Shown here one piece after another: positions 1-64,000 of a stretch of DNA of 64,000 bases (position 1 is the stretch's first letter; each line of letters starts with the position of its first letter). Position numbers and translations under genes: made by a program. The notes below the pieces were generated by a model. It was not told the DNA's origin. It was given only the letters and a program-made list of their open reading frames with translations, and ran no database searches. The stretch lies in IMG/VR virus record IMGVR_UViG_3300023097_000002, positions 1 to 64,000 of that record; one strand, written 5' to 3'. This stretch comes from an uncultured virus (IMG/VR IMGVR_UViG_3300023097_000002) (taxonomy: Duplodnaviria; Heunggongvirae; Uroviricota; Caudoviricetes).

Positions 1-402
1 CTGGGCCATGAGGCACGAAAGCTGCTGGACGCCCTGCTGAAGCACGTGAACGAGGCGGGGCGGGCCCAGGTGGCAACGACCACCCTCCTCAAGGACAGCG
101 GACTGACGCAGGGCGCCCTGGTGCGAGCCAGGGCCGAACTCACCCGGAGCGGACTGCTGCGCACCGAACCGGGCTTCTCTGCCACCGGCCTGCGGGGGGC
201 GAACGTCTACGTACTGAACCTGACCGCAATCGACCCCCCTTCCGAGCAGGTTCTGGAAGACGAAACCGGACGAATTGAGGCAGACGATCCCGACGCCGCT
301 GGTCACCAGGTTTCCGAGGAGATTCCGACTCCTTCCGGACGGCATCGCAGCGAACGGAAGGGCTTCCTTTACGGCCTCTTCCGGAGGTCCCGCTCTTCCT
401 GA
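1..402 (+). CDS. Winged-helix DNA-binding protein, 5' end outside the window
   Basis: Frame open from base 1; HTH-like LLKDSGLTQGALVRARAELTRSGLL followed by a wing ending ANVYVL. Confidence 0.6.
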   Translation: MGHEARKLLDALLKHVNEAGRAQVATTTLLKDSGLTQGALVRARAELTRSGLLRTEPGFSATGLRGANVYVLNLTAIDPPSEQVLEDETGRIEADDPDAAGHQVSEEIPTPSGRHRSERKGFLYGLFRRSRSS

Positions 403-570
403 AGCGTGGAAGAGGTTCCGTCCCGTCGGAAGAAGCCGAAGAAAGGGTGGTTGTTCTCCACTCGAATCGGACGAATGAGGGCACGACGGGGCGGCACTTC
501 GTATCATGATTCTCGAATCATGGTGAATTCGGACAGAACGGACCACTTCCCGAATCTGGCCCTGGTTCGC

Positions 571-600
571 TTGACACGGCCTAGGCCACGCTGGCACAGT
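571..600 (+). promoter_or_regulatory. Sigma70-type promoter with palindromic operator GGCCTAGGCC (578-587) in the spacer
   Basis: TTGACA-18 nt-CACAGT upstream of the gene at 666. Confidence 0.6.
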
Positions 601-665
601 CATGCCTAACGCCCCCAAGCGAGGTTTCCAAAACCGGGGGTTTTCGGAAAGGGAGAAACCCAGAC

Positions 666-1826
666 ATGGATAAGACGGAAAACAACGAGAAGGTCGCGAA
701 GGTCGACATCGACGAGGACGGTCCGAAGCGTTTCTCCGTTCTGGTTCTGATGGCGAGCATCCTCTCGATCGGCTCCCTCGCCTGGAGCACCTGGTCCTTC
801 ATCGACCTGTACAAGGTCGACGCGCTCACCATCGACAAGCTGGGCGGGCTCAGCCTGATCTCCCTCTCGGCCGCCGCGACGATGGACGTCGTCTGGAGCG
901 CGACGATGGTGGCCCAGTACCAGGGTCAGAAGCTGATGGGCAAGCTGCCCAAGGGGAAGAAGCCCTTCGACTTCCTGCCGGTCATCGGCTGGGTCGAGGC
1001 CCTGTTCGTCGCCGGTCTGCTCGGCTACCACGGAACGACGATCGGCGGCGGCGCGGCGGGGTTCGCGGCGGTCCTCCCGGTCTTCACGAAGCTCACGTGG
1101 ACGATGGCCCTGAACGGCCTGAAGGACCCGAGCGACCTGACCGACGACGAGAAGGCGCAGATGGCCGCGAAGAAGCGGAAGTCCCGCCTCACCCGGGCCG
1201 ACGCCGAGGCGACCGCCGAGCAGCACGAGGCCGACATGATCCTGAAGAACCGCGAGCACGAGGCGGCCCTGGCCGAGCAGCGGCGCCTGGCGGCCATCGA
1301 GCACGAGAAGGTCCAGGCCGAGATCGAGCGCAAGAAGCTGGAACAGCAGGCCCAGTTTGAACTGGAGAAGGCCAAGCTGGAGGGCGAGGCCGAGACCAAG
1401 CTGATGCGTCAGCAGCTCAACGCGCGACTCCAGATCGAGACCCTGCGCAGCCAGCAGGGCATCAGCCTGGAGCGGATGGACGCCGAGCAGGAACTGCGTC
1501 TGCGGGCTCCGCTGGACCTCGGCTTCAACGTCATCCAGGGGCAGGTCTCCCGGCCGCAGCTCACCAAGGGCGGCGTTTCCTTCGAGGAGGAGGACGACGC
1601 GGAGGGCATCAGCCTGGACGGCCTGAACCTGACCGACGCCGAGCGCCGGAAGGTGAACCTGGCGGCCCGCTACTACGCCGCCGACGCGGCCGAGGGCGGC
1701 ATCACCAAGGCCGCCTTCGCGAAGGCCAACCAGACGGGCGCCCCCCGGGTGACCGAGGCGACCACCGCCTTCCCGCTGGAGTGGTTCGTCGAGAACGGTC
1801 TCGCGAGCTGGATGAACCAGGGCTGA
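666..1826 (+). CDS. spdB: SpdB-like plasmid spread membrane protein with coiled coil
   Basis: About four N-terminal hydrophobic segments (AWSTWS..D..W..IGW..YHG..P..K..W..DP) then a long coiled coil, the architecture of Streptomyces SpdB proteins; RBS AAGGGAG. Confidence 0.6.
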   Translation: MDKTENNEKVAKVDIDEDGPKRFSVLVLMASILSIGSLAWSTWSFIDLYKVDALTIDKLGGLSLISLSAAATMDVVWSATMVAQYQGQKLMGKLPKGKKPFDFLPVIGWVEALFVAGLLGYHGTTIGGGAAGFAAVLPVFTKLTWTMALNGLKDPSDLTDDEKAQMAAKKRKSRLTRADAEATAEQHEADMILKNREHEAALAEQRRLAAIEHEKVQAEIERKKLEQQAQFELEKAKLEGEAETKLMRQQLNARLQIETLRSQQGISLERMDAEQELRLRAPLDLGFNVIQGQVSRPQLTKGGVSFEEEDDAEGISLDGLNLTDAERRKVNLAARYYAADAAEGGITKAAFAKANQTGAPRVTEATTAFPLEWFVENGLASWMNQG

Positions 1827-1843
1827 CAAGCCCGCACGGCAGA

Positions 1844-1869
1844 GAAGCCCCCGCTCCGGCGGGGGCTTC
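1844..1869 (+). terminator. Intrinsic terminator
   Basis: GAAGCCCCCGC-TCCG-GCGGGGGCTTC followed by CTGTTTT. Confidence 0.75.
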
Positions 1870-1925
1870 CTGTTTTCCCCAACTTGCCTGTATTCTGGCT
1901 GTGTTGACTAGGAGAGGAGAATGAC

Positions 1926-2240
1926 ATGGCGTGGCGAATCGAGGCATCCGGAGGAACCGGATCCGCCAATTACGTTGTGATCCAGCCGATGATGGACGAC
2001 GACCCGGAGAGTGAAATCCGGCATGCGCTGATCACCATCTCGCCGAAGGGCGGTCGCGAGCACCCGACGATTCCGATGCTTCCGACGGGTGCCCTCTACC
2101 GCGACCGGCTCGGCATGGCGTACCGCATCCAGGAGGCCACCATCGTCGAGACCGGAACCGACGACGGCGAACATTCCATGTGGCGTTACGAGTACCTGGT
2201 CGCCTACAGCGCGACCCTGCCGCTCCGGCCCGTCTCATGA
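1926..2240 (+). CDS. Hypothetical protein
   Basis: RBS GGAGAGGAG; stop overlaps the next start. Confidence 0.6.
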   Translation: MAWRIEASGGTGSANYVVIQPMMDDDPESEIRHALITISPKGGREHPTIPMLPTGALYRDRLGMAYRIQEATIVETGTDDGEHSMWRYEYLVAYSATLPLRPVS

Positions 2241-2446
2241 TGGAGAAGGTCGTCACCTGGGCCATCGCCAAGGCGGTCGAGGATGTCGACGACAGTGTGA
2301 CTACGGCTGCCCTGCTGGGGGCCGCACTGGACACCGCCACGTTCTCCGCGATCGGCGTTCCGGCAACCGGTGCCGTAATCGCAGGAGCCGCCACGGGCGT
2401 GGGCCTGAACGTGGCTCGGAAGATGATGAAGGGGGAGAAGGAGTGA
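2237..2446 (+). CDS. Small Gly/Ala-rich membrane protein
   Basis: ATGA overlap upstream and GTGA overlap downstream; hydrophobic glycine-zipper-like segment. Confidence 0.55.
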   Translation: MMEKVVTWAIAKAVEDVDDSVTTAALLGAALDTATFSAIGVPATGAVIAGAATGVGLNVARKMMKGEKE

Positions 2447-3102
2447 CCGACTGGTGGAACACGTCTGCACCGCAACAGGAGGGTGAGCCGGTTCGCGTGG
2501 AACCGGCCATCGGGTGGGATCCGGAACCCGCACCGTCGATGCCCGCCCCTCCGCCCGATCCTCCAGTTCGGCAGGAAGGGCCGAATCCGCAGAAGCCGGA
2601 TCGGCGTAAGAGCCTTCTTCTCGGAGCGGCCGGTGCTGCTGCCGTAGGGGTTCTGGTCTTCACCGTCATGCCGCACGACGGCTCGACTCCGGCCGACACC
2701 CCTGGCGGATCCTCATCGTCTTCCGCTGAGCAGTTCCCCCCTGCTGCCGGTGGAGGTCCCTCCGAAGGTACGCAGGACCGGGCCGAGGCATCTCAGGCGC
2801 CCGCTCCGCAGAAGCCGAAGGTGGTCACCCTCACTGCCGTACCCGACGGCTCCGGCACGGTCGGCGCCATCGTGAAGGTGACGGTCGTGAACGACACCGA
2901 CGAGACCGTGGTGGTCATGTCGTCGATGGTGAAGGGCGACGGTCGCCCGGCCGTCATCGGTGAGGGAACGCTGGCCCCCGGCTCTCGCCGGGTCGAGCCC
3001 GGCGAGACGGCGACCGGAACCGTCGAGTTCGCCGCGAAGAAGGCCCCCGCTCAGGTGGCTCTCGTGGATCTCAGCGGGAACGTGGTGGCGGCCAGTGGCT
3101 GA
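2443..3102 (+). CDS. Membrane-anchored protein with Pro-rich linker and Ig-like C-terminal domain
   Basis: GTG after GAGAAGGA; one TM segment; beta-rich C-terminus (VKVTVVN...PGETATGTVEF). Confidence 0.6.
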   Translation: MTDWWNTSAPQQEGEPVRVEPAIGWDPEPAPSMPAPPPDPPVRQEGPNPQKPDRRKSLLLGAAGAAAVGVLVFTVMPHDGSTPADTPGGSSSSSAEQFPPAAGGGPSEGTQDRAEASQAPAPQKPKVVTLTAVPDGSGTVGAIVKVTVVNDTDETVVVMSSMVKGDGRPAVIGEGTLAPGSRRVEPGETATGTVEFAAKKAPAQVALVDLSGNVVAASG

Positions 3103-3820
3103 ACCGCTGCTGCACCGCCTCCCGTCGACCGGGAAGTACGACAAGAAGTACCAGGTGCACGGTCACGACCATCTGATCGTCGAGGCGTACTACTCGGACG
3201 CCGAAGACGGCAAGCCGGAGTTCGGCTGCTGGTGGGTGATCGACACCAGATTCTCCGCACTCGACCGGCACCGCCGCCAGATCGTCTTCTCCTCCACGTA
3301 CCTCTCCGACATCCGGAGCTGGCTGAAGGCCGGAGGGGCGAAGCTGTGGGACCCCGAGAAGAGGAAGACCGACAAGGGCTGGAAGCCGATCCCCGAGGGC
3401 TGGCTTCCTGATGACGGGCGACTGGAGGCGAAGCGCCGTGTGCCCTTCAGGCCGTTCGGCGAGACGGGTTCACGGGCGCATCAGGTGGCGCGGCGGACGG
3501 AAGGGCAAGAGCAGGAGCCCAGTGACTACCCGCTCCACCCTCGCGGCCTGACGGGCAAGAAGTACGCCGTCGTCCCCGGGTGGATCACCTCTGTCAACGA
3601 CGGCCAGCGGCACTGGATCGGCTTCGGTGCGCTCACCTGGCTGTACGGAGTCAGTCCGGCCGAGTGCATCAAGGTCGACGACGAGACCGAACGAGGCTGG
3701 AACGACGACATGCGGGCGCACCTGATCTGGCTGTATCCGCAACGCAGGCACGAGGACTACGAGTCGATGAAGGAGGAGCTGGCCAGAGGCGAGGACGCCT
3801 TCAAACTGATCGAGCCCTGA
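3095..3820 (+). CDS. Hypothetical protein
   Basis: Overlaps upstream stop; GC3-biased codons; terminator follows. Confidence 0.55.
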   Translation: MAEPLLHRLPSTGKYDKKYQVHGHDHLIVEAYYSDAEDGKPEFGCWWVIDTRFSALDRHRRQIVFSSTYLSDIRSWLKAGGAKLWDPEKRKTDKGWKPIPEGWLPDDGRLEAKRRVPFRPFGETGSRAHQVARRTEGQEQEPSDYPLHPRGLTGKKYAVVPGWITSVNDGQRHWIGFGALTWLYGVSPAECIKVDDETERGWNDDMRAHLIWLYPQRRHEDYESMKEELARGEDAFKLIEP

Positions 3821-3829
3821 GCATGCGAA

Positions 3830-3859
3830 AGCCCCCGTTGCAACGGTGCGACGGGGGCT
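3830..3859. terminator. Bidirectional terminator between convergent genes
   Basis: AGCCCCCGTTGCA...TGCGACGGGGGCT hairpin. Confidence 0.7.
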
Positions 3860-3880
3860 CTGCACATCCGCATGGGGTCC

Positions 3881-4615
3881 TCACAGGGGCACGTGGAACG
3901 AGACCGGCCGGTTGCCCTCGCAGACCTTCACCGCGACCTCGACGACCTTGCCATTGGCCAGCAGGACCCGGCGTGCCGTCTGCGTGACGATCGCGTACGC
4001 GCCCTTGAGTTCCAGAAGCTCCCGCTCCCGGTCGGTCGCCAGTCGCGACGTGATGACGGGGATCAGATCCTTCTGCCGGGATCCCATGCGCTCGGCGGCC
4101 AGCTCGCGCGAACCGCGCGGCGTGGCCTCCGCCATCGCCAGCTCGGGGGTCACGGCCGTCACCTCGGGCGGGTAGTACGAGTGCCCGGTGGCGACCGGCT
4201 TGCCGTCGATCCGGTTCAGGCGCTCCCGGTAGACGACGCCCTCACCCGGTTCGACCCCCAGCGCGGTGGCGATCTCGGCAGGGCATGGAACCGTCTCGAC
4301 CCGAAGGATCTCCGAGGTCTCCCGGGCGCCGAGCGCCCGGCCGCTTGCCGCGTAGTTCCCGACCCGGTCCTGAACCGTGGCCGTGCGGCCCGAGATGTCC
4401 GCCACGACGGGCGGCCGGTTGCCGCTGGACGGCTCCAGGACCCCTTCAGCCGTCAGCAGTTCCACGACCTTGTCGATGGTGACGCGCGACGTCTTGTGGG
4501 TCTTGGCGAGCCTGCGGCGCGACTCCAGCGGAGTACCCGGCGCCAGCTCACCAGAGGTGATCCTGGATCGGTAATGTGCCGCAATGGCACGGTACTTGGG
4601 AATCTGCTCGCTCAC
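3881..4615 (-). CDS. GntR/HutC-family regulator with UTRA domain (TraR/KorA-like)
   Basis: PKYRAIAAHYRSRITSGELAPGTPLES wHTH plus UTRA-like C-terminus; GTG start after GAGGAG. Confidence 0.85.
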   Translation of the reverse strand: MSEQIPKYRAIAAHYRSRITSGELAPGTPLESRRRLAKTHKTSRVTIDKVVELLTAEGVLEPSSGNRPPVVADISGRTATVQDRVGNYAASGRALGARETSEILRVETVPCPAEIATALGVEPGEGVVYRERLNRIDGKPVATGHSYYPPEVTAVTPELAMAEATPRGSRELAAERMGSRQKDLIPVITSRLATDRERELLELKGAYAIVTQTARRVLLANGKVVEVAVKVCEGNRPVSFHVPL

Positions 4616-4638
4616 TTTTTCTCCTCGCGTTCGCTTGT

Positions 4639-4648
4639 GGCCTAGGCC
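4639..4648. promoter_or_regulatory. Palindromic operator GGCCTAGGCC
   Basis: Perfect palindrome about 24 nt upstream of the GntR start, in a divergent intergenic region. Confidence 0.6.
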
Positions 4649-4882
4649 GTATTGTGTCATGCTGGACTCCACAACGCCAGCAGAGACCGAAGAGAGGGTG
4701 GCATGGAAGGTAACGGGGAGGTTCAGGAGCCGGTTGCGTCGCATGATCGGCCCGTGCCGGAAGCGACTCTCGGGCAGCTTTCTGACTTCGCTGCCAACCA
4801 GGATATCGCCCGATTGGAGGCAACCGTAGAGGCCAACATCGGACTCGCTTCCGATGGAAAGCCGTAACACGGAAGGAGAGAC

Positions 4883-5845
4883 GTGGCGACGAAGGCAGCC
4901 ATTCCGCCGAAGCCGAAGACGGCCCCCACCGTGCACCTCAAGGGCCGGAAGCGGAAGCCGCCACGGACCCTGAAGGGCGACCTCAAGGCATTGAAGGGGA
5001 AGCTCGGCTCGGCCACCACTCGGTGGACTGAGAGTCAGGGCAAGGCGGAAGAGAAGAAGGAAAAGGTACGCCAGGAGGCCGAAAAGATCCTGGCCCCTGT
5101 CAAGGAAAAGGCCGCAGAGGAGAAGAAGCTCGCGGCCGAAGTGATGAAGCCGGTTCAGGCGGCTGCCGCCGCCATCAAGAACGGGCTGGACCCGGCCAAC
5201 GGAAAGACCCGGCCGTACGTCACTTCGTTCATGATCTCCTCGGTGATGTCGTGGGCTGTCGGACCGCAGATTCTGACCGCTCTGTACGAGCGAATCCGCT
5301 TCGGCACCTCGACCACCGGATGGGGGATTCTGAACGGCCCTGGCAGGTGGTTCAGGGACACGATCGGCATGGCGTACGAGTCGGACCGGCTCGGCAGCCT
5401 GATCTGGGCGGCGGTCATGGGGCTTGCCCCCATGTTCCTCATGTTCACCCGGAACCAGGTCGCCGGATACCTGGCCCAGAGCACGTACCGGGGGCGGATG
5501 GTCGCCTTCAGCATCACGTGGCTGACGCGCTCGGCGTGGCTGGTCCCGATCCTGTTCTTCATCGGGGTCTCGTACCCCGATGAGGTCACGGCGATCTTCG
5601 GTTCGCCGTGGACCTTCCAGATGTGGCAGTTCTGGGTCGCCGGTCTGTTCTGCATGGCGTTCTACGCGACCATGTGGACCTTCGACCGGATCGAACGACT
5701 CACCCGCGAACGGGCGGCCATGTCGGAGGAGGAGCTGGAGAAGTCCCAGAGCATGGGGCCTGGCATCTTCCACATCGTGCTCATGATCCCGCTGGCGTCG
5801 ATCGTCACGGGGATCCTGCTCTACGCACCGGGCGCCGCCTGGTGA
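4883..5845 (+). CDS. Multi-pass membrane protein, possibly transfer/spread associated
   Basis: Lys-rich N-terminus plus about five TM segments; RBS GAAGGAG. Confidence 0.7.
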   Translation: MATKAAIPPKPKTAPTVHLKGRKRKPPRTLKGDLKALKGKLGSATTRWTESQGKAEEKKEKVRQEAEKILAPVKEKAAEEKKLAAEVMKPVQAAAAAIKNGLDPANGKTRPYVTSFMISSVMSWAVGPQILTALYERIRFGTSTTGWGILNGPGRWFRDTIGMAYESDRLGSLIWAAVMGLAPMFLMFTRNQVAGYLAQSTYRGRMVAFSITWLTRSAWLVPILFFIGVSYPDEVTAIFGSPWTFQMWQFWVAGLFCMAFYATMWTFDRIERLTRERAAMSEEELEKSQSMGPGIFHIVLMIPLASIVTGILLYAPGAAW

Positions 5846-6079
5846 TGCACAAGGGCCTTCGCTGCCGAGTGGCAGCCCGGCCGGGTTCACCCCGGCCGGA
5901 AGCCGGTTCGCATCCGGCCGAAGGTACGAAGCGGACGAACGAGCCGCTTGGAAAGGGGACGAGTCGTGTTCCAGAAGGACGACGACCTCGACGGGCTGCC
6001 GATACTGAAGCCCGCCGGTCCCGGCCGGTGAGTCTGTAGGGCCGCTGGAGGGCGGCCCCACAGAGAAGGTGAGGGAAAA

Positions 6080-6658
6080 GTGATTCTGGCACTTACGCAG
6101 CAGCAGCAGATCGAGGTTCCGGAGAACTCGTGGATCGGTCACACCACGATGGCGGGCTTCGGAATCATCCTGCTGGTGCTCTCGTTCCTCTGCATCAAGG
6201 GGAACAAGAAGGGTCAGCAGATGTTCCTCTGGGGCGGGCTGACCAAGGCGCTGATGACCAAGGCTGTGCAGCAGCCGACCAGCCGCATGATGACGAAGGT
6301 TCACGGAGGTCCGAGCGAAGGGTTCGACTGGCGGTCCGCAATGACATTCCTCGTGGGAATGTGGGCCATGACGTCGATCGTCAGCTCGACCGGTGGATTC
6401 GTCGTCGACCTGGTCGACTGGTTCCAGGGCCTCGTCATGGCGCTGGCCGACTGGCCGGTCCTGTCCGACATCGGAGCCGGGGGCATCTGCCTCTTCCTCG
6501 GGTTCCTCGCGATGCGGAACAAGGACGACGACAAGCAGGATCTGATGTACGGCGCCATCTGCGGGTTCTTCTTCCCGCTCGGCGGTGGCACCTGGGCCGA
6601 GATCACGCTCCAGATCGGCAACTGGATCCCGCAGCTCATGCAGAGCCCGTTCCACTGA
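6080..6658 (+). CDS. Multi-pass membrane protein
   Basis: About four hydrophobic segments; RBS GAGGG; terminator downstream. Confidence 0.7.
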   Translation: MILALTQQQQIEVPENSWIGHTTMAGFGIILLVLSFLCIKGNKKGQQMFLWGGLTKALMTKAVQQPTSRMMTKVHGGPSEGFDWRSAMTFLVGMWAMTSIVSSTGGFVVDLVDWFQGLVMALADWPVLSDIGAGGICLFLGFLAMRNKDDDKQDLMYGAICGFFFPLGGGTWAEITLQIGNWIPQLMQSPFH

Positions 6659-6670
6659 GGTGGGCGGTTC

Positions 6671-6702
6671 GAACGGCCGGACTCTTCGGGGTCCGGCCGT
6701 TC
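6671..6702 (+). terminator. Intrinsic terminator
   Basis: GAACGGCCGGAC...GTCCGGCCGTTC hairpin with TTCG loop. Confidence 0.75.
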
Positions 6703-6730
6703 TGCGTTTCAACTCCGTTGCAGGTTCGCC

Positions 6731-6760
6731 TTGTTGGCTGGCCTAGGTCAATGTTAGAGT
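6731..6760 (+). promoter_or_regulatory. Promoter with operator GGCCTAGGTC (6740-6749) in the spacer
   Basis: TTGTTG-18 nt-TAGAGT upstream of the transglycosylase gene. Confidence 0.55.
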
Positions 6761-6785
6761 GGAGCCCGGAGAAGGGAGGAGCGTG

Positions 6786-7424
6786 ATGCCACGCAGAGCG
6801 GGCGGAGTATTCGTCGGTGTGTTTTTCGCGGTTGGAGCAGTTCAGGCCGTCACCGGTTTCATTCCGGCGGTCCCGTCTGCTGCGTCCGTCGCGGCACCCA
6901 CGAAGCAGGAGGCCAGCCAGGACTACAAGTTCACCGGCACCTCCGCACCGATCAAGCCTGGCTCGGTCCCGAAGAAGCGCTGGGAAGAGCTGATCAACAA
7001 GTGGGGCAACAAGTGCAAGACGTTGACCCCGGCACTCCTCGCGGCCCAGCTCGATCAGGAGAGCATGGGTTTCAAGCCCGAGGTCATCGACGGGCGCCTG
7101 GACTCCCCCGCCTCCGCGAAGGGGATGGCCCAGTTCATCGACGGAACCTGGGCGACCGAGGGGATCGACGCCAACGGGGACGGCAAGCGGAACAAGTACG
7201 ACCCCGAGGACGCGATCCCGTCGGCCGCGAGCCTGGACTGCAAGCTCGCGAAGGGACTCAAGGACATTCCGGGACCCACCTGGAAGAACATGCTCGCCGG
7301 GTACAACGCGGGCGGCTTCCGGGTGCAGCAGTACAACGGCGTTCCGCCGTGTTCGTTCGCCCGCTGCGAGACGTACAACTACGTGAAGATCATCGAGCAG
7401 AAGACGAGGAAGTACGAGCAGTGA
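6786..7424 (+). CDS. Secreted lytic transglycosylase (SLT family)
   Basis: Signal peptide; LLAAQLDQES, SPASAKGMAQFIDGTW, LAGYNAG and ETYNYV motifs. Confidence 0.9.
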   Translation: MPRRAGGVFVGVFFAVGAVQAVTGFIPAVPSAASVAAPTKQEASQDYKFTGTSAPIKPGSVPKKRWEELINKWGNKCKTLTPALLAAQLDQESMGFKPEVIDGRLDSPASAKGMAQFIDGTWATEGIDANGDGKRNKYDPEDAIPSAASLDCKLAKGLKDIPGPTWKNMLAGYNAGGFRVQQYNGVPPCSFARCETYNYVKIIEQKTRKYEQ

Positions 7425-8020
7425 ACCGGATCCAGCGAGCGGCCCTGGCGGTCGCCTCCGTGGCGCTGCTCGTGCCCGTCACGTCATCCTGTGCCGCCCT
7501 CAAGGCAGCCCCGATCTCGAACGCCACGGCGAACCCCAACCCGGAGATCGAGAAGATCAACTGGTACTCGCCGGAGCAGCGCGCCAAGGAGGCGAAGCGG
7601 CAGGAGCAGGACACCAAGGTCTCCAGCTCCAGGTCCGGCGACGCGGCGGCGGTGGCCATCGCATACGCCCGTACGAAGATCGGAGTTCCCTACCTGTGGG
7701 GAGGCACCGGAACGGCCGCCGAGGGCGGTCGGTTCGACTGCTCCGGCCTGACCCAGGCGGCATACGCGAAGGCGGGAATCAAGATTCCCCGAGTCGCGAA
7801 CGACCAGTACAACACGACCAGCAACCACCCCTCCTGGGATGATCTGAAGCCGGGCGACCTGGTCTTCTTCGGCCAGAAAGGGAACTCGCGCTCGATCCAT
7901 CACGTCGGCATCTACATCGGCGGCGGCAAGATGCTGCACGCGCCACGGACCGGAACGAAGATTCGCGTCAACAACGTGCACTACATGAACGACTACTTCG
8001 GAGCGACGAGGGTGGCCTGA
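7421..8020 (+). CDS. NlpC/P60 peptidoglycan endopeptidase, probable lipoprotein
   Basis: Lipobox-like TSSC; PYLWGG, FDCSGL, PGDLVFF and HVGIY motifs. Confidence 0.92.
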   Translation: MNRIQRAALAVASVALLVPVTSSCAALKAAPISNATANPNPEIEKINWYSPEQRAKEAKRQEQDTKVSSSRSGDAAAVAIAYARTKIGVPYLWGGTGTAAEGGRFDCSGLTQAAYAKAGIKIPRVANDQYNTTSNHPSWDDLKPGDLVFFGQKGNSRSIHHVGIYIGGGKMLHAPRTGTKIRVNNVHYMNDYFGATRVA

Positions 8021-8316
8021 TGGCTGAACACACGGTGCGCGTATGGCGCAGGACAAGGCCCGTCACGGGCGACCCGACCCGGGTCGTCGGCCTGGAGCGG
8101 GATGAGATCACCCTGGAGGCGCCGAGCCTGAAGTCGGCCCTGGAGCAGGTGGTCGACGCCGAATACAAGGAGGGCGGCAATCGGCTCCGGGTGTATGCCC
8201 AGATCGAGCGGCCCGAGGGCGGTCACCTCGGGATCGGCGATTACACCCTCTGTGAACTGGCCTTCGCCGAGGACGAGAAACGCCGGGCCGAACAGTCCGG
8301 CGACATCGAGAAGTGA
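8020..8316 (+). CDS. Hypothetical protein
   Basis: Translationally coupled on both sides. Confidence 0.6.
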   Translation: MAEHTVRVWRRTRPVTGDPTRVVGLERDEITLEAPSLKSALEQVVDAEYKEGGNRLRVYAQIERPEGGHLGIGDYTLCELAFAEDEKRRAEQSGDIEK

Positions 8317-8804
8317 CGGAAACGGAGAAGCACGTGGAACCCAGTCTCGGCACGCCGGACGACATGCTGCGTCAGTCGATGAAGCAGTTCGGCATCGACC
8401 GCGAGACGGCCATCTCTCTGGCCGTGAAGGGCTTCGAAGCGGCCCTTCGAATCGAAGGTGAGGTGACCGAGGAGAAGGTCGACCGCAAGCTGGCCGAACT
8501 CTTCGTCGCCGAGAGCCGCAACCGGTCCCCCTGGTTCGTGGCCCTGATGCAGGCGCACTACCGCAAGAACCTCCCCGCCTGGGAGAAGCTGCACGACGAC
8601 GCGGTGGAGCGCGGCCAGGACCCGGCGACGAAGATGTCCATCACCGAGAGCGTGATCATGGAGATGGCGCAGGAGCGCGTCGAGCTGGTGAAACTCGCCA
8701 AGCAGGGCAAGTCGATCGAGGAGATCACCGAGGCGGCCTTCGCCTTCGACGACAAGCGCCCCGACAGCGAGATGTACCTGCTCCTCGCGCGACAGATGGG
8801 CTGA
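8313..8804 (+). CDS. Hypothetical protein
   Basis: GTGA overlap; GC3 bias. Confidence 0.65.
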   Translation: MTETEKHVEPSLGTPDDMLRQSMKQFGIDRETAISLAVKGFEAALRIEGEVTEEKVDRKLAELFVAESRNRSPWFVALMQAHYRKNLPAWEKLHDDAVERGQDPATKMSITESVIMEMAQERVELVKLAKQGKSIEEITEAAFAFDDKRPDSEMYLLLARQMG

Positions 8805-8815
8805 CGAAGGACCCC

Positions 8816-8846
8816 GACGGGCGGCCGACGCGAACGGCCGCCCGTC
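8816..8846 (+). terminator. Hairpin, possible terminator
   Basis: GACGGGCGGCCG...CGGCCGCCCGTC. Confidence 0.55.
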
Positions 8847-8872
8847 GCCACACCCCGGAAAGGAAGAAGGGC

Positions 8873-9202
8873 ATGACGAAGAACACCAAGCGGGCTGGCG
8901 TCATCACGATCGAGGTCGAACTGCTGAAGCCGCTCAGCCGTATGCGGAAGGTGGTCCTGGAGCTGGCTTGGGAGGACATGCTGGACCTCCCCCTGTCGAC
9001 CGACAAGCTCCAGATCGACCGCATGGAGATCGCCCTGACGCTCGGCCCGGCCGACGACGAGACGATCCTCGACGCGCCGAACTCGCTCCAGGACTTCACC
9101 TGGCAGGGAACCTACGACAGCGGCGAATGGGTGGCCGCCGAGACCTTCATCGCCAACGCCCGGCACGACCGTCGAGTGCTGAACGCCAAGGCGATTCGGT
9201 GA
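8873..9202 (+). CDS. Hypothetical protein
   Basis: RBS AGGAAGAAGG; coupled to the next gene. Confidence 0.65.
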   Translation: MTKNTKRAGVITIEVELLKPLSRMRKVVLELAWEDMLDLPLSTDKLQIDRMEIALTLGPADDETILDAPNSLQDFTWQGTYDSGEWVAAETFIANARHDRRVLNAKAIR

Positions 9203-9912
9203 AGGGGTCGGTGCACGCGGCGATCGGAGCCTCGGCACCGGCAGGTCTCGTGCTCACTCAGCACGTCAGCGTCCTTCAGGGCGCGGTGATGGCAGCGGTC
9301 TCGGCGGGCTTCTCCCTGATGCCCGACCTGGATCACCCCAACGCCTGCGCCACGAAGGCTCTCGGCAAGCCTGTCCACAAGGTTGTCCACAGCCTGTGCA
9401 AGGCGGCCGTGAAGGGGACGGCGCTCGGTCGCGACCGGAGCTACCTGACTTTCCGGAAGGCCCGGGGTCAGGACCCGTACCACCGGACCCTGACGCATAC
9501 CCTGCTCGCCTCGGTGGCGACGGGAGCCCTGGCCTACGTTCTGGCGATGATCTCCCCCATCGCCTGTGGGGCGCTGGCTGCGTTCGGAGTCTTCATGCTC
9601 TGGCCGCTGTACCGGAAGACCATCGGCCTGGTCGTCCTCGGCGCCGCCGTGGCGGCCGTCGGATCGGTGATCTACCTGGACCCCTGGCTGATGGCGCTGG
9701 CCGTGACCGGCGGATATGCAAGTCACGTGGTGGCCGACGGCTGCACGACTGCCGGTGTTCCGGCGTTCTGGCCGATGACCATCCAGGGCAAGCGCTGGTG
9801 GAACATCCGGCTCTTGGGGGGATCCGTCTCCTCCGGGTCAGCCGCAGAGAAGGGACCGGCGATCGGGGTGGCGATGGCCTCCAACGCACTTCTGGTCCTG
9901 CTCAGCATGTAG
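9199..9912 (+). CDS. Membrane-bound metal-dependent hydrolase (YdjM-like)
   Basis: H..PDLDH..HRTLTH..SHVVAD..G.P.FWP motifs. Confidence 0.85.
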   Translation: MKGSVHAAIGASAPAGLVLTQHVSVLQGAVMAAVSAGFSLMPDLDHPNACATKALGKPVHKVVHSLCKAAVKGTALGRDRSYLTFRKARGQDPYHRTLTHTLLASVATGALAYVLAMISPIACGALAAFGVFMLWPLYRKTIGLVVLGAAVAAVGSVIYLDPWLMALAVTGGYASHVVADGCTTAGVPAFWPMTIQGKRWWNIRLLGGSVSSGSAAEKGPAIGVAMASNALLVLLSM

Positions 9913-9914
9913 GG

Positions 9915-9939
9915 AAGCCCGGCCTCTGGCCGGGCTTTT
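9915..9939 (+). terminator. Intrinsic terminator
   Basis: AAGCCCGGCC-TCT-GGCCGGGCTTTT. Confidence 0.75.
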
Positions 9940-9952
9940 CTGCTCTTGGCGA

Positions 9953-10447
9953 ATGACCTACATCTGGCGCACAATTGAAGACGGAAGTGGAGGGAAAGGT
10001 GATGCGATTCCGGTGACGCACGAGAAGGACGAGGTCTACGGCACGACGACGCGCCGGACTCTGGCGTACACGCGTACCCAGGACGAGCCGCCCACGGCGG
10101 ACTTCCGGCCCCGCGCGGTACCCGTACCCGTTCAGCCACAGGAACGCATGGCCCCGCTGCCGCCCGAGGAGACCAGCCCGTACGGACCGGAGGCGGTCGT
10201 CCGCGCCCGCGAGATGGACTACGAGCTGACGACGCGCATCCAGCAGGAGTCGCCGTACGTGGCGCAGGAAGTCGTCGAGCACAAGATCCACGACTACCGG
10301 CTCTACATCGGCATGTGGATCGTGGCCGGTCTGAGTGCCGTCACGGCCTTCCTCACGTTCGACCTGGTGCACCTGGCCATAGCCGGTGTCGCGGTCGTCT
10401 TCGCCCTGATGTCCTCCCCCGGGCAGCAGTACCGAGACGTGGATTGA
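9953..10447 (+). CDS. Membrane protein with two C-terminal TM segments
   Basis: Pro-rich N-terminus and hydrophobic C-terminus; start codon uncertain. Confidence 0.55.
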   Translation: MTYIWRTIEDGSGGKGDAIPVTHEKDEVYGTTTRRTLAYTRTQDEPPTADFRPRAVPVPVQPQERMAPLPPEETSPYGPEAVVRAREMDYELTTRIQQESPYVAQEVVEHKIHDYRLYIGMWIVAGLSAVTAFLTFDLVHLAIAGVAVVFALMSSPGQQYRDVD

Positions 10448-10473
10448 CGCGGGCTGCATGGCTGCCATAAACT
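10444..10473 (+). promoter_or_regulatory. Strong sigma70-type promoter
   Basis: TTGACG-18 nt-TAAACT, 27 nt before the ATG at 10501. Confidence 0.65.
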
Positions 10474-10500
10474 GAACTTACCCGAACGGAAGGGAAGTTC

Positions 10501-10722
10501 ATGGGAGTCCTCAGCCGCGTCAAGCACTTCTTGACGCGAGACGGCGCCACGGTCGTCATCGAGAACACCGGTCCGGCCACCAGTTCGAACGGCGGGGCGG
10601 CGGTCACCGGATACAGCGGGCCGTCGCCGAAGTCCGGCGGAAGCGTCACGGTGAAGAACACCGGTCCGGCGACCGCATCCGGTCCCGGCAGTCGGTCCGT
10701 CTCCGGAATCGACTACACCTGA
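10501..10722 (+). CDS. 73-aa two-repeat Gly/Ser/Thr-rich protein (amyloid-signalling-motif-like)
   Basis: Repeats VVIENTGPATSSNGGAAVTGY and VTVKNTGPATASGPGSRSVSGIDY; own promoter and RBS; TGATG coupling to the next gene. Confidence 0.65.
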   Translation: MGVLSRVKHFLTRDGATVVIENTGPATSSNGGAAVTGYSGPSPKSGGSVTVKNTGPATASGPGSRSVSGIDYT

Positions 10723-10925
10723 TGGCCGGGCGGAAGAAGTCCGAACAGGGACCGGAAAAGCGCGAAGAGCGGACCGTCGTGCGCTGGACGAGCAGCGAGA
10801 AGAAGCGGCTCGCCGAGGCCAAGAAGAACATGGGCGTCCCGTACGACGTGGATGTGGTGCGGATTCTGACCCTTCGGGGTCTCGATTCCCTGCTGGGCAA
10901 GGAGCCGGAAAACGTGGCAGAGTGA
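10722..10925 (+). CDS. Ribbon-helix-helix-like DNA-binding protein
   Basis: RTVVRWTSSEKKRLAEAKK...VVRILTLRGL strand-helix-helix pattern. Confidence 0.55.
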   Translation: MAGRKKSEQGPEKREERTVVRWTSSEKKRLAEAKKNMGVPYDVDVVRILTLRGLDSLLGKEPENVAE

Positions 10926-11116
10926 TCGCCATGACGAACAGCATCTCCTCGGATCCCCTGGTCGACATCACCGAGGCTGCCGCGCGCATGGGCGTGAAGG
11001 AACGCCGCGCGCGCCGGATCCTCGCCCAGAACCTCATCCAGCCGGTCCGGACCGCCCAGGGAATCCGCTATCGGCTCGACGACATCCGCGACGTGAAGCG
11101 GATGTACCAGCAGTGA
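10922..11116 (+). CDS. Excisionase/MerR-like HTH protein
   Basis: LVDITEAAARMGVKERRARR...RYRLDDI. Confidence 0.7.
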   Translation: MIAMTNSISSDPLVDITEAAARMGVKERRARRILAQNLIQPVRTAQGIRYRLDDIRDVKRMYQQ

Positions 11117-11238
11117 AGGCGTTTCTCAGGCAAGCCGCGAAGGAGCTGACGTTTGCCGTCGTGGCAGCGGCCATCTTCTCGGCCCTGTTCATCCTGGGTC
11201 ATCTCGTGATCTACCAGGAGTGGCCCCGCTGGAAGTAG
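11113..11238 (+). CDS. 41-aa single-TM protein, absent from the ORF track
   Basis: GTGA overlap; MKAFLRQAAKELTFAVVAAAIFSALFILGHLVIYQEWPRWK. Confidence 0.55.
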   Translation: MKAFLRQAAKELTFAVVAAAIFSALFILGHLVIYQEWPRWK

Positions 11239-11260
11239 CGGGGCCTGGAATGGAGAAGAA

Positions 11261-11800
11261 GTGAACGATCAGGAAATCCGTGCTGCCGCCGCCCAGGCTG
11301 CGGCCACGCTCATGGCTCCCATGCAGCCCATGCCCGCCGACTTCGTCGCCGTGGCCGAGGTCGTTGAGGCGTTCATCCGAGACGGCAAGGAGGCGGCCTT
11401 CGCTCTCACGGTTCCCGTGGACGCCCCGGCCCAGCTCCCGGCCCCCGATCCCGAGCCGCCTGCCCAGGTGGGCCAGGTTCCGGTCGAGGACGCCCCTCCC
11501 GTCCAGGATGCGACACCCCCGGAGGAGCCCAGTCCTGCGCCCGAGCCGGAGGCCCAGGTGATCCAGATGGTGGGCCGTGTCGCTTCCCCGAAGCAGCAGG
11601 AAGCCCGGAGCATCATCGAACGCAAGAAGAAGGAGCGCGTCGACTCGATCGTGGCCGAAGCGTCCGTCGCCAAGGTCAAGGCGCACAAGCAGCGCCTCCT
11701 CGACGACGCCGAGGGCGCCGGACTGGCGGACTACCCCGTCATCATCAAGGGTTCGACGATGACCCTGGGAACGTATCTCGGTTCCCTGCTTGGAAGTTGA
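11261..11800 (+). CDS. Hypothetical protein with Pro-rich linker
   Basis: RBS GGAGAAG; GC3 bias. Confidence 0.65.
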   Translation: MNDQEIRAAAAQAAATLMAPMQPMPADFVAVAEVVEAFIRDGKEAAFALTVPVDAPAQLPAPDPEPPAQVGQVPVEDAPPVQDATPPEEPSPAPEPEAQVIQMVGRVASPKQQEARSIIERKKKERVDSIVAEASVAKVKAHKQRLLDDAEGAGLADYPVIIKGSTMTLGTYLGSLLGS

Positions 11801-11877
11801 CCTCTTCTGGTGATAGAATCGCAGAAGAAGGGAAAACGCCGGTATCTTTGAGTGACCAGTTCACGAGGAGGTACCGA

Positions 11878-12168
11878 ATGCTCAGCACAGGCGCGACCAT
11901 CAGCCGGACCGTCGAGAATCTGCTGGCCATCATGGTCAGTGAAGACCGAGATCGACTGGCTGGAAGCACGGTCCGCAAGGTGTACTCGGAGAAACTGAAG
12001 GCGCTGGCAACGCACCTCGGAGTCTCTGAAGCGTACCTGCCGAGGAAGATCCAGGCAGGTACATGGGATGCGAAGGAACTCGATCAACTCGCCGAGTTCT
12101 TCGAGATGTGGCCCGGCGATTTCGTTCCGGGCCCAGAAGATGAGAAAACGGAAACGGAGAAGGCGTGA
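11878..12168 (+). CDS. XRE/Cro-like HTH regulator
   Basis: KALATHLGVSEAYLPRKIQAGTWDAKELDQLAEFF; RBS GAGGAGG; TAGAAT upstream. Confidence 0.65.
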   Translation: MLSTGATISRTVENLLAIMVSEDRDRLAGSTVRKVYSEKLKALATHLGVSEAYLPRKIQAGTWDAKELDQLAEFFEMWPGDFVPGPEDEKTETEKA

Positions 12169-13679
12169 AGTTCACGGACGAACAGCAGGCCGCGATCGAC
12201 CTCGCCCTCAAGGGTGAGAACTTCTCCCTCGTGGCCCCGGCCGGTTCGGGCAAGAGCGCCACGGCGCTCGGCATCGCCGTCGCGATGAAGTCCACGCTGG
12301 TCAGCCAGGGCCTCAAGGGTCTCTACTTGGTCTACAACACGCAGGCACGGAAGGAAGCGGAGGCGAAGTTCAAGCGGGCGGGTATCACCTGGTTCGACGT
12401 CCGCACCACGAGCCAGCTCGCCTGGCGCGCGTACGCCAACACGCACAAGGAGCGCATGGCGATCGACGCCCCGGCGGTCCCCGCCAAGGAGGTCGCGAAG
12501 GCGCTGGACCTGACCCCGAAGGACTTCGGCGACAAGCTGATCCTCGACGGGTTCACCCAGGCGCGGCTCGCCTCCGACACGATCGAGCGCTTCTGCAACT
12601 CCGACCACGTCCAGATCACCGAGAAGGACGTCTACATTCCGATCGCCGGTCCCGGCGAGGCGGCCATGACGGCGGCCCGTGGGTTCATCGCGAAGCTCGC
12701 GTGGGCCCTGTGGAAGCAGTCCATCATGCCGAACTCCCGTCTCCGCTTCACGATGAACCACGCCTTCAAGCTGGTCGCCGAGAGCGGCAAGGACTACGGC
12801 TACGGCGTCGTCCTGATCGACGAGGCCCAGGACAGCAACGACGCCACGATGAAGTTCCTGCTCAACCAGAAGCACGCGCAGGGCATCCTCATCGGCGACC
12901 CGGCGCAGTCCCTGTATGCCTGGCGCGGCGCCTCCGACCAGATCATGCGGTACGACGCCCCGCGCCTGTACCTCACCCAGTCGTTCCGCTTCGGTGACGG
13001 CGTCGCCGAGGAGGCGATGAAGCACCTTCCCCACACCGAGACCGGCGTCACGATCAAGGGTCTGCCCTCGATCTCCGACCTGGTCACCGAGGACGACATG
13101 GAGGAGCCGAACGTCGTCCTGACCCGCACGAACGCGGGTGCCATGACCTACGCGATGAGCTACCTGAAGGCAGGCAAGCGGGTCGCGATGGTCAAGGGAA
13201 CGAAGGAGATCGTCGATCTGGCCTACGCCGCTCGTGACCTCATGGCTGGAAAGAAGGCGAGGAGCCTCAAGCTCAGCGCCTTCGACAACTGGGCGGAGCT
13301 GGTCGAGTACACCAAGGAGCCCGGCGGCGGTGAGCTGAAGGCGATCGTGAAGCTGATCAACGTGTACGGCATCAGCGACCTGATCTCCGCATGCAACCGT
13401 ATGGCCCGCTACACCGAGCCGCACGATGTGGCGGTCTCCACGTGCCACTCGATCAAGGGCCTGGAGTGGAAGAAGGTTCAGATCGGCGACGACTTCTTCG
13501 AGCCGGAGCCGTTCGAGAACCCGCTCACCCAGCAGATGGAGCCAGGCGTCATCGACCGGCACGAGGCCATGATTCACTACGTGGCCGTCACGCGGGCCCA
13601 GGAGCACCTGGACCGTGGTGGCCTGAAGTGGATCGACAACTACCCGGCGCCGGTCGGCGGCCATGCCCTCCGGAAGTGA
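12165..13679 (+). CDS. UvrD/Rep-like SF1 helicase
   Basis: APAGSGKS, LIDEAQD, GDPAQSLYAWRGA, QSFRFG, TCHSIKGLEW and YVAVTRA motifs. Confidence 0.92.
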   Translation: MKFTDEQQAAIDLALKGENFSLVAPAGSGKSATALGIAVAMKSTLVSQGLKGLYLVYNTQARKEAEAKFKRAGITWFDVRTTSQLAWRAYANTHKERMAIDAPAVPAKEVAKALDLTPKDFGDKLILDGFTQARLASDTIERFCNSDHVQITEKDVYIPIAGPGEAAMTAARGFIAKLAWALWKQSIMPNSRLRFTMNHAFKLVAESGKDYGYGVVLIDEAQDSNDATMKFLLNQKHAQGILIGDPAQSLYAWRGASDQIMRYDAPRLYLTQSFRFGDGVAEEAMKHLPHTETGVTIKGLPSISDLVTEDDMEEPNVVLTRTNAGAMTYAMSYLKAGKRVAMVKGTKEIVDLAYAARDLMAGKKARSLKLSAFDNWAELVEYTKEPGGGELKAIVKLINVYGISDLISACNRMARYTEPHDVAVSTCHSIKGLEWKKVQIGDDFFEPEPFENPLTQQMEPGVIDRHEAMIHYVAVTRAQEHLDRGGLKWIDNYPAPVGGHALRK

Positions 13680-14205
13680 CCGCGACTGGCTGAAGGCCGA
13701 ACTGGCGGGGCCCCTCGAAGGATTCCGCCAGTTCGGCTGGAGCGTGGAGACCGGTTACACGAAGAAGACGTTCCAGGAGTTCGCCCACGGGCGGCACCGG
13801 AACCCCTTCGGGATGGACGAGTCTCTGGTCACCGCCCGTTTCACTGACGACGGGCGGCTGGAGCTGAAGAGGTACGCACTCCCGCGCGGCATCGCCGAGT
13901 GGGTCGAGTGCGACGAGGCGGCCTTCCTGGGCTTTCTCGCCGAGGGTGAAGCCGGACTCGACAAGGGCTCGCACTTCACCCGGCCCACGTACTGCCCGTG
14001 CGACAAGAAGCGCCACCGCTCTGCACTGCGGGGCGAGGCGTTCGCCCGGCGGGTGGCCCAGGAGGCTGGCAGCGACGGCCTCCAACGCGCCTACCGGTGC
14101 GACTGGAACGCGCGGGCCGTGCACCTCTCCAGCAAGAAGCGCGGCACGCTCGGCGAGCCGATCCCCGGCGCCTATGTGGTGCTGGCCGAAGGGTGGAACT
14201 CGTGA
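13663..14205 (+). CDS. Hypothetical protein with Cys/His C-terminal motif
   Basis: CPCDKK...RAYRC...VHLSS; coupled to the next gene. Confidence 0.55.
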   Translation: MPSGSDRDWLKAELAGPLEGFRQFGWSVETGYTKKTFQEFAHGRHRNPFGMDESLVTARFTDDGRLELKRYALPRGIAEWVECDEAAFLGFLAEGEAGLDKGSHFTRPTYCPCDKKRHRSALRGEAFARRVAQEAGSDGLQRAYRCDWNARAVHLSSKKRGTLGEPIPGAYVVLAEGWNS

Positions 14206-14621
14206 AGCACGAAACACCGGCCCTGTGGCGCCCCGTGGAGGGGCGCCTGGTCATCAAGATGCCCTTCGCGAAGACGAACAGGGCCTGGTTCAAGAGCGTG
14301 CTCGGAAGCCGGATCCGGCCCGACTGGAACGGCGAGACGAAGCGCTGGGAGATCGCCCGGGATCACTTCGGTCCGCTGGTGCAGGCGCTCGCGCAGCGGT
14401 ACGGCAAGGTCGACGTCTACATGGACTTCCGCCAGACCGAACGGTGCGACACCCGGTGCCGGAACGCCCGGAGCCGTGAGTGCACCTGCTCCTGCCTCGG
14501 CAAGAGCCACGGCCAGGGCGTCAGCTTCGGCTGGAAGGTGGTCAGCGACAACCACACGATGGTGCGCACCACCGGCACCATCCGGCGGCACATCGTCGTC
14601 GAACGCGACGAGGAGGAGTGA
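14202..14621 (+). CDS. Hypothetical zinc-finger protein
   Basis: CDTRC..A...CTCSCLGKSHG. Confidence 0.65.
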   Translation: MKHETPALWRPVEGRLVIKMPFAKTNRAWFKSVLGSRIRPDWNGETKRWEIARDHFGPLVQALAQRYGKVDVYMDFRQTERCDTRCRNARSRECTCSCLGKSHGQGVSFGWKVVSDNHTMVRTTGTIRRHIVVERDEEE

Positions 14622-14833
14622 TGGGCCAGCCGACACCCCGCATCGCCTGTCACCTCTGGCAGCCGTTCAACCATGTCGGCCACGCCTACCGGCGCGGCGA
14701 CCAGACCGTTCACTGTCCCGGGCGAAACTGGCCCGGGATGCCCTGGGTGAGCCCGAAGCCCAGCCGGGCCGCCCGCCGGGTGGCCGTCACGACGGCCTGG
14801 GTGGAGCAGCACCCCGAGAGTTTCGTTCCGTGA
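14621..14833 (+). CDS. Hypothetical protein
   Basis: TGATG coupling; RBS GGAGGAG. Confidence 0.5.
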   Translation: MGQPTPRIACHLWQPFNHVGHAYRRGDQTVHCPGRNWPGMPWVSPKPSRAARRVAVTTAWVEQHPESFVP

Positions 14834-14841
14834 GGAGAGAG

Positions 14842-15216
14842 ATGACGCAGGAGCAGGAGAGGGTCCCCGAGATCCACCAGGTGATCCGGTCGCTGACCGA
14901 CTGGCTCGGGCCCTCGCTGATCGGTGAGTTGTGCGGCCTCCCGGGGGCGGCGCCGCTGAAGCGCTGGCTGGTGCAGCCGCCCGACATCGGGATCGAGGCG
15001 AAGCTGCGCACCGGGTACGAGGTGTTTCAGATTCTCCGCAAGGCGGAGGGTGTCGACATCGCCCGCGCCTGGATGATCGGCATGAACCCGCACCTGGAGA
15101 ACCACGACGGCGGCAACTACCCCGACGGCTGCCCCACCACGGAGATCGGACTGGGGTACGGCAGGGACGTCCTTGTGGCGGCCCGCGCCTACGTACAGGA
15201 TCCGAGCGTCACGTGA
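14842..15216 (+). CDS. Xre/MbcA-antitoxin-like protein
   Basis: HTH-like N-terminus followed by ARAWMIGMNPHL...V..AARAY. Confidence 0.55.
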   Translation: MTQEQERVPEIHQVIRSLTDWLGPSLIGELCGLPGAAPLKRWLVQPPDIGIEAKLRTGYEVFQILRKAEGVDIARAWMIGMNPHLENHDGGNYPDGCPTTEIGLGYGRDVLVAARAYVQDPSVT

Positions 15217-15494
15217 AGCGCGAGTGGCAGGGGAAGTCCCTGGACTCCCTGCTGGCCAAGAGGCGGGAGATCGGCCGGATCAACAGGCAGATGTTCCGCC
15301 TCTCCAATCAGCGCCGCCAGATCGAGCGTGAGTTCCTGGATGAGTTGGCCGTGCTGCTGGGTTGTCCAGACGCGGCCCTCATGGACTCCCATCACATCTG
15401 TCCCGAGTCCCCCATCGAGCACTGCGTGTTCGAGGTGGTCATGAGCATTGAGGATCCAGGCTGCATGTTCTGCGGCGGCAAGATCAACCGATAG
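15213..15494 (+). CDS. Hypothetical protein with Cys-rich C-terminus
   Basis: CPESPIEHC...CMFCG; GTGA overlap. Confidence 0.55.
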   Translation: MKREWQGKSLDSLLAKRREIGRINRQMFRLSNQRRQIEREFLDELAVLLGCPDAALMDSHHICPESPIEHCVFEVVMSIEDPGCMFCGGKINR

Positions 15495-15508
15495 CGGAAA
15501 GAGAGAAG

Positions 15509-16135
15509 ATGAAGGCCACCTACCCCGGCTTCGAGTTCGTCTACGCCGACTCCGAGTTCACCCCCGACAACCACACCCCGGCGGGCCTGGTGTCCACGGC
15601 CCTCCAGGCGGACCACGACTGGCTGTACCTGGTGAACGCCGACGCCGACCGTGAGGACTTCTGCTCCGACCCGTTCCGGCGCGACCGCATCTGGTCGAAG
15701 CTGCCGCTGCGGGCCGACGGCTCCCTCGATCGCAGCAGTCCCTACGTGGTGCCCTACACGGCCATCCGCTCGGCAGTCGGCTCGTACTTCGACGGCCTCA
15801 CCGACAAGCAGAAGTACAAGAACCGGATCGGCTTCGTCGCAGATCACTGCACCCAGGACATGCAGCGGATCCACAACCTCTTCCACAACGACTGGTTCGG
15901 CGAGATGCCCCAGTCCGTCCCGAAGCACCCGTTCGTGGACCTGGCCTCCCTGGAGATGCTGGCCGGAGTCGAGGACGACCATCTGCCGAGCGGGCTGCGG
16001 CTGCCCGAGAAGTACGCCGAGCGTGCCCACCACGCCCTCTACGACGCCCGGTGGGACAAGGAGGTCCACGAGTTCCTGCTGGCCCACTCCAGGGCCGTAC
16101 GGGTGGCTTCCGGCGTCGAACGCCTGGAGGACTGA
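15509..16135 (+). CDS. DEDDh 3'-5' exo(ribo)nuclease (Rv2179c-like)
   Basis: YADSEF...D...HHALYDARW. Confidence 0.75.
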   Translation: MKATYPGFEFVYADSEFTPDNHTPAGLVSTALQADHDWLYLVNADADREDFCSDPFRRDRIWSKLPLRADGSLDRSSPYVVPYTAIRSAVGSYFDGLTDKQKYKNRIGFVADHCTQDMQRIHNLFHNDWFGEMPQSVPKHPFVDLASLEMLAGVEDDHLPSGLRLPEKYAERAHHALYDARWDKEVHEFLLAHSRAVRVASGVERLED

Positions 16136-16479
16136 TGGCCGAGGGGCACCGATATCTACTGAGCCCGGTGTACATCCTGAAGGCCGAGATCGACCACGAC
16201 CGGATGGACTGCGAGGACGACGACCCGCGCAAGGTGTGGGTGGTTGCTACCTGGTCCCTGCGCCGCGCGGTGCTGACCCATGCCGAGCCGTTCCTGGAGG
16301 CGGCCGGTACCACGGACGTGATGTCCCTGGAGGGCAAGCACTTCATGACACGGATCGACCTGAGCGACCCACCTCCCTTCGAGCACGAGGGTGGCGAACG
16401 TCTGGAGTGGCCCGAGTTGAGGCTGGCCAGGCCGATCTCGGAGGTCTGCGCAGAACTGGGCATCGAGCCCCCGCAGTGA
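16135..16479 (+). CDS. Hypothetical protein
   Basis: TGATG coupling; RBS GGAGG. Confidence 0.6.
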   Translation: MAEGHRYLLSPVYILKAEIDHDRMDCEDDDPRKVWVVATWSLRRAVLTHAEPFLEAAGTTDVMSLEGKHFMTRIDLSDPPPFEHEGGERLEWPELRLARPISEVCAELGIEPPQ

Positions 16480-16565
16480 GATTCGCGCCGCTGGCGCGTC
16501 ATACAAGAAGGTGGCGTTCCCGGGCCCCGCTGAAGCGGGGCCCGTCCGCCCGGACTGGAGAAGAG

Positions 16566-17111
16566 ATGTCCAAGCCCTTGCTGCTGATCGACGTGGACGG
16601 GCCACTGAACCCGCACGCCGCGAAGCCGCACCGCCGCCCCGAGGGGTACAGCACGCACCGTCTGAACCCCACCGACCAGAATGGCGAGCACTGGACGAAC
16701 GTCTACGGCAAGCCGTTGCGCGTCTGGCTCAACGAGTCGCACGGTGTCGAGCTGCTGAAGCTGGCCAAGCACTTCGATCTGGTGTGGGCCAGCATGTGGG
16801 GCCCCGAGGCGAACGAGTGGATCGGCCCGCTCATCGGCCTGCCCGAGCTGGAGTACGTGGACTTCTGGGCCAACGACCCGCACCCGGAGAAGAGCGGCCG
16901 GACCGACGGCGTCTTCTGGAAGACGCCGCACATCGTGACGTGGGCCGACGGGCGTCCGTTCGCCTGGATCGACGACGAGATCCAGACCGGTGACCGCGAG
17001 TTCGTGACATCCGGCCATCTGGGTCACGCACTGCTGCACTACGTCAGCCCGAGAACCGGGCTGCTCGACGAGGACTTCAAGACGCTCGCGGCGTGGGTCG
17101 TCGGGCTGTAG
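16566..17111 (+). CDS. HAD-superfamily protein (RNA-repair-associated HAD type)
   Basis: LLLIDVDGPLN, WASMW, WKT and FAWIDDE motifs. Confidence 0.85.
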   Translation: MSKPLLLIDVDGPLNPHAAKPHRRPEGYSTHRLNPTDQNGEHWTNVYGKPLRVWLNESHGVELLKLAKHFDLVWASMWGPEANEWIGPLIGLPELEYVDFWANDPHPEKSGRTDGVFWKTPHIVTWADGRPFAWIDDEIQTGDREFVTSGHLGHALLHYVSPRTGLLDEDFKTLAAWVVGL

Positions 17112-17125
17112 GAGAGGGGAAGATC

Positions 17126-17623
17126 GTGAAGCAGGAGCAGGACGTACCGGTGCGCGGGTGCTGCGACCGCACCGAGGAGCTGGCCGAGAGGGCGCACGAG
17201 AACGGGGAGATCTTCTACCTGACCCGTGACGGCCACCCCATGGCCGCTGTCGTGCCGGTCGGCATGAAGTCCACGGCGGTTCCCGGGGCGCTCGACGCTG
17301 CGTACGACGCCGCCTTTCCTGGCCTCCCGGGCGGTATGACCGAAGGCGAGGCGCGACGACGCCTGACGGCCGCCCTGAACGCCGCGTACATGCACTACGC
17401 CGACGGTCTGGAGAAGTCCGAGCAGTACGGCGCCCAGCGGGCGATGTCAGAGGCGTGGCGTAGGTTCGAGTTGAACGCGGAGGAGCCCGACAACCCCTCG
17501 GCCGACGCGCTCGCCCGGCACATCGCGGACCACCCGGTCTCGACGATCCAGGCTGCCATGCGGATCCTGGGTTGGAAGGTTTCCTTCGAACTCGTCATGC
17601 AGGAAAGCGACGAGAACGCCTGA
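17126..17623 (+). CDS. Protein with Phd/YefM-like N-terminal domain
   Basis: ELAERAHENGEIFYLTRDGHPMAAVVPV. Confidence 0.55.
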   Translation: MKQEQDVPVRGCCDRTEELAERAHENGEIFYLTRDGHPMAAVVPVGMKSTAVPGALDAAYDAAFPGLPGGMTEGEARRRLTAALNAAYMHYADGLEKSEQYGAQRAMSEAWRRFELNAEEPDNPSADALARHIADHPVSTIQAAMRILGWKVSFELVMQESDENA

Positions 17624-17723
17624 TCGTCGATTCTGAGAACGATGATTCGCGAAAATCTCGCAGATCTCTGGTAGAGTAGTACTCACAAGCCCCGGAAGCC
17701 GGGGCTTCGGAAGGGGAACGAAC

Positions 17724-18431
17724 GTGAGCCTGGACAGCATCGTCGGCAAGCAGATCTACTTCAACGTCCGCACGAAGAAGATCGTTGCCGTACTCGACAA
17801 GGACGACCGCGAGGCGAACATCGCGACGGTCAACGACGGCAGCCTGGGCCGCCGCCGCACCGTGCGGGCCTCGCTCATCCACTCGGAGTACCTGGCCTCC
17901 GACGGGCAGCCGCAGGACAACGGCTACGTGCCGCTGACGGCCCTCCCGGAGGACCACCCCCACGCCGTCAAGGCGCCGGAGAACAACTGGAGCGGCATGA
18001 ACCCCGATGACATCGACAACCTCGACGACGCGGCGCTGGCCGTGTTCATCCTGGAGCAGGAGCGCATCAAGAAGGAGGCGGCCGACCTGGTCGACCGCGC
18101 CAAGGCCGTCGCGAAGTACCGCCGGGGCGGCAACCTGGGGATCGACATCCAGGACGGCGTGGCCCTGGTCTACACGTCCGGCACGAAGTTCGACGCCGCG
18201 ACCGCCAAGCGGAACCTGTCGCCCGACGACTACAAGCGGATCCTCCTGCCGAAGCCCGACGCCACGATGGCGCGCAAGCTCTTCGAGCACGAGCAGGACA
18301 AGCTGGACGCGTGCCTGAAGGACAACGGGCCGACGCTGACGGTCCGCCGGGCGACCGACGAGGACAAGGAGAAGTACCTGGCCTCCCGTCCCTCCGGCGA
18401 GGACGACGAGGACTTCAGCTTCGAGGGCTGA
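17724..18431 (+). CDS. Hypothetical phage protein with acidic C-terminus
   Basis: Upstream TAGAGT, hairpin 17687-17707 and RBS; strong GC3 bias. Confidence 0.7.
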   Translation: MSLDSIVGKQIYFNVRTKKIVAVLDKDDREANIATVNDGSLGRRRTVRASLIHSEYLASDGQPQDNGYVPLTALPEDHPHAVKAPENNWSGMNPDDIDNLDDAALAVFILEQERIKKEAADLVDRAKAVAKYRRGGNLGIDIQDGVALVYTSGTKFDAATAKRNLSPDDYKRILLPKPDATMARKLFEHEQDKLDACLKDNGPTLTVRRATDEDKEKYLASRPSGEDDEDFSFEG

Positions 18432-18444
18432 TCCTCCGGCCGCA

Positions 18445-18485
18445 GGAAACGGGCCCCGCTGTCCCCTGAGCGGTGGCCCGTTTCC
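18445..18485 (+). terminator. Hairpin terminator
   Basis: GGAAACGGGCC...GGCCCGTTTCC. Confidence 0.6.
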
Positions 18486-18501
18486 ATGTCAGGATACGGC
18501 C

Positions 18502-19209
18502 ATGAACGACATCGCCGTCCTGATCCCTTACGGGAACGAAACGCCCTGGCGCAAGCAGGCGCTGGAGCACGTGAAGTCCTGGTACACCAGCGAGCTGGAA
18601 AGTCCCAGGATTCAGGTCGGGTTCGGTGAGCAGCCGTGGTGCAAGGCGAAGGCCGTGGCCACCGCGCTGGCATCCTGCCCCGAACCGATCGTGATCGTGG
18701 CCGACGCAGACTCGATCACACCGGGCCTGAAGCAGGCCGTGCGTGCGGTACGGCAGGGGGCGGCCTGGGCGGTTCCGCACCTGAAGGTGTACCGGATGGG
18801 CCAGGTGGCCACGAAGCACATCTTCGAGGGCGCCAACCCGGGCTCCTTCACCGGGCAGCTCAGGTGGCTCGACCAGAGGCCCTACAAGGGATTCGAGGGC
18901 GGCGGCATTACGGTGCTGCGACGCGAGGTCTACCTGGACTGCCCGCTGGATCCCGGGTTCGCCGGATGGGGGCAGGAGGACGAGGCGTGGGCGCTGGCCC
19001 TGAACGGCCTCTACGGTCCGTCGTGGCGCGGCCGGGCTCCGCTCTATCACCTCTGGCACGAGAAGCCAGCGCGGATCACCCGGTACGCAGGGTCGGCCGA
19101 GTCGCTGGCCAGGCTGAAGCTCTACAAGGAGACGGCGGCCGGAGGGTCGTGGGACACGCTGCTGGCCGCCGGTCGCGACCTGACCTCCACTGTCAGTGCC
19201 CCGGTGTAG
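18502..19209 (+). CDS. GT-A fold glycosyltransferase (GT2/GT7-like)
   Basis: AVLIPY, WCKAKA, VADAD (DxD), FAGWGQEDE and HLWH motifs. Confidence 0.85.
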   Translation: MNDIAVLIPYGNETPWRKQALEHVKSWYTSELESPRIQVGFGEQPWCKAKAVATALASCPEPIVIVADADSITPGLKQAVRAVRQGAAWAVPHLKVYRMGQVATKHIFEGANPGSFTGQLRWLDQRPYKGFEGGGITVLRREVYLDCPLDPGFAGWGQEDEAWALALNGLYGPSWRGRAPLYHLWHEKPARITRYAGSAESLARLKLYKETAAGGSWDTLLAAGRDLTSTVSAPV

Positions 19210-19218
19210 GGTTGCGAC

Positions 19219-20061
19219 ATGACAGCAGAAGATCAGGAAAATATTCGCACTTTCGTCGAAGGAATCGCGGTGGCCACCATCACCCGGCCATCGACCCGCG
19301 ACAAGCAACGGGCTCCCGGTCCAAGCGATCTCGCCGACAAGTGCGATCTCTGCGTGGCACGGAAGATCGCCGCCTCGCTGGGCATGGGCTCCCATACCGA
19401 ACGGGGGTTCAGCCTGAAGGCGTGGCTCGGCACGGCAGTGCACGAGAAGCTGGAGCGCGACCTGCCCAGCGTGTACGCCCACGCCGAACAGGAGATCACT
19501 GTGGACGTGGCGCAGATTCCTGGCATCGGCCTGGTGCGTGGCCACGTGGACGTGTTCCTGCCACGCAAGAAGACCCTGGTCGACTGGAAGACGACCGACC
19601 TGAAGAAGCTGAAGAAGTACCAGACCCAGGCTGGCCCCGGCGCCTACGTGCACGGGCTGACCGCGCCGGAGCGCGAGGATCTGACCAAGCTCAAGGCGAT
19701 GGACCGGGCCGGGCTGCTCACCGAGGCGGACCTGGGCCGGATGGTCATGCTGATGTCGCGCTCCGAGGAGCACTCGGGCGGCGTGCCGTCGGAGTACATG
19801 GGCCAGACGATGCTGTACCTGTACGGACTGCGGGCGATGGGGCGCGAAGCGGACTACGCTGTCCTCGCGTTCATCCCTCGGGACTCGAACAACGTGAGCG
19901 ACATCTGGGTGGCTTCCTGTGCCTACCGGCCCGACGTGGCCCAGGGCGTCATCAACAGGGCCGCCCACCTGGCCTCTCTCGTGCGCACCGGCAAGATCGG
20001 TGAGTTGACGGCCCACCCCGAGTGCTTCCCGTGCTCGATTCGGCCTAGGCTGCGCGGCTAA
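19219..20061 (+). CDS. Cas4/RecB-like PD-(D/E)xK exonuclease
   Basis: GPSDL..C, GTAVH, GHVD, VDWKT, QTMLY and C-terminal CFPC. Confidence 0.8.
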   Translation: MTAEDQENIRTFVEGIAVATITRPSTRDKQRAPGPSDLADKCDLCVARKIAASLGMGSHTERGFSLKAWLGTAVHEKLERDLPSVYAHAEQEITVDVAQIPGIGLVRGHVDVFLPRKKTLVDWKTTDLKKLKKYQTQAGPGAYVHGLTAPEREDLTKLKAMDRAGLLTEADLGRMVMLMSRSEEHSGGVPSEYMGQTMLYLYGLRAMGREADYAVLAFIPRDSNNVSDIWVASCAYRPDVAQGVINRAAHLASLVRTGKIGELTAHPECFPCSIRPRLRG

Positions 20062-20144
20062 ATAGTGGTAGAGTGGAGACACAAGAACACGACACCACGC
20101 GAACCAAAAACGACACAAGAACAAGCACTGAAAACGAGGCACGC

Positions 20145-21302
20145 ATGACTGAGCTTGTCCGTCGTACAACCGGCGAGGTGGATCCCGCCGAAGCAGCGCG
20201 GCTGTCGAAGTCGAAGCTGATGCCGGAGCACATCGCAGGTGATGCAGCCTCCGCCGAGTACATGATGCGCTTCGGCGCCGCCCTGGGCATCGACCCGATG
20301 TCCTCCTTCCAGCACATCTTCGTCTTCCCCGACGGCAAGGGCCGCCTGAAGGCGGGCATGAGCGCCCACCTGATGCAGGCGCTCGCCGTCGCTGCCGGTC
20401 ACACCGTGCACATCGAGGGCAACGCCGTGAAGGCGACCGCCGTCCTGGTGCGCAAGACGTCGGACGAAGACCTCCAGCGCTTCCAGCGGATGCGCGAGGA
20501 GGAGCGGCGCCAGAAGCTGGCCCGACTGGAGGACATGGACCGGCTGTACAGGATGCAGCGCGGCCAGATCCTGGAGCGCATCGAAGACATCCGAGCCCTT
20601 GCCGAGTTCGACGAGAATGCGTCCCCCGAGGAGATCGCGGCCCTGCGCAAGCAGATCGCGGCCCTGCACGGGCAGTACAACTTCGACGAGCTGCGCGAAT
20701 CCATCTCCACCACGAACTTCGATCTGTCCAAGCTGGTCCGGTTCGAGTCCGTGTGGTCGATGGCGCGAGCCAACCAGATCGGCCTCAACTCCAAGAGCAC
20801 CTGGCAGAACTACGGCCCCGAGATGCTGAAGAGCCGGGCCAAGTCGGGTGTGGTGCGAGACGGTGCGATCGACGTCATCCTCGGCGTCAAGAACATCCTC
20901 GGCGAGATGGGCCTGTCCCTCTCCGAGGACGATCACGACCATCTGGCCATGGCCTCCGCCGCCTACACCCCCGAAGAGCTGGGGGCCGAGGTGAACGAGG
21001 AAGGCGTGCCGATCCAGGGTGAGGTCATCGACGTCACCAAGGGCGGCAGCAAGAAGCAGAAGGTCATGCTCGACGCAGCCCGCAAGGCCGTCGACAAGGG
21101 GACCCCGCAGCAGCTCGCCGACTGGGCCACCCGCATGACCGGCGACGACAGCGCGTCTGTCGACGACAAGATCTCCCGCATCTACGCCATTCAGGAAGCG
21201 GCGCGAGAGGCGGGCAAGGGGGACGAGGTGGTGGTCCAGGGCGATGCCTCGGCACCGCTGAGCCTCCACCTGGAATCCATCGTCAACTCCCTCCGCAACT
21301 GA
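20145..21302 (+). CDS. RecT/Redbeta-like single-strand annealing protein with coiled-coil insertion
   Basis: SAHLMQAL...W...A...GL..K.TWQNYGPEMLKSRA...YTPEELGA; directly downstream of the exonuclease. Confidence 0.65.
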   Translation: MTELVRRTTGEVDPAEAARLSKSKLMPEHIAGDAASAEYMMRFGAALGIDPMSSFQHIFVFPDGKGRLKAGMSAHLMQALAVAAGHTVHIEGNAVKATAVLVRKTSDEDLQRFQRMREEERRQKLARLEDMDRLYRMQRGQILERIEDIRALAEFDENASPEEIAALRKQIAALHGQYNFDELRESISTTNFDLSKLVRFESVWSMARANQIGLNSKSTWQNYGPEMLKSRAKSGVVRDGAIDVILGVKNILGEMGLSLSEDDHDHLAMASAAYTPEELGAEVNEEGVPIQGEVIDVTKGGSKKQKVMLDAARKAVDKGTPQQLADWATRMTGDDSASVDDKISRIYAIQEAAREAGKGDEVVVQGDASAPLSLHLESIVNSLRN

Positions 21303-21333
21303 CGCGGACCACAAGGACAAGGACAAGAACACC

Positions 21334-22569
21334 ATGAGCGACAACGCCGAGTTCGACCCGTTCAACCAGCCCGAGGGTGCCCAGGGTGCCGACGTGAACG
21401 ACGCGGCCCCGGCCGACGACGTCCTCGCGAACGTCGACCTGGACGCCGAGCTGGACGACCTCTTCGCGGGCGCCGAGATGGAGCTGGAGGAGGAGGAGTC
21501 CGACGAGGAGGTGCGCGTCTACGAGGCGGGCAACACCTACGTCAACCCGCTCGACGTCGGCCTGAAGGACAAGATGTGGGTCCCGATCCGGATCTCCGTC
21601 GCCGAGTTCAAGGAGAAGCACACCCCCCGCCTCTCCTCCAAGGTCTGCGTCGCGGTGAAGGTCGGCGACGACGGCAAGAAGCGCGTCTACGTGCCGTTCG
21701 ACCAGGTCGAGGCCGCGCTTCAGACCGGCGCCACCGAGGTCGTCACCGAGATGGAGCTGCCCTACTTCATCTGCGAGGCCAACCACGTCGCGCCGGAGTT
21801 CGGCCAGCGCCGGTACCCGTACGAGATCGAGAGCCCCGCGCTCACGATCAAGACGGCCTTCTTCAAGGAGCAGCGCTCCGGCCGCAAGGGCTACAAGAAC
21901 GAGGACGGCCGCACCCTGCGCGTCGCCGCCAGCGCCACGCAGCCCGGTGAGAAGGTCAGCCTGAAGACCATGCCGGAGATCGCCAAGCGCATCGAGGGCA
22001 AGATCGTGATGGCGTGCATCTCGCTGTCCACGAAGACGAAGAGCCGCCCGCGCCTCGACGGCAACAACCAGCCGATCAACGTGCTGGTGGACCCGGAGAC
22101 CGGTGCCCCGGTCACCGTCTTCTCCCCGCAGGACGGCACCGGCTACATCCTCAACGACGGCTCCGGCCAGGTGTGGGAGGGCAACGAGAAGCTGCTGGTC
22201 AAGGTCGACGACCGGGTCTTCGCCATCGCGGACCGGGGCGAGAACTCCGCGCCGCTGATGGAGGACTACGCGCAGACCACCGACTACCTGAAGACCAAGT
22301 TCCTGCCGGTGCCGGAGCGCAAGGTCGAGGTCGAGCTGCGCAACGGCAACACCGTCAAGGGCGAGATCACCTGGGGCACGGTCGGCGCCATCGCGCAGGA
22401 CAAGACGCCGGGCGTGTTCGTGGACGTCATGCTCGGCGCGGGCGCGGGCGACATGACCGGCAAGACGATCACCGCCGTCTGGCTGGGCACCCAGTGGACG
22501 GAGGTCGCCAAGGACAACGAGGGCGAGGGTGGCGGGCTCGACGAGTTCGCGGGCGCCAAGAACCTCTGA
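21334..22569 (+). CDS. Acidic-ended replication protein, possibly SSB-like
   Basis: Very strong GC3 bias, acidic termini, beta-rich core, located between annealase and primase; function inferred from position. Confidence 0.5.
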   Translation: MSDNAEFDPFNQPEGAQGADVNDAAPADDVLANVDLDAELDDLFAGAEMELEEEESDEEVRVYEAGNTYVNPLDVGLKDKMWVPIRISVAEFKEKHTPRLSSKVCVAVKVGDDGKKRVYVPFDQVEAALQTGATEVVTEMELPYFICEANHVAPEFGQRRYPYEIESPALTIKTAFFKEQRSGRKGYKNEDGRTLRVAASATQPGEKVSLKTMPEIAKRIEGKIVMACISLSTKTKSRPRLDGNNQPINVLVDPETGAPVTVFSPQDGTGYILNDGSGQVWEGNEKLLVKVDDRVFAIADRGENSAPLMEDYAQTTDYLKTKFLPVPERKVEVELRNGNTVKGEITWGTVGAIAQDKTPGVFVDVMLGAGAGDMTGKTITAVWLGTQWTEVAKDNEGEGGGLDEFAGAKNL

Positions 22570-22620
22570 TCGCAACAAGATGAGCTGGGCGGATACGATC
22601 GGTTATCCGCCCGGTTCATG

Positions 22621-22650
22621 ACGGGCGGGGCCTTCCGGGGTCCCGCCCGT
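22621..22650 (+). terminator. Hairpin terminator
   Basis: ACGGGCGGG...CCCGCCCGT followed by TCT. Confidence 0.65.
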
Positions 22651-22690
22651 TCTGCGTCCGGAAAGTCGCACGAGAAAGGGAGGGACGCGG

Positions 22691-24976
22691 GTGAGCTTCG
22701 TCTTCTTCGACACCCTCTTTCCGAAGATCAATGACGACGGAAAGGATCTGGGCTTCGTCGCGATCTCGTTGTTCCCGGGCGGCATATACGACCCGGACGA
22801 AAAGACGGGACCGACGCAGACCACCTTCTTCGCGTGGCCGTCGCAGCGCGATGACCTCGTTGCCTTCTGCCTGGGAAGCAGCGACAAGGACGTCTACACC
22901 GTCCCTGCCCTGTTCCGCACCAGGAGCAGCCGCAAGGGCAACAACATCGCCCACCAGTGGGCCGCGTACGCCGACGCCGACACGCTTCCGCTGGACCGTC
23001 TCAAGGTCGAGCCGACCATGGTCGTCGAGACGTCCGAGGGGCGTCATCACCTGTACTGGGTGACCGAGACCGACGATCCGCAGCAGCTCATCGACATCTC
23101 CCGGGCCATCGCCTCCGAGCACACCCGCGACGGATGCGACCCGAGCGGCTGGGATGCGGGCCAGCTCCTGCGCGTGCCGGGCACGGCGAACAACAAGTAC
23201 TCCCGGCACGGGCGTCCGCGCTGGCAGGTTCCGCAGCCGAAGATGGGCGCCACGTACACGATGAAGGCGCTGGTTAGCGCCTATCCTCCCTACAGCACGC
23301 AGGACCGGCCGAGCGTTGCCAGCGACATGCCGCCGAAGTCCGACTGGTACTTCTCGCAGCAGTCGATCCGCGAGTCCGCCGAGGTCTTCCGCTCCAGCCC
23401 GGAAGTCCACGACCTATACGCGGCCGACCTGAAGCCGGACCAGGACCGCTCGAAGACCCTGTGGAAGCTGCTCAGCCTGCTGTCGCGGCTGAACGTCTCC
23501 CGCATCACGGCCATGCACATCGGCTGGTCGGCGAAGTGCAACAAGTACAAGATCGACGGCCGTCCCGAGGAAGAGCTGTGGCAGCAGCTCTGCAAGGCGT
23601 ACGACCACCCCGACAACCAGCCCAAGCGCAACAGCTTCTCCGACATCGGCTTCCGCAAGGAGGCCGATGAGAGCGAGGAGAACCCCGAGAAGAAGCTCGC
23701 CGACTTCGCCGAGGCCGTCTCGATCCTTCTTCCGGAGGAGCGCGACCGTGTCCCGATGGACACCTTCGTTGACCGGTATCAGCAGTGGGCCGAGACGCGC
23801 ACCGACGCCCCGTCCTGCTATCACCGGGCGGGCGCCGCGACGGTCCTGTCCACCGTGCTGGGCGAGTTCGGAAAGTGCCCGACGAAGTTCGACACGAACC
23901 TGACCCTGTGGTTCTTCATCCTCGGCCCGACCACCCGGGCCCGGAAGACGACCGCGATGATGATGTGGGTCGACTTCCTGGACGAGCTGTCCAACGACAC
24001 CTTCCCGTACCTGCTCGGCTCCGATGTCACGTCGGAAGCCCTGAGCGTCATCCTCCCTGACCGCAACGGCCGGTCCTCGGTGTTCTACCGGGATGAGGCC
24101 CACGGCCTGCTGTACGAACAGGCGGCGAAGCGGTACCTGGCGGGCGTGCGCGAGCACATGACGGAGCTGTTCACCGGCCGCGTCCGGATCGCTCTGCGCG
24201 TCGGCAACCTGAAGGAGCACGAGGACCGCGACCTGTCGGTCATCCGCACGAACTTCCTGATGTTCCTGTGCGGCACGCTCCAGCAGGTCACCGAGCACCT
24301 GACGATCGGCGACTACCAGTCCGGCCACTTGGCCCGCTTCCTCATCGCGGAGGCCGACCCGCCGCCGATGACCGAGGAGGGCATGTTCACCGAGCAGTTC
24401 GACGGCCAGACCCCGGCCGACGACGTGATGCGCCAGGGGCTGCTCAACGACATGTTCGCGGCGCGGGCCTTCTGGATGGAGGAGACCAAGCCGGGCGACA
24501 CGGTGATGATCCCCTTCGACGACCCGACCTGGCGCCGCCTCCAGAAGGCCAAGTGGGAACTGTACGCGGCGGCCGACAAGCACGAGCTGGCCGAAGTGCT
24601 GCTGCCCACGACCTCGCGCATGGGCGACTCGATGATGAAGATGGCCGTCCTCATCGCGATGTCCGAGCGGGAGAAGATCGTGCGGATGCCGCACCTGCTG
24701 AAGGCGATGCACCTGACCGAGGAGTGGTACCGCTCGACGGCACGCGTCGCGGGCAAGATTCTCCACTCGGAATGGGCGGCCCGGCAGAACGAAATCCTCA
24801 CCGCGATCCAGGCACGGAAGGAGGGCGTCACGGAGCAGGACATCTACTCGCGATTCCGCTCTAAGATCCAGGAGAGGGACATCGAGTCGGACCTGCACGT
24901 GCTCGCCAAGGCGGGCCTGATTCACAAGACGATGGAACGCGGAAGGGTGCGGTACGTACCGATCGCGCGAAGCTGA
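22691..24976 (+). CDS. Primase (RepB'-like AEP) fused to a helicase-like P-loop domain
   Basis: ADAD, VETSEGRHHLYW, LLRVPGTANNK; C-terminal GPTTRARKTT and YRDE. Confidence 0.8.
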   Translation: MSFVFFDTLFPKINDDGKDLGFVAISLFPGGIYDPDEKTGPTQTTFFAWPSQRDDLVAFCLGSSDKDVYTVPALFRTRSSRKGNNIAHQWAAYADADTLPLDRLKVEPTMVVETSEGRHHLYWVTETDDPQQLIDISRAIASEHTRDGCDPSGWDAGQLLRVPGTANNKYSRHGRPRWQVPQPKMGATYTMKALVSAYPPYSTQDRPSVASDMPPKSDWYFSQQSIRESAEVFRSSPEVHDLYAADLKPDQDRSKTLWKLLSLLSRLNVSRITAMHIGWSAKCNKYKIDGRPEEELWQQLCKAYDHPDNQPKRNSFSDIGFRKEADESEENPEKKLADFAEAVSILLPEERDRVPMDTFVDRYQQWAETRTDAPSCYHRAGAATVLSTVLGEFGKCPTKFDTNLTLWFFILGPTTRARKTTAMMMWVDFLDELSNDTFPYLLGSDVTSEALSVILPDRNGRSSVFYRDEAHGLLYEQAAKRYLAGVREHMTELFTGRVRIALRVGNLKEHEDRDLSVIRTNFLMFLCGTLQQVTEHLTIGDYQSGHLARFLIAEADPPPMTEEGMFTEQFDGQTPADDVMRQGLLNDMFAARAFWMEETKPGDTVMIPFDDPTWRRLQKAKWELYAAADKHELAEVLLPTTSRMGDSMMKMAVLIAMSEREKIVRMPHLLKAMHLTEEWYRSTARVAGKILHSEWAARQNEILTAIQARKEGVTEQDIYSRFRSKIQERDIESDLHVLAKAGLIHKTMERGRVRYVPIARS

Positions 24977-24988
24977 CCCGGAGGAAGC

Positions 24989-25936
24989 GTGGCCCGAAAG
25001 CCGACCGGGCGCCCGCCGGGGAGGCCGCCCGGGGACCGCTACGGAACGCCCCAGGAGCGCGTCTCCCGGGCCAGGACGCTCGTTCCCTCACTGCACCGCT
25101 TCCCACACCTCGTGAGGGCCGTGGAGCGCGTCATGGACGCCCCCAACCGGACCGTCTTCCGCAGCCCGTACAACACCAACCCGGCCGACGTCGACCTGCT
25201 CCACGTGTACAGCCCGGCGGAGAGAGGGCAGATCCTTTCCTTCACCTGGTGGGCCCACGTGAACCGCCGCAGGTGGAGCAGGCGGCGTCGGCTGGCGGCA
25301 GTGACCCTGCTCAGCCCGCTGATGCTCTTCAGCTCCTCCTTCTTCGAGGAGATGACCGAGCTGTCCTCGACGACCTGTCAGAAGTGGATGGTCCGGCCCG
25401 AGGGAATGCAGGCCACGCGAGTGCTCGGTTCGTGCGACATGCGGGTGGTGCACCTGGCCCTGGAGGCGGCGACGCGCGGCGACACCGCCTTCCGGCTGTT
25501 CGCGGCCGACATCGTCCGGGACAAGGGCGTGCCCGAGGCCATGGCCTCGCGGCTCACGGGCGTCCCGAAGGTGGTTCTCCTGGAGCCCTCGCGCGGCGTG
25601 CAGTTCACGCCGGTCGGCCCCGACCTGGACACCCTGTCGGTGCGTTCGCGTGAGGACCAGATGTTCTGGCAGGGCATGGCGAGCCAGCGGGACGTGGAGC
25701 TGGCGCCGTACGTCTACGGCCAGGAGTGGGTCCGCGATCTGTTCCCGGAAATGCTCCTGAAGGAGAACATCTTCACTGCGACTCCCGTCCCTAGAAACGG
25801 TGAGGACTGCTACCATTTGTGCATCCCCGAGCTGCCTAGGCCACATCGCGCCCGGCACCTCGGAAGCAGGTACTACGACCTGCTCTACTCGTGGGAGGAG
25901 AAGTACCTCCTGCCCGCGACCACGGGAATCGCGTGA
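24989..25936 (+). CDS. Hypothetical protein with AT-hook-like N-terminus
   Basis: RKPTGRPPGRPP; fills the gap between primase and polymerase; RBS GGAGG. Confidence 0.6.
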   Translation: MARKPTGRPPGRPPGDRYGTPQERVSRARTLVPSLHRFPHLVRAVERVMDAPNRTVFRSPYNTNPADVDLLHVYSPAERGQILSFTWWAHVNRRRWSRRRRLAAVTLLSPLMLFSSSFFEEMTELSSTTCQKWMVRPEGMQATRVLGSCDMRVVHLALEAATRGDTAFRLFAADIVRDKGVPEAMASRLTGVPKVVLLEPSRGVQFTPVGPDLDTLSVRSREDQMFWQGMASQRDVELAPYVYGQEWVRDLFPEMLLKENIFTATPVPRNGEDCYHLCIPELPRPHRARHLGSRYYDLLYSWEEKYLLPATTGIA

Positions 25937-25950
25937 CGGAGGGGGAAGAG

Positions 25951-27918
25951 ATGGCCGGTGTAGTCGGCTTCGACATCGAGACCGCCAGCGCCGACCTGCT
26001 CTTCAAGGGGGGCTACGAAGGCCCGTTCGTCCGGCTCGTCGGCTGGGTGATCGACGACGGCGAGCCGCAGATATCCACGGATCCCCAGGATCTGCTCGAC
26101 GTCCTGCGCGACGCCAGCGTGATCTACGGGCACAACATTCTCGGATTTGACCTCGTGGCCCTGGCCGTCCACTGCGGTGCGGACTACCACGAGCTGGCAG
26201 AGAAGGCGATCGACACCCTCGTGGGCGAGCGCACCATCAACCCGCCGTACCCGAAGCTCCGGCCCGGCGTGAAGCTCAACTTCAAGGCTCTCGCGAAGCG
26301 TGGCCTCACCCCCTCCGACCTGCGCATCAGCTACCGCCTCAACGACGTGGCCGTGCGCTACGGATTCGAGGGGAAGACAGACCACCTGCCCCGGCTGGCC
26401 ACGCAGTACGGCGGCTACGACAAGATCCCCCTGAAGCTGGCCGAGTACTGGGACTACCTGCGCGGCGACCTCATCGCCTCCCGCCAGGTCTACCGCGAGA
26501 TGGGCCAGCGGGCCTACCGCAAGAACCTGATCCCCGTGGTCAAGCGCGAGATGCTGATCTCGGCGATCCAGAACGGCATGTACCTCAAGGGCCTCGGCGT
26601 GGACATGGACGAGGTCCACCAGCAGATCAAGATGGCCGAGCAACAGCGGGCGCAAGCGTACGAGCTGCTGCACGAGAAGGCCGGGGTCCCGCTCCCCCAC
26701 TCCGAGGTCCACTGGCAGGAGCGCGTCGAGGTACGCATCCCCCGCACGACCAAACACGGCAAGCGGGTTCGGTCCCTGTACGAGTCGCTGTTCAACCGGC
26801 CGTGCCCCGACCTCCGTATGGGATGGAAGTGGCGCACCAAGACGATCGGCGCCTCCCCGCTCACGACGACCGAAGGGCGCGACGCCTTCGAGCGGGCCTT
26901 GCGCCGGGCCGGGGTCCGCGACCAGGACGTTCCGTACACCCTGAACGGCGGCAAGCTCGCTCTCTCGAAGGACGCGCTCGGCAAGGAGTCCTGGCTGCGC
27001 GGCCAGGAGTCGATACCTGGCCTGAGCCGGAAGTACGCCGACAATCCCGACGTGCTGGAGCTGTGCGAGGCGGCCATCATGGTCGGATCGGCCAGCGCCA
27101 AGGCGGAGGAGGTGCTGGAGAACGTCTGTCCCGACGGGCGCGTGCATCCGCAGATCGGCGACATCCAGGCTTCCGGCCGCTGGGCCCACATCAAGCCCTC
27201 GGTCACGAACATCGGCAAGCGCGGCGCCGCGCTGCTCCAGCGCCGGATGTTCAGGGCGAAGCGGGGGCACGTCTTCATCGCCATTGACCTCGACCAGGTC
27301 GACGCCCGCGCCGTGGCCGGATGGTGCCAGGACCCCGAGTACATGAAGCTCGCCCGGCCGGGGATGGACATGCACCGGGAGGTCGCGTTCCGCGTCTTCG
27401 GCAGCCGCGACGACGACGCGCGCGGCCGGGCCAAGGCGATCACCCACGCCTGGAACTACGGCCAGGGCCCGAAGGGCGCCTCAGCCCACACCGGGCTGCC
27501 GCTGGAGGTCACCAGGAAGTTCGACGACGGGATGAAGCGGGCCTTCCCGGTCCTGTGCCGCTGGCGCGACCGCATCCGGCGCCGGGCCGAGCAGACGGGC
27601 CTGGTGCCCAGCAAGTGGGGTCGCGTGCTGCGCGTCATCCCTGGCCAGGAGTACACGCAGGCGCCCGCCCAGGTCGGCCAGTCGACGACGAGGGACTTGC
27701 TCTGCGACGGCCTGCTGAGGATGGACCGCGAGGTGCTGGAGATGCTGGTCCTCGTGATCCACGACGAGATCGTGCTGGAGGTCCCGCAGGAGCGCGTCGA
27801 GGAGATCGCGGCGAAGGCCATGAAGGCGCTGACGACCTTCTTCGAGACCGTTCCGATCACGTGCGGGTCGAGTCCGGCGTCGCGGTCGTGGATCGGCTGC
27901 TACGAGAAGGCCGCATAG
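25951..27918 (+). CDS. Family A DNA polymerase with 3'-5' exonuclease domain
   Basis: FDIET and GHNILGFD exonuclease motifs; motif A DLDQVDAR, motif B RGRAKAITHAWNYG, motif C IHDE. Confidence 0.92.
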   Translation: MAGVVGFDIETASADLLFKGGYEGPFVRLVGWVIDDGEPQISTDPQDLLDVLRDASVIYGHNILGFDLVALAVHCGADYHELAEKAIDTLVGERTINPPYPKLRPGVKLNFKALAKRGLTPSDLRISYRLNDVAVRYGFEGKTDHLPRLATQYGGYDKIPLKLAEYWDYLRGDLIASRQVYREMGQRAYRKNLIPVVKREMLISAIQNGMYLKGLGVDMDEVHQQIKMAEQQRAQAYELLHEKAGVPLPHSEVHWQERVEVRIPRTTKHGKRVRSLYESLFNRPCPDLRMGWKWRTKTIGASPLTTTEGRDAFERALRRAGVRDQDVPYTLNGGKLALSKDALGKESWLRGQESIPGLSRKYADNPDVLELCEAAIMVGSASAKAEEVLENVCPDGRVHPQIGDIQASGRWAHIKPSVTNIGKRGAALLQRRMFRAKRGHVFIAIDLDQVDARAVAGWCQDPEYMKLARPGMDMHREVAFRVFGSRDDDARGRAKAITHAWNYGQGPKGASAHTGLPLEVTRKFDDGMKRAFPVLCRWRDRIRRRAEQTGLVPSKWGRVLRVIPGQEYTQAPAQVGQSTTRDLLCDGLLRMDREVLEMLVLVIHDEIVLEVPQERVEEIAAKAMKALTTFFETVPITCGSSPASRSWIGCYEKAA

Positions 27919-28099
27919 TCCGGCACCAGCAGGTTGGCAGGTGAACGTAACGCACCCGCCCGGTTTCCGCGTTCTCCTGGTACTGCACCTGGTGCCGGTT
28001 CCCGGCCGTGTCGGTCATGGGTACAGGCCACGCATGTACGTACCGCCAGGCATTTTCATCCATTAGGCACCAATTATCGGAGAGGAAAGGGATGTTCGG

Positions 28100-28681
28100 A
28101 TGGATCCCGAGACGATGGCGCAGGGCTACTTCCTCGACTGCATGGACCCCGGCGGCGAAACCGGGATGAGCCTGCTGCACATCCGGCCGCGCGAATTCGA
28201 GCTGATCGACTGGACCACCGTTCCCTACGACCCCCGACTGGGGAGTCTGGGCGCCATGCCGTCGATGCAGCTCATCGAGTGGAACGCCAGGTATCCCGGC
28301 AGGCATCACCTGCTCTACGAGAACTTCCACCTGCGCAACAACGACGCCCAGAAGGACGTCACGGCGCTGCGAGTCATCGGTTCCGTGGAGCAGGTGATGT
28401 TCGAGCGGGACCTGTTCGAGGCCGTGCATCCCCAGGAGCCCGTCGAGGCCAAGCACATGGTCCCCGACGAGGTGCTGGAGATACTGGGCCTCCACATGGG
28501 ACACGAGCACGCCCAGCGGCACGTCAGGGACTCCCTGCGGCATGCCGTGGCCCACCTGACCCGCATGCGGTACCTCCCGGTGTGCCGGGTGGCCTACCCG
28601 AGGGGCGGCAGGACTACGACCCCTCCAGCCCCTCGTTCGCGCCGGTCAGGCGGTTCCACTCGGGCCACGGCAGCACCGTGA
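28100..28681 (+). CDS. RuvC-like Holliday junction resolvase
   Basis: MDPGGETG, YENF, VIG and HVRDSLRH motifs. Confidence 0.75.
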   Translation: MDPETMAQGYFLDCMDPGGETGMSLLHIRPREFELIDWTTVPYDPRLGSLGAMPSMQLIEWNARYPGRHHLLYENFHLRNNDAQKDVTALRVIGSVEQVMFERDLFEAVHPQEPVEAKHMVPDEVLEILGLHMGHEHAQRHVRDSLRHAVAHLTRMRYLPVCRVAYPRGGRTTTPPAPRSRRSGGSTRATAAP

Positions 28682-29087
28682 CGGTCCCCAGCTCGATGGT
28701 CTCGGTCATCGTGCTGGGCTGGCCGCCCTCGTCCGGGTTCAGGGCGCCCGTGCCGGACTCGGTCTGGGCGCCCCAGGCGTACGCGGTGATGGTGCAGCCG
28801 GGCTGAAGCGTGATGCCCTCGTTCACCCAAGCCTCGGCCTGCTGCGGCGCGTTCAGGGCCTCCTGGAACTGGGCCACGAACGTCTGGCTCATCGGGCCGC
28901 TGGCGCTCTCACTGAACGCCACACTCTGGCCGCCGATCAGCAGCTTCGGGTAGAACGGGCTCGGGTTGTCTTGGCCGAAGACGAAGTAGACGCGCACCCC
29001 GCCGATGGTGGGGAAGTCGCCCGGCTGGGGAACCTCGAACGGCAGCTTCGCGATCACGCCGTCCGGCGGAATCTGGACGTCGGTCAT
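28614..29087 (-). CDS. Hypothetical protein at the end of the tail operon
   Basis: RBS GGAGG; GC3 bias; 3' end overlaps the convergent resolvase gene. Confidence 0.6.
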   Translation of the reverse strand: MTDVQIPPDGVIAKLPFEVPQPGDFPTIGGVRVYFVFGQDNPSPFYPKLLIGGQSVAFSESASGPMSQTFVAQFQEALNAPQQAEAWVNEGITLQPGCTITAYAWGAQTESGTGALNPDEGGQPSTMTETIELGTVTVLPWPEWNRLTGANEGLEGS

Positions 29088-29248
29088 GCCGCCTCCTGCG
29101 ATTCTTCCTGAAGTCCCTGCTGACTGGCGATACGAGTGCGCGATGCAGCGCGCTGCTCGCGCTCCAGGGCCGCTTCCAGCATCGCGATCTTCCTGTGTGC
29201 CTCGCTGAGCTGGCGCTCGTACGACGCCATGACGTCCTCCGAGGACAC
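29084..29248 (-). CDS. Small coiled-coil protein, absent from the ORF track
   Basis: ...YERQLSEAHRKIAMLEAALE...; ATGA overlap with the next gene. Confidence 0.55.
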   Translation of the reverse strand: MSSEDVMASYERQLSEAHRKIAMLEAALEREQRAASRTRIASQQGLQEESQEAA

Positions 29249-29253
29249 CGTTC

Positions 29254-30024
29254 CTACATCCACGTGTTCTCCTCCAGAATGCCGCGCCTGACGGCGGCGG
29301 CCACCACCCGCTTGCGCATGATCTCGGGCACGCTGCTCGTCATCAGGGCGTGGTTCACGAACCCGTCCCGAGCTGTTTCCAGTTCACCCTCCCGGTCCGT
29401 CAGGAGCTGGCGCACTTCGTCGAGCGGCGCCGAGGGGACCAGGGTGAGGCGCTGGGTCTGCTCCTCCATGCGCGTCATCGTGTCGCTCCGGGCGCCGACC
29501 GTATCGGTCGACAGTCCGGTCATCCCCTTGCAGGGGAACGTCTGCTGCTGGTCCGACGCCAGGCAGCCCTTCACATCATCGAGCCCCGACAGCACCGTGT
29601 CCAGGCACATCTTCACCACGCCGTCCGTCGTTCCGGGCAGCGCGGTGAGCCGGGATTCGACGCGGTCCAGGACGTAGTCCGGGCCGAAAGACCTCATGCG
29701 GACCGGAGGCACATCGAAGTAGTGCTCCGTGATGGTCGCAAGCGGATGCACGCCGTAGTCCTCGTCGTCGGACTCCCGGGCGTAGTACCGCTCCAGATCC
29801 TTCAGCTCCATGTCGATGGTGCTGGCGTAGTCCCCCAGTCCCCACATCTCCTTGCGGTACGCCACCACGCTCAGGCGGATGTGATGGCCGAACTCGACTG
29901 GATCGTCAGGGTCGTTGGGATTCTTGTGGACAACAATCAGCATGTCCTGCGTCGGGTCGTACTCCTCACCCTTGGCGGGCTGATGCGGCCGGATTACGTG
30001 CCGGATCACGTCGATTTCAGCCAT
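29254..30024 (-). CDS. Hypothetical tail-region protein
   Basis: Co-oriented with and adjacent to the tail-tip gene; RBS GAGG. Confidence 0.65.
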   Translation of the reverse strand: MAEIDVIRHVIRPHQPAKGEEYDPTQDMLIVVHKNPNDPDDPVEFGHHIRLSVVAYRKEMWGLGDYASTIDMELKDLERYYARESDDEDYGVHPLATITEHYFDVPPVRMRSFGPDYVLDRVESRLTALPGTTDGVVKMCLDTVLSGLDDVKGCLASDQQQTFPCKGMTGLSTDTVGARSDTMTRMEEQTQRLTLVPSAPLDEVRQLLTDREGELETARDGFVNHALMTSSVPEIMRKRVVAAAVRRGILEENTWM

Positions 30025-30030
30025 CGTTCC

Positions 30031-33000
30031 TCACGGGGTTCCGCACATGCAGATGAAGAATACTTCGGTCACGCCCGAGCTGGAAACGTACTGGAATCCG
30101 CCCTCGGTTCCGCTGGGGAACTGATAGATCGAACTAGTTACTGCCGTAGACCCACCATTGGGGCAGAGAATCGGGTAATACCGACGGGTTGTGACCGATC
30201 CGTACGAATATGTTCCGTTCTGGAACCCGACACGGTCCATGCGGAACATGTCGTTCTGGAAGTGACCCGTATTGAACATTCCGCCGATACGGAATCGAGC
30301 AACCGAGGAATCCCAGTAGATTCCCTGAACGGAAATTGTTTCCGTGCCGTACTGCCGGGTGATTTTCGAGTTCGCAACTCCGTAGGCGAACTGCATGTCG
30401 ACTCGGCCGGAGGAGTTCACCGTCTGCTCAGGGCCCGTGATGACGAAGCCGCGCGGGTCCCAGCCTCCAGTGCCGGAGGCGTCGGCCTGGAAGATGCGGG
30501 GACCATAGTTCGTCAGGCCGTCCCAGCGGATTCCGGACTGGCCGTTGAAGTTGGCGTTCTCTGTGATCTTGATGACGGCGCCGCCGGACTGACTCGTCAT
30601 CTCGTAGTACGCCGAGCGAATCGAGTGCTTGGCCGTGATGGCATCCGCATCCAGCTTGTCGGTGGTGATGGCATTCGCTGCCACCAGCGGAGCCGTGATC
30701 CGGCCGTCACCGATGAAGACCGAACCCTCCTGCCAGATTTCGATCTGGCTGAACTCCAGGGCCACATCGACGGAAACGCCGTTCTCGAACTTCACGTAGA
30801 AGTACGGAATGAGGCCAACGATTCCTGCGGGAACGTTGTACCCGGTGGTCGACGTGACGGTGTACGTGCCGTTCGCCGAGATCGTGAAGTCAGAGATCAG
30901 CACGCCGGAGGTTGCCGTGCCCGCGCCGGATCGCTGGAAGTTGCGCGCCAGTACGGCCACGTTGATGGTCGCGGCGCCAGGGCTGGCCGGGATTCCAGTG
31001 GCGGTCACCACGAACCTGGCCTTGAAGTTACCCGTCGGGCCACTGGAGTTCTGCGGCCGGGTCACCGGAATGGCCAGCTCGGGGGAAGTCAGGCCAGGGC
31101 CGGGATGGGTCTGAAGCGGGTAGTTCACCAGCGTGTTGTTGGTGAAACCGAACCGGTTGAAGCTGCTCGCCGTGGTGTTGTTGTCGATCCTCGGGTTTCC
31201 GTCGGCCGTGATGGTCCAGGCGACACCCCCAGCGGACGATGCAGCGGCCTGGGTGAGGCGGGCCGCGTTCAGGGTGGCGGAGCTGAAGGCCGGGTCGACC
31301 ACCAGGTTCGCCGGGTCGCCGACGGAGAGGGTTTCCACCGAGAGGCTGTGCGCTTTGATCTGTTCGGCCGTGATCGTACCGGCCAGGATGTTGTTTGCCG
31401 TGATGGTGTTGGCGGCGATGTCGGGTCCGGTCACACCGAGCACCACGATGGAGGTGACAGCCGAGGTGGCGGAAATGACCGAGGCGCTGTTCATCGCCTT
31501 GAAGCGGACGTAGACCGTGTTGCCGACGTTCCAGGTCGGTATGCCGCCCTTGCCGCTCATGATGAGTCCGGCGCCACCCGAGAAGACTTCGCCCGCGTGG
31601 AACCATGTGGAGTTATTGGTCGAGACCTCGACCTGCACCTCACGGAATTCCGGCGGGTAGGCGTTCCCGTCCTCGTCCTTGCCGTCCCACTCGGCCTTCA
31701 CCGTGCTGAGCTTCGACGACAGAATCGGCGCCGAAGGGATTTCGGGTGCCGTCGTCGGGTAGCCCATCGTCTGCACGATGGCGTTCGACCAGTCCGAGGC
31801 GTAGCCGGAGTCGCGGATCGCCTGCACCCGGAACTCATAGCTGTAGCCCGAGTCCAGCAGCGGCACCTTGGCGTGGATCACCTGCCCGGTGGACGGCGAA
31901 TCGGGCTGCGTCACCTGGACGGTAAACGCCTGCTGCCAGTTGAAGTCCGACCGGCGCGCAGCCACGTTGTACCGCAGGATGTCGATCGTGCGGTTCTCGA
32001 CGTCCTTGGTGGCGACCTGGAAGGCAACGTCGGCCATCGAAACCGGATCGCCCAGCGTCGAGAAGTACGGCTCGTTGGTGACCGAGTTGAGGATCGGCGC
32101 CTTGGGGGGCGTGGAGTCGATCGGGGCGGGCTTCTGGGGCTTCGTACCGGCACCGGTACCTCCGCCGCCCGTGGGGCCGCCTGCTCCCGACACGCGGGAA
32201 ACCCAGCGCTCTGTCTGGAGGGCGCGGTCGGTGAACCGGTCGTTGAGGGTGAGCGCGACGCCGACACCGTACGGATCCGTCCCCGACAAGGTGATCTGGT
32301 AGACGCGCATCGACGCCTTCTGGGCGCCGGTCGTCGCGTCACTCATGGCCCGAATGAAGTCGCCCGGCCGGTAGTCCACGAGCGGCACCGGGGCGCCCTC
32401 GGTCCAGACGAACTTCTTCGTGTACTGGGTGCGGCTCTTGTACTTCGTGAGCAGCAGGTTGTCGGTGATCTGGGCGAGCGTCTGCACGTCGGTGACGCCT
32501 GACGCCGAGATCGACTCGTCCCACTTTCCCCAGGGGTACTCGACGGAGTCCGGCGCCTCGACCATGCCGGAGATGAGCTGCTGGTCACCGACGGCCACAA
32601 TGAATCCGGCCAGGTCTTCCCAGGTGCGCTCGACCGGCTCCTCGGTGGTGCCGACCATGCTATGGACGTGCACGCCCGTGTCGCTGTCGAGCTGGCGGCG
32701 CAGTGTCGTGTCCGCCTTGTACATCTGGAGGACGCGCTTGTTCATCCGCCAGTCGAAGAAGCCCTGGCGGGAGAGGGCATCGATCATCGACCAGGCGTCC
32801 TGGCCGTAGTCGAAGTTGCCCTTCATCGTGACGCCCCACGCGGTACCTGCGGAGTCCACGCTGCCGGTGAAGTCGTACGTCATCCCGGGGATGTTTCCCC
32901 GGTTCTTGGCCAGGTCGATAATCTCCTTGACGGGAAGCGCGGGGGACACGGATGTCTTGTAGGCGATCTGCCCGTCCTTGTTCAGGCGCGGGTTGTCCGG

Positions 33001-33348
33001 GTCCATCCAGCGGACCTTCTTGAGCTGCCACCCGTACGACGGCATCGTGAAGGAGAGGATGCGCGGCCGGGCGGCCAGATCGAACGACCGGCGGACGTTC
33101 ATGAACCGGCATCCGGGCTGCTCGGTGAACGTACCGGTGTTGGGATCGCGCAGCTCAAGCGCGACTTCGCAGGGCGACTTCAGCAGGTTGGCCGCGTCCG
33201 ACCCATCCGGGTAGGTCATCGTCAGCGAGGGCATGTCGTTGAGCGGGATGCCCGCTTCCCAGGAAAGCGGATGAGGCAGGATCCCGATCGCCGCACCGTT
33301 TGCGGCGTACGCCCGGAAGCGAACGACCAGCGTATTGACCAGCGCCAT
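30031..33348 (-). CDS. Minor tail (hub/host-specificity) protein with FN3-like domains
   Basis: Follows the Dit-like gene; D.TPP.AP and YEFRVQAI...SDWS FN3 motifs; ITADKI-type repeats. Confidence 0.85.
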   Translation of the reverse strand: MALVNTLVVRFRAYAANGAAIGILPHPLSWEAGIPLNDMPSLTMTYPDGSDAANLLKSPCEVALELRDPNTGTFTEQPGCRFMNVRRSFDLAARPRILSFTMPSYGWQLKKVRWMDPDNPRLNKDGQIAYKTSVSPALPVKEIIDLAKNRGNIPGMTYDFTGSVDSAGTAWGVTMKGNFDYGQDAWSMIDALSRQGFFDWRMNKRVLQMYKADTTLRRQLDSDTGVHVHSMVGTTEEPVERTWEDLAGFIVAVGDQQLISGMVEAPDSVEYPWGKWDESISASGVTDVQTLAQITDNLLLTKYKSRTQYTKKFVWTEGAPVPLVDYRPGDFIRAMSDATTGAQKASMRVYQITLSGTDPYGVGVALTLNDRFTDRALQTERWVSRVSGAGGPTGGGGTGAGTKPQKPAPIDSTPPKAPILNSVTNEPYFSTLGDPVSMADVAFQVATKDVENRTIDILRYNVAARRSDFNWQQAFTVQVTQPDSPSTGQVIHAKVPLLDSGYSYEFRVQAIRDSGYASDWSNAIVQTMGYPTTAPEIPSAPILSSKLSTVKAEWDGKDEDGNAYPPEFREVQVEVSTNNSTWFHAGEVFSGGAGLIMSGKGGIPTWNVGNTVYVRFKAMNSASVISATSAVTSIVVLGVTGPDIAANTITANNILAGTITAEQIKAHSLSVETLSVGDPANLVVDPAFSSATLNAARLTQAAASSAGGVAWTITADGNPRIDNNTTASSFNRFGFTNNTLVNYPLQTHPGPGLTSPELAIPVTRPQNSSGPTGNFKARFVVTATGIPASPGAATINVAVLARNFQRSGAGTATSGVLISDFTISANGTYTVTSTTGYNVPAGIVGLIPYFYVKFENGVSVDVALEFSQIEIWQEGSVFIGDGRITAPLVAANAITTDKLDADAITAKHSIRSAYYEMTSQSGGAVIKITENANFNGQSGIRWDGLTNYGPRIFQADASGTGGWDPRGFVITGPEQTVNSSGRVDMQFAYGVANSKITRQYGTETISVQGIYWDSSVARFRIGGMFNTGHFQNDMFRMDRVGFQNGTYSYGSVTTRRYYPILCPNGGSTAVTSSIYQFPSGTEGGFQYVSSSGVTEVFFICMCGTP

Positions 33349-33351
33349 ATG

Positions 33352-34194
33352 TCACACCACCGCGTACCTGGATCGCACCTGCACTCCGTTGTTTCCGCCA
33401 GCAGTTGTAACGGTGAATGTACCGGTCCTGTTCCCGAAAGAACCGGAGCCGCGCGACGTGAAAGTCAGCGGCCCGTTTCCACGGAATTCCAGGGCGCCCG
33501 TCACGTTCGTTCCCGTGGTGAAAGTCCACACTTCCGAGGACTGAAGCCGAGCCCTCATGTAGCGGGGGTCGATGAGCAGCCACTGTGCCGAACTGACCGA
33601 GGATGATCCGTCACCCCAGAAGACCGATGTCGTCGAGGTGTTGTCGGTGACCGTGAGGGAGGTGGCCGGGCCCTTCAGCAGCAGGAGCGAGTCGGCGATG
33701 GGAACCGTCGAAGCGAGCGCGTTGGCCAGGGTGTTCGAGGAGCTGTTGAAGAAGGTCACCGTCGTCTCGGCGCCACGCCAGGCGCCGCCGGGGACATTGA
33801 AGATGATCGTCGCGTCGGCCCGGTTGCTCGGGCAGGAGAAGTCCGGGGTGTTCATCGAGACGAGCTGGGCGTCGGCCGTCTCCTCGATCGTCCCCCGGAC
33901 CCGCGTGAGGGTGATGGGCTGGTTGGTGCCCATCCCGAGCAGGCCCATCAGGGTGTTCCACCGTGAGGCCAGCGCCTCCGGCGTGAGGTCGACGATGCGG
34001 ATCTTCAAGGAGACCGTGATCTGCGACAGCGGATCGTCCCACTGGGGGATCGAGAAGTGTGTGTTCGGCACTTCGATGACGGCACGGCGCGGCGCCAGGG
34101 CCGGTGCGTACTCGGTGCCCTCCAGGAGGTACATGCCCGAGGTGATGGCCTTGCCGCCGATCGTGAACCCGTTGATCTTGTATGCCGTCGCCAT
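33352..34194 (-). CDS. Distal tail (Dit-like) protein
   Basis: Immediately after tape measure; beta-rich. Confidence 0.75.
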   Translation of the reverse strand: MATAYKINGFTIGGKAITSGMYLLEGTEYAPALAPRRAVIEVPNTHFSIPQWDDPLSQITVSLKIRIVDLTPEALASRWNTLMGLLGMGTNQPITLTRVRGTIEETADAQLVSMNTPDFSCPSNRADATIIFNVPGGAWRGAETTVTFFNSSSNTLANALASTVPIADSLLLLKGPATSLTVTDNTSTTSVFWGDGSSSVSSAQWLLIDPRYMRARLQSSEVWTFTTGTNVTGALEFRGNGPLTFTSRGSGSFGNRTGTFTVTTAGGNNGVQVRSRYAVV

Positions 34195-34197
34195 CGC

Positions 34198-37100
34198 TCA
34201 CACCCCGCTGATCGTCGCTGCGTAGGCCAGCGACCTGTTGATCGTAGTCGACGTGGGCTCGGCCTGCGGGTACTGGTTGTTGATGTTGAAGACGTTCGTC
34301 GGCCCGGTGTTCTGCGGCACCAGCCGGGCAGTGAACACCGACACGCTCTCCGGCGGCACCTGCTGCACCGCGCTGCTGCCGCCGAGCATCGTCGTTCCGG
34401 CGCCGCCCTGCCGCGCCCGGACCTGCTTCGAGCCGCCCGTCACGCCGGAGTCCAGCAGGCGCTTGGCGACGCCACCGAAGCCCCGGCCGCCCGACCGGTT
34501 GATGATCTCCAGCAGAGCGCCGAAGCGCTTGGCCGAGGCGGCGTTCACGACGAACTCGCCATTGGAGAGCATCGCCGGAATCACGTCGGACTTCGGGCCG
34601 CCAGGCCCGTTGATCCAGCCGCCGTTGGCCGCCGCGTAGCTCTTCGGCGGGGAGTTCTTCTGGTAGTAGTAGTAGCCCACCGAGACCGTGGCCTGCCGGG
34701 TCAGCGCGTTGGTGATCCGGCCACCGGCCGTGTATGCGGCCTGGACGATTCCGCCGAGCTGCCGGTTGAAGTTGCCGACACCGGCCAGGGTGACGGTGCC
34801 CTTCGGGTTCAGCTTGCCCTTATTCGCGTCGGCGACCGCGCGCTTCAGGGCCTCCAGCAGCGCCTTGAACTCGTCGTCGTCGAGCTTGCCGTCACCGTTG
34901 ACGTCGAACTCACCGGCCGCCTCCTTGCCCAGGATGAGCTGGGCGAGGGCCGTCATCTGGGCCCGGTACTCCTTGTCGTTGAGCTGCGCCTTGCCCTTCG
35001 GGTTCAGCAGGCCCTGGCCTTCCGTGGATGCCAGGAACTCGGTCATCGCGAGCACCTTCGCCCGGTACTCGGCGTCGCTCAGCTTGCCCTTGCCCTTCGC
35101 GTCCAGCTTGCCTTCAGCCTCCAGGCCGTCCACGAACGTGGTGAGCTGGGTGAGCTGCGACTGGAAGATCAGGGTGTTGAGGGTGGCCTTGCCCTCCTTG
35201 TTCAGGTTCGTGTTCTTCAGCAGCTCCTGGAGCTTGGCGATGTCGCCCTGGGCCTTGATGATGTCGATGGCGACCTCGGGCTTGACCTTCTTCTTTCCGA
35301 CGAGGTCGATGTACAGGCTCAGGTCACTGAGCGACTTGAACGCCTTCGCGTCGTCGGCGGAGATGTCGATCTTCACGCCCTTGACCTGGCTGAGCTGCGT
35401 CACCAGCTTGGCGTACTGGTTCGACACGTCGGCGAAGTCCTCGCTGGTCTTCGCCTTGTCGATCAGGTTACCGAAGACGTCGGCGATGATCGTCCTGGTC
35501 TGGAGGGTGGCGTTCTCGATCTTCCCGGAGTTCTGGATGATGGCCGCCGCGAGGTTGCTCGTGGCGTCGCCGCCGATCTCGGCCAGGCGCGGGCCCAGCT
35601 TTTCCAGCTCCTTCGCGGAGAGATCGGCCAGCTCGGCAACGGCCGGTGCCGCCTCCGGACCCATCTTGCGGAACTGCTCCGCGACCTCCGGGCCGAGAGT
35701 CGCGGAGATCTTGATCAGGTTCGCCGACCAGTCACGCTGCGCCTTGGCGATCTTCTCCAGTTCCTTGATATAGGCGTCCAGTCCGCCCTTGGTCTTCAGT
35801 GAGAACTTGTCAATCGCATCCTCGGCCTTGCCGAACGCCGACTCGGCCGCCGACTTGAAGGCATCGAGCGGAGTACCGAACTTCTCGAACGAGGTCGCGA
35901 GCTGGTCGATCGCCTGCTGCGCCTCCTCGCCCGTGGTGTCCAGGTCTTCCAGCGCGGACTTCGTCAGCTTGATCTTGCCGCTTGCCGAGCTGGCTGAGGT
36001 GCCCGTCTCGTCGAGCGCGTCGGCCAGCAGACCCTTCGTGATCGAGAGCTTCGTCGAGGCGCTGTCCTCGGCGGAGATCGTCGTACGCAGGGCCTCCAGG
36101 AAGTTCTTCAGGCGGATGGCCGCTGCCGCCTCGCTGTTGATCTGCTCGCCGAGCTTGCCGGAACCGGCGGGCGCGTAGTTGTCGGCCGTCTTGCCGACTT
36201 CCTTGATCGCCGCGTCGAGCTGCTTGAGCGCCTTCCCCGGGTCCTGGAGAGACAGCTCCAGGACATCGCCCACGTTCACGCCAGCCGTGGCGAGCTGGTC
36301 GAGGGCATCGGCGCTGATCTTGCTCCCGTCGGCGAGCTTCGACGTCTCGATGGCCGCCTGTGCGGTGTCGAGCAGCCACTGCTTGGTGTTCTCGCCGATG
36401 GCCGCCGTGTTCTCGCCCAGCGCCTCGGTCGTCTTGTTGATGACGCCCTCCTCCTTCGCGATCTCGCGAAGGTAGCGCTGGGCCGCCTGGGCTCCGGTGC
36501 CGTGCCCCTTGGCCTGCTCTTCCAGGGCCTCCTTCGAGCCCTTGGTGGCCTCGATCGCCCGCAGCCGCTCCTTGGCCTCGGTGCGCGCCGCCTCGGCCGA
36601 ACGCTGGTCGGCGTCAGCCAGGTCGCCCTTCGTGGTGGTGATCGTGCGGTACACGCCGATCGCGCCCAGGGCCTCCTTCGAGCCGTCCCGGATCGCCGCG
36701 TTGTACTGCTTCACGCCACCGGCCGCCAAGACCGCCGCATCGGTGTCGGCCTTGATGGCGTTGGCCAGGGCCTGCGTGCCGCCACTCGCCTCGAACGCGG
36801 CATCGGCGATCCTCTCGGACTCCGAGCGGAAGTCGAACATCTTGCCGATGAGCGGGCCCAGCAGGATGCCCGCCGTGGCGATGGCGATACCCCACGGACC
36901 GAAGGCGAACGCTGCCGCTCGGGCCGCCAGGCCGGAGGCCGTGATGCCGGTGGTCGCCCGGGTGAAGGCGCCCGCAGCAACAGTGCTTGCCGCAGCGGCC
37001 GTTCCCATACCGGCACCCATCTGAGCACCGGCCGCCGCCGCGTTGCGCATGGAGGCCGACATCAGGTTCGTCGTCGGCACCGCACGGGCCGTCGTGGTGT

Positions 37101-39417
37101 TCAGACCTGCCACAGCCGCCGCCGAAATGGCCGTCTGACCGGCGAAGACGCGAGAAGAGTTCGCGATCTGCGTTTGCGTGAGCGCCAGGTTCCGGTTGAC
37201 GTTCGAGACGTTGGCCATGGCCAGGGCGGAGGCGGTCGCCTGGGCGCTGAGCTGGCGCATGGAGGTCTGCGTGGCCAGCGTCGAGGCGAACAGGGCGTCC
37301 TGTCCGCGCACCGCGTTGAGGCTGGCCGTGCTCATCGCGTTCAGGCCGGTCGCCGACTGGGCCGCCGCCAGCGAGTAGCCCCGGATCGTCGTGGACGACG
37401 CGGCGAGCGCCGTCGACAGCGCCTCCGTGCTGACCGTGAGCTGCCGCTGGGAGTTGGCCGCTGCCGCCTGCGCCGCCGTCGTGCCCTGGAAACCGTTGCG
37501 GTAGATGTCGAGCGCGACGCGAGCGCTCAGCGTGCTGACCTTCAGGCGTTCCTGGAGTTCCCGGGCCGCGATCAGGGACTGGATCGTCTTCGACAGTGCC
37601 ACCTGGTACAGGGCCCATCCGGCTGCTGCCGTGACCGCCAGGGCGCCGAGGGTGCCGACGATCGGAACAACCGGTCCGAGGTGGGCGAGGAAGCCGATGA
37701 CGTTGGCCAGGTTGCCCGCGACGGAACCGATGGCCGTGGCCAGCGGACCGCCGAGAGTGGCCAGCAGGGTCTGGAAGGCGTCGGAGAGGTTCTGGAGTTC
37801 GGCCGCCGTGGTCTGGTAGATGCCCTTGGACTGGCGGTTCAGTTCGGTGCCCTTGGCGAACTCCTGGTTGGCCCGGTCGAAGGACTCGCTGACGATGTCG
37901 GCGTTGTTGGCCAGTCGGGAGAACACGTCGATGTCGCGGACCGCGTTGACGCCCAGCTCGCGGAGTACGCCCTGAACGTCGCCACCGGCTCCGGCCGCCC
38001 GGCTGAGGCCCTGGATGAAGGCCAGCAGGAAGTCGCCGCGCGTCGCCGGGTTGTTGTAGAGCTTCGAGACCTCGGAGTCGGTCATCCCCATGACCTTGGC
38101 GAGCTTGCTCAGCTCGGTGCCACCGTCGGAGACGGCCGTGGACAGCTCGTTGAACACACGGGTCAGGGCACCGCGTGACAGCTCGGGCCGGACCTGGAGG
38201 GTGGCAAGGGCGGCGGAGAGACCGGCCGTCTGCTGGGCCGTGAGGCCGAACAGGTTCGACACGGTGGCGATCGAGGCGTTGACGCGCAGGATCTCCTGAT
38301 CGGTCGCGGCCGACGCGGTACCGAGGGCCAGAATCGCGGAACCGAGCTGGTCGATCTCGGAGATCGGCACATCCTGCATCTGGGCGATACGGCCGAGGAG
38401 CAGCGTTGCCTCGTCGGCCGCCACACCCGTGGTCAGCGAGAACTTCACGATCGTGTCGGTGAAGTCGCCGAGGTTCTGTTCCGAGATGCCGATGGCCGCA
38501 CCGAGCTGACCGATGCGGGCGACTTCCTCGAAGGAGATCGGCGCCTGCTGGGCGATCTCCTGGAACCTCGCGAGCAGGCCAACCGAAGCGGCTTCCGCCT
38601 CGCCGACGACTCGGGCCACCTGCGCGAACGCCGCCTCCTGCGAGATGGCCGCTCCGGCGAGCGCGGTGGGCACCTTCGACAGGACGTTGAACAGCGACTG
38701 GAAGGCGCTCTCCAGCTCGCCGACGGTGTTGCGCAGGGCGAACGTGGAGCCCGAGTAGGAAACCGTCGACTGATGGGCACTCTGGGTCGCCTGGGCGGTG
38801 CGGGCGCGGGCGGCGGCCAGGGCCTGCTCCTGCTGGGCGATGCGCTGAGCCGACTGGGCCAGCTTCTCCCGCTGGATGGCCAGCTTCTGCTCTTCGAGCG
38901 CGAGCCGCTGGGAGGTCTCGGCGGCCTTCCTCTTGGCCTGCTCCTCCTTCTGCTGCGCGGCGATGGCGTTCTGAGTGATCGACGACATCGACTTCTGCGC
39001 GCTGGCGAGCTGGTTGATCACTGCGGCCAGCTTCTGGTACAGCGTGACCGTACGGTTCAGCCGCTGGTATTCCTTCTCGCTCAGGCCCTGAACGGATGCC
39101 AGGGCGGAGCGGAGCTGCTGGAACGCCTGCGTCATCAGCTTGGCGCCGTTGGCCGACGCCGACTCATTCTTCTGGAGCGCCTGAACTGCGGAGGCGTAGT
39201 TCTTGGTGGCCGACGTGATCTGGTTGTAGACGGTCAGCGAGGTGCGGAGCTTGGCGGCAAGGCCGCTCTCGACCAGGGCGACCTTGCTCAGAACGGTGTT
39301 CAGATTGGAGAAGACCTTCTCCATCTGGCCGCCGGACTTGGTGACGGCCTGAGCGCCCTGCGCGAAAGAGCGGATGTCCAGGTTGATGCGAGCTGTCGCA
39401 TCGAAGCCCGTTGCCAC
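34198..39417 (-). CDS. Tail tape measure protein
   Basis: 1739 aa, Ala-rich and helical; TP901-like core; C-terminal ANGG.I.GPG..SD.IPAMLSNGEFVV. Confidence 0.95.
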   Translation of the reverse strand: MATGFDATARINLDIRSFAQGAQAVTKSGGQMEKVFSNLNTVLSKVALVESGLAAKLRTSLTVYNQITSATKNYASAVQALQKNESASANGAKLMTQAFQQLRSALASVQGLSEKEYQRLNRTVTLYQKLAAVINQLASAQKSMSSITQNAIAAQQKEEQAKRKAAETSQRLALEEQKLAIQREKLAQSAQRIAQQEQALAAARARTAQATQSAHQSTVSYSGSTFALRNTVGELESAFQSLFNVLSKVPTALAGAAISQEAAFAQVARVVGEAEAASVGLLARFQEIAQQAPISFEEVARIGQLGAAIGISEQNLGDFTDTIVKFSLTTGVAADEATLLLGRIAQMQDVPISEIDQLGSAILALGTASAATDQEILRVNASIATVSNLFGLTAQQTAGLSAALATLQVRPELSRGALTRVFNELSTAVSDGGTELSKLAKVMGMTDSEVSKLYNNPATRGDFLLAFIQGLSRAAGAGGDVQGVLRELGVNAVRDIDVFSRLANNADIVSESFDRANQEFAKGTELNRQSKGIYQTTAAELQNLSDAFQTLLATLGGPLATAIGSVAGNLANVIGFLAHLGPVVPIVGTLGALAVTAAAGWALYQVALSKTIQSLIAARELQERLKVSTLSARVALDIYRNGFQGTTAAQAAAANSQRQLTVSTEALSTALAASSTTIRGYSLAAAQSATGLNAMSTASLNAVRGQDALFASTLATQTSMRQLSAQATASALAMANVSNVNRNLALTQTQIANSSRVFAGQTAISAAAVAGLNTTTARAVPTTNLMSASMRNAAAAGAQMGAGMGTAAAASTVAAGAFTRATTGITASGLAARAAAFAFGPWGIAIATAGILLGPLIGKMFDFRSESERIADAAFEASGGTQALANAIKADTDAAVLAAGGVKQYNAAIRDGSKEALGAIGVYRTITTTKGDLADADQRSAEAARTEAKERLRAIEATKGSKEALEEQAKGHGTGAQAAQRYLREIAKEEGVINKTTEALGENTAAIGENTKQWLLDTAQAAIETSKLADGSKISADALDQLATAGVNVGDVLELSLQDPGKALKQLDAAIKEVGKTADNYAPAGSGKLGEQINSEAAAAIRLKNFLEALRTTISAEDSASTKLSITKGLLADALDETGTSASSASGKIKLTKSALEDLDTTGEEAQQAIDQLATSFEKFGTPLDAFKSAAESAFGKAEDAIDKFSLKTKGGLDAYIKELEKIAKAQRDWSANLIKISATLGPEVAEQFRKMGPEAAPAVAELADLSAKELEKLGPRLAEIGGDATSNLAAAIIQNSGKIENATLQTRTIIADVFGNLIDKAKTSEDFADVSNQYAKLVTQLSQVKGVKIDISADDAKAFKSLSDLSLYIDLVGKKKVKPEVAIDIIKAQGDIAKLQELLKNTNLNKEGKATLNTLIFQSQLTQLTTFVDGLEAEGKLDAKGKGKLSDAEYRAKVLAMTEFLASTEGQGLLNPKGKAQLNDKEYRAQMTALAQLILGKEAAGEFDVNGDGKLDDDEFKALLEALKRAVADANKGKLNPKGTVTLAGVGNFNRQLGGIVQAAYTAGGRITNALTRQATVSVGYYYYQKNSPPKSYAAANGGWINGPGGPKSDVIPAMLSNGEFVVNAASAKRFGALLEIINRSGGRGFGGVAKRLLDSGVTGGSKQVRARQGGAGTTMLGGSSAVQQVPPESVSVFTARLVPQNTGPTNVFNINNQYPQAEPTSTTINRSLAYAATISGV

Positions 39418-39430
39418 CTAGACCTCCGCT

Positions 39431-39860
39431 TCAGTCGCCGTCCGGCATGTCGTGCTGGTAGGAGTGCGCCCGGGAAGGGAGCGGAGTGCCCGCGCCCCAT
39501 ACGTTACGTGCAGAGACGTACCGGGTCTCTCCCTTCTGACGGATCTTCCCGCGCCGCTTCTCGCTGTCCTCGCGGTCCTTCTCGATCTCCGCGCAGCCGT
39601 AGCAGACGGCGCCCTTCAGATCGAAAACGATCTCGTTGTTCGTCGACATGCCGATCCAGGCAGGAGTGCCGCACTGCTTGCACGTCTCCTCCTCCAGGAT
39701 CGTCAGGGCCATGGCCAGCTTGCGGTTGCGTTCGTCGGCCCAGTCAGAGGGCCGTCCCGTCAGCATTGTCAGCGGGGGCACGGACCACGATCTCGCCGTT
39801 TTCAACAGCGGTCGCACCCATGCCGATTTCTTCCAGGTGAGAGCTTCCGCCAGGAAACCC
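39431..39860 (-). CDS. Frameshift extension of the tail assembly chaperone (gpT-equivalent)
   Basis: Overlaps the chaperone 3' end in the +1 frame from GGG TTT C; CKQCG and CYGC motifs. Confidence 0.7.
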
Positions 39861-40544
39861 GGCATCGAGCTTGTCGGCCCAGTCACGGGAAGCCGACAGG
39901 CCGGTCCCCACGGACTCCATCAGGCGCATCGTCTCGGAGGAGATGAGCTTCTTCAGAAGGAGGTCGGCGCCGCTGCGGCTCGGCGGCGGAACCGTGCGCC
40001 CGTCGGGCAGCTTCAGCTCGATGCAGAAGTGCGAGATCTGCGCGGTGAGCGTGTACCGGCTGCGGGCGGTGATGTAGTCGAGGTCGTTCTCGCTGGCGTC
40101 CTTGTACTGCGGGTTCTCCTTGTGGAACGTGCGCGTCGCCTCGCGGGTGACCGTTCCCAGCTCCTCCGGCGTCTTGACCTGGAAGACGAGCGTGATGCCC
40201 GACTTCACGATCTTCGCCTTCAGATCCTCGACCCGGCCGGAGAGAGCGTCGATCTTCTCCTCCAGCTCGGTGCGCTCTTCCTGGAGAGCATCCAGCACCG
40301 AGTCCACGAAGGAGTTCGCGGAGGTCTCGGTGCGCTTGCGGATGTCCTTCTCCACGCGCTCCAGGCTCTCGACCAGAGTCTCCAGCTCTTCGAGCACGCC
40401 GCCGAGTTCGGCACCGCTTCGCTGGTCCAGGTACGCCGTGTGCTCGAACACGGGGAACGTGGAGTTCCCCTCCAGGTAGTCCTCGAAGCTGAAGTTGTCG
40501 GGGCCGGGCTCCGGGTTGCCCGGCTCCGCAATGTCCTGCGCCAT
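39744..40544 (-). CDS. Tail assembly chaperone (gpG-equivalent)
   Basis: Between tail tube and tape measure; RBS GAAGGA; DAGFPG near the end. Confidence 0.8.
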   Translation of the reverse strand: MAQDIAEPGNPEPGPDNFSFEDYLEGNSTFPVFEHTAYLDQRSGAELGGVLEELETLVESLERVEKDIRKRTETSANSFVDSVLDALQEERTELEEKIDALSGRVEDLKAKIVKSGITLVFQVKTPEELGTVTREATRTFHKENPQYKDASENDLDYITARSRYTLTAQISHFCIELKLPDGRTVPPPSRSGADLLLKKLISSETMRLMESVGTGLSASRDWADKLDAGFPGGSSHLEEIGMGATAVENGEIVVRAPADNADGTAL

Positions 40545-40570
40545 GTCCGTTCCTTCGGTCGTACGGGTTG

Positions 40571-41137
40571 TCAGCTCGCGGTGCTGCCGACCTGCACAAG
40601 GCCGTCCGAGGACTGGCCCTGGGCGTACATGGTCGGCTGAAGCTGAAGGGGGGCGGTCGCGTCGTTGATGACGTTGGGGTCGCCGGAGAGGAACTTGTAG
40701 ACCGTGACCCAGTCGTCGTCCACCGCGTTCGGATCCCGAACGGGGTGCTTCGAGATCCGCTGGACCAGGAACCCCGAGCGCAGGGGCTTCTTGAACAGGC
40801 GCATCACGTCGTTGTAGATCGACGGGTCGAGCTTGTTCGGGTCGCGGTCCAGGAAGACGTTGAGCTGGCCTTCGTAGTTCTTCGCGGTCGGGGTCGCCAC
40901 GTTCGAGTCGTCGCAGAGGCCACGCGTGTCGTCCGTGTCGCGGTCCGTCCAGCCGAGCGTGATGTCGGTGGTCAGTGCGCACGAGATGTTCAGACCCGCG
41001 TTGATCTCTGCGGCGGTCGGGTGGTCGATGTCCGCGAAACCCTCGCCGTACGTGCCCTCGTACCCCTCGGACGTCTGGTCCGATTCGTCGACCCACCAGA
41101 TGGTGAGCGACGGGGGGAGGCTCTTCACTGCTGCCAT
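40571..41137 (-). CDS. Major tail (tube) protein
   Basis: PTAAEINAGLNISCA...D.R.LC pattern typical of actinophage tubes; position. Confidence 0.85.
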   Translation of the reverse strand: MAAVKSLPPSLTIWWVDESDQTSEGYEGTYGEGFADIDHPTAAEINAGLNISCALTTDITLGWTDRDTDDTRGLCDDSNVATPTAKNYEGQLNVFLDRDPNKLDPSIYNDVMRLFKKPLRSGFLVQRISKHPVRDPNAVDDDWVTVYKFLSGDPNVINDATAPLQLQPTMYAQGQSSDGLVQVGSTAS

Positions 41138-41229
41138 TCGTACCTCCGGCCGGAAGGCATGATCGTGCCTGACCGGAGTCTAACCGCGAAAGCCCCTGCC
41201 TGGGACGCTGGGCGCCCGAAGCGAATTCT

Positions 41230-41715
41230 TTACGAACCCGTTCCGGTGTGCTGACCCACATTCACGACACCCTGGAACCCGATCGCCAGGTAGAAACGCA
41301 GCGTGTCGCCGACACCAACCGGGTAGGGATCGCGGACTGTTCCCGATCCGGCTTCGCTGATCTCGCCCTGGTCGGCGGGCGTGTATCCGACGAGCAGATC
41401 CCGGCACGCCTGGGCGAGCTGAAGAAGCGAAAGTCCAGATGGCGCCACGGATTCGACAATGAATCCCGCCTTCTTCGTGACGCCCTTGTCCTCTCCGGAA
41501 ACACCGCAGAGGTCCGCCACAGACAGGCGGCCACCGAATCCGGAGATGTCGAATGCCTGGCCGAACCAGAGGATGACGCTCGGCTTGTAGAAGCCCGAGG
41601 GGTCCTTGATGACGTCGGTGTTCTCGGGCACACCTTCCAGGAAAACGGGCGTGTTGGGCAGCCCCGTATCCAACCGGCTGTAGATGTCCATCTGCCAGTC
41701 CAGCAGAGAGGCCAT
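41230..41715 (-). CDS. Tail terminator/completion protein
   Basis: Precedes the tail tube; TGATG coupling. Confidence 0.65.
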   Translation of the reverse strand: MASLLDWQMDIYSRLDTGLPNTPVFLEGVPENTDVIKDPSGFYKPSVILWFGQAFDISGFGGRLSVADLCGVSGEDKGVTKKAGFIVESVAPSGLSLLQLAQACRDLLVGYTPADQGEISEAGSGTVRDPYPVGVGDTLRFYLAIGFQGVVNVGQHTGTGS

Positions 41716-42128
41716 CAGCGACCACCCACTCGCGCCTGAAGCTCGGCGGTCACCTGGTTGAAGGCGTCGAGCACGGCCATCATCGGGGTGATGCCGTTCC
41801 GTGTACCGAACTCCTGGAAGGGTGCGTAGTACGGGTTGTTGGACTCCCACCCGAAGGAGATCTTCAGGATGTCCGTACCGAAGTCGCCCGTACCGGTGAC
41901 GGAGGACTTCATCCGCCCCGTGTCCACGCGCGACTTCGCCCGCACCAGACCCTCGCCCCGGCGCCGGGCGTTCGACATGTCCAGAACCAGTCGCTGACGG
42001 GACTTGTTCAGGTGGTCGATGACGAACGCGGAGAGGCCGATGTCGAAGGCGCCGTTCGGAGTGCCGCCGCCGTAGTACCGCTGGGCACCGCCGAACCGGT
42101 AGTTGTACTTGATCCCGATATACGCCAT
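41715..42128 (-). CDS. HK97 gp10-like tail completion protein
   Basis: RVDTGRMKSS...YAPFQEFGT. Confidence 0.8.
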   Translation of the reverse strand: MAYIGIKYNYRFGGAQRYYGGGTPNGAFDIGLSAFVIDHLNKSRQRLVLDMSNARRRGEGLVRAKSRVDTGRMKSSVTGTGDFGTDILKISFGWESNNPYYAPFQEFGTRNGITPMMAVLDAFNQVTAELQARVGGR

Positions 42129-42958
42129 TACAGGGCCTCCCTCACCTCGTCGACCGGAAGGTTCTCGTCCAGGTCGATGACCTCATGGTCCTTCATCAGA
42201 CCCGCCATCGCATTCATCTCTTCCGAGGTCATCGAGAGGATCCTCTCCGACCGGCGCTCGATCGAGCCCGAGAGTTTCCGGCCCGTCCGGTTGTACCCGT
42301 AGAACCCCGCATGGAAAGCCCGGGGCTGCGCGGGGTACACCGTCACCCCCCGGCCGCTCTCCCGGATCCGGTTGAACAGGCCGTCCTGCTCCGCGTGCCC
42401 CGGCGGGATCTGACTGCCGGGGAAGGTGCGGCGGCAGTAACCGACCATGTCGCCGTAGTACACCGGCTTGTTGTGGGCAACCGCGCGGCGGGCCACCTCG
42501 GGCCGGAAAGACACTCCGAGCGACTGGTAGGAGGGGTGCCGGTAGGCCGCCGCTGGGGGTTCTCCGGTCAGGTTCTGGTTCCGGCAGGCACTCACCGAGA
42601 AAGCATCCGGAGCCGCCGAGTGGGCTGCTTCGTGATACGCGAAGTAACCGAGCGAGACCATGATGTCGTCCTCGACCACGTGAATCAGGTCGGCTTCGAT
42701 GGACAATGCATCCTTCAGTCCAGACAGGATGTTGTAGGAATTCCCGTGGAACTGGTGATGGTGCATCACGCGCAGAAAAATCTCGGAGAACGAGCTGGAA
42801 AAGGATTCGGCCACCTGGCGGCATTCCAGGGTGCCCTTCCGGTCCAGCGTCACCACCACTCGCACGTCATAACCCGCCGCCGCCTTGGCCAGCCGGGTGA
42901 GGCAGGCATGCAGCATGTCGGGCCTGCGCCACGCCGGAACCAGAACCGTGTGCTTCAC
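42128..42958 (-). CDS. GT-A fold glycosyltransferase
   Basis: VLVPAWRRPDML, VVEDDI and EQDG motifs; coupled to both neighbours. Confidence 0.8.
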   Translation of the reverse strand: MKHTVLVPAWRRPDMLHACLTRLAKAAAGYDVRVVVTLDRKGTLECRQVAESFSSSFSEIFLRVMHHHQFHGNSYNILSGLKDALSIEADLIHVVEDDIMVSLGYFAYHEAAHSAAPDAFSVSACRNQNLTGEPPAAAYRHPSYQSLGVSFRPEVARRAVAHNKPVYYGDMVGYCRRTFPGSQIPPGHAEQDGLFNRIRESGRGVTVYPAQPRAFHAGFYGYNRTGRKLSGSIERRSERILSMTSEEMNAMAGLMKDHEVIDLDENLPVDEVREAL

Positions 42959-43869
42959 CGCTCCACCAGCCTCAGTGCGATTTCCTTGAACTCGGCATTG
43001 CGCTTCAGGAAGCGGGCGCGAACCGCTTTACCGATCTGCTCACGTCGTTCCGGGGTGAGGGCTGCGGCCCGGCGTACCGCCTCGGCAACGAGCGTCGGAG
43101 AGGTGTACGTGAGGATCGCCTGGTGGTGGTTGCGCGTGCTGGTCACTCCGACCAGGTAGCCCCACTCCGGCCTGATGTGCTCATTCATCGGTGAGGCGTC
43201 GGTCGTCACCACGATGGCGCCCACCGACATGGCCTCGGTGATGTAGTGGCCCCACCCCTCGGCAATGGAGGGGCAGACGTGGATCTGCGCCTCGTTCATC
43301 AGGCGATTGCGCTCCTCGTCGGAAGGCGAGAGGACGACGGTGATGCGGTCTTCAAGCCCCGCCGGAATGTGCACCTCATCCTTCGAGATGATCGTCAGGG
43401 GCGGCAGGGTCGAGTCCTTCTGCCAGGCGCCGATGACCTGTTCCGTGCCCTTCATCCCTGACCGGCCGCGCAGATGCATGCACTTCAGCTCACGCTTTAC
43501 GTCTGGATCATGGAGATCTGTTCCCAGAAACCCGGTGAGCTGCACGTTCTTGCCGCCACGATTGCGGCAGAACCGCAGTGCGTAGTTGCTCTTGGCCCAG
43601 ATCTGATCGAACGCCGCAAGGTATTTCATCCACTCCCGTGGATACCATTCCAGGTTCAGAATGGCGATGTTCTTGTCGGCGAACTGGGCGAGGTTCCGGC
43701 TGACCAGTTCGAGATGGAAAGCGACGTCCGTCCGGGGCATCTCCTTCGCCTGCCAGTCATGGAATTCCACTTCGTGCCCAGCCGACTCGAAAAGCTCGGT
43801 GAGCAGTGCGGCATCCAGCGACAGACCCACGCCATTGTCCCGGCTGAGCAGCGCAATCTTCAGGCCCAC
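42955..43869 (-). CDS. GT-B fold (GT4-like) glycosyltransferase
   Basis: HVCPSIAEGWGHYITEAMSVGAIVVTTD (E-x7-E) motif. Confidence 0.9.
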   Translation of the reverse strand: MGLKIALLSRDNGVGLSLDAALLTELFESAGHEVEFHDWQAKEMPRTDVAFHLELVSRNLAQFADKNIAILNLEWYPREWMKYLAAFDQIWAKSNYALRFCRNRGGKNVQLTGFLGTDLHDPDVKRELKCMHLRGRSGMKGTEQVIGAWQKDSTLPPLTIISKDEVHIPAGLEDRITVVLSPSDEERNRLMNEAQIHVCPSIAEGWGHYITEAMSVGAIVVTTDASPMNEHIRPEWGYLVGVTSTRNHHQAILTYTSPTLVAEAVRRAAALTPERREQIGKAVRARFLKRNAEFKEIALRLVER

Positions 43870-43888
43870 GTGGTTCCCTCTCCCCTGG

Positions 43889-44458
43889 TCAAGGACCCAT
43901 CACGCCGTTGTTCATGGCGACGGGCTCCATCGAGAACGGCGGCGGCAGCGTCTGCGGGTGCGCCGCGTCCACGTCACAGAGGACATTCCTCAGCCATGCA
44001 TTCGAGGACATGAGCGGGTTGCGTACGTGGAAAAGGTAATGGACCAGCTCCGGATCTCCGAGGATCAGATGGCCGAGTTCCGGATCGTTCGGGTCGGGCT
44101 CAAGTGCACGTACCAGATCGTTGGCATGCACTGGCGGGCATGTGCGGATCGGCACCTGTACGCGGATCGCGTGGTCGGTACCCATATCGCCCCGCTGGGT
44201 GCGGACCCTCGCGCGCCAGTCCTTGTTGTTGGCGATGCGGCCCGGCCCCCGGTACAGCAGGATCAGTTCGGGGAATTTCTCGCCGCCCTGACCGTCGGGA
44301 ATCGTGAGGCCGCCCGAGATGGGGTCGAAGCCGTACTCACCGCCCTGCGACGGCCTGCGGAAAATCTCCACCGCCGCGTTCATGTGGCCGCGAGGAACCG
44401 ACCGCTGGTGCAGTTGCCAGCGGGGATCCAGAGCGCTGCGCCTGTTGAGTGAGGCCAT
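43889..44458 (-). CDS. Head-to-tail stopper-like protein
   Basis: LLYRGPGRI...RVQVP...NDLV pattern; follows the adaptor. Confidence 0.65.
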   Translation of the reverse strand: MASLNRRSALDPRWQLHQRSVPRGHMNAAVEIFRRPSQGGEYGFDPISGGLTIPDGQGGEKFPELILLYRGPGRIANNKDWRARVRTQRGDMGTDHAIRVQVPIRTCPPVHANDLVRALEPDPNDPELGHLILGDPELVHYLFHVRNPLMSSNAWLRNVLCDVDAAHPQTLPPPFSMEPVAMNNGVMGP

Positions 44459-44463
44459 GGGGC

Positions 44464-44652
44464 CTATTCTGCACGCAGACGCCCCGGAAGATCGCACTTC
44501 AGCGCGTTGAAGATGCGGCAGGCGAGGGGCGGGGTGCCGCTGGGCACCGGTCCGTTCTCAGGGATGGAGACCTCGGTCTGGTCGTAGGAGATGGTGATCT
44601 TTCCGCCTCCCTCGGTGACAGTGATCGGCGGCTCGTATTCCTTCTTTTCCAT
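44464..44652 (-). CDS. Small hypothetical protein
   Basis: Fills the gap between adaptor and stopper. Confidence 0.4.
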   Translation of the reverse strand: MEKKEYEPPITVTEGGGKITISYDQTEVSIPENGPVPSGTPPLACRIFNALKCDLPGRLRAE

Positions 44653-44754
44653 GGTCCCTGCCCTCTTGGAAGCTGGATCCACGGAAGCTACCCGCCTACG
44701 CACCAGTAGGATCCAGGTTCGGGGAATCTTCACCCGAATCCCGGATCCTCCTTG

Positions 44755-45243
44755 TCAGAGCCAGCGCGCGAAGGTAGGGCCGCCGATTCCGGCAGTCCAC
44801 CCCTGGGGAAAACCGTGCAGGCTGTAGGGGAAGCCGTCCTGCGGCACCGGCTGGAAGTCCACGATCACCATGATCTCGGAGTCCTCGTCGGCCGCATCCG
44901 CCCGGTCTTCGAGCTGCTTCGCTCCGGCGAGCAGGGCACCGGCCAGCTTCGCACCGTCGGTCTGAAGGTCTTCGGTGCGGATGACCTTCTGGATCAGACC
45001 TTCGGAAACGGCGAGCGCCCGCAGGGCCGAGGCCGCCGCCCGGTAGATGCGTGCCGAACCCTCACCGATGGCGATCGTGTACAGCCCGCGCAGGTGGGCG
45101 TCGCTGAACATGTACTCGGCGATCCCGGAGTCCGAGTAGTCGACCTGCTCGACATCCGGAATGAGCGCCCGGATCTGTCCGATCACGGAGCCGAAGTCGA
45201 CGGGATACACGTCCTGTGAAGCGGTCGTTCCTACGGCTGCCAT
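44755..45243 (-). CDS. Head-to-tail adaptor
   Basis: GQIRALIPD...FSD..L...AAASAL...K.IRTEDL.TDGAK; RBS GGAGG. Confidence 0.8.
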   Translation of the reverse strand: MAAVGTTASQDVYPVDFGSVIGQIRALIPDVEQVDYSDSGIAEYMFSDAHLRGLYTIAIGEGSARIYRAAASALRALAVSEGLIQKVIRTEDLQTDGAKLAGALLAGAKQLEDRADAADEDSEIMVIVDFQPVPQDGFPYSLHGFPQGWTAGIGGPTFARWL

Positions 45244-45349
45244 CAGCCACCTCCCGGGTCTGTTGTCCCTGATCGTACGGGTCGCGATCCCCACGGTCAG
45301 CCCGCTGTCGACAGCCTTCGAAGGTACGAAGGTTCTCCCACGATGTCCC

Positions 45350-46030
45350 AGTTTGACTGGTGGTCTGCGCGGTCAACTTGACATGCCACCAACAAGAGCA
45401 GCCCGAGTTGCAGGGTTTATTACCAATAAGTCCGAATTAATACCCTCAGTGGGTATGACTTGCCTGACCTGCGGTTCTGTTTGGTTCGGGGACCGAATCG
45501 AACTTGGAAGCTGGAGGGTAACCCGAATCTGCCAGGGGGTGCGCACCTATGTGTCGATGTATGCGCAGGTCAAATGGTGTGACGGGCGCAGGGCAAGCAG
45601 GGGTTTCGATGTCGACATTGAACCCTGGCAACCAGGTGACAGGGAGGGGTATGCAGTGCCCGATTCGTGCTGATTCATGGTGATTAACTTTGGCTGCCAG
45701 TCGTCCGGAAAAAAGAGAGTATCGAACCCCTACTTGTGCCCTGACCTGCGGAACCACCCACTCTTTAAGAACAGAAACATCCTCCTCTCTCCTGTCTGTA
45801 CCTGTAGGCAAGGGCCCGCCATCCGGGCTGGCGCCCGGCTTGGCGGCGGGAGGACGGAGGAGTCGCTTCGCTCCAAAAAGATCTGGGGGCTGAGGCGATG
45901 GGCAGGGTGCGGGCCGGAAGGGGGCTGGGCGGCGCTCCAGGGCGCGCGCAGGGGTCGGTGCGGCCCTGCGGCGGTCAGTGGGTGGGTGAGGCCGTCAGGC
46001 GGGCTCAGGTGGCCTCGTGGCGGAGGAGGT
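45350..46030. other. Long non-coding region, candidate replication origin/control region
   Basis: Lower GC to about 45810, three TGACCTGCG copies, an imperfect inverted repeat, then a G-rich tract. Confidence 0.45.
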
Positions 46031-46079
46031 ACGTGAGGTTCACGGAAATCTGATAGAGTTCTCGGTAAAGGAGGAGATC

Positions 46080-46454
46080 GTGAACCTAGTCGAAGAGCGC
46101 CTTTGCGCTGCCCTCGTGAACCGCAATCTGACTCACAACTCGTTCCGGGTGTATGCCGCCCTGGTCTTCTTGCTGGACGGCAAGATCAGTCGTGAGCGAA
46201 CCACGGCCATCTCCGTACCGTTGCTGAAGGAGTTGGTCCCGGGAGTGCGAGGCAAACCACCAGGGGAAACGGCCTTCCGTGACGCACTGCGCGAGTTGCA
46301 GGAGGAGGGCCTGATCGAAGTCATCGGTCCTCAGTGGTCGAAGACCCAACTGCATCTTCGGCTGCTGGATCTACGCGAAGACCCGGGGTCGACTCTGGAG
46401 CGAATCAAGCAGGCCCTGCTGAACGTGCCCGGCTGGATTCGTTCTTCTCGCTAA
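46080..46454 (+). CDS. Winged-helix protein (replication-initiator N-terminal-like)
   Basis: LTHNSFRVYAAL...AFRDALRELQEEGLIEV; RBS AAGGAGG. Confidence 0.65.
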   Translation: MNLVEERLCAALVNRNLTHNSFRVYAALVFLLDGKISRERTTAISVPLLKELVPGVRGKPPGETAFRDALRELQEEGLIEVIGPQWSKTQLHLRLLDLREDPGSTLERIKQALLNVPGWIRSSR

Positions 46455-46510
46455 CCCTTGCGCTCGACGGTGGAAAAGGGTGTACTGTGGTTCTCGGAAA
46501 GGAGAAGCAC

Positions 46511-46867
46511 ATGCAGCCGACCGACCGCGTCCTTGCGGCAGCCCTGACCCCGAACCTTCCGCACGGCGCCTTCCGGCTCTACGCGATTCTCGACGCCGCC
46601 TCCCGTGAGGCCGACGCCGTGGACGAGTACTTCCCGGTGACGCTGGAGGGCCTGATGCGGCTCCACCCGGGTATCGCCGGGCGCAACGCCGGGGCCACCA
46701 CGATCATCAAGCAGATCGCCGCACTGCGCGGGGCCGGTCTCCTGGACACCCGGGCTGCCATGCACCGTAACGAACCGAAGATGCCGGTGCTCGTGAAGCT
46801 CTTCGCTCCCCACGTCAGCCCCGGAGAGAAGCCCCTTTCGGTCGCATCGGTGGCGAACTCGCAGTAA
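46511..46867 (+). CDS. Winged-helix protein, resembling the upstream gene
   Basis: LPHGAFRLYAIL...TIIKQIAALRGAGLL; RBS AAGGAG. Confidence 0.65.
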   Translation: MQPTDRVLAAALTPNLPHGAFRLYAILDAASREADAVDEYFPVTLEGLMRLHPGIAGRNAGATTIIKQIAALRGAGLLDTRAAMHRNEPKMPVLVKLFAPHVSPGEKPLSVASVANSQ

Positions 46868-47164
46868 ACGGATACCTGCATATCGAACATTCCTGTTTCA
46901 CAAGCAAGTTCCGTTCGAACAGTGCGCTATTCTCCATGCGGCCCGGCTCGCCGGGTGGAAGGGAGGAAGCGCATGTGCTCGGACGCAGAAGGTCCACCGG
47001 AAGGGATTGATCCCGGACAGTGGGCTCTCGATCAGTACAGAGCATGGAGGGTCGTCACCTTCGGGGACGGCCGTACCCCGCCGGTCAGCTCGATGGATGA
47101 GCTGCTGGCGCGGGTGAGGGAAGAGCCGCCCGGCTGACGGGCGGCATCGGAGAGGAGAAGGAAC

Positions 47165-47446
47165 GTGGCGACGAAGAGGCCGACCTACACCTGGAAGTAC
47201 GTGCCGTTCACGGCGGCGGCGCCGCTCCCGGAGAAGAAGTTCCGCTCGAAGCCGACCTGCTACGCGGGCATCAACGGCGAACGCGAGCTGATCCGTGAGG
47301 GCTCCAGCCGGGTGATCCGCGTGACGGTCTACGAGTGGCAGAAGGACACCGGCCGCTGGATGACCTACGAGCGTCTGGACCTGAAGGCCGACATCGACGC
47401 GGAGAAGGCCCACCAGGAGAAGCTGGCGAAGGGTGACGAGAAGTGA
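47165..47446 (+). CDS. Hypothetical protein
   Basis: RBS GGAGAAGG; coupled to the next gene. Confidence 0.6.
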   Translation: MATKRPTYTWKYVPFTAAAPLPEKKFRSKPTCYAGINGERELIREGSSRVIRVTVYEWQKDTGRWMTYERLDLKADIDAEKAHQEKLAKGDEK

Positions 47447-47943
47447 AGCTCGCCGTCGCGCTGATGTCGCTCACCGAGGGGTCCAACACGGTCTACGTCT
47501 CCCGCAGGGCGAGGCGTTTCCACGAGGACCCCGAGTGCCGGGCCCGTGGGGCGGGTCACATGATCTTCGCCTGCCGGTGCGGCGACCCGTACTGCGGATG
47601 CGCGGGCGACAAGCCCCCGGCCGCCGAGGCGATCTCGATTGACCAGGCCGCGATCCGTGACCTGGACCCCTGCGCCGTCTGCTACCCGCGCTTCCAGGAG
47701 ATCGCGGTCCAGCTCGTCGCCGACGACGACTTCGGCCACCGGCCCACCGAGGAGTACGGCGCGAACCGCGCCAACGTGAGCCGGAAGATCTGCGCCCGCT
47801 GCATCGACTGGAAGTGGGTCAAGGTCCACAACCAGGACACCGGGTCCGACGAGTTCTACCGCATGGGCCGTCGCGTTTCCTGGCCCTGCACGAGCGCCCA
47901 GATCCTGAACATCGCACCCCGCCAAGAGGAGTGGATTTCGTGA
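47443..47943 (+). CDS. Cys-rich hypothetical protein
   Basis: FH...C, PCAVC, CARC and WPC motifs. Confidence 0.6.
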   Translation: MKLAVALMSLTEGSNTVYVSRRARRFHEDPECRARGAGHMIFACRCGDPYCGCAGDKPPAAEAISIDQAAIRDLDPCAVCYPRFQEIAVQLVADDDFGHRPTEEYGANRANVSRKICARCIDWKWVKVHNQDTGSDEFYRMGRRVSWPCTSAQILNIAPRQEEWIS

Positions 47944-48278
47944 GGCAGTACGCGAGGGGCTACCTGGCTTTCTGCGTGAAGGTCGGCAGCCACTTCAAGG
48001 AACTCCTGGAGGAGAAGGGCGCCCTGCGGAAGTACAACGCGGAGACCGGCGCCGACCTCGGATACCTGGAGGCGGGCAGCTACGCCAACCAGGAGCTGTT
48101 CATCACCACGTACTGCGAGAGCGCCGAGCCGCTGGAACCGCACCCGGTCGACATGGCCGATTTCACCGAGGAGCAGATGGCGGTCTGGCGCGGCCAGATC
48201 CAGCGCTTCCTGCGGCAGGCGGAGATCCCGCCGGTCAACGCGATCGGCTTCCGGATCATCGCGGATCTGAGCAACTGA
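47940..48278 (+). CDS. Hypothetical protein
   Basis: GTGA and TGATG coupling. Confidence 0.6.
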   Translation: MRQYARGYLAFCVKVGSHFKELLEEKGALRKYNAETGADLGYLEAGSYANQELFITTYCESAEPLEPHPVDMADFTEEQMAVWRGQIQRFLRQAEIPPVNAIGFRIIADLSN

Positions 48279-48688
48279 TGGCCGTGCTCGACATGGCGGA
48301 CGTCGAAGCGGCCCGGAGTGACATCCGGGCCGCACGCAAGATCCTGATGCGGCTGTACACCGTCTCCGGCAACAACTCGGGCATGGACTGGCAGCTCGCG
48401 GTCGAGAAGGCCGAGGATGACCGGCGCGTGGTCGGGGTGATGAGCGAGCGCGGCGACATGGTCATGGGTGACTGCATGTCGGACCCGAACAACGAGGTGA
48501 CCGTGGCCGACGCGCAGCTCATCGCGCTCATGGACCCCCGGTTCGCTCGCATGGTGATCGATCTGTTCAATTCGGCGCTGGAGGAAATCGACCGGTACGG
48601 CGCCTTCGAACATCTCGTGATCCACGCCAGAAGGATGGCGCAGAAGATCGTGAAACAGTGGGAAGGAGGGGTGAGCAATGAGCAGTGA
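48278..48688 (+). CDS. Hypothetical phage protein
   Basis: ADAQLIALMDP motif seen in phage early proteins. Confidence 0.6.
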   Translation: MAVLDMADVEAARSDIRAARKILMRLYTVSGNNSGMDWQLAVEKAEDDRRVVGVMSERGDMVMGDCMSDPNNEVTVADAQLIALMDPRFARMVIDLFNSALEEIDRYGAFEHLVIHARRMAQKIVKQWEGGVSNEQ

Positions 48689-48944
48689 ACCGCTGAAGGT
48701 GGGCGACGTGATCCACGGATTCGCCCAGGGCGGCTTCGGCCGTGACCACTACGACTGCGTGAAGATCGAAGCAGCCGGTACGGACTGGATCGTCGCCCGG
48801 GATGCCGACGGCGACGTGGCATTCGCCAGCGGGGAGCGCAGCCTGAAGCACCTCATCATGGTCCGCGACACGGATCGGTGCCCCGAGGACGAGTGCCCGG
48901 TGGAGAAGAAGGCGACCGGCCTGACGGTTCCGGGCGGATGGTGA
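48678..48944 (+). CDS. Hypothetical protein
   Basis: RBS GGAGG; LKVGDVIHGF..G.FGRD.Y. Confidence 0.6.
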   Translation: MSSEPLKVGDVIHGFAQGGFGRDHYDCVKIEAAGTDWIVARDADGDVAFASGERSLKHLIMVRDTDRCPEDECPVEKKATGLTVPGGW

Positions 48945-48945
48945 C

Positions 48946-49257
48946 GTGAAGATCCACGAAGTGCTGGACGGTGACGGGAAGGAGAACCCGGCGGTCTGCT
49001 GCGGCACGCTTCCGCTTCTCCTTCCCTCCGGGGATCTGATCACCGAGCATCCGGAGATCGTCACCTGCGACAACAGGGCGCCGCGCTGCCCCGGCTGCAA
49101 GGGTGAGGCGGGCTACATCGGCATGCGCACCGAGCCGCCCGCGTTCGCCACGGACGACGCGGCGGTCATCATGAAGGTCGATCCCTGCGCGCACGAATTC
49201 CGGGTCAGGGTCGGCATCCAGGATTCCAAGATCCGACTGGAGAAGAGGGGCACGTGA
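48946..49257 (+). CDS. Cys-rich hypothetical protein
   Basis: CCG, VTC, CPGC and PCAH; coupled. Confidence 0.55.
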   Translation: MKIHEVLDGDGKENPAVCCGTLPLLLPSGDLITEHPEIVTCDNRAPRCPGCKGEAGYIGMRTEPPAFATDDAAVIMKVDPCAHEFRVRVGIQDSKIRLEKRGT

Positions 49258-49850
49258 GCGAGGCGACGGAAGGTCTGGGCGGCGTTCTGCTGGAACTGCT
49301 GAAGCGGGTCAGCCCCAAGGCCGCGAAGAAGCTCCCCGAGCAGGATGCCCAGCAGGTGGTCGAGGCTCTGCTGGAGGACGCGGTCGCCCAGCGCTGGATC
49401 ACGGAGCAGATGGCGCAGGTCGGCATCCGGGCCGCCGAGTACCGAAACGGCACCGCGACGATGGACCTGGAGCCCGCCCGCGAGATGGTCGCGATGTGGG
49501 TCGGGGCGTGCCGTGGCCTGATCGGCACTGGGCCGAACTACTCCGAGACGGTTCTCACTGATCGCGTGGACCATCTGGCCAACCGTGGCGACAAGGTGGA
49601 GATGGGCGTGAAGGTGGCCGAGTCCACCGACAAGTACATCATCACGGTGCAGCGCGACGCGTTCGGCACGATGACGCCCCACGAGGCACGCATGAAGGCC
49701 GAAAGGCGGGCCGAGGAGCTGTCGAGCGAGGTGTGGGGCTGGATCATCGCAGTGAACGACGGCGCCGGGTACGACGCCGACGACCTGATCCAGATCATGG
49801 AACGGCTCGGCTTCCCGCCTCCGCCGGACCCGGACGAGGAAAAGGACTGA
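49254..49850 (+). CDS. Hypothetical protein
   Basis: Coupled on both sides; GC3 bias. Confidence 0.65.
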   Translation: MSEATEGLGGVLLELLKRVSPKAAKKLPEQDAQQVVEALLEDAVAQRWITEQMAQVGIRAAEYRNGTATMDLEPAREMVAMWVGACRGLIGTGPNYSETVLTDRVDHLANRGDKVEMGVKVAESTDKYIITVQRDAFGTMTPHEARMKAERRAEELSSEVWGWIIAVNDGAGYDADDLIQIMERLGFPPPPDPDEEKD

Positions 49851-50029
49851 TGGGCGTCCTGGCCCGGCTGATCCTGGGCTGGCGGCACCACAAGACGATC
49901 GTCCTGTTCGGCCTGAACTGGCGGTATTGCAGTCATCGGTCTCACCGATGGAACATGCCATGTTGGAAGTGGATGGCTGTAGACGGTTTCTGCGCCAAAC
50001 ACACGCTCCGCTGCTGGGGCGATCACTGA
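49850..50029 (+). CDS. Small Cys/Trp-rich hypothetical protein
   Basis: TGATG coupling. Confidence 0.4.
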   Translation: MGVLARLILGWRHHKTIVLFGLNWRYCSHRSHRWNMPCWKWMAVDGFCAKHTLRCWGDH

Positions 50030-50049
50030 AAACGGAAAGAGAGAAGAAC

Positions 50050-50745
50050 GTGAATGTTCTGCTGAAAGGTGTCGTGGGCTCCACGGCCTACGGCTTGAAC
50101 CACGAGAATTCCGATGTGGACTACATGGGGGTTTTCGCGGCGCCGACGAGTGAAGTTCTCGGGCTGGACGACGTGAAGGAATCGGTGGTGTCCAAGGACC
50201 CTGACACCACCTTCCACGAGGCGAAGAAGTTCGTCACCCTCTGCCTCAACGGAAACCCCTCGGTCTCTGAGCTGCTGTGGCTGGGTCAGTACGAGCAGAT
50301 GAGCGACCTGGGGGCGATGCTGGTGAACCTGCGTCACTCCTTCCTCTCGAAGGCCCGGGTGCGCGACGCCTACCTTGGGTACGCGACCAGCCAGTTCACC
50401 CGGCTGAAAGATCGAGGCGACGGGTCTTTTTCGGCCGACACGCGCAAGCGCACCGAAAAGCACGCCCGCCACCTGGTTCGACTCGTCGAACAGGGCTTCC
50501 ACCTGTACATCACGGGCGAGCTGGTCGTCGACCTGCGCAGCAACGCGAGCGAGATCAGCCCTGAGCGCGTCTTCGAACTGGGGCAGGCCATTGCCCAGGA
50601 TCCCGCTCGGGGAGAGAAGTACATGCGGCTGGCCGGGGCCCGGTTCGACCAGGCGAAAAGTCCGCTGCCAGAAAAGCCCAGCCGCAAGGTCGTCGAGAGC
50701 TGGCTGATCAAGGTCAGGCGTTCCGACTGGGGGATGAACGGATGA
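50050..50745 (+). CDS. Pol-beta-superfamily nucleotidyltransferase (YcgL/RlaP-like)
   Basis: VVGSTAYGL...SDVDYMGVF, GNP...ELL and KHARHLVRL motifs. Confidence 0.85.
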   Translation: MNVLLKGVVGSTAYGLNHENSDVDYMGVFAAPTSEVLGLDDVKESVVSKDPDTTFHEAKKFVTLCLNGNPSVSELLWLGQYEQMSDLGAMLVNLRHSFLSKARVRDAYLGYATSQFTRLKDRGDGSFSADTRKRTEKHARHLVRLVEQGFHLYITGELVVDLRSNASEISPERVFELGQAIAQDPARGEKYMRLAGARFDQAKSPLPEKPSRKVVESWLIKVRRSDWGMNG

Positions 50746-51086
50746 TCATCCCTTCACGCACCCGCTGGGAGTTCCGGCTTTCCGACGACGGCTACCGGAT
50801 GGCCTTCTGGGATCCGGGCAACGAGCCGTGGTTCATGCCCGTGGCCAACATGCAGGGCAGGTTCTACGGCCCGGTCGAGCTGGACACCATGAAGGACCAC
50901 AACGGCCGGAAGATCGACTGGGTTCGCTTCCTGCCCACGGACCGGGCGGCTCGCGAGGTTCTTCAGGTGGTGGCCGAATGGGCGGAAGGCGAGCCCGCAG
51001 ACAGTGAGGCTGTCGGCCGTCTGGCTTTCCAGCTCGGCCGCAAGGGCTACCGGATCCCGGAGCCCGGAGAGGAGGACGATGAGTGA
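50742..51086 (+). CDS. Hypothetical protein
   Basis: ATGA overlap. Confidence 0.55.
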   Translation: MIIPSRTRWEFRLSDDGYRMAFWDPGNEPWFMPVANMQGRFYGPVELDTMKDHNGRKIDWVRFLPTDRAAREVLQVVAEWAEGEPADSEAVGRLAFQLGRKGYRIPEPGEEDDE

Positions 51087-51330
51087 CGAACGCGTTCGCG
51101 CCCTGGAGATCGGTCTGCGTCAGCTCCGCGTGGCCAGCGCCCTGCTGATCGACGAGTACGAGCGGATGCAGCGCACCGGTCAGTTCGAGAATCCGCAGCT
51201 CGCCGCTGCGGCGCTGCACGAGGTGGATCGGATGGTCACCTTTCTCGCAGTGGCCGGTCTGGACAAGGTCAGGTACGACGGCAGCCACGTGAACGAGCTG
51301 CTGCGCCGTGGCAAGGAGGAAGAATCGTGA
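51079..51330 (+). CDS. Hypothetical protein
   Basis: RBS GGAGG; overlaps neighbours. Confidence 0.55.
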   Translation: MSDERVRALEIGLRQLRVASALLIDEYERMQRTGQFENPQLAAAALHEVDRMVTFLAVAGLDKVRYDGSHVNELLRRGKEEES

Positions 51331-51701
51331 GCGAGGACAAGACGGCCGCCGACGAGGACACGATCAGCGTGCCCCTCCCGGAGGCCGAGCAGGAGACCGA
51401 GCCCGAGCAGGTGAGTGACGCCGAGCGCCTGGAGAAGCTGGCGGTCGATCTCGGTGACGTGCGTTCCGCGATGGAGTCGGTGGGCCGGGCCCTGGCGGTT
51501 CTGTCGACCGAGTTCGAGCGGCTGAGCACGCTCGTGATCGGCGAGGAGGACACCATCATCCACGCCTGCCCGCCCAGCGGTTCCGGGCTGATGCCCTGCT
51601 GCGGCCGGAGCCCGATCGACGTACCGCTCACGGAGCGCATCTCCATGGACGGTACGGCCGTTACGTGTGCCGGGGTCCAGAAGGCTCTCCCGCCAAGCTG
51701 A
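51327..51701 (+). CDS. Hypothetical protein with C-terminal Cys motif
   Basis: HACPP.GSGLMPCCGR.P...VTC. Confidence 0.6.
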   Translation: MSEDKTAADEDTISVPLPEAEQETEPEQVSDAERLEKLAVDLGDVRSAMESVGRALAVLSTEFERLSTLVIGEEDTIIHACPPSGSGLMPCCGRSPIDVPLTERISMDGTAVTCAGVQKALPPS

Positions 51702-51715
51702 AGGAGGTGAGCTGC

Positions 51716-52123
51716 ATGGCCAGTCACCAGACGAACGCGCTCAGGGATTTCTCCGCGTCGCTCGGCTGTGTCGCGGTAAGCGTCCTGTTCGTGGTGGCTG
51801 GCCTGTGGCCGCTCTCCCTCATCTCCTTGTACGTCGCGGCACTCCTTCTGTGGAGCGGATGGCGACAGAAGGCGAAGGCGGAACGCCGCGAGGCGGAGAT
51901 CGAATGGTGGGCCCGAGCGAAGAAGGGGATCGAGCAGGATCCACTGAATCCCTGCTGCCTCCAGTTCGACGACACCGGCCATTTGCACGACGAGACGGTT
52001 TGCACTCGGTACCGATATCGGCGACCCAGGCAGATCACGCGCGAAGAGCGCATTGAGATCGATCGGGAGTGGCAGCAGATCATTTCACGTCTGCACGATC
52101 CCGAATACGGAGAAGAGGCGTGA
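51716..52123 (+). CDS. Membrane protein
   Basis: Two N-terminal TM segments; RBS AAGGAGG. Confidence 0.55.
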   Translation: MASHQTNALRDFSASLGCVAVSVLFVVAGLWPLSLISLYVAALLLWSGWRQKAKAERREAEIEWWARAKKGIEQDPLNPCCLQFDDTGHLHDETVCTRYRYRRPRQITREERIEIDREWQQIISRLHDPEYGEEA

Positions 52124-52755
52124 TGCTGGAAGACCTGAACACGGTGCATGACCTGACGGGGCGGATCGAGAGACTGCGCGCCGGAGAGGACCGCAGCGAA
52201 CCCGCCGAGGGGGTCCGGCTCAGCCCCGGCCAGTGGTGGCACCGCCTCCTGGAGCTGGAGCCGCAGGATCGCCTGACCCGCCTGGAAGAGCTGCTGAAGT
52301 GCGTCGACAAGGGCCTCGCCTGCGAAGCCCACATGCACGAGGAGAACCTGGAAGACCTCCGGCAGCACGCCGTTCTGGTGTCGCACCGGAGCCAGCAGTG
52401 GCAGACGGCCCGGCGGCTGCTCAGCATCTACGTTCAGACGCTCCGTAAGGACGCGGAAGGGGAAACCACCAGGGGCCACGTGGCCGACAAGCTGGAGCTG
52501 TTCCTGACGTCGGGCGAGGAGAAGGTGGACAGCCGGTGCCGCCGGGTTCTCTGCGGTCACACCTGGACGGAGGCGGGCCGGACCTTCGAATGCGCTGAGC
52601 CGGTCGGACCCGACGGCGGTCACTTCGGCGAGCACTACGCGTACGTGCGTGAGGGATCGGCGGCCGATGAAGAGCTGCGGATGCAGTACCTGGAGGAGGA
52701 GAACCGTGAGCTTCGTGCCCGTCTGGGTCTCCCGCCGAACCCCGCCAGGACATGA
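52120..52755 (+). CDS. Hypothetical protein
   Basis: GTGA overlap; GC3 bias. Confidence 0.6.
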   Translation: MMLEDLNTVHDLTGRIERLRAGEDRSEPAEGVRLSPGQWWHRLLELEPQDRLTRLEELLKCVDKGLACEAHMHEENLEDLRQHAVLVSHRSQQWQTARRLLSIYVQTLRKDAEGETTRGHVADKLELFLTSGEEKVDSRCRRVLCGHTWTEAGRTFECAEPVGPDGGHFGEHYAYVREGSAADEELRMQYLEEENRELRARLGLPPNPART

Positions 52756-53008
52756 ACCCGCGCTGGACCGCCTGACCGAGCTGTGGTGGGCGGTGTTCCG
52801 CTGGCCGGAGAGCGAGAGGGAAGCGGCCCGGCGTGACGTCAACCAGCAGCAGCGCGAGAGGGAAGCGCGCGATGGGTGAACACGCCGCACCCCGGACGTA
52901 CGGAGTGCGCTCCGCATGGATGAAGCTGATGCGCTGCTTGCGGTGGCGTACGGCGAAAGAGCTTTCAGAGAGGTGGGGCGGCTGGCGCCGCCCCTGAGAA
53001 GGGAAGAC

Positions 53009-53218
53009 GTGGAGAGCTTTACGGCGCAAGGGCGCTGGAACGAGCAGGGCAAGAAGTGGGTCGTCTCGGTGGACAACCCGCCGCACTTCGGGGCGGCAAC
53101 CGCAGAGGGGCACAGCAGGACCGAGGCGAAGGACGGAATCACCGACCTGCTCGCCATGCTGCTGGGCCACCGCAACTTCAACGTGCAGGTGTCGTTCGAG
53201 GAGGAGCTTCGTGGCTGA
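53009..53218 (+). CDS. HicB-like small protein
   Basis: WVVSV...ATAEGHSRTEAKDGITDLLAMLL resembles the HicB N-terminal fold; GTG after AAGGGAAG. Confidence 0.5.
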   Translation: MESFTAQGRWNEQGKKWVVSVDNPPHFGAATAEGHSRTEAKDGITDLLAMLLGHRNFNVQVSFEEELRG

Positions 53219-53639
53219 CGTCAGAGATCCCGAGAGGGATCAGCCCGCACCCAAGCCGGGCAAGCTGCCGGTCCAGGAGATCATGATCCTGGCGATCCAG
53301 GAGCGCCGCGCCTACGGCAAGAGGAAGTACGGCCGGATCCTGGAGACCGACAATGGCCGCGACGCCCTGAAGGACGCCTGGGAAGAAGCTCTCGACCTGT
53401 TCACGTACCTCACCCAGGCCCGCCTGGAGCGCGGGGATCACATCGAGGGCATGGAGAATCTGGCCGGATCACCTGAGCTGGAGTTCGATCCCGACCAGGG
53501 TCTGGCCGATCAGCGCGTCGCTTCCGAGGCGAGGGCCCTGATCCCGGAGAGCTGCGCCCTGTGCAGGCATGAGCCCCACGTTCCGGGCCGCTGCCGGTTC
53601 CGGCCGCCTGGCCGACTGGCGTGCACCTGCGGACTGTGA
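53211..53639 (+). CDS. Phage protein, possibly all-alpha NTP pyrophosphatase-like
   Basis: ERRAYGKRKYG..L...NGRDALKDAWEEALDL..YL. Confidence 0.55.
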   Translation: MADVRDPERDQPAPKPGKLPVQEIMILAIQERRAYGKRKYGRILETDNGRDALKDAWEEALDLFTYLTQARLERGDHIEGMENLAGSPELEFDPDQGLADQRVASEARALIPESCALCRHEPHVPGRCRFRPPGRLACTCGL

Positions 53640-53644
53640 GCATG

Positions 53645-53683
53645 CCGAAGGCCCGACCTGTAGGAACAAGGCCGGGCCTTCGG
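53645..53683. terminator. Bidirectional terminator
   Basis: CCGAAGGCCCG...CGGGCCTTCGG between convergent genes. Confidence 0.7.
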
Positions 53684-53694
53684 TGTCTTCCGGG

Positions 53695-54510
53695 TCAGGC
53701 GGTGAACGGAACCGTCACGGCCTGGCTGCCGCCACGGGTGGCGTTGTCGTCGTCGGTGACCACGAGGGTGTAGTCGCCCGGCGCCGCGTAGGCGTGGGTG
53801 ACCGGCGTGCCGTCGCCCGGGTTGGCCAGGACGCCGCTGCCGTCACCCGGATCCACGGAGACCGAACCCTCGCCCTTGTTGTCGACGGTGACGGTGACCG
53901 TCATGCGCGAGGCGTCGGTGGTGTCCTCGGTGACGGTGAGCGCCAGCGGGTCGGGCTGCGGGTCCTGCTCCGGCACGGCCGGACCGGCGTTGATCTGGAC
54001 GGTCGCGGTACCGGCGGGCACCACGTCCACGGCCAGGGTCGCCTCCAGCGGCGGCTCGACATCGGTGACGCGCACGGTCAGTACGGTGCTGCCGGGGGCG
54101 CCGGAGATGACCCAGCCCTTCTGGTCGTCGCCCGCGTCGAGCTGGACGGTCGCCACGGTCTCGTCGGCCACCGACCACTCCACGGTGGCGTCGGTCGGGT
54201 AGCCCGCCGCGTCCCGGGTGTCGATCGCGACGCTGAACTTCTCGCCAGTGTTGATCTGCACGGTTTCTCCCTCTTCGGCAGTGTGCTTCGGCCAGGTCAC
54301 GTCGGAGTCTTCGCCGACCGCTGGGCCGACTCTGAGGATGAGCCGGGTTACGCCAACGAGCCAGCCGTAGAAGCGGTTCGCCCTCTCCAGCATCACCTGC
54401 GTCGCCGCGTCGGTGTACTCACCCGGCTCTGGCAGGGTGGTGGCGAAGGTGCCCGCCGCTTCCCGGAGAGCTGCGATCCTGAGATCCCGCGTCTCGTCGG
54501 GTGTTGCCAC
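53695..54510 (-). CDS. Ig-like plus PKD-domain protein, probable virion accessory protein
   Basis: VEWSVADETVATV (Ig-like); DPGDGS...HAYAAPGDYTLVVTD (PKD); downstream of the capsid gene. Confidence 0.7.
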   Translation of the reverse strand: MATPDETRDLRIAALREAAGTFATTLPEPGEYTDAATQVMLERANRFYGWLVGVTRLILRVGPAVGEDSDVTWPKHTAEEGETVQINTGEKFSVAIDTRDAAGYPTDATVEWSVADETVATVQLDAGDDQKGWVISGAPGSTVLTVRVTDVEPPLEATLAVDVVPAGTATVQINAGPAVPEQDPQPDPLALTVTEDTTDASRMTVTVTVDNKGEGSVSVDPGDGSGVLANPGDGTPVTHAYAAPGDYTLVVTDDDNATRGGSQAVTVPFTA

Positions 54511-54583
54511 GGTCACTCCTTGTCTCTCAGGAGGAGCGTACGGCATCTCGGACCAACGGCAGAAAAATGGCCCAGAAAATCCG

Positions 54584-54613
54584 GAAGCCCCCACCTTGCG
54601 GCGGGGGCTCTTC
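54584..54613 (-). terminator. Hairpin terminator
   Basis: GAAGAGCCCCCGCC-GCAA-GGTGGGGGCTTC followed by U-rich runs on the - strand. Confidence 0.6.
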
Positions 54614-54772
54614 GGAAAGGAGAAGAAACGTGGCCGTGACGGAGTCCTGGGGACTCGCACAAGGACGGTTCCTTCTTGGGCGGGGAGGGTGAGTCCTCGC
54701 CACACCCATAAGATACCCGAGGTGGGGGGCTTTACGCCAGTTCCTGCTGGCCTCGTCGTGCAATTGCACGCG

Positions 54773-54808
54773 AAGAGGGCCCCCCAGTCGCACATGGGGG
54801 GCCCTCTT
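54773..54808 (-). terminator. Terminator after the major capsid gene
   Basis: 13-bp stem AAGAGGGCCCCCC/GGGGGGCCCTCTT. Confidence 0.7.
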
Positions 54809-54885
54809 GCTGCCCGGCAGGAACGGGGACCGGGCAGGGGCGGTCGGGATCAATCCCGGGTCACCCGCCGCCCGGCTTCATCGGT

Positions 54886-56199
54886 TCAGGAACCCGAGGG
54901 ACCCGAGACCGAACCGCCGCCGATGGAGGCCATGGACAGCGCCGCCTCTTCGCCCGTACCCAGCGAGACCGCCACCGCCGAGGCGTCGATACCGGCAGCG
55001 CCGATGATCGAGCGGACCCGGTACTGGATGTCGTCGTGGGAGAACGAGCCCTCGAAGGCGTTGATCTCGCCACCGCCGAGCGCACGGCCCGTGTCGCCCA
55101 TCACGCGGACCTCGGGGGTCTCGTGACCGCGCAGGAACGCGGTGACGATGGCCGGGCCGCGCTCCGTCTGGCCACCGGCCGGAACCAGGTACCAGGTCGA
55201 AGCGGCGTTCGCCGAGGTGTCGATGAGCGGCAGCCACGGGGACTCCACGACCGTGAAGCGGCCCGCGACCGGCGAGGAGACGTTCTGGCGCATCTCCGTG
55301 CCGTCGGGAAGCTGGCGCACCCGCAGGTACGTGGTTCCCTGGGCGATCTCCTGCGCCGTGAGCGCGAGAGACGGCGGAACGAGGAGCACGAAGTTCTGCA
55401 CCCGGACCTGGCGGCCGTTGACCTGCCGCATCCCGATGTAGTTGATCGCGTGCTCCAGCGCGTCGAGCGTCAGCGGCGGGTTGCCCGGCACGTAGTTGCC
55501 CGCCGGGGCCTGACCGCCGAAGTCCTCGGTCGTGTTGAAGAAGTCCGCGTTCGGGCCCGTTGCCGTGGCCAGAACACCGGTCGTCAGCACGTCCTCGGTG
55601 TCGCGCGCCCACCGTGCCATCTCGGTGGGGAGCTGCTGGAGAACCCGCAGCTCGTCGTTCATGAACGCTTCCCACGAGAAGGGGAAACGCGCACCGTACT
55701 TGTTGACGAAGTAGTCCGTGCCCTCGGTCGTGAGGTTGAAGGTCGGGTACTCCGTCAGCTCCGGGATGCGCGGCAGGGCCCGGACGTGGCGCTCGGCGCC
55801 GCCGTTGTAGTCGGTCGTCTGCGACTGACCGGCCACGGTGTCCCAGCGGACCATGCGGGCCGGACGGAAGTCCGGAACCGTGGTGCGCACCGAGAAGGTC
55901 GGCCACTGCTGCGGAAGATCCGCATACTGGCCGAGCATGCTCGCCTGCGAGATCGACTGGAACAGCAGCGGGAAGTCGCCACTGGAGACGGCCTCGCGCA
56001 GGCGGCCCATTGCGACCGGGGAGCCGAACTCCGCCTCACGCTTGAGGCGCAGGAACTCGACGGCCTTGTTGAGCTTCAGCAGGCGGGAGTCCGCCGACTC
56101 GCGGATGGCGACCCGACGCTTGTTGTGGGCCTCGGCGATGCGCTCGAACTCGGGGTTCGTGGTCGCCTTGATTCCGTCGAGGAAGGTGATCGCGCTCAT
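54886..56199 (-). CDS. Major capsid protein
   Basis: LREAVSSGDFP, VPDFR, KYGARFPFSWEA..ND and LLVPP.L motifs; position in the head cluster. Confidence 0.9.
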   Translation of the reverse strand: MSAITFLDGIKATTNPEFERIAEAHNKRRVAIRESADSRLLKLNKAVEFLRLKREAEFGSPVAMGRLREAVSSGDFPLLFQSISQASMLGQYADLPQQWPTFSVRTTVPDFRPARMVRWDTVAGQSQTTDYNGGAERHVRALPRIPELTEYPTFNLTTEGTDYFVNKYGARFPFSWEAFMNDELRVLQQLPTEMARWARDTEDVLTTGVLATATGPNADFFNTTEDFGGQAPAGNYVPGNPPLTLDALEHAINYIGMRQVNGRQVRVQNFVLLVPPSLALTAQEIAQGTTYLRVRQLPDGTEMRQNVSSPVAGRFTVVESPWLPLIDTSANAASTWYLVPAGGQTERGPAIVTAFLRGHETPEVRVMGDTGRALGGGEINAFEGSFSHDDIQYRVRSIIGAAGIDASAVAVSLGTGEEAALSMASIGGGSVSGPSGS

Positions 56200-56216
56200 G
56201 TCTCAGATTCCTCCTC

Positions 56217-56705
56217 TCAGGAACCGGTGGCCAGCTTGTCGGCCACTGCGTTGGCGTCGCCCGGCGTGGGCTGGACGACTCGGACGATCGGAACTCCGGC
56301 CGTGGTCTGGCCGACGATGACGCCGAACCACCCGTCGGCCTCGGAGTTCGCAACCAGCGTGGCGCGCGTCGAACCGGCGGCGACGTTGATGCCGACCGGC
56401 GTACCCGAACCCATCTCCTCCGCATCCCAGCCGGTGACCGGGAAGGCGAAGGCACCGGTGAGGGCGATGGACGCCCAGCCCGGCTCCAGCGAGTTCGCGG
56501 TGTTGCGCGCGATGGAGACCGTGGTCATGCCGGTCGTGTAGGAAACCGGCTTGCCGCCGACCTCCTGCGCGAAGCCGACGATCGAACCGATCTTGACCGG
56601 GTCCCCGTTGATCGTGGGGTCGTCGTTGACCGCCGGGTCACTTCCCCGGAGCGGCAGCGGAAGGGAGATCCAGTCCGCGTACTTGAAGATCTCGTTCGTG
56701 GCCAT
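56217..56705 (-). CDS. Capsid decoration/cement protein (DUF2190-like)
   Basis: MATN...GDPVKIGSIVG.A...G.F.FPV; between scaffold and capsid genes. Confidence 0.7.
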   Translation of the reverse strand: MATNEIFKYADWISLPLPLRGSDPAVNDDPTINGDPVKIGSIVGFAQEVGGKPVSYTTGMTTVSIARNTANSLEPGWASIALTGAFAFPVTGWDAEEMGSGTPVGINVAAGSTRATLVANSEADGWFGVIVGQTTAGVPIVRVVQPTPGDANAVADKLATGS

Positions 56706-57781
56706 CAGTAGGCACCCCCGCCCAGCAGGCTTCGGATCTCGGCGAGATCGCTGTCGCCCGCAGAGGAGAAGGTCGTCGAGGACTCGGTCAGACCGAGACC
56801 CGACGGCTCGCGGCCCTCGTTGAGTGCGCCGCGCTCGGTCTCCCGGCGGAGCTGCTTCAGGTACTCGCGCTCGTGGGTGATCGACTCGTGCAGGTCCTGG
56901 TCCGGACGGTAGGACTGCGCGATGCGGATCATGGAGGGAAGCGGCAGCTTCGCCTCCAGGAGTTCGGTGAGAACGTCACCGGTCGTCTTGCTCTCCTTGA
57001 GCGCCTTGTCGGCGGTCTCGGCGCGGTCACGCAGGAACGTGATCGCTTCCTGGAGCTTGGCGTTCTCGGCTGCCTGCTTCTCGGACTGGCGGCGCGACTC
57101 CTGGATCTGCGAAGCCATGCGCGCCACGTCGACGGAAAGCTGCTCGACGCGGTCGGAGAGAGTGTCCTTGAGGGCTGCCACCTCGCTGAGGAGGGCGCCC
57201 GTTCCGATGGTGGACGGAATCGCGGTTGCGGCCTGAGTGGCGGCACTCGCGGTCTGCTCGGCCGGAGGGGACTCCGGCGTGGCCGACTCGGTCATGGTGA
57301 CGAGCCTTCCTCCCGCTCCAGCGCGGGTGACGAGGTCAACAGAGAGACCTTGCTGAATGCTGCGCACAATACGCTGCCCAGCGGTCTCCTCGATCTGGCC
57401 TGCTGCACGGATCGAGAGACCGATCACGCTGTGCAGCTCCTTGGCGATCGGCTTGGCCTTCTCCGTGAACTGGATTCGGGAGAAGAGCCCGCGCCCCTCC
57501 GGTGTCTCTTCGAAGGTTGCGTCGTCGAGAAGGTACCCGGCGATTTTCAGGACGCTGCGTTCGGGCAGGTCCATCTCTTCCGACTCGGAAGGATGGTCGA
57601 AGTAGATGTGAGTCCCGGCAGGAAAGGCGCGAGCGCCATCCCGCTTGAGTACTTCGGCGGGGTAGTACCCGCTGGAGCCCTGCACGTCGGCAGCGATGAG
57701 GAGTGCTCGCCAGATGCCCTTCTCCGGCGACTGGGCGTCCTCGGAGAGGATCGCGGTTTCCCGCAGTGTTTCCGTGGACAT
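56705..57781 (-). CDS. Capsid maturation protease/scaffold fusion
   Basis: GSSGYYPAEVL, YFDHP, IGLSI and SVDLVTRAGAGG motifs plus coiled-coil C-terminus. Confidence 0.85.
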   Translation of the reverse strand: MSTETLRETAILSEDAQSPEKGIWRALLIAADVQGSSGYYPAEVLKRDGARAFPAGTHIYFDHPSESEEMDLPERSVLKIAGYLLDDATFEETPEGRGLFSRIQFTEKAKPIAKELHSVIGLSIRAAGQIEETAGQRIVRSIQQGLSVDLVTRAGAGGRLVTMTESATPESPPAEQTASAATQAATAIPSTIGTGALLSEVAALKDTLSDRVEQLSVDVARMASQIQESRRQSEKQAAENAKLQEAITFLRDRAETADKALKESKTTGDVLTELLEAKLPLPSMIRIAQSYRPDQDLHESITHEREYLKQLRRETERGALNEGREPSGLGLTESSTTFSSAGDSDLAEIRSLLGGGAY

Positions 57782-57849
57782 GAGCCCCCTCACTGATCAT
57801 CGACGAGCACAGCGTAATAGCATCCGAGGCCAAAAGTCTCGGCAGGATG

Positions 57850-59589
57850 CTATGAAGTTGATTCGTCTCGCAGTTCGTGGTCCGCGTAGGACATCGGTTC
57901 CGGCTGCTTCGGTGCGTCAGTTGAACGCGAATTTCCTGCCTTCAGCGGGGATGGGGCACCGGGTCCACCGGTTCCTTCGGTGCCACTTCCTTCTGAATTA
58001 CCGGGGGTTTCTGAGGAATTAGGCTCCTCCGTCTTCGGAGGTTCACCCTGTCCACTTCCGCCCGCAACATAGGGAAGATCCTCGACATCGGGCGCCTCGC
58101 GGTCGAAGTCCTGCCACTTGTCACCCCATGCGTCGACCACCATGGCCCGTGCCTCATCGGCGGAGAACAGTCCGAGCCGGATCGCCATGTCGAGCGCCTG
58201 GAGCCTGCGGTGCACCGGCTCCTCGGAGATCTCCGGCCAGCGCAGGCGGACCTTCAGACCCAGCGTCTTGAAGATCTCCTTGAACATCTCGTCCATGACC
58301 TTCTGCCGGGCCTGCATCACGAGAATCGTGGAAGTGTCCAGCGAGGTGGCAGCCGCGTTGTTCGCGATCGAGGGATCCTCCAGCAGGGCCGGAAGTGGAA
58401 CGTCGAGAGCTGCGGCGATCATGGCGGCGAGCGGGCGACCGGCGTCGAAGTCCACCTTCGTGTTGCCGCCGACGGCCGACAGATCCTGCCCGGCGCCCAG
58501 AACGGCCGAGGCTCCCACGTTCAGCGGCTGGCCGGTGGAAGGGTCGGTGCGCGGGGCCTGCGCCATCGCGGCGGCCGTACGGCGTACGGACCGAGAGCGG
58601 TCCGACGTGACCTTCCAGGCGAACCGTGCGTACGCCTTGGTCAGGGTGGCGCAGTTCTCCAGGTACTCCTTGTACGCCTTCGTCCACCAGACGGCAGGCA
58701 GCACGTCGGGGATTCCCCAGCGCCAGCCGGTGAGCCGGTTGAAGGGAACATGGACGAGCACCTTCGTGTGGTCGACCTTGTCGCCTGCGATCTGCGCGGC
58801 ACCCCGGTTGCGGCCGAGCGCCCGGATGCCAGCGGGTGTCGGGTACCAGACGTCCCGGAAGGAGAACCCGGCCCGGGTGGACCCGCCCGACACGCTGTCC
58901 CGGTCGGCCTTCATCCAGGTGCGCCCGCGCGCCGCCGCCTTCGGTGACGTGATCGGGTTCAGCTCGATGTTCGCCTCGAAGTCCAGCTCCAGATCCCAGT
59001 CGTTCCAGGTGCGCCGGATGTACAGCAGGCGTTCCCGGTTGCCGCGCTGGCTGACGCCTTCCGTGATCTCCTCGAACGGCACACGCAGGACTTCCTTGGT
59101 CCGGCGGTCCACCAGGAAGAAGAGATTCCCGTCGGTGCCGGAGGTCCGCTCCAGTTCGAGCTGGGCGAGTGTCCCGGTCAGCACCTCGTTGATTCCCTCG
59201 GGAAGCTCGGGCTCCAGGTTCACCGTCCTCGGACGGCCGGGTCCCTGGATGAACTCCTTCGGTACCACAGAGACCCCGGACCCCCACACGTAACCGGTGC
59301 GCACCCTCAGCCCCCGGCCGACGAGCGGATTCACGGTCGCCACGGCCCGGCACAGCTCGCTCGCGTGATGCAGGGCGTCGAGTGTGAAGGAGTTCGCGCT
59401 GTCGGAGAGGCCCATCAGCGGGCGCCACCCGATGTCCTCGATGGCGAGCTGGGCCCGGCCGAATTCACCGGCTTCCCGCATCTCGTCAGAGACCAGACCC
59501 ATCAGCTCCTCGTTGCGCGCTTCGAGGTTGCTCACGAAGGTCGTGATTTCCGTGTGAGACATCTCTTCGAGGGGCTTGGGCATCTGCAT
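57850..59589 (-). CDS. Portal protein
   Basis: NPLVGRG..R..YVWG.G, DGNLF and WGIPD motifs; between TerL and protease. Confidence 0.85.
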   Translation of the reverse strand: MQMPKPLEEMSHTEITTFVSNLEARNEELMGLVSDEMREAGEFGRAQLAIEDIGWRPLMGLSDSANSFTLDALHHASELCRAVATVNPLVGRGLRVRTGYVWGSGVSVVPKEFIQGPGRPRTVNLEPELPEGINEVLTGTLAQLELERTSGTDGNLFFLVDRRTKEVLRVPFEEITEGVSQRGNRERLLYIRRTWNDWDLELDFEANIELNPITSPKAAARGRTWMKADRDSVSGGSTRAGFSFRDVWYPTPAGIRALGRNRGAAQIAGDKVDHTKVLVHVPFNRLTGWRWGIPDVLPAVWWTKAYKEYLENCATLTKAYARFAWKVTSDRSRSVRRTAAAMAQAPRTDPSTGQPLNVGASAVLGAGQDLSAVGGNTKVDFDAGRPLAAMIAAALDVPLPALLEDPSIANNAAATSLDTSTILVMQARQKVMDEMFKEIFKTLGLKVRLRWPEISEEPVHRRLQALDMAIRLGLFSADEARAMVVDAWGDKWQDFDREAPDVEDLPYVAGGSGQGEPPKTEEPNSSETPGNSEGSGTEGTGGPGAPSPLKAGNSRSTDAPKQPEPMSYADHELRDESTS

Positions 59590-59598
59590 GCGATCACC

Positions 59599-59847
59599 TT
59601 AACTGCTCGATTGACCTGGCGACCTGCGTCTGGCGGAGGGGTTTCCCGGGGATTGGCGAACCTTTTCCACGAGGGAGATTGCATTGTCGCAGGAGTCCGC
59701 CAGCTTCTTCAGTGCGCTCGTTCTGATCGGTGAATCAGGGGCGGTCATAAGGAGGTTCGCCAGTTCGGCATACTTTCGGCCGACCGGTCCGGCGTGCTGA
59801 GATCTGGTGAGGATCCTCCGGCGAGCCGCTTCGGCGTGGTCGTACAT
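59599..59847 (-). CDS. Hypothetical protein
   Basis: TGATG coupling; YAELA.L....P.S..R..AL.KL. Confidence 0.5.
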   Translation of the reverse strand: MYDHAEAARRRILTRSQHAGPVGRKYAELANLLMTAPDSPIRTSALKKLADSCDNAISLVEKVRQSPGNPSARRRSPGQSSS

Positions 59848-60266
59848 CACACGGATCCGTTGCCGGGTACCGGATCCTCCGGTGCGATCCGCATGAAGAA
59901 CGGCAGCACGTAGAAGTGCCCGGGGTAGGAGACCTGCATGATCTGGCGGTTGTAGAGATCGATGAACTGCTGCTGCTGGGCTCCGGACAGATGCTGGTAG
60001 TAGAACTTCGCCTGAATCTGCGCGGAGCCGTCGGACTCCGAGCGCGGCGGGTGCAGGTACGCCTTGTAGTTCTTGTCGGTCGGTCCGACCGACCATCCCT
60101 CGGCGACCAGCTTCAGGAACTTGCCCGGGTGCAGTGATCCGCAGAACGAGCAGTACGGCACCGCCTCTCCGGCGCGGCGCGGCTCCTCGCGCCACTCGTC
60201 CTGGCCCTCTGATCTGTCCCAGGGACCCATCTCCCGCATCCGGCGCGGGCAGGTCTGGATGTCCAC
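59847..60266 (-). CDS. Hypothetical protein with CxxC motif
   Basis: CPRR...CSFCGSLHP...TDKNYKAY; RBS AAGGAGG. Confidence 0.65.
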   Translation of the reverse strand: MDIQTCPRRMREMGPWDRSEGQDEWREEPRRAGEAVPYCSFCGSLHPGKFLKLVAEGWSVGPTDKNYKAYLHPPRSESDGSAQIQAKFYYQHLSGAQQQQFIDLYNRQIMQVSYPGHFYVLPFFMRIAPEDPVPGNGSV

Positions 60267-60329
60267 TTGTCCTCCTTGAGTTCCATGCACATGGTGCTCC
60301 TGGAACTACAGCTCACTTTGAGGATTCCG

Positions 60330-62699
60330 TCAGTAGGGTGAGATCATTTCCTCCTCCCAGTAGTCGTTGTCCTCGATGAGGGAGCTGGCCATCGTCTCGG
60401 CCGTCTCGGTCAGAACATCACCCTGGCGAAGACCCTCGGCCACCGGGGCGACCGCGTACGCGATGGCGTCGGCGTAGTCGGGGGACTTGCCGTACTCCTT
60501 GCGCATCTCCTCCTTGGAGGCGATGAGCAGGCGGCCGTTCTTGATCGAGTAGAAGACCATCTTCAGGTCGTCGGCGATCAGCTCGTCAGGGTCGATGAAC
60601 TTCGCCGAGCCGTTGCGCATCTTCTGGCGAAGCTGCTCGAACCAGTAGGCACGGGCGTTGTAGAAGCCGTAGACCGAACCACCGACATCCGCCGGAGGGG
60701 CCGCCGATCCGTGCATCTCGTAGACGGTGAACCACGGATCCGGCAGCAGCGTCGCACGGGCGTTCAGGGTGTCGACGACACCGGCACCGAGACCAACGGC
60801 GTCGACCCGGATCTCCACCCAGGGCGCCTTGCGCTCCTCCTTCAGGCGTTCGGCGATCTGGAGTACCTTGTGGGCCGAGGACACCGTGTCGGTCCCTGAC
60901 CAGGATTCCTCGATCTGCGCGGTCACGCCGGAGTACGAAGCGACCACCGTCTTGTCAGCACCGAAGCGCGCGACGTCGACACCCAGGCGCAGCACCGAGT
61001 ACAGCGAAGGCTTCGGAGTCTCGTCGATCGCGTCGGCCACCAGCGACGGGGCGAACAGCGACGACATGCTCTGCTCGGGGAATTTGGCCAGCACCTTCGC
61101 GATGTAGCGCGGGTCCTTCTCGCCCCAGTCGTCGAGGCGTTCCTGCACCCAGTCACGTGAGACGAGGACTTCGTTCAGGAGCTTGGGCACCGGCTCGCCC
61201 GTGAAGTTCGGAGTGCTCGACGCGGGGATCGAGATCCGATTCCACAGGTGCGCGGTCTTCGACTCCATGAAGTTCTTGCCGAAGTCCGTGTTCCGGTCGT
61301 CGGGGTTCCCGATGGCCAGGATGCGGCAGCCGACGTTCGTGGTGATGGCCTCGACGCCGGTCCAGATCTCCTCGGGAATGCCGCACGCCTCATCCAGGAG
61401 GGCCAGTACGTACCGGCGGTGAATACCGTGGAAGGAGTGGCGGTCGCCCTTGGCGGGCTTTCGGCCGAAGCCGACGATCTGCCCGTCGCCCAGCTTCCAC
61501 TCATCCGCCTGCGTCACGCGGCCCGGCATCGGATACTCGCCACGCAAGGCGTTCGAGTGGTGCTTGCGGATCTCCTCCCAGAGGATCTTGTTGACCTGCG
61601 CGTAGGTCGGTGCGGTCGAGACGACGATCGCCTGGCCCGGGGGCTTCGTCGAGACCCACCAGCAGGCCAGCACCGAAGCGATCATCGAGTTGTGGGTGGG
61701 AATCCCGCGCTCGCCGCAGAGGTACAGGTGGTCGGGCGAGTCGACCTGGATGCACTGCACGTCCCGCTCACCCACCGGCTTCACGGAGGTGATGCGCCAG
61801 CCGTCATCACCCCAGGACCCTTGCGTCAGCAGCAGATGCGACAGGGCGATGGCCCGCTGGTTGGCATCCGGAAGAAGGGTCGGAGCGTGAGATCCCATCA
61901 GGGCCAGGTGCCGCATCGTGATGCCGTACTGCCGCTCGCGCCGGTAGATCGTCTGAACGCCCGCCTCGCGCATCCGGTCCCTGACCGAGAAGATCTCCTC
62001 CGGCTCACCCTGGCGCGTCTTCCAGAGCAGCGCGGTGCGCCCGTGGGGATCGAGTCCGCCGCGCTCGGCCAGCAGTGCCTGCATCGCTTCGTCGGCCGTC
62101 CACGCGAGTCCGCGCGGAATGATCTCCGGTGCCCGCCCGGGAACGACGACCGTGCCGGGCCGCAGCTTGGCGATCTGCTTGGTGGTCAGGGTCTTCGCCT
62201 TGTGCATCCACAACCCGGTCTCCACCGGTACGCCCGCCCGGTCGGACTTGAGCTGGATGTCGGCCAGGCCCTGAAGGTCGAGCACTGGCCACAGGTGATC
62301 GGCCGAGGCGATGATCTCCTCGCAGGCGCCGCCCCTCTCCAGACGGACGACGTAACTCTCGGCCTTGTGCTCGCCCGTGACGGCCACCACCTCGACCGGC
62401 GAGCCATCGGAGCCCAGCACCTTCATGCCCTCGGTGATCTCACCCATCCTCACCGGGCCCGACGGGGTGTGAACCAGTTCGTCCAGCCCGAGCGCCTTGC
62501 CGGTGCCGTGACAGGAGGCGACGACCGTGCGCTTGTTCCGGATGAGAGAGGAGCAGATTTCCTGCTGCTTGCTCCACAGGTGGACGCCGAGAACGTCCCT
62601 GGCCCACCCCACCGGATCGTTGACCCATCCGGCCTGCCGCGCCTGATTGCGGAAGTATGCCTCCGCCTCGGCGGCGATCCGCTCTTCGTGTGAGGACAT
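60330..62699 (-). CDS. terL: Terminase large subunit containing an intein
   Basis: SCHGTGK|S Walker A, LLDEACG Walker B, GNP, LGVDVARFG.D nuclease and SPDYADA motifs. Confidence 0.92.
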   Translation of the reverse strand: MSSHEERIAAEAEAYFRNQARQAGWVNDPVGWARDVLGVHLWSKQQEICSSLIRNKRTVVASCHGTGKALGLDELVHTPSGPVRMGEITEGMKVLGSDGSPVEVVAVTGEHKAESYVVRLERGGACEEIIASADHLWPVLDLQGLADIQLKSDRAGVPVETGLWMHKAKTLTTKQIAKLRPGTVVVPGRAPEIIPRGLAWTADEAMQALLAERGGLDPHGRTALLWKTRQGEPEEIFSVRDRMREAGVQTIYRRERQYGITMRHLALMGSHAPTLLPDANQRAIALSHLLLTQGSWGDDGWRITSVKPVGERDVQCIQVDSPDHLYLCGERGIPTHNSMIASVLACWWVSTKPPGQAIVVSTAPTYAQVNKILWEEIRKHHSNALRGEYPMPGRVTQADEWKLGDGQIVGFGRKPAKGDRHSFHGIHRRYVLALLDEACGIPEEIWTGVEAITTNVGCRILAIGNPDDRNTDFGKNFMESKTAHLWNRISIPASSTPNFTGEPVPKLLNEVLVSRDWVQERLDDWGEKDPRYIAKVLAKFPEQSMSSLFAPSLVADAIDETPKPSLYSVLRLGVDVARFGADKTVVASYSGVTAQIEESWSGTDTVSSAHKVLQIAERLKEERKAPWVEIRVDAVGLGAGVVDTLNARATLLPDPWFTVYEMHGSAAPPADVGGSVYGFYNARAYWFEQLRQKMRNGSAKFIDPDELIADDLKMVFYSIKNGRLLIASKEEMRKEYGKSPDYADAIAYAVAPVAEGLRQGDVLTETAETMASSLIEDNDYWEEEMISPY
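61689..62495 (-). mobile_element. Class 3-type intein (269 aa) in the TerL P-loop
   Basis: Begins ALGLDELVHTPSG; block B ADHLW; block F VQCIQV; ends THN before Ser. Confidence 0.9.
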
Positions 62700-62871
62700 G
62701 CCGTTCCTTTCTGCTGCGACGCGTACAGCATTCCTCACCGGGGAACATTTTCGGTAACCTTGTGATGCCCCACCCGCGCAGCACTGGGCAGCGCGGACTC
62801 CACTTCCTGGGGCTGAGACTCACGGGGACCCGGCCAACTGGCCGGGTCCCCTTCCTCATGGGGAGGCAAGG

Positions 62872-63039
62872 ATGGCTTCTGAACTGGGACGTGTGGCCTA
62901 TGAGGCATACGGAGAAAGCGTCGGCTGGACCACGTTCTCGGGCACTCGGATGCCCACATGGGAAGAGCAGAATGAACGGCTGAAGCAGGCATGGAACTCG
63001 GCCGCCGCAGCCGTGGAAGCGCGAGTGCGCGAAGAGTAG
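62872..63039 (+). CDS. 55-aa phage protein, absent from the ORF track
   Basis: MASELGRVAYEAY...MPTWEE...AWNSAAAAV; RBS GGAGG. Confidence 0.6.
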   Translation: MASELGRVAYEAYGESVGWTTFSGTRMPTWEEQNERLKQAWNSAAAAVEARVREE

Positions 63040-63108
63040 CGAGTTCCCTGAACTTCCCGCCCCCAATCGGACTTTCCTTTTGCGGCACTCTGTGTCATCC
63101 TCAAAAAC

Positions 63109-63480
63109 ATGAGGAATATGTACCCGAAACCATGTGGCGTCTGCCAGGGACGGGTGCCAGCCGGAGAGGGCAACGTCCAGGGGTCGCACGCATCCGGCTG
63201 GACCGTCACGCATGACGTCTGCCCGCGCGAATCGGTCCGTCACGGCCACGCCCAGGCGTACGCGCGCCGGGTGATGGGCGTGCTGCGCCGCAAGGAGTCC
63301 ACCGCCAACGACATCTCCGAGGCCCTGGCCGGTCTCGCCGCCCTCATGCGCACGGGATGGACCAGCCGTGAGGGGTGCGAGAAGGTCATCCTCCGGGCCC
63401 CGGCGTTCAGTGATCTGGATCGCCTGGAAGTCGAGGAGATCCTGAACCGGTCCCTCTCCGAGGAAGGAACGCGCTGCTAG
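63109..63480 (+). CDS. Hypothetical protein with N-terminal zinc-finger-like motif
   Basis: MRNMYPKPCGVC...V.AGEG...H..C. Confidence 0.6.
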   Translation: MRNMYPKPCGVCQGRVPAGEGNVQGSHASGWTVTHDVCPRESVRHGHAQAYARRVMGVLRRKESTANDISEALAGLAALMRTGWTSREGCEKVILRAPAFSDLDRLEVEEILNRSLSEEGTRC

Positions 63481-63668
63481 TCACGCAGCCCAAGAGCATC
63501 GAGAAGTTCAGAGAGGGCGGCCTTCTGGTCGCCCTCTTCTGCTTCTCCGCGCAGTGCGTACGACGCCATGTTCAGCATCGCTCGACGACGGCAGGGCTGG
63601 CACTGCCCGCAGGGTACGGCACCGCAGGTTCGGGGAATGGTGATCGTGCTGACCGGGGCGATATCCAT
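63477..63668 (-). CDS. Small Cys-rich protein
   Basis: CGAVPCGQCQPC...ELLDALGL. Confidence 0.55.
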   Translation of the reverse strand: MDIAPVSTITIPRTCGAVPCGQCQPCRRRAMLNMASYALRGEAEEGDQKAALSELLDALGLRD

Positions 63669-63689
63669 GGTTTCTCTCTTTCGTGGAAC

Positions 63690-63719
63690 TTGAATTTGGC
63701 CTAGGTCATGTGGTCTGAT
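63690..63719 (+). promoter_or_regulatory. Promoter-like site with operator GGCCTAGGTC (63698-63707)
   Basis: TTGAAT-18 nt-TCTGAT in a divergent intergenic region. Confidence 0.5.
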
Positions 63720-63760
63720 GGATACAGCACGTCCCCACTTCGGAGAGGAACCCCGAACAC

Positions 63761-64000
63761 ATGAACAAGACGAGCATCGCGGCCGGTGCCGCCGCCATCG
63801 CGCTGACCGGATCCCTCGCCCTCGCGGGCACCGCCTCTGCCGACTCCTGCAAGCCCGGCCAGGTGCAGACCGCCTACGGCTGCGGCGACGTGACCGGCGA
63901 GATCAAGGGCGAGCAGGGCAAGTCCACCGGCATCACCTCCTTCGTCACCCCGGCCGTCGGCGTGGACTTCCGCGACGAGAACGGCAACAAGACGGGCTCC
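63761..64000 (+). CDS. Secreted protein, 3' end outside the window
   Basis: MNKTSIAAGAAAIALTGSLALAGTASA-D signal peptide; RBS GGAGAGG. Confidence 0.7.
   Translation, partial: MNKTSIAAGAAAIALTGSLALAGTASADSCKPGQVQTAYGCGDVTGEIKGEQGKSTGITSFVTPAVGVDFRDENGNKTGS

Follow-up and report, generated by a model that had tools for sequence, protein, structure and literature searches.

A plasmid-derived spread module with a candidate operator network in a very large cluster BM Streptomyces siphophage

The 64,000-nucleotide stretch of DNA analyzed here (“the window”; positions 1 to 64,000 of IMG/VR record IMGVR_UViG_3300023097_000002) is part of a very large (~190-kb) cluster BM Streptomyces siphophage, and carries a spread module of plasmid origin on the same replicon as a complete virion gene set. 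Phages of cluster BM have genomes of 180-200 kb and prolate heads. In nucleotide comparisons the window is ~90% identical to and colinear with the cultured phage Frankenweenie (OQ921725), which matches most of the 72,269-bp contig bearing the window in colinear blocks of about 85-93% identity. Positions 1-25000 are matched by all seven cultured BM phage records, and the major capsid protein is 94-99.8% identical to those of BM phages (99.8% to Frankenweenie). The contig falls within the cluster by its published threshold of >50% nucleotide identity or >35% gene content shared with members (PMC10652959). It is a fragment with neither end repeats nor circularity detected, and a 188,697-bp record (G402; 99% complete) is 98.7% identical to the window. 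The cultured BM phages (Frankenweenie, Satis, JustBecause, Kela, Kradal, EhyElimayoE and Quantum) share the module, Tra and 15 operators with the element to which the window belongs, which differs from them only as a new strain. Genome papers describe BM phages as plaque-isolated, with ~1-kb direct terminal repeats; in two such papers the spread genes go unmentioned, and Frankenweenie is described as strictly lytic, with no repressor (PMC10652959).

A preliminary description of the window treated it as a single element, and named an att site or assembly junction at 10-12 kb as the sign that would separate it into two. We found no such site. Positions 1-19590 form one alignment to Frankenweenie at 89.7% identity, positions 1-16143 align continuously to G402, and GC content is flat at 0.65-0.66 across 9-13 kb. 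Because of its identity and colinearity with Frankenweenie, the window is one element without a junction. The reading as two independent elements joined at 10-12 kb, or as a chimeric contig, found no support; it is refuted by these unbroken alignments to plaque-purified Frankenweenie and to G402 and by the matches of the cultured BM records, and its probability is negligible. All genes listed in that description are present (Table 1), and a search of the window with Rfam families gave 0 matches.

Table 1 Features of the window, with positions and strand.
Feature	Position	Strand	Remarks
5'-truncated HTH protein, Frankenweenie gp115 homologue	1..402	+	contig begins inside gene
Operator palindrome in TTGACA-type promoter spacer of spdB	577..588		kept in place in 6/6 related loci
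SpdB (pIJ101 family)	666..1826	+	HHalign, AF2, plasmid homologues
Four conserved genes, no assigned function	1926-2240, 2237-2446, 2443-3102, 3095-3820	+	2443-3102 Pro-rich, single-TM
GntR/HutC (UTRA) repressor, KorA/TraR-like	3881..4615	-	probable operator binder
Operator in divergent promoter region	4638..4649		~23 bp upstream of GntR start
Polytopic membrane protein, 320 aa	4883..5845	+	no known family
All-helical membrane protein, 192 aa	6080..6658	+	no known family; 43 homologues
Operator upstream of TAGAGT -10 box of SLT-NlpC operon	6739..6750
Exported lytic transglycosylase (SLT)	6786..7424	+	predicted from sequence; QES motif intact
Exported NlpC/P60 peptidase	7421..8020	+	predicted from sequence; DCSG and His motifs intact
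YdjM-family membrane protein	9250..9912	+
Replication arm	12165..27918	+	UvrD helicase, exonucleases, RecT-like, primase-helicase, Pol A
Degenerate operator before RecT-like gene	~20042
Siphophage tail and neck operon	28614..45210	-	includes two glycosyltransferases
Tape measure	34198-39417	-	within tail operon
Major tail protein	40571-41137	-	within tail operon
Head operon	53695..62738	-	terminase, portal, protease, head fibre, major capsid
Operator in promoter of putative secreted protein (63761-64195)	63697..63708

The gene previously called SpdB-like encodes a true homologue of pIJ101 SpdB. Its 48-sequence profile aligned to pIJ101 SpdB, the sole reference, at HHalign 97.5% (E 7.6e-12, 142 columns), and the protein is ~33% identical to the products of genes in the tra regions of 12 Streptomyces plasmids. 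No Pfam or NCBIfam model matched it; among the 48 homologues no SpdB/DUF2637 model was found, the Pfam matches being HTH only. The predicted fold comprises a four-helix membrane bundle, a 120-residue helix or coiled coil, and a small helical C-terminal domain (AF2 mean pLDDT 83.9); a PDB fold search with this model gave no match, which does not show absence of relatives. According to one study, SpdB2 of pSVH1 is pore-forming, is required for spreading, and contacts the TraB C-terminus through its C-terminal domain (PMC4447253). For the two membrane proteins encoded downstream, every ESM Atlas score was below 0.9. The best fold match of the 192-residue protein reached Z 5.9 at an rmsd of 6.1, with no viral match at E<=0.001, although relatives may exist; its profile did not match the one plasmid-phage membrane gene compared.

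Both the SLT and NlpC/P60 proteins begin with an N-terminal hydrophobic segment. Their DNA matches 101 plasmids, 87 of them from Streptomyces, and one of the two plasmid loci inspected adjoins PrgI/MPF genes. The Frankenweenie gene annotation places the endolysin-holin cassette separately from this pair, and the two proteins are therefore additional hydrolases.

The element carries both a GntR-type TraR/KorA repressor gene, whose product is 29% identical to its pIJ101 homologue, and a candidate operator. The sequence GGCCTAGGYC occurs at 578, 4639, 6740 and 63698 (6 strand-matches at 4 sites, versus 0.31 expected), and none of 100 shuffles reached 6, for a pattern picked after being seen. The recurrence at 63.7 kb that had been reported therefore stands, while the proposed specificity of the motif to the transfer module does not: related genomes hold 15-31 copies genome-wide. 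In Frankenweenie, 15/15 operators are intergenic. Copy numbers track the GntR orthologue, making the phage protein the probable binder. The host regulator DasR is disfavored in this role because site counts follow the phage gene. NagR and DasR, with their dre operators, belong to the same GntR/HutC subfamily, and NagR reads its palindrome GTGGTCTAGACCAC via two Arg-GG contacts (PMC4333415). The phage operator keeps the GG...CC spacing of the NagR site but differs from it by two base changes placed symmetrically within the spacer. In the phage GntR, which unlike NagR and DasR is phage-encoded, both helices begin with Arg.

The preliminary description proposed inspecting the flanks for TraB. We found none in the window, but in G402 a pIJ101-Tra-type motor lies ~19 kb outside it, upstream. 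This FtsK/SpoIIIE-type protein, with Walker motifs and a C-terminal HTH (G402 3519-4811; Frankenweenie gp156), is encoded in 7/7 cultured BM records in addition to G402. It is 31% identical to pIJ101 Tra over 356 aa, with the alignment starting at pIJ101 Tra residue 187, so that the ~185 N-terminal residues containing the TM segment are missing. The TM segment is absent from three BM Tra proteins, and nine further loci show the same alignment start. Its plasmid matches (14/14) lie on 5-16 kb plasmids, pIJ101 included. At the 3' end of tra, no significant cluster of clt-like repeats was detected in 5/5 genomes, with a scan that barely flagged the pIJ101 control region (p 0.07); genome-wide searches for 8-mer clusters and strand-polarized 8-mers gave nothing convincing. 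Overall, the plasmid matches of Tra, SpdB and the hydrolases bear out the plasmid origin originally suggested for the module.

Module dN/dS was 0.04-0.49 in 20/21 comparisons, versus 0.13-0.31 for a helicase control, and by this measure the genes from SpdB to the hydrolases are under purifying selection. The ratio for tra versus JustBecause was 0.69, at 47% identity. SpdB, the KorA-like repressor, Tra and the plasmid-type hydrolases occur together in all complete operator-clade members examined. Two other relatives break the set: G410 (88% complete) has SpdB with no match for Tra or GntR, and G411 has Tra with no SpdB match. A truncated Tra and the apparent loss of ParA might suggest that the module is left over from a plasmid ancestor and is now in decay. 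This reading is very improbable and is largely refuted by the intact, selected frames; in addition, diverse Tra homologues share one truncation point, Walker A/B columns are invariant in 47 sequences, and operator positions are conserved.

As first described, the window encodes no integrase (none among 75 ORFs by Pfam and PHROGs), and Pfam detected none in the 18 ORFs of 63.8-72.3 kb. Related records gave 0/5 for both PF00589 and PF07508, and none is annotated in Frankenweenie. G406 bears the label provirus in IMG/VR, but its 59 kb consist of phage DNA in colinear order, in which no integrase was detected. The proposed check for parAB came out negative for the contig, G402 and Frankenweenie; ParA was also missing from G403 and G405, and G404 gave a 34-position trace (E 8.8e-4). 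ParA was detected in relatives G406-G409 and in a closed 185-kb relative within the Streptomyces cucumeris NEAU-Y11 isolate assembly, in every case under the curated cut-off, as were 14 control genomes. In the S. cucumeris element, parA and a partner gene lie beside GntR, at the place of window gene 3095-3820; the partner matches 10 Streptomyces plasmids, and the 146 matches of the ParA include no Streptomyces phage. This ParA has a deviant Walker A motif. Three further isolate assemblies contain homologues of the module or of Tra, and in Frankenweenie a RelE-like gene and an additional set of replication genes (DnaB, primase) are present. The BM-type capsid had no match in 72,556 plasmids (PLSDB). 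Of 401 Streptomyces genomes, the one already known was the sole match. A plasmid-like state is better supported for the ParA-carrying relatives, some of which look like plasmid-like prophages, than for the window lineage.

Compared with the korA-tra-spdA-spdB-kilB region of pIJ101, BM phages have homologues of SpdB, Tra and GntR, but these are not in one operon, Tra lacks its N-terminal TM part, and SpdA, KilB and KorB found no match in Frankenweenie. BM phages also add hydrolases and membrane proteins, and their repressor apparently acts genome-wide. The 85-93 kb plasmid-phages such as pZL12, pSAM1 and pSLE1 unite on a single replicon virion genes, GntR, an FtsK-type Tra and an SpdB-like protein (36% identical to the BM one). 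Their FtsK/Tra is full-length, lies a few kb from spdB and has no tblastn match in Frankenweenie; ParA/ParB are present in pZL12 and pSLE1 (PMC4487206). These elements are listed in PLSDB as plasmids, unlike the BM-type capsid, and neither of the two tested contains the BM operator. SpdB2 homologues are carried by actinophages (phiC31, VWB), and PMC4447253 already proposes that phage SpdB aids DNA spread; the phage group is known as well. We found no literature tests of SpdB-assisted phage spread. Relative to such actinophages and to TP1604-type phages, whose Tra homologue keeps a long N-terminal part (682 aa), BM phages have a larger module and regulon.

Our leading explanation, which we hold tentatively, is that a phage-plasmid-derived module moves DNA through cross-walls within infected mycelium. 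A GntR dimer on ~15 GRCCTAGGYC operators would repress its own gene along with spdB, the wall hydrolase genes and numerous operons of small genes. Once repression is lifted, SLT and NlpC/P60 would locally open peptidoglycan, and SpdB might form a channel with the two membrane proteins. Soluble Tra would dock on the SpdB complex, which would replace the lost anchor, and pump double-stranded phage DNA into neighboring hyphal compartments. The phage could thereby gain more mycelium per infection or persist for a time as a carrier, with virions as the main between-colony route. SpdB homology, the consistent presence of Tra, plasmid-type hydrolases, purifying selection, intergenic operators that follow the GntR orthologue, the pore-forming, TraB-contacting SpdB2 of pSVH1, and the closed relative with ParA from an isolate assembly argue for cross-wall movement; Tra without its anchor and ~19 kb from spdB, the lack of a clt-like cluster in a weak scan, the broken sets of G410 and G411, the tra dN/dS against JustBecause and the published lytic view (PMC10652959) argue against it. 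Several of these points also fit a virulent phage that re-uses plasmid-origin genes for envelope remodeling, superinfection exclusion, help in lysis or a soluble Tra acting on DNA inside one compartment, with GntR only timing early genes. We consider such re-use somewhat unlikely. It is consistent with the anchor-less Tra at a separate locus, the occasional separation of SpdB and Tra, the lack of ParA or integrase in the window lineage, plaque isolation and terminal repeats, and hydrolases additional to the lysis cassette; the full set retained in every complete operator-clade member examined would be much to keep for unrelated jobs.

The preliminary description likened the element to pZL12, as a conjugative plasmid-phage. 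This comparison was not borne out for the window: the element belongs to a plaque-isolated group, its Tra is anchor-less and apart from spdB, and no ParA was detected in the 99%-complete record. A stably extrachromosomal replicon spreading by both mating and virions is accordingly quite unlikely. It would account for the S. cucumeris parA pair with its plasmid-matched partner, the three further isolate assemblies, the second replication set and RelE-like gene, and the genome-wide repressor system. Against it stand the ParA-less relatives, a ParA whose matches include no Streptomyces phage, the absence of the BM-type capsid from the plasmids searched, the single, already known match among Streptomyces genomes, the anchor-less Tra, and a clt not found in the weak scan. 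Virion-free spread is plausible for the window phage, and we infer that the clade descends from, or still contains, large phage-plasmids. A broader proposal, which we regard as doubtful, is that BM-like phages form a family of Streptomyces phage-plasmids of 185-280 kb that have wrongly been classed as strictly lytic, with GntR as a genome-wide lysis/quiescence switch and a two-part soluble-Tra and SpdB pump for virion-free movement through and between hyphae; cross-wall spreading would replace partition in the ParA-less branch. The closed, ParA-bearing isolate relative suggests that very large plasmid-like prophages occur within a group regarded as lytic, and the module bears on phage strategy in compartmentalized mycelium. 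The cultured BM phages Satis and JustBecause, which grow on S. lividans, carry the whole set, and the spread idea is therefore directly testable.

The window spans positions 1-64000 of a single 72,269-bp viral contig without end repeats. The capsid protein shares 99.8% identity with its counterpart in Streptomyces phage Frankenweenie and 94-96% with those in six other cluster BM records. Seven phage records, all from cluster BM, match window positions 1-25000, with Frankenweenie giving 100% coverage at 90.6% identity. The contig and Frankenweenie align in colinear blocks, and since positions 1-19590 form one unbroken block, there is no junction within 10-12 kb, the region in which, according to the preliminary description, an att site or assembly junction would speak for two elements; its single-element reading is thus borne out. 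An IMG/VR virus record, G402 (188,697 bp, 99% complete), is 98.7% identical across positions 1-16143 and provides the flank absent from the contig. Overall, the window is part of one BM phage. Phages of this cluster are prolate siphophages isolated from plaques, with terminal repeats of ~1 kb (PMC6687918; PMC10652959), and within the non-subscription literature we found no paper describing them as temperate or as bearers of spread genes.

A module comprising a spdB-like gene, a GntR/UTRA gene, two membrane-protein genes, and SLT and NlpC/P60 hydrolase genes lies near the window start. The spdB-like gene has no match in Pfam or NCBIfam. A profile of its homologues (47 of 62 from a profile search plus the window protein, with short and weak rows excluded) matches pIJ101 SpdB with 97.5% probability over 142 columns, and its product is predicted to have four helices at the N-terminus, one helix of 120 residues, and a small domain at the C-terminus. 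All 12 of its plasmid matches are from Streptomyces; in the two we inspected, the gene is flanked by a GntR gene and an FtsK-type tra that adjoins a terminase, and therefore sits in plasmid-phages. The matching gene in virus record G409 contains one TGA stop. The GntR/UTRA protein, measured with the Frankenweenie copy, shares 29% identity with pIJ101 KorA and 36-38% with the repressors of those two plasmid-phages; ParA-bearing relatives encode a second, divergent GntR protein. Both hydrolases carry predicted export signals and intact catalytic motifs, and their DNA matches 101 plasmids; of two inspected, one has the match adjoining PrgI/MPF genes and the other does not. Our searches assigned no family to the two membrane proteins. 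ARAGORN calls a tRNA-SeC(tca) between their genes, annotated likewise in Frankenweenie but in neither Satis nor JustBecause, whose alignment begins only at about 5901; the region has no Rfam match, and the call is probably spurious or marks some other structured leader.

An FtsK-like protein is encoded in all seven BM records and in 13 records of other Streptomyces phages. The preliminary description had pointed to the flanks for a TraB-type motor, and a Tra homologue is indeed present in the near-identical G402, about 19 kb upstream of the window start. BM Tra matches 14 plasmids, all small and including pIJ101, and its Walker columns are invariant across 47 aligned homologues (from 52 matches). 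Its alignment to pIJ101 Tra, at 31% identity, begins only at Tra residue 187, a start point recurring at nine further loci, and the BM protein shows no membrane segment. The distant relative G411 encodes a full-length Tra with an N-terminal hydrophobic segment, adjoining its GntR gene. Plasmid Tra proteins are described as membrane-anchored and as requiring a clt site (PMC3583192); no clt site was found in 8-mer and repeat scans of BM-type genomes, the repeat scan near tra barely flagging a pIJ101 control region (p 0.07). The anchor-less BM Tra, with no clt found, marks the main departure from the standard TraB system. Just upstream of the window start, Frankenweenie gp116, with two TM segments, an extended acidic linker and an HTH at its C-terminus, is a candidate for tethering DNA or the anchor-less Tra to the membrane. 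In TP1604, from a smaller Streptomyces phage group, a three-TM membrane gene lies two genes upstream of a long Tra homologue, an arrangement that may reflect a separate capture of spd and tra.

Searching 185,579 species genomes with the capsid, an approach sensitive to close relatives only, gave one locus, on a 185,382-bp scaffold of S. cucumeris NEAU-Y11. This scaffold holds an entire BM-like genome matching 60 of the 96 genes that we called in the contig, and is closed by a 127-bp overlap that a circular plasmid and terminally repeated virion DNA would give alike. Immediately downstream of its GntR gene are parA and a partner gene, the latter matching 10 Streptomyces plasmids; its ParA has 146 matches, none in a Streptomyces phage. 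From homologue matches alone, isolate NPDC058947 carries membrane-gene and Tra homologues (253-kb contig), isolate NPDC000927 also carries homologues (280 kb), and isolate 5-10 carries Tra only (272 kb). ParA is clear in four of 16 virus records (G406-G409), leaves a weak trace in G404, and was not found in 11, including G402 and the contig, six of the 11 being <40% complete. In a 25-row capsid tree (22 rows from 39 loci plus the window, Frankenweenie and S. cucumeris), a ParA-less group (6 rows, 90/90) nests within a clade of 17 rows (100/99) in which the first lineage to branch off is ParA-positive, suggesting that the ParA-less branch lost ParA. Because parA sits at different positions and the outgroup G411 is ParA-less, repeated gain is a possible alternative. 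Frankenweenie gp199-gp203, conserved in the S. cucumeris element, form a second replication set (an unknown 314-aa gene, DnaB, primase) whose DnaB shares 35% identity with that of a plasmid-phage; the set is a candidate plasmid-state replicon.

The palindromic operator GRCCTAGGYC occurs four times in the contig, 15 times each in Frankenweenie, Satis, JustBecause, G402, G404 and G405, and, among ParA-bearing relatives, 23 times each in G409 and the S. cucumeris element and 30-31 times in G407 and G408. No copy occurs in TP1604, two plasmid-phages, G410 or G411. Since the reversed pattern gives 0-9 copies per genome, counts alone are modest evidence, and position is stronger: by our gene calls, 15/15 Frankenweenie operators are intergenic (16% of its DNA), as are 22/23 in the S. 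cucumeris element (29%). Placement varies by promoter (over the -35, spacer or -10 flank), which would fit a repressor site, not a promoter element. Variant sites lie upstream of the operon leading to tra and of a DnaG-type primase gene, with a less clear one upstream of the RecT-primase-Pol operon. Operator-bearing genomes share GntR proteins of 51-68% identity or more with a common SRxTxD recognition helix; among operator-less genomes, G411 has a 37% homologue with a different helix and G410 has none. Because these genomes are kin, this co-occurrence is not independent co-evolution. The operator resembles the palindrome described for NagR, read by two arginines (PMC4333415), and we infer that GntR binds it. 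The operator's recurrence at 63.7 kb, previously taken to argue for a single element, still does so, but as the mark of a whole-genome regulon rather than of the transfer module.

We tentatively read the module as serving intramycelial spread or a carrier state. SpdB2 of pSVH1 is described as pore-forming, required for spreading and in contact with the TraB C-terminus, and phage SpdB2 homologues have been proposed to aid phage DNA spread (PMC4447253). By analogy, the module would form a cross-wall DNA channel through which the anchor-less Tra would drive DNA; judged by homology, it would work like a Streptomyces spread system. Lytic re-use of the module genes is a weaker possibility.

Common stable carriage is disfavoured, since no BM capsid occurs in 72,556 plasmids and the sole match among 401 Streptomyces genomes was already known. 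Resemblance to a Streptomyces spread system does not place the phage among the conjugative plasmid-phages, and a full conjugative plasmid-phage seems unlikely. A relic or chimera is very improbable. When module genes (with the G402 copy of tra) are compared pairwise with those of Frankenweenie, Satis and JustBecause, dN/dS is 0.04-0.49 in 20/21 cases, the outlier being tra against JustBecause (0.69), with a helicase control at 0.13-0.31; GC bias compresses dS. The SpdB, GntR, hydrolase and Tra homologues are real and under selection.

Coordinates of features in the window and in related sequence stretches
Feature	Sequence	Position	Strand
spdB-like gene	window	666-1826	
GntR/UTRA gene	window	3881-4615	
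Membrane-protein genes	window	4883-5845; 6080-6658	
tRNA-SeC(tca) call	window	5855-5927	+
Glycosyltransferase genes (three)	window	18502-19209; 42128-43869	
Insertion absent (annotated as an intron in Frankenweenie)	window	about 19590	
Less clear variant operator	window	about 20042	
Small-gene cluster	window	46487-53639	+
RlaP-like nucleotidyltransferase	window	50050-50745	
Terminase	window	60330-62738	-
M4 peptidase; ThyX	L001 (contig 67.7-71.8 kb)	7699-8598; 11060-11842	
gp116	L003 (Frankenweenie)	26525-27973	
gp199-gp203	L004 (Frankenweenie)	26096-31202	
gp69-gp71	L010 (TP1604)	28291-32125	
SpdB match	L090 (G409)	76358-77425	
Second GntR gene	L017	8375-9127	
Second GntR gene	L099; L100		

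Elsewhere in the genome, the Cas4-like exonuclease gene of Frankenweenie carries a ~1-kb insertion, annotated as an intron, that the window lacks. About 17 small opposite-strand genes, among them one for an RlaP-like nucleotidyltransferase, lie between the head and tail operons. The terminase has a ~270-aa insertion, from just past Walker A to a THN-S end, which by its motifs we take to be intein-like, though its first residue is Ala. A thermolysin-like M4 peptidase and ThyX are encoded beyond the window end. Two of the three glycosyltransferase genes are within the neck/tail operon, and virion or DNA glycosylation is a possible role.

Follow-up and report, generated by a model that had tools for sequence, protein, structure and literature searches.

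A stand-alone two-repeat tag in Streptomyces phages that resembles predicted host NLR-associated amyloid-signalling motifs: a putative decoy

Bacterial amyloid signalling sequences (BASS) have a defining pair layout, in which an effector and an NLR are encoded side by side and share a motif (10.1101/2020.01.06.895854). In E. coli, amyloid signalling by Bab/Agp executes antiphage death (10.1101/2024.11.07.622273), and the role of the Streptomyces Bell/NLR amyloid pairs is stated in the literature to be unresolved. Among animal viruses, the N-terminal 90 residues of M45 form mixed fibrils and block death (10.1101/324590). Neither a BASS copy encoded by a phage nor a phage decoy of bacterial amyloid signalling turned up in the literature surveyed, which took in few subscription papers and covered PMC12261475 by term search, and a term search of Ibarlosa et al. 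(10.1101/2024.11.07.622273) returned no phage counter-measure to Bab/Agp. Here, we describe a small gene of Streptomyces phages that is real and, on sequence comparison, well tied to a host NLR-associated tag, and whose function as a decoy is putative.

The window, by which we mean the whole stretch of 64,000 nucleotides that was analysed, is a virus record 38% complete, with capsid and DNA polymerase A genes. At this locus it is syntenic with Frankenweenie, Satis and JustBecause, in which the orthologues are gp97, gp89 and gp86, respectively. Full-length matches to the 73-aa protein were found in seven Streptomyces phage records, and in the BM phages seen its place among the neighbouring genes does not change. 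Frankenweenie, which belongs to cluster BM, has been reported to be without integrase and repressor (PMC10652959). The gene and the parts of its product are as follows:

10501..10722, + strand: stand-alone motif gene, 73 aa, ATG start; a conserved gene of a cluster-BM-like Streptomyces phage
10501..10551, + strand: leader, residues 1-17, usually basic, with hydrophobic/basic alternation and variable sequence
10552..10611, + strand: repeat 1, residues 18-37; 18.3 bits with a single-repeat profile from host effectors
10612..10644, + strand: linker starting G-Y-x-G-P (here G-Y-S-G-P), the receptor-side (NLR) form
10645..10719, + strand: repeat 2 (residues 49-69) and terminal S-G-I-D-Y-T; 35.7 bits with the same single-repeat profile; effector-side length and ending

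The gene is considered real because 26 homologues were found among 30 candidates and because of its pN/pS values, which were pooled over 11 orthologues from uncorrected counts and came to 0.31 for repeat 2, 0.43 for the linker, 0.60 for repeat 1 (here residues 18-39) and 0.83 for the leader. Both repeats lie below 1, and the effector-type repeat 2 is the best-conserved part. The repeats, with a period of 31 aa (93 nt), fit the V-x-[IV]-x-N-T-G-P-A-T pattern described by the initial annotation, at residues 18-37 and 49-69; its picture of a protein made almost only of repeats has to be revised, since residues 1-17 form a leader throughout the family. That leader is a possible, weakly indicated membrane tether, and only 3 of 13 homologues had a leader whose hydrophobic moment exceeded that of shuffles at p<0.05. 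The identical 16-nt repeat that had also been pointed out (10562-10577 and 10655-10670) occurs exactly twice in the window and supplies codons for the shared NTGP core; a role as a DNA element is ruled out because the two repeats of most relatives differ from each other at this spot. Family searches found neither an effector domain nor an NB-ARC/NACHT domain in the 73-aa protein, and a longer form of it was looked for and not found.

Beta propensity marks 20-25-residue repeats in the protein, and its predicted secondary structure consists of strands only. The monomer was modelled as two equal three-strand units with poor confidence (pLDDT 53), and the model of a three-repeat homologue is all-beta (pLDDT 76, pTM 0.66) with no match among solved folds in the PDB. 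Among the family members, P0029 is a natural three-repeat stand-alone variant and the best-folding one, and P0038 looks like P0023 copied with numerous changes of C-to-T type, which probably arose in sequencing or assembly. When the family profile was run against 1.84 billion proteins, 59 hits were obtained and sorted by reading them: 28 small proteins with a C-terminal tag, 17 stand-alone proteins, 6 NLR-like proteins or fragments with an N-terminal tag (including P0053 with NACHT and P0070 with NB-ARC/TPR), 7 beta-rich proteins with the repeat inside and 1 fibronectin false hit. The seven embedded cases (P0036, P0040, P0047, P0048, P0056, P0062 and P0081) form a 140-175-aa family with the same repeat in mid-protein, for which no family match and no effector or receptor domain was found. 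The repeat therefore has other settings too, and this speaks for a phage gene with a job of its own, encoding a self-assembling beta-strand protein (scaffold, membrane or virion accessory) whose likeness to host tags would reflect ancestry only.

In Streptomyces, the tag was detected in at least 49 of 401 genomes with the phage profile and in at least 67 of 401 with a host profile, both lower bounds because only 14-15 candidates were scored per genome. In 31 host loci the tag ends a small protein; 23 of these proteins are predicted membrane hairpins, 7 have a helical domain of Bell type and 1 is a fragment. A Walker A motif lies within 1.4 kb downstream in 21 of these loci (background 0.048 per search window), a second tag within 0.4 kb downstream in 19 (160 kb of control DNA gave no hit), and the two share a single reading frame in 14; some tags caught by the two-repeat profile (e.g. 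at L008 and L010) escape the single-repeat one. Pfam identifies NB-ARC and TPR for L008, and NACHT for L015 and L027. The host relatives thus have the BASS layout, with the motif at the C-terminus of the effector and also at the N-terminus of the neighbouring NB-ARC/NACHT protein, and the NLR link that the initial annotation had drawn is borne out. The loci were found with the phage profile, which favours tags like the phage's; the layout itself (effector C-terminus, receptor N-terminus) is independent of the query. No PADLOC model exists for the host pair. Its commonest small partner (L008, L010-L039) is a conserved hydrophobic hairpin protein of ~117 aa without a family in Pfam, NCBIfam or PADLOC, a candidate new effector class. 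The downstream receptor genes look broken in L012, L028, L029, L030 and L034.

Profiles built from host tags only give the phage protein 59 bits on the effector side and 44 bits on the receptor side. Among 1152 phage frames it ranks first with both, ahead of next-best frames at 10.9 and 8.2 bits, and 5000 shuffles peak at 11.5 and 13.8 bits. In reverse, one host effector tag was searched against 50,697 phage records and matched only this gene, in five Streptomyces phages, which partly answers the bias that comes from finding host loci with a phage profile. The phage protein combines signatures that the host keeps on separate sides. The G-Y-x-G-P linker occurs in 26/26 phage-type proteins, in 16/18 on the NLR side and in 1/30 on the effector side, whereas the effector-type ending (in the window S-G-I-D-Y-T) is found in 26/26, 0/18 and 21/30, respectively; the 14-residue spacing in repeat 2 is shared by 24/26 phage-type proteins and 26/30 effectors, compared with 4/18 on the NLR side. 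As judged from these residues, the protein is a hybrid of a receptor-type linker and an effector-type end. Median identities between phage and host tags are 47% and 46%, similar to those within 16 host pairs (36-52%) and to the 43-56% given for cross-seeding BASS pairs (Dyrka 2020, 10.1101/2020.01.06.895854). What the phage encodes is a host motif in viral hands without a killing domain, as in the RHIM-like decoy mode.

Stand-alone copies also occur in other contexts. Coruscant (family Stanwilliamsviridae) carries a 62-aa version between two tRNA-Pro genes in a locus of 47% GC, and no phage counterparts of that gene were found except in the BM group. GenBank labels it DUF4774, an assignment that we reject (19.2 bits vs a Pfam cut-off of 25), and the 73-aa protein of the window has no DUF4774 match. 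At L007, a stand-alone version lies among other neighbour genes again. In a weakly supported tree, the stand-alone copies cluster apart from both host sides, which suggests that the tag arose once and then passed from phage to phage, instead of being captured several times. A stand-alone multi-repeat version, P0034 (Actinomadura citrea, WP_329085110.1), sits on a 9.2-Mb bacterial contig and could be a prophage gene or a host regulator. The separate clustering would also suit a protein with a job of its own. Such a protein would not be expected to show both side-specific signatures in every homologue, nor an identity to host tags that matches the identity within host pairs; the gene lies in a regulatory operon far from the structural genes, and its Coruscant copy lies in a tRNA cluster with the BM group as its only phage counterpart. 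We therefore regard an own job as improbable.

On either side of the gene, the window contains the following:

9953..10447, + strand: upstream membrane-protein gene; the annotated start in relatives is ~60 nt later
10722..11116, + strand: two coupled downstream genes, for a 67-aa protein and a 64-aa helix-turn-helix protein

The order of the downstream genes is conserved in relatives, and their products are candidate regulators of the operon; the 67-aa protein has no family match and is presumably ribbon-helix-helix-like. Helicase and replication genes follow in the operon of the 73-aa gene, and the structural genes lie far away. A second promoter-like site with an extended -10 (TTGGAA-18-TAGAAT, 11790-11819) lies at the start of a helix-turn-helix gene, ahead of a UvrD-like helicase. 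Two hydrophobic segments stand at the end of the upstream gene, which stops 54 nt short of the 73-aa gene, an arrangement that would be expected if the tag were half of a phage-borne signalling pair or of an effector split over both genes. This is very improbable and largely refuted. The initial annotation had seen no NLR domain in the window; searches of the record (38% complete) likewise found no NB-ARC or NACHT, nor did searches of five related or complete phage genomes, each of which has one strong tag copy and no second. Moreover, the 73-aa gene is in another frame than the membrane-protein gene and has its own start signals, the neighbours differ in Coruscant and L007, and the upstream protein is unrelated to the host hairpin (absent from the top matches to the host effector hairpin profile, best E 1.1).

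Further upstream, from 666 to 9912, extends a plasmid-like block that is also present in Frankenweenie, a phage reported without integrase, and that may serve spread through the mycelium. A terminator-like stem at 9921-9945, after the YdjM gene, parts this block from the membrane-protein gene. Members of the block are:

about 3881-4720, - strand: GntR/UTRA regulator, with membrane proteins
6759-7424: SLT
ending at 8020: NlpC/P60
ending at 9912: YdjM

This content favours a reading in which the phage protein jams the same host pair, but the role of that pair is defence against DNA that enters or spreads, or the control of hyphal incompatibility or some other process, rather than action against phages. 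The fungal counterparts act in incompatibility (10.1101/2020.01.06.895854), and one host receptor scores above the cut-off of NF040586, the FxSxx-COOH system TPR protein. A complete known defence system (CBASS) adjoins just 1 of 9 host loci, compared with 0 of 9 controls; in L056:7763-13592, the host pair directly adjoins a CBASS cyclase and a two-transmembrane effector. The NF040586 match and the 1-of-9 CBASS count also weigh against a decoy that serves counter-defence, as they leave the antiphage role of the host pair putative. A non-antiphage pair is nevertheless unlikely, as Coruscant carries the gene in a tRNA cluster and the sole bacterial amyloid pair we met with a tested role is antiphage (10.1101/2024.11.07.622273).

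The DNA directly 5' of the 73-aa gene is nearly invariant in eight aligned phages and contains three elements:

10444-10473, + strand: promoter-like site TTGACG-18-TAAACT, whose -35 box shares bases with the stop codon that closes the membrane-protein gene
10458..10468: palindrome ATGGC-T-GCCAT in the promoter spacer, a candidate operator
10473..10501, + strand: predicted RNA hairpin over the ribosome-binding site, -12.9 kcal/mol

The near-consensus promoter reported by the initial annotation is present, and two promoter-like sites were found in 5 kb where 0.3 were expected; its placing of the gene at the head of an early arm is only putative, as same-strand genes extend further upstream. The overlap with the stop codon means that part of the -35 conservation is forced. 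Among the eight phages, the -10 box reads TAGACT in five, TAAACT in two and TAGGCT in one, while the palindrome is invariant in 8/8 and the bases 5' of it vary; within the window there is no other exact copy of it. The hairpin has a z of -1.7 for 41 nt and of -4.3 for the 81-nt region, and no covariation was seen among the eight nearly invariant sequences. Transcription from this promoter would probably begin within the hairpin, so that the ribosome-binding site would be left free.

On balance, we lean modestly towards the reading that the gene is a phage copy of the two-repeat tag of host partner and NLR-like proteins and that its likely role is to intercept, as a decoy, a predicted amyloid death signal. 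By analogy with BASS and HET-s, a host receptor, once activated, would assemble its tags into a cross-beta seed, which, if Bab/Agp is also a guide, would template the effector's tag and cluster its membrane-damaging part. Phage copies in solution might then add to the seed and slip in among effector molecules. Much as with herpesvirus RHIM proteins, this would consume the seed and keep the membrane domains away from one another, and the infected hypha could survive until phage is made. At a guess, the protein might be kept below the level of self-seeding by the conserved palindrome together with the hairpin that covers the ribosome-binding site. The broader claim, namely that this is the first phage counter-defence against bacterial amyloid signalling, a family-spanning hybrid tag that would stack with both sides of an unnamed BASS family and poison the signal, we put at even chances. 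The tag was detected in only 67 of 401 sampled Streptomyces genomes, yet the BM phages seen keep the gene, which counts against a decoy. So do the poor monomer model, the missing PDB match for the better-modelled three-repeat homologue, the seven proteins with the repeat in mid-protein and the search bias towards host tags like the phage's.

The same stacking could also work the other way. Free aggregated BASS11 motif triggers the Bab effector (10.1101/2024.11.07.622273) and [Het-s] triggers HET-S; a copy without a toxin can therefore activate instead of block. The phage protein might thus seed the host effector on purpose, for example for late membrane weakening or for walling off compartments against competing phages. 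Its linker is receptor-type throughout, its basic leader and two repeats resemble a receptor N-terminus cut from the sensor, and the control elements upstream look tight. However, cell death brought on by an operon that leads into helicase and replication genes would be costly to the phage, a minority of the sampled genomes contain the effector, and the best-conserved part is the effector-type second repeat. A purposeful trigger is accordingly doubtful, and the decoy remains the reading that we prefer.

The nearest relatives of the tag in published data are PKT67323.1/PKT67324.1 and EYU71351.1, listed in supplementary file 1 of PMC8086366 as 'class not assigned', which carry the same two-repeat tag as the phage gene; our locus L030 is a near copy of the former pair. 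In these entries, the NLR side has the G-Y-x-G-P linker and the Bell side ends in G-V-D-Y-S. They differ from the phage gene in being host genes with Bell or NB-ARC domains, of which it has neither, and from the host loci described here in that Bell is the partner, whereas the predicted membrane hairpin is the commonest one in our set. Like the host relatives, BASS1-10 have adjacent effectors and NLRs, G/N/V-rich repeats and double repeats with a proline-rich spacer (10.1101/2020.01.06.895854); unlike in BASS1-10, the receptor side of this motif often has two repeats. Assignment to one of these classes was rejected, as the motif differs by eye from 175 class members (one validation fold). BASS6, the nearest class, shares only a short T-A-S-G-x-x-S element, and word searches of the PMC8086366 sets returned nothing beyond 'class not assigned' entries and a BASS6 stretch of different build. 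The motif thus appears to work like a BASS and, by eye and by word search, to lie outside BASS1-10. The match to a known actinobacterial motif that the initial annotation had suggested stands in part: the motif is NLR-associated and has unclassified entries in the BASS dataset on both sides, and it is not one of BASS1-10.

A phage gene that copies one host tag is indirect evidence that phages meet Bell/NLR pairs, and a direct test is supplied by cultured phages with the gene (Satis, JustBecause and Coruscant) together with a defined host pair. In addition, a motif family that has no name so far, and whose partner is a membrane hairpin, comes into view in about one-sixth of the Streptomyces genomes sampled. 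If the gene blocks, amyloid mimicry as immune evasion would span phages and herpesviruses, and active host systems could be traced through stand-alone tags in phage genomes; should it trigger, the phage would be exploiting host death machinery in a new manner. If counter-defence is true, the membrane-hairpin/NB-ARC pairs would be an undescribed antiphage system and the phage gene a bacterial counterpart of the herpesvirus RHIM decoys.

Three known systems place the locus. The host pair is like Bab/Agp with BASS11, where an amyloid tag joins a sensor to a membrane-targeting effector (10.1101/2024.11.07.622273), and it differs in that Bab/Agp is from E. coli, has a TPR-GreA/B-PIN sensor and another motif, and has a demonstrated antiphage role (10.1101/2024.11.07.622273). 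With [Het-s]/HET-S/NWD2 of Podospora, which has two pseudo-repeats and a flexible G/P-rich loop, the likeness is in layout (10.1101/2020.01.06.895854), and the activation of HET-S by [Het-s] amyloid is the opposite of a decoy. The herpesvirus RHIM decoys (MCMV M45, HSV ICP6 and VZV ORF20) come closest in that a virus carries a host amyloid signalling motif, as here (PMC13506858); they belong to animal viruses, use the RHIM sequence and bear the motif on large proteins, whereas the phage protein is a 73-aa stand-alone and a putative inhibitor. Viral amyloid decoys and bacterial amyloid signalling are each already known, and their combination in a phage is what would be new.
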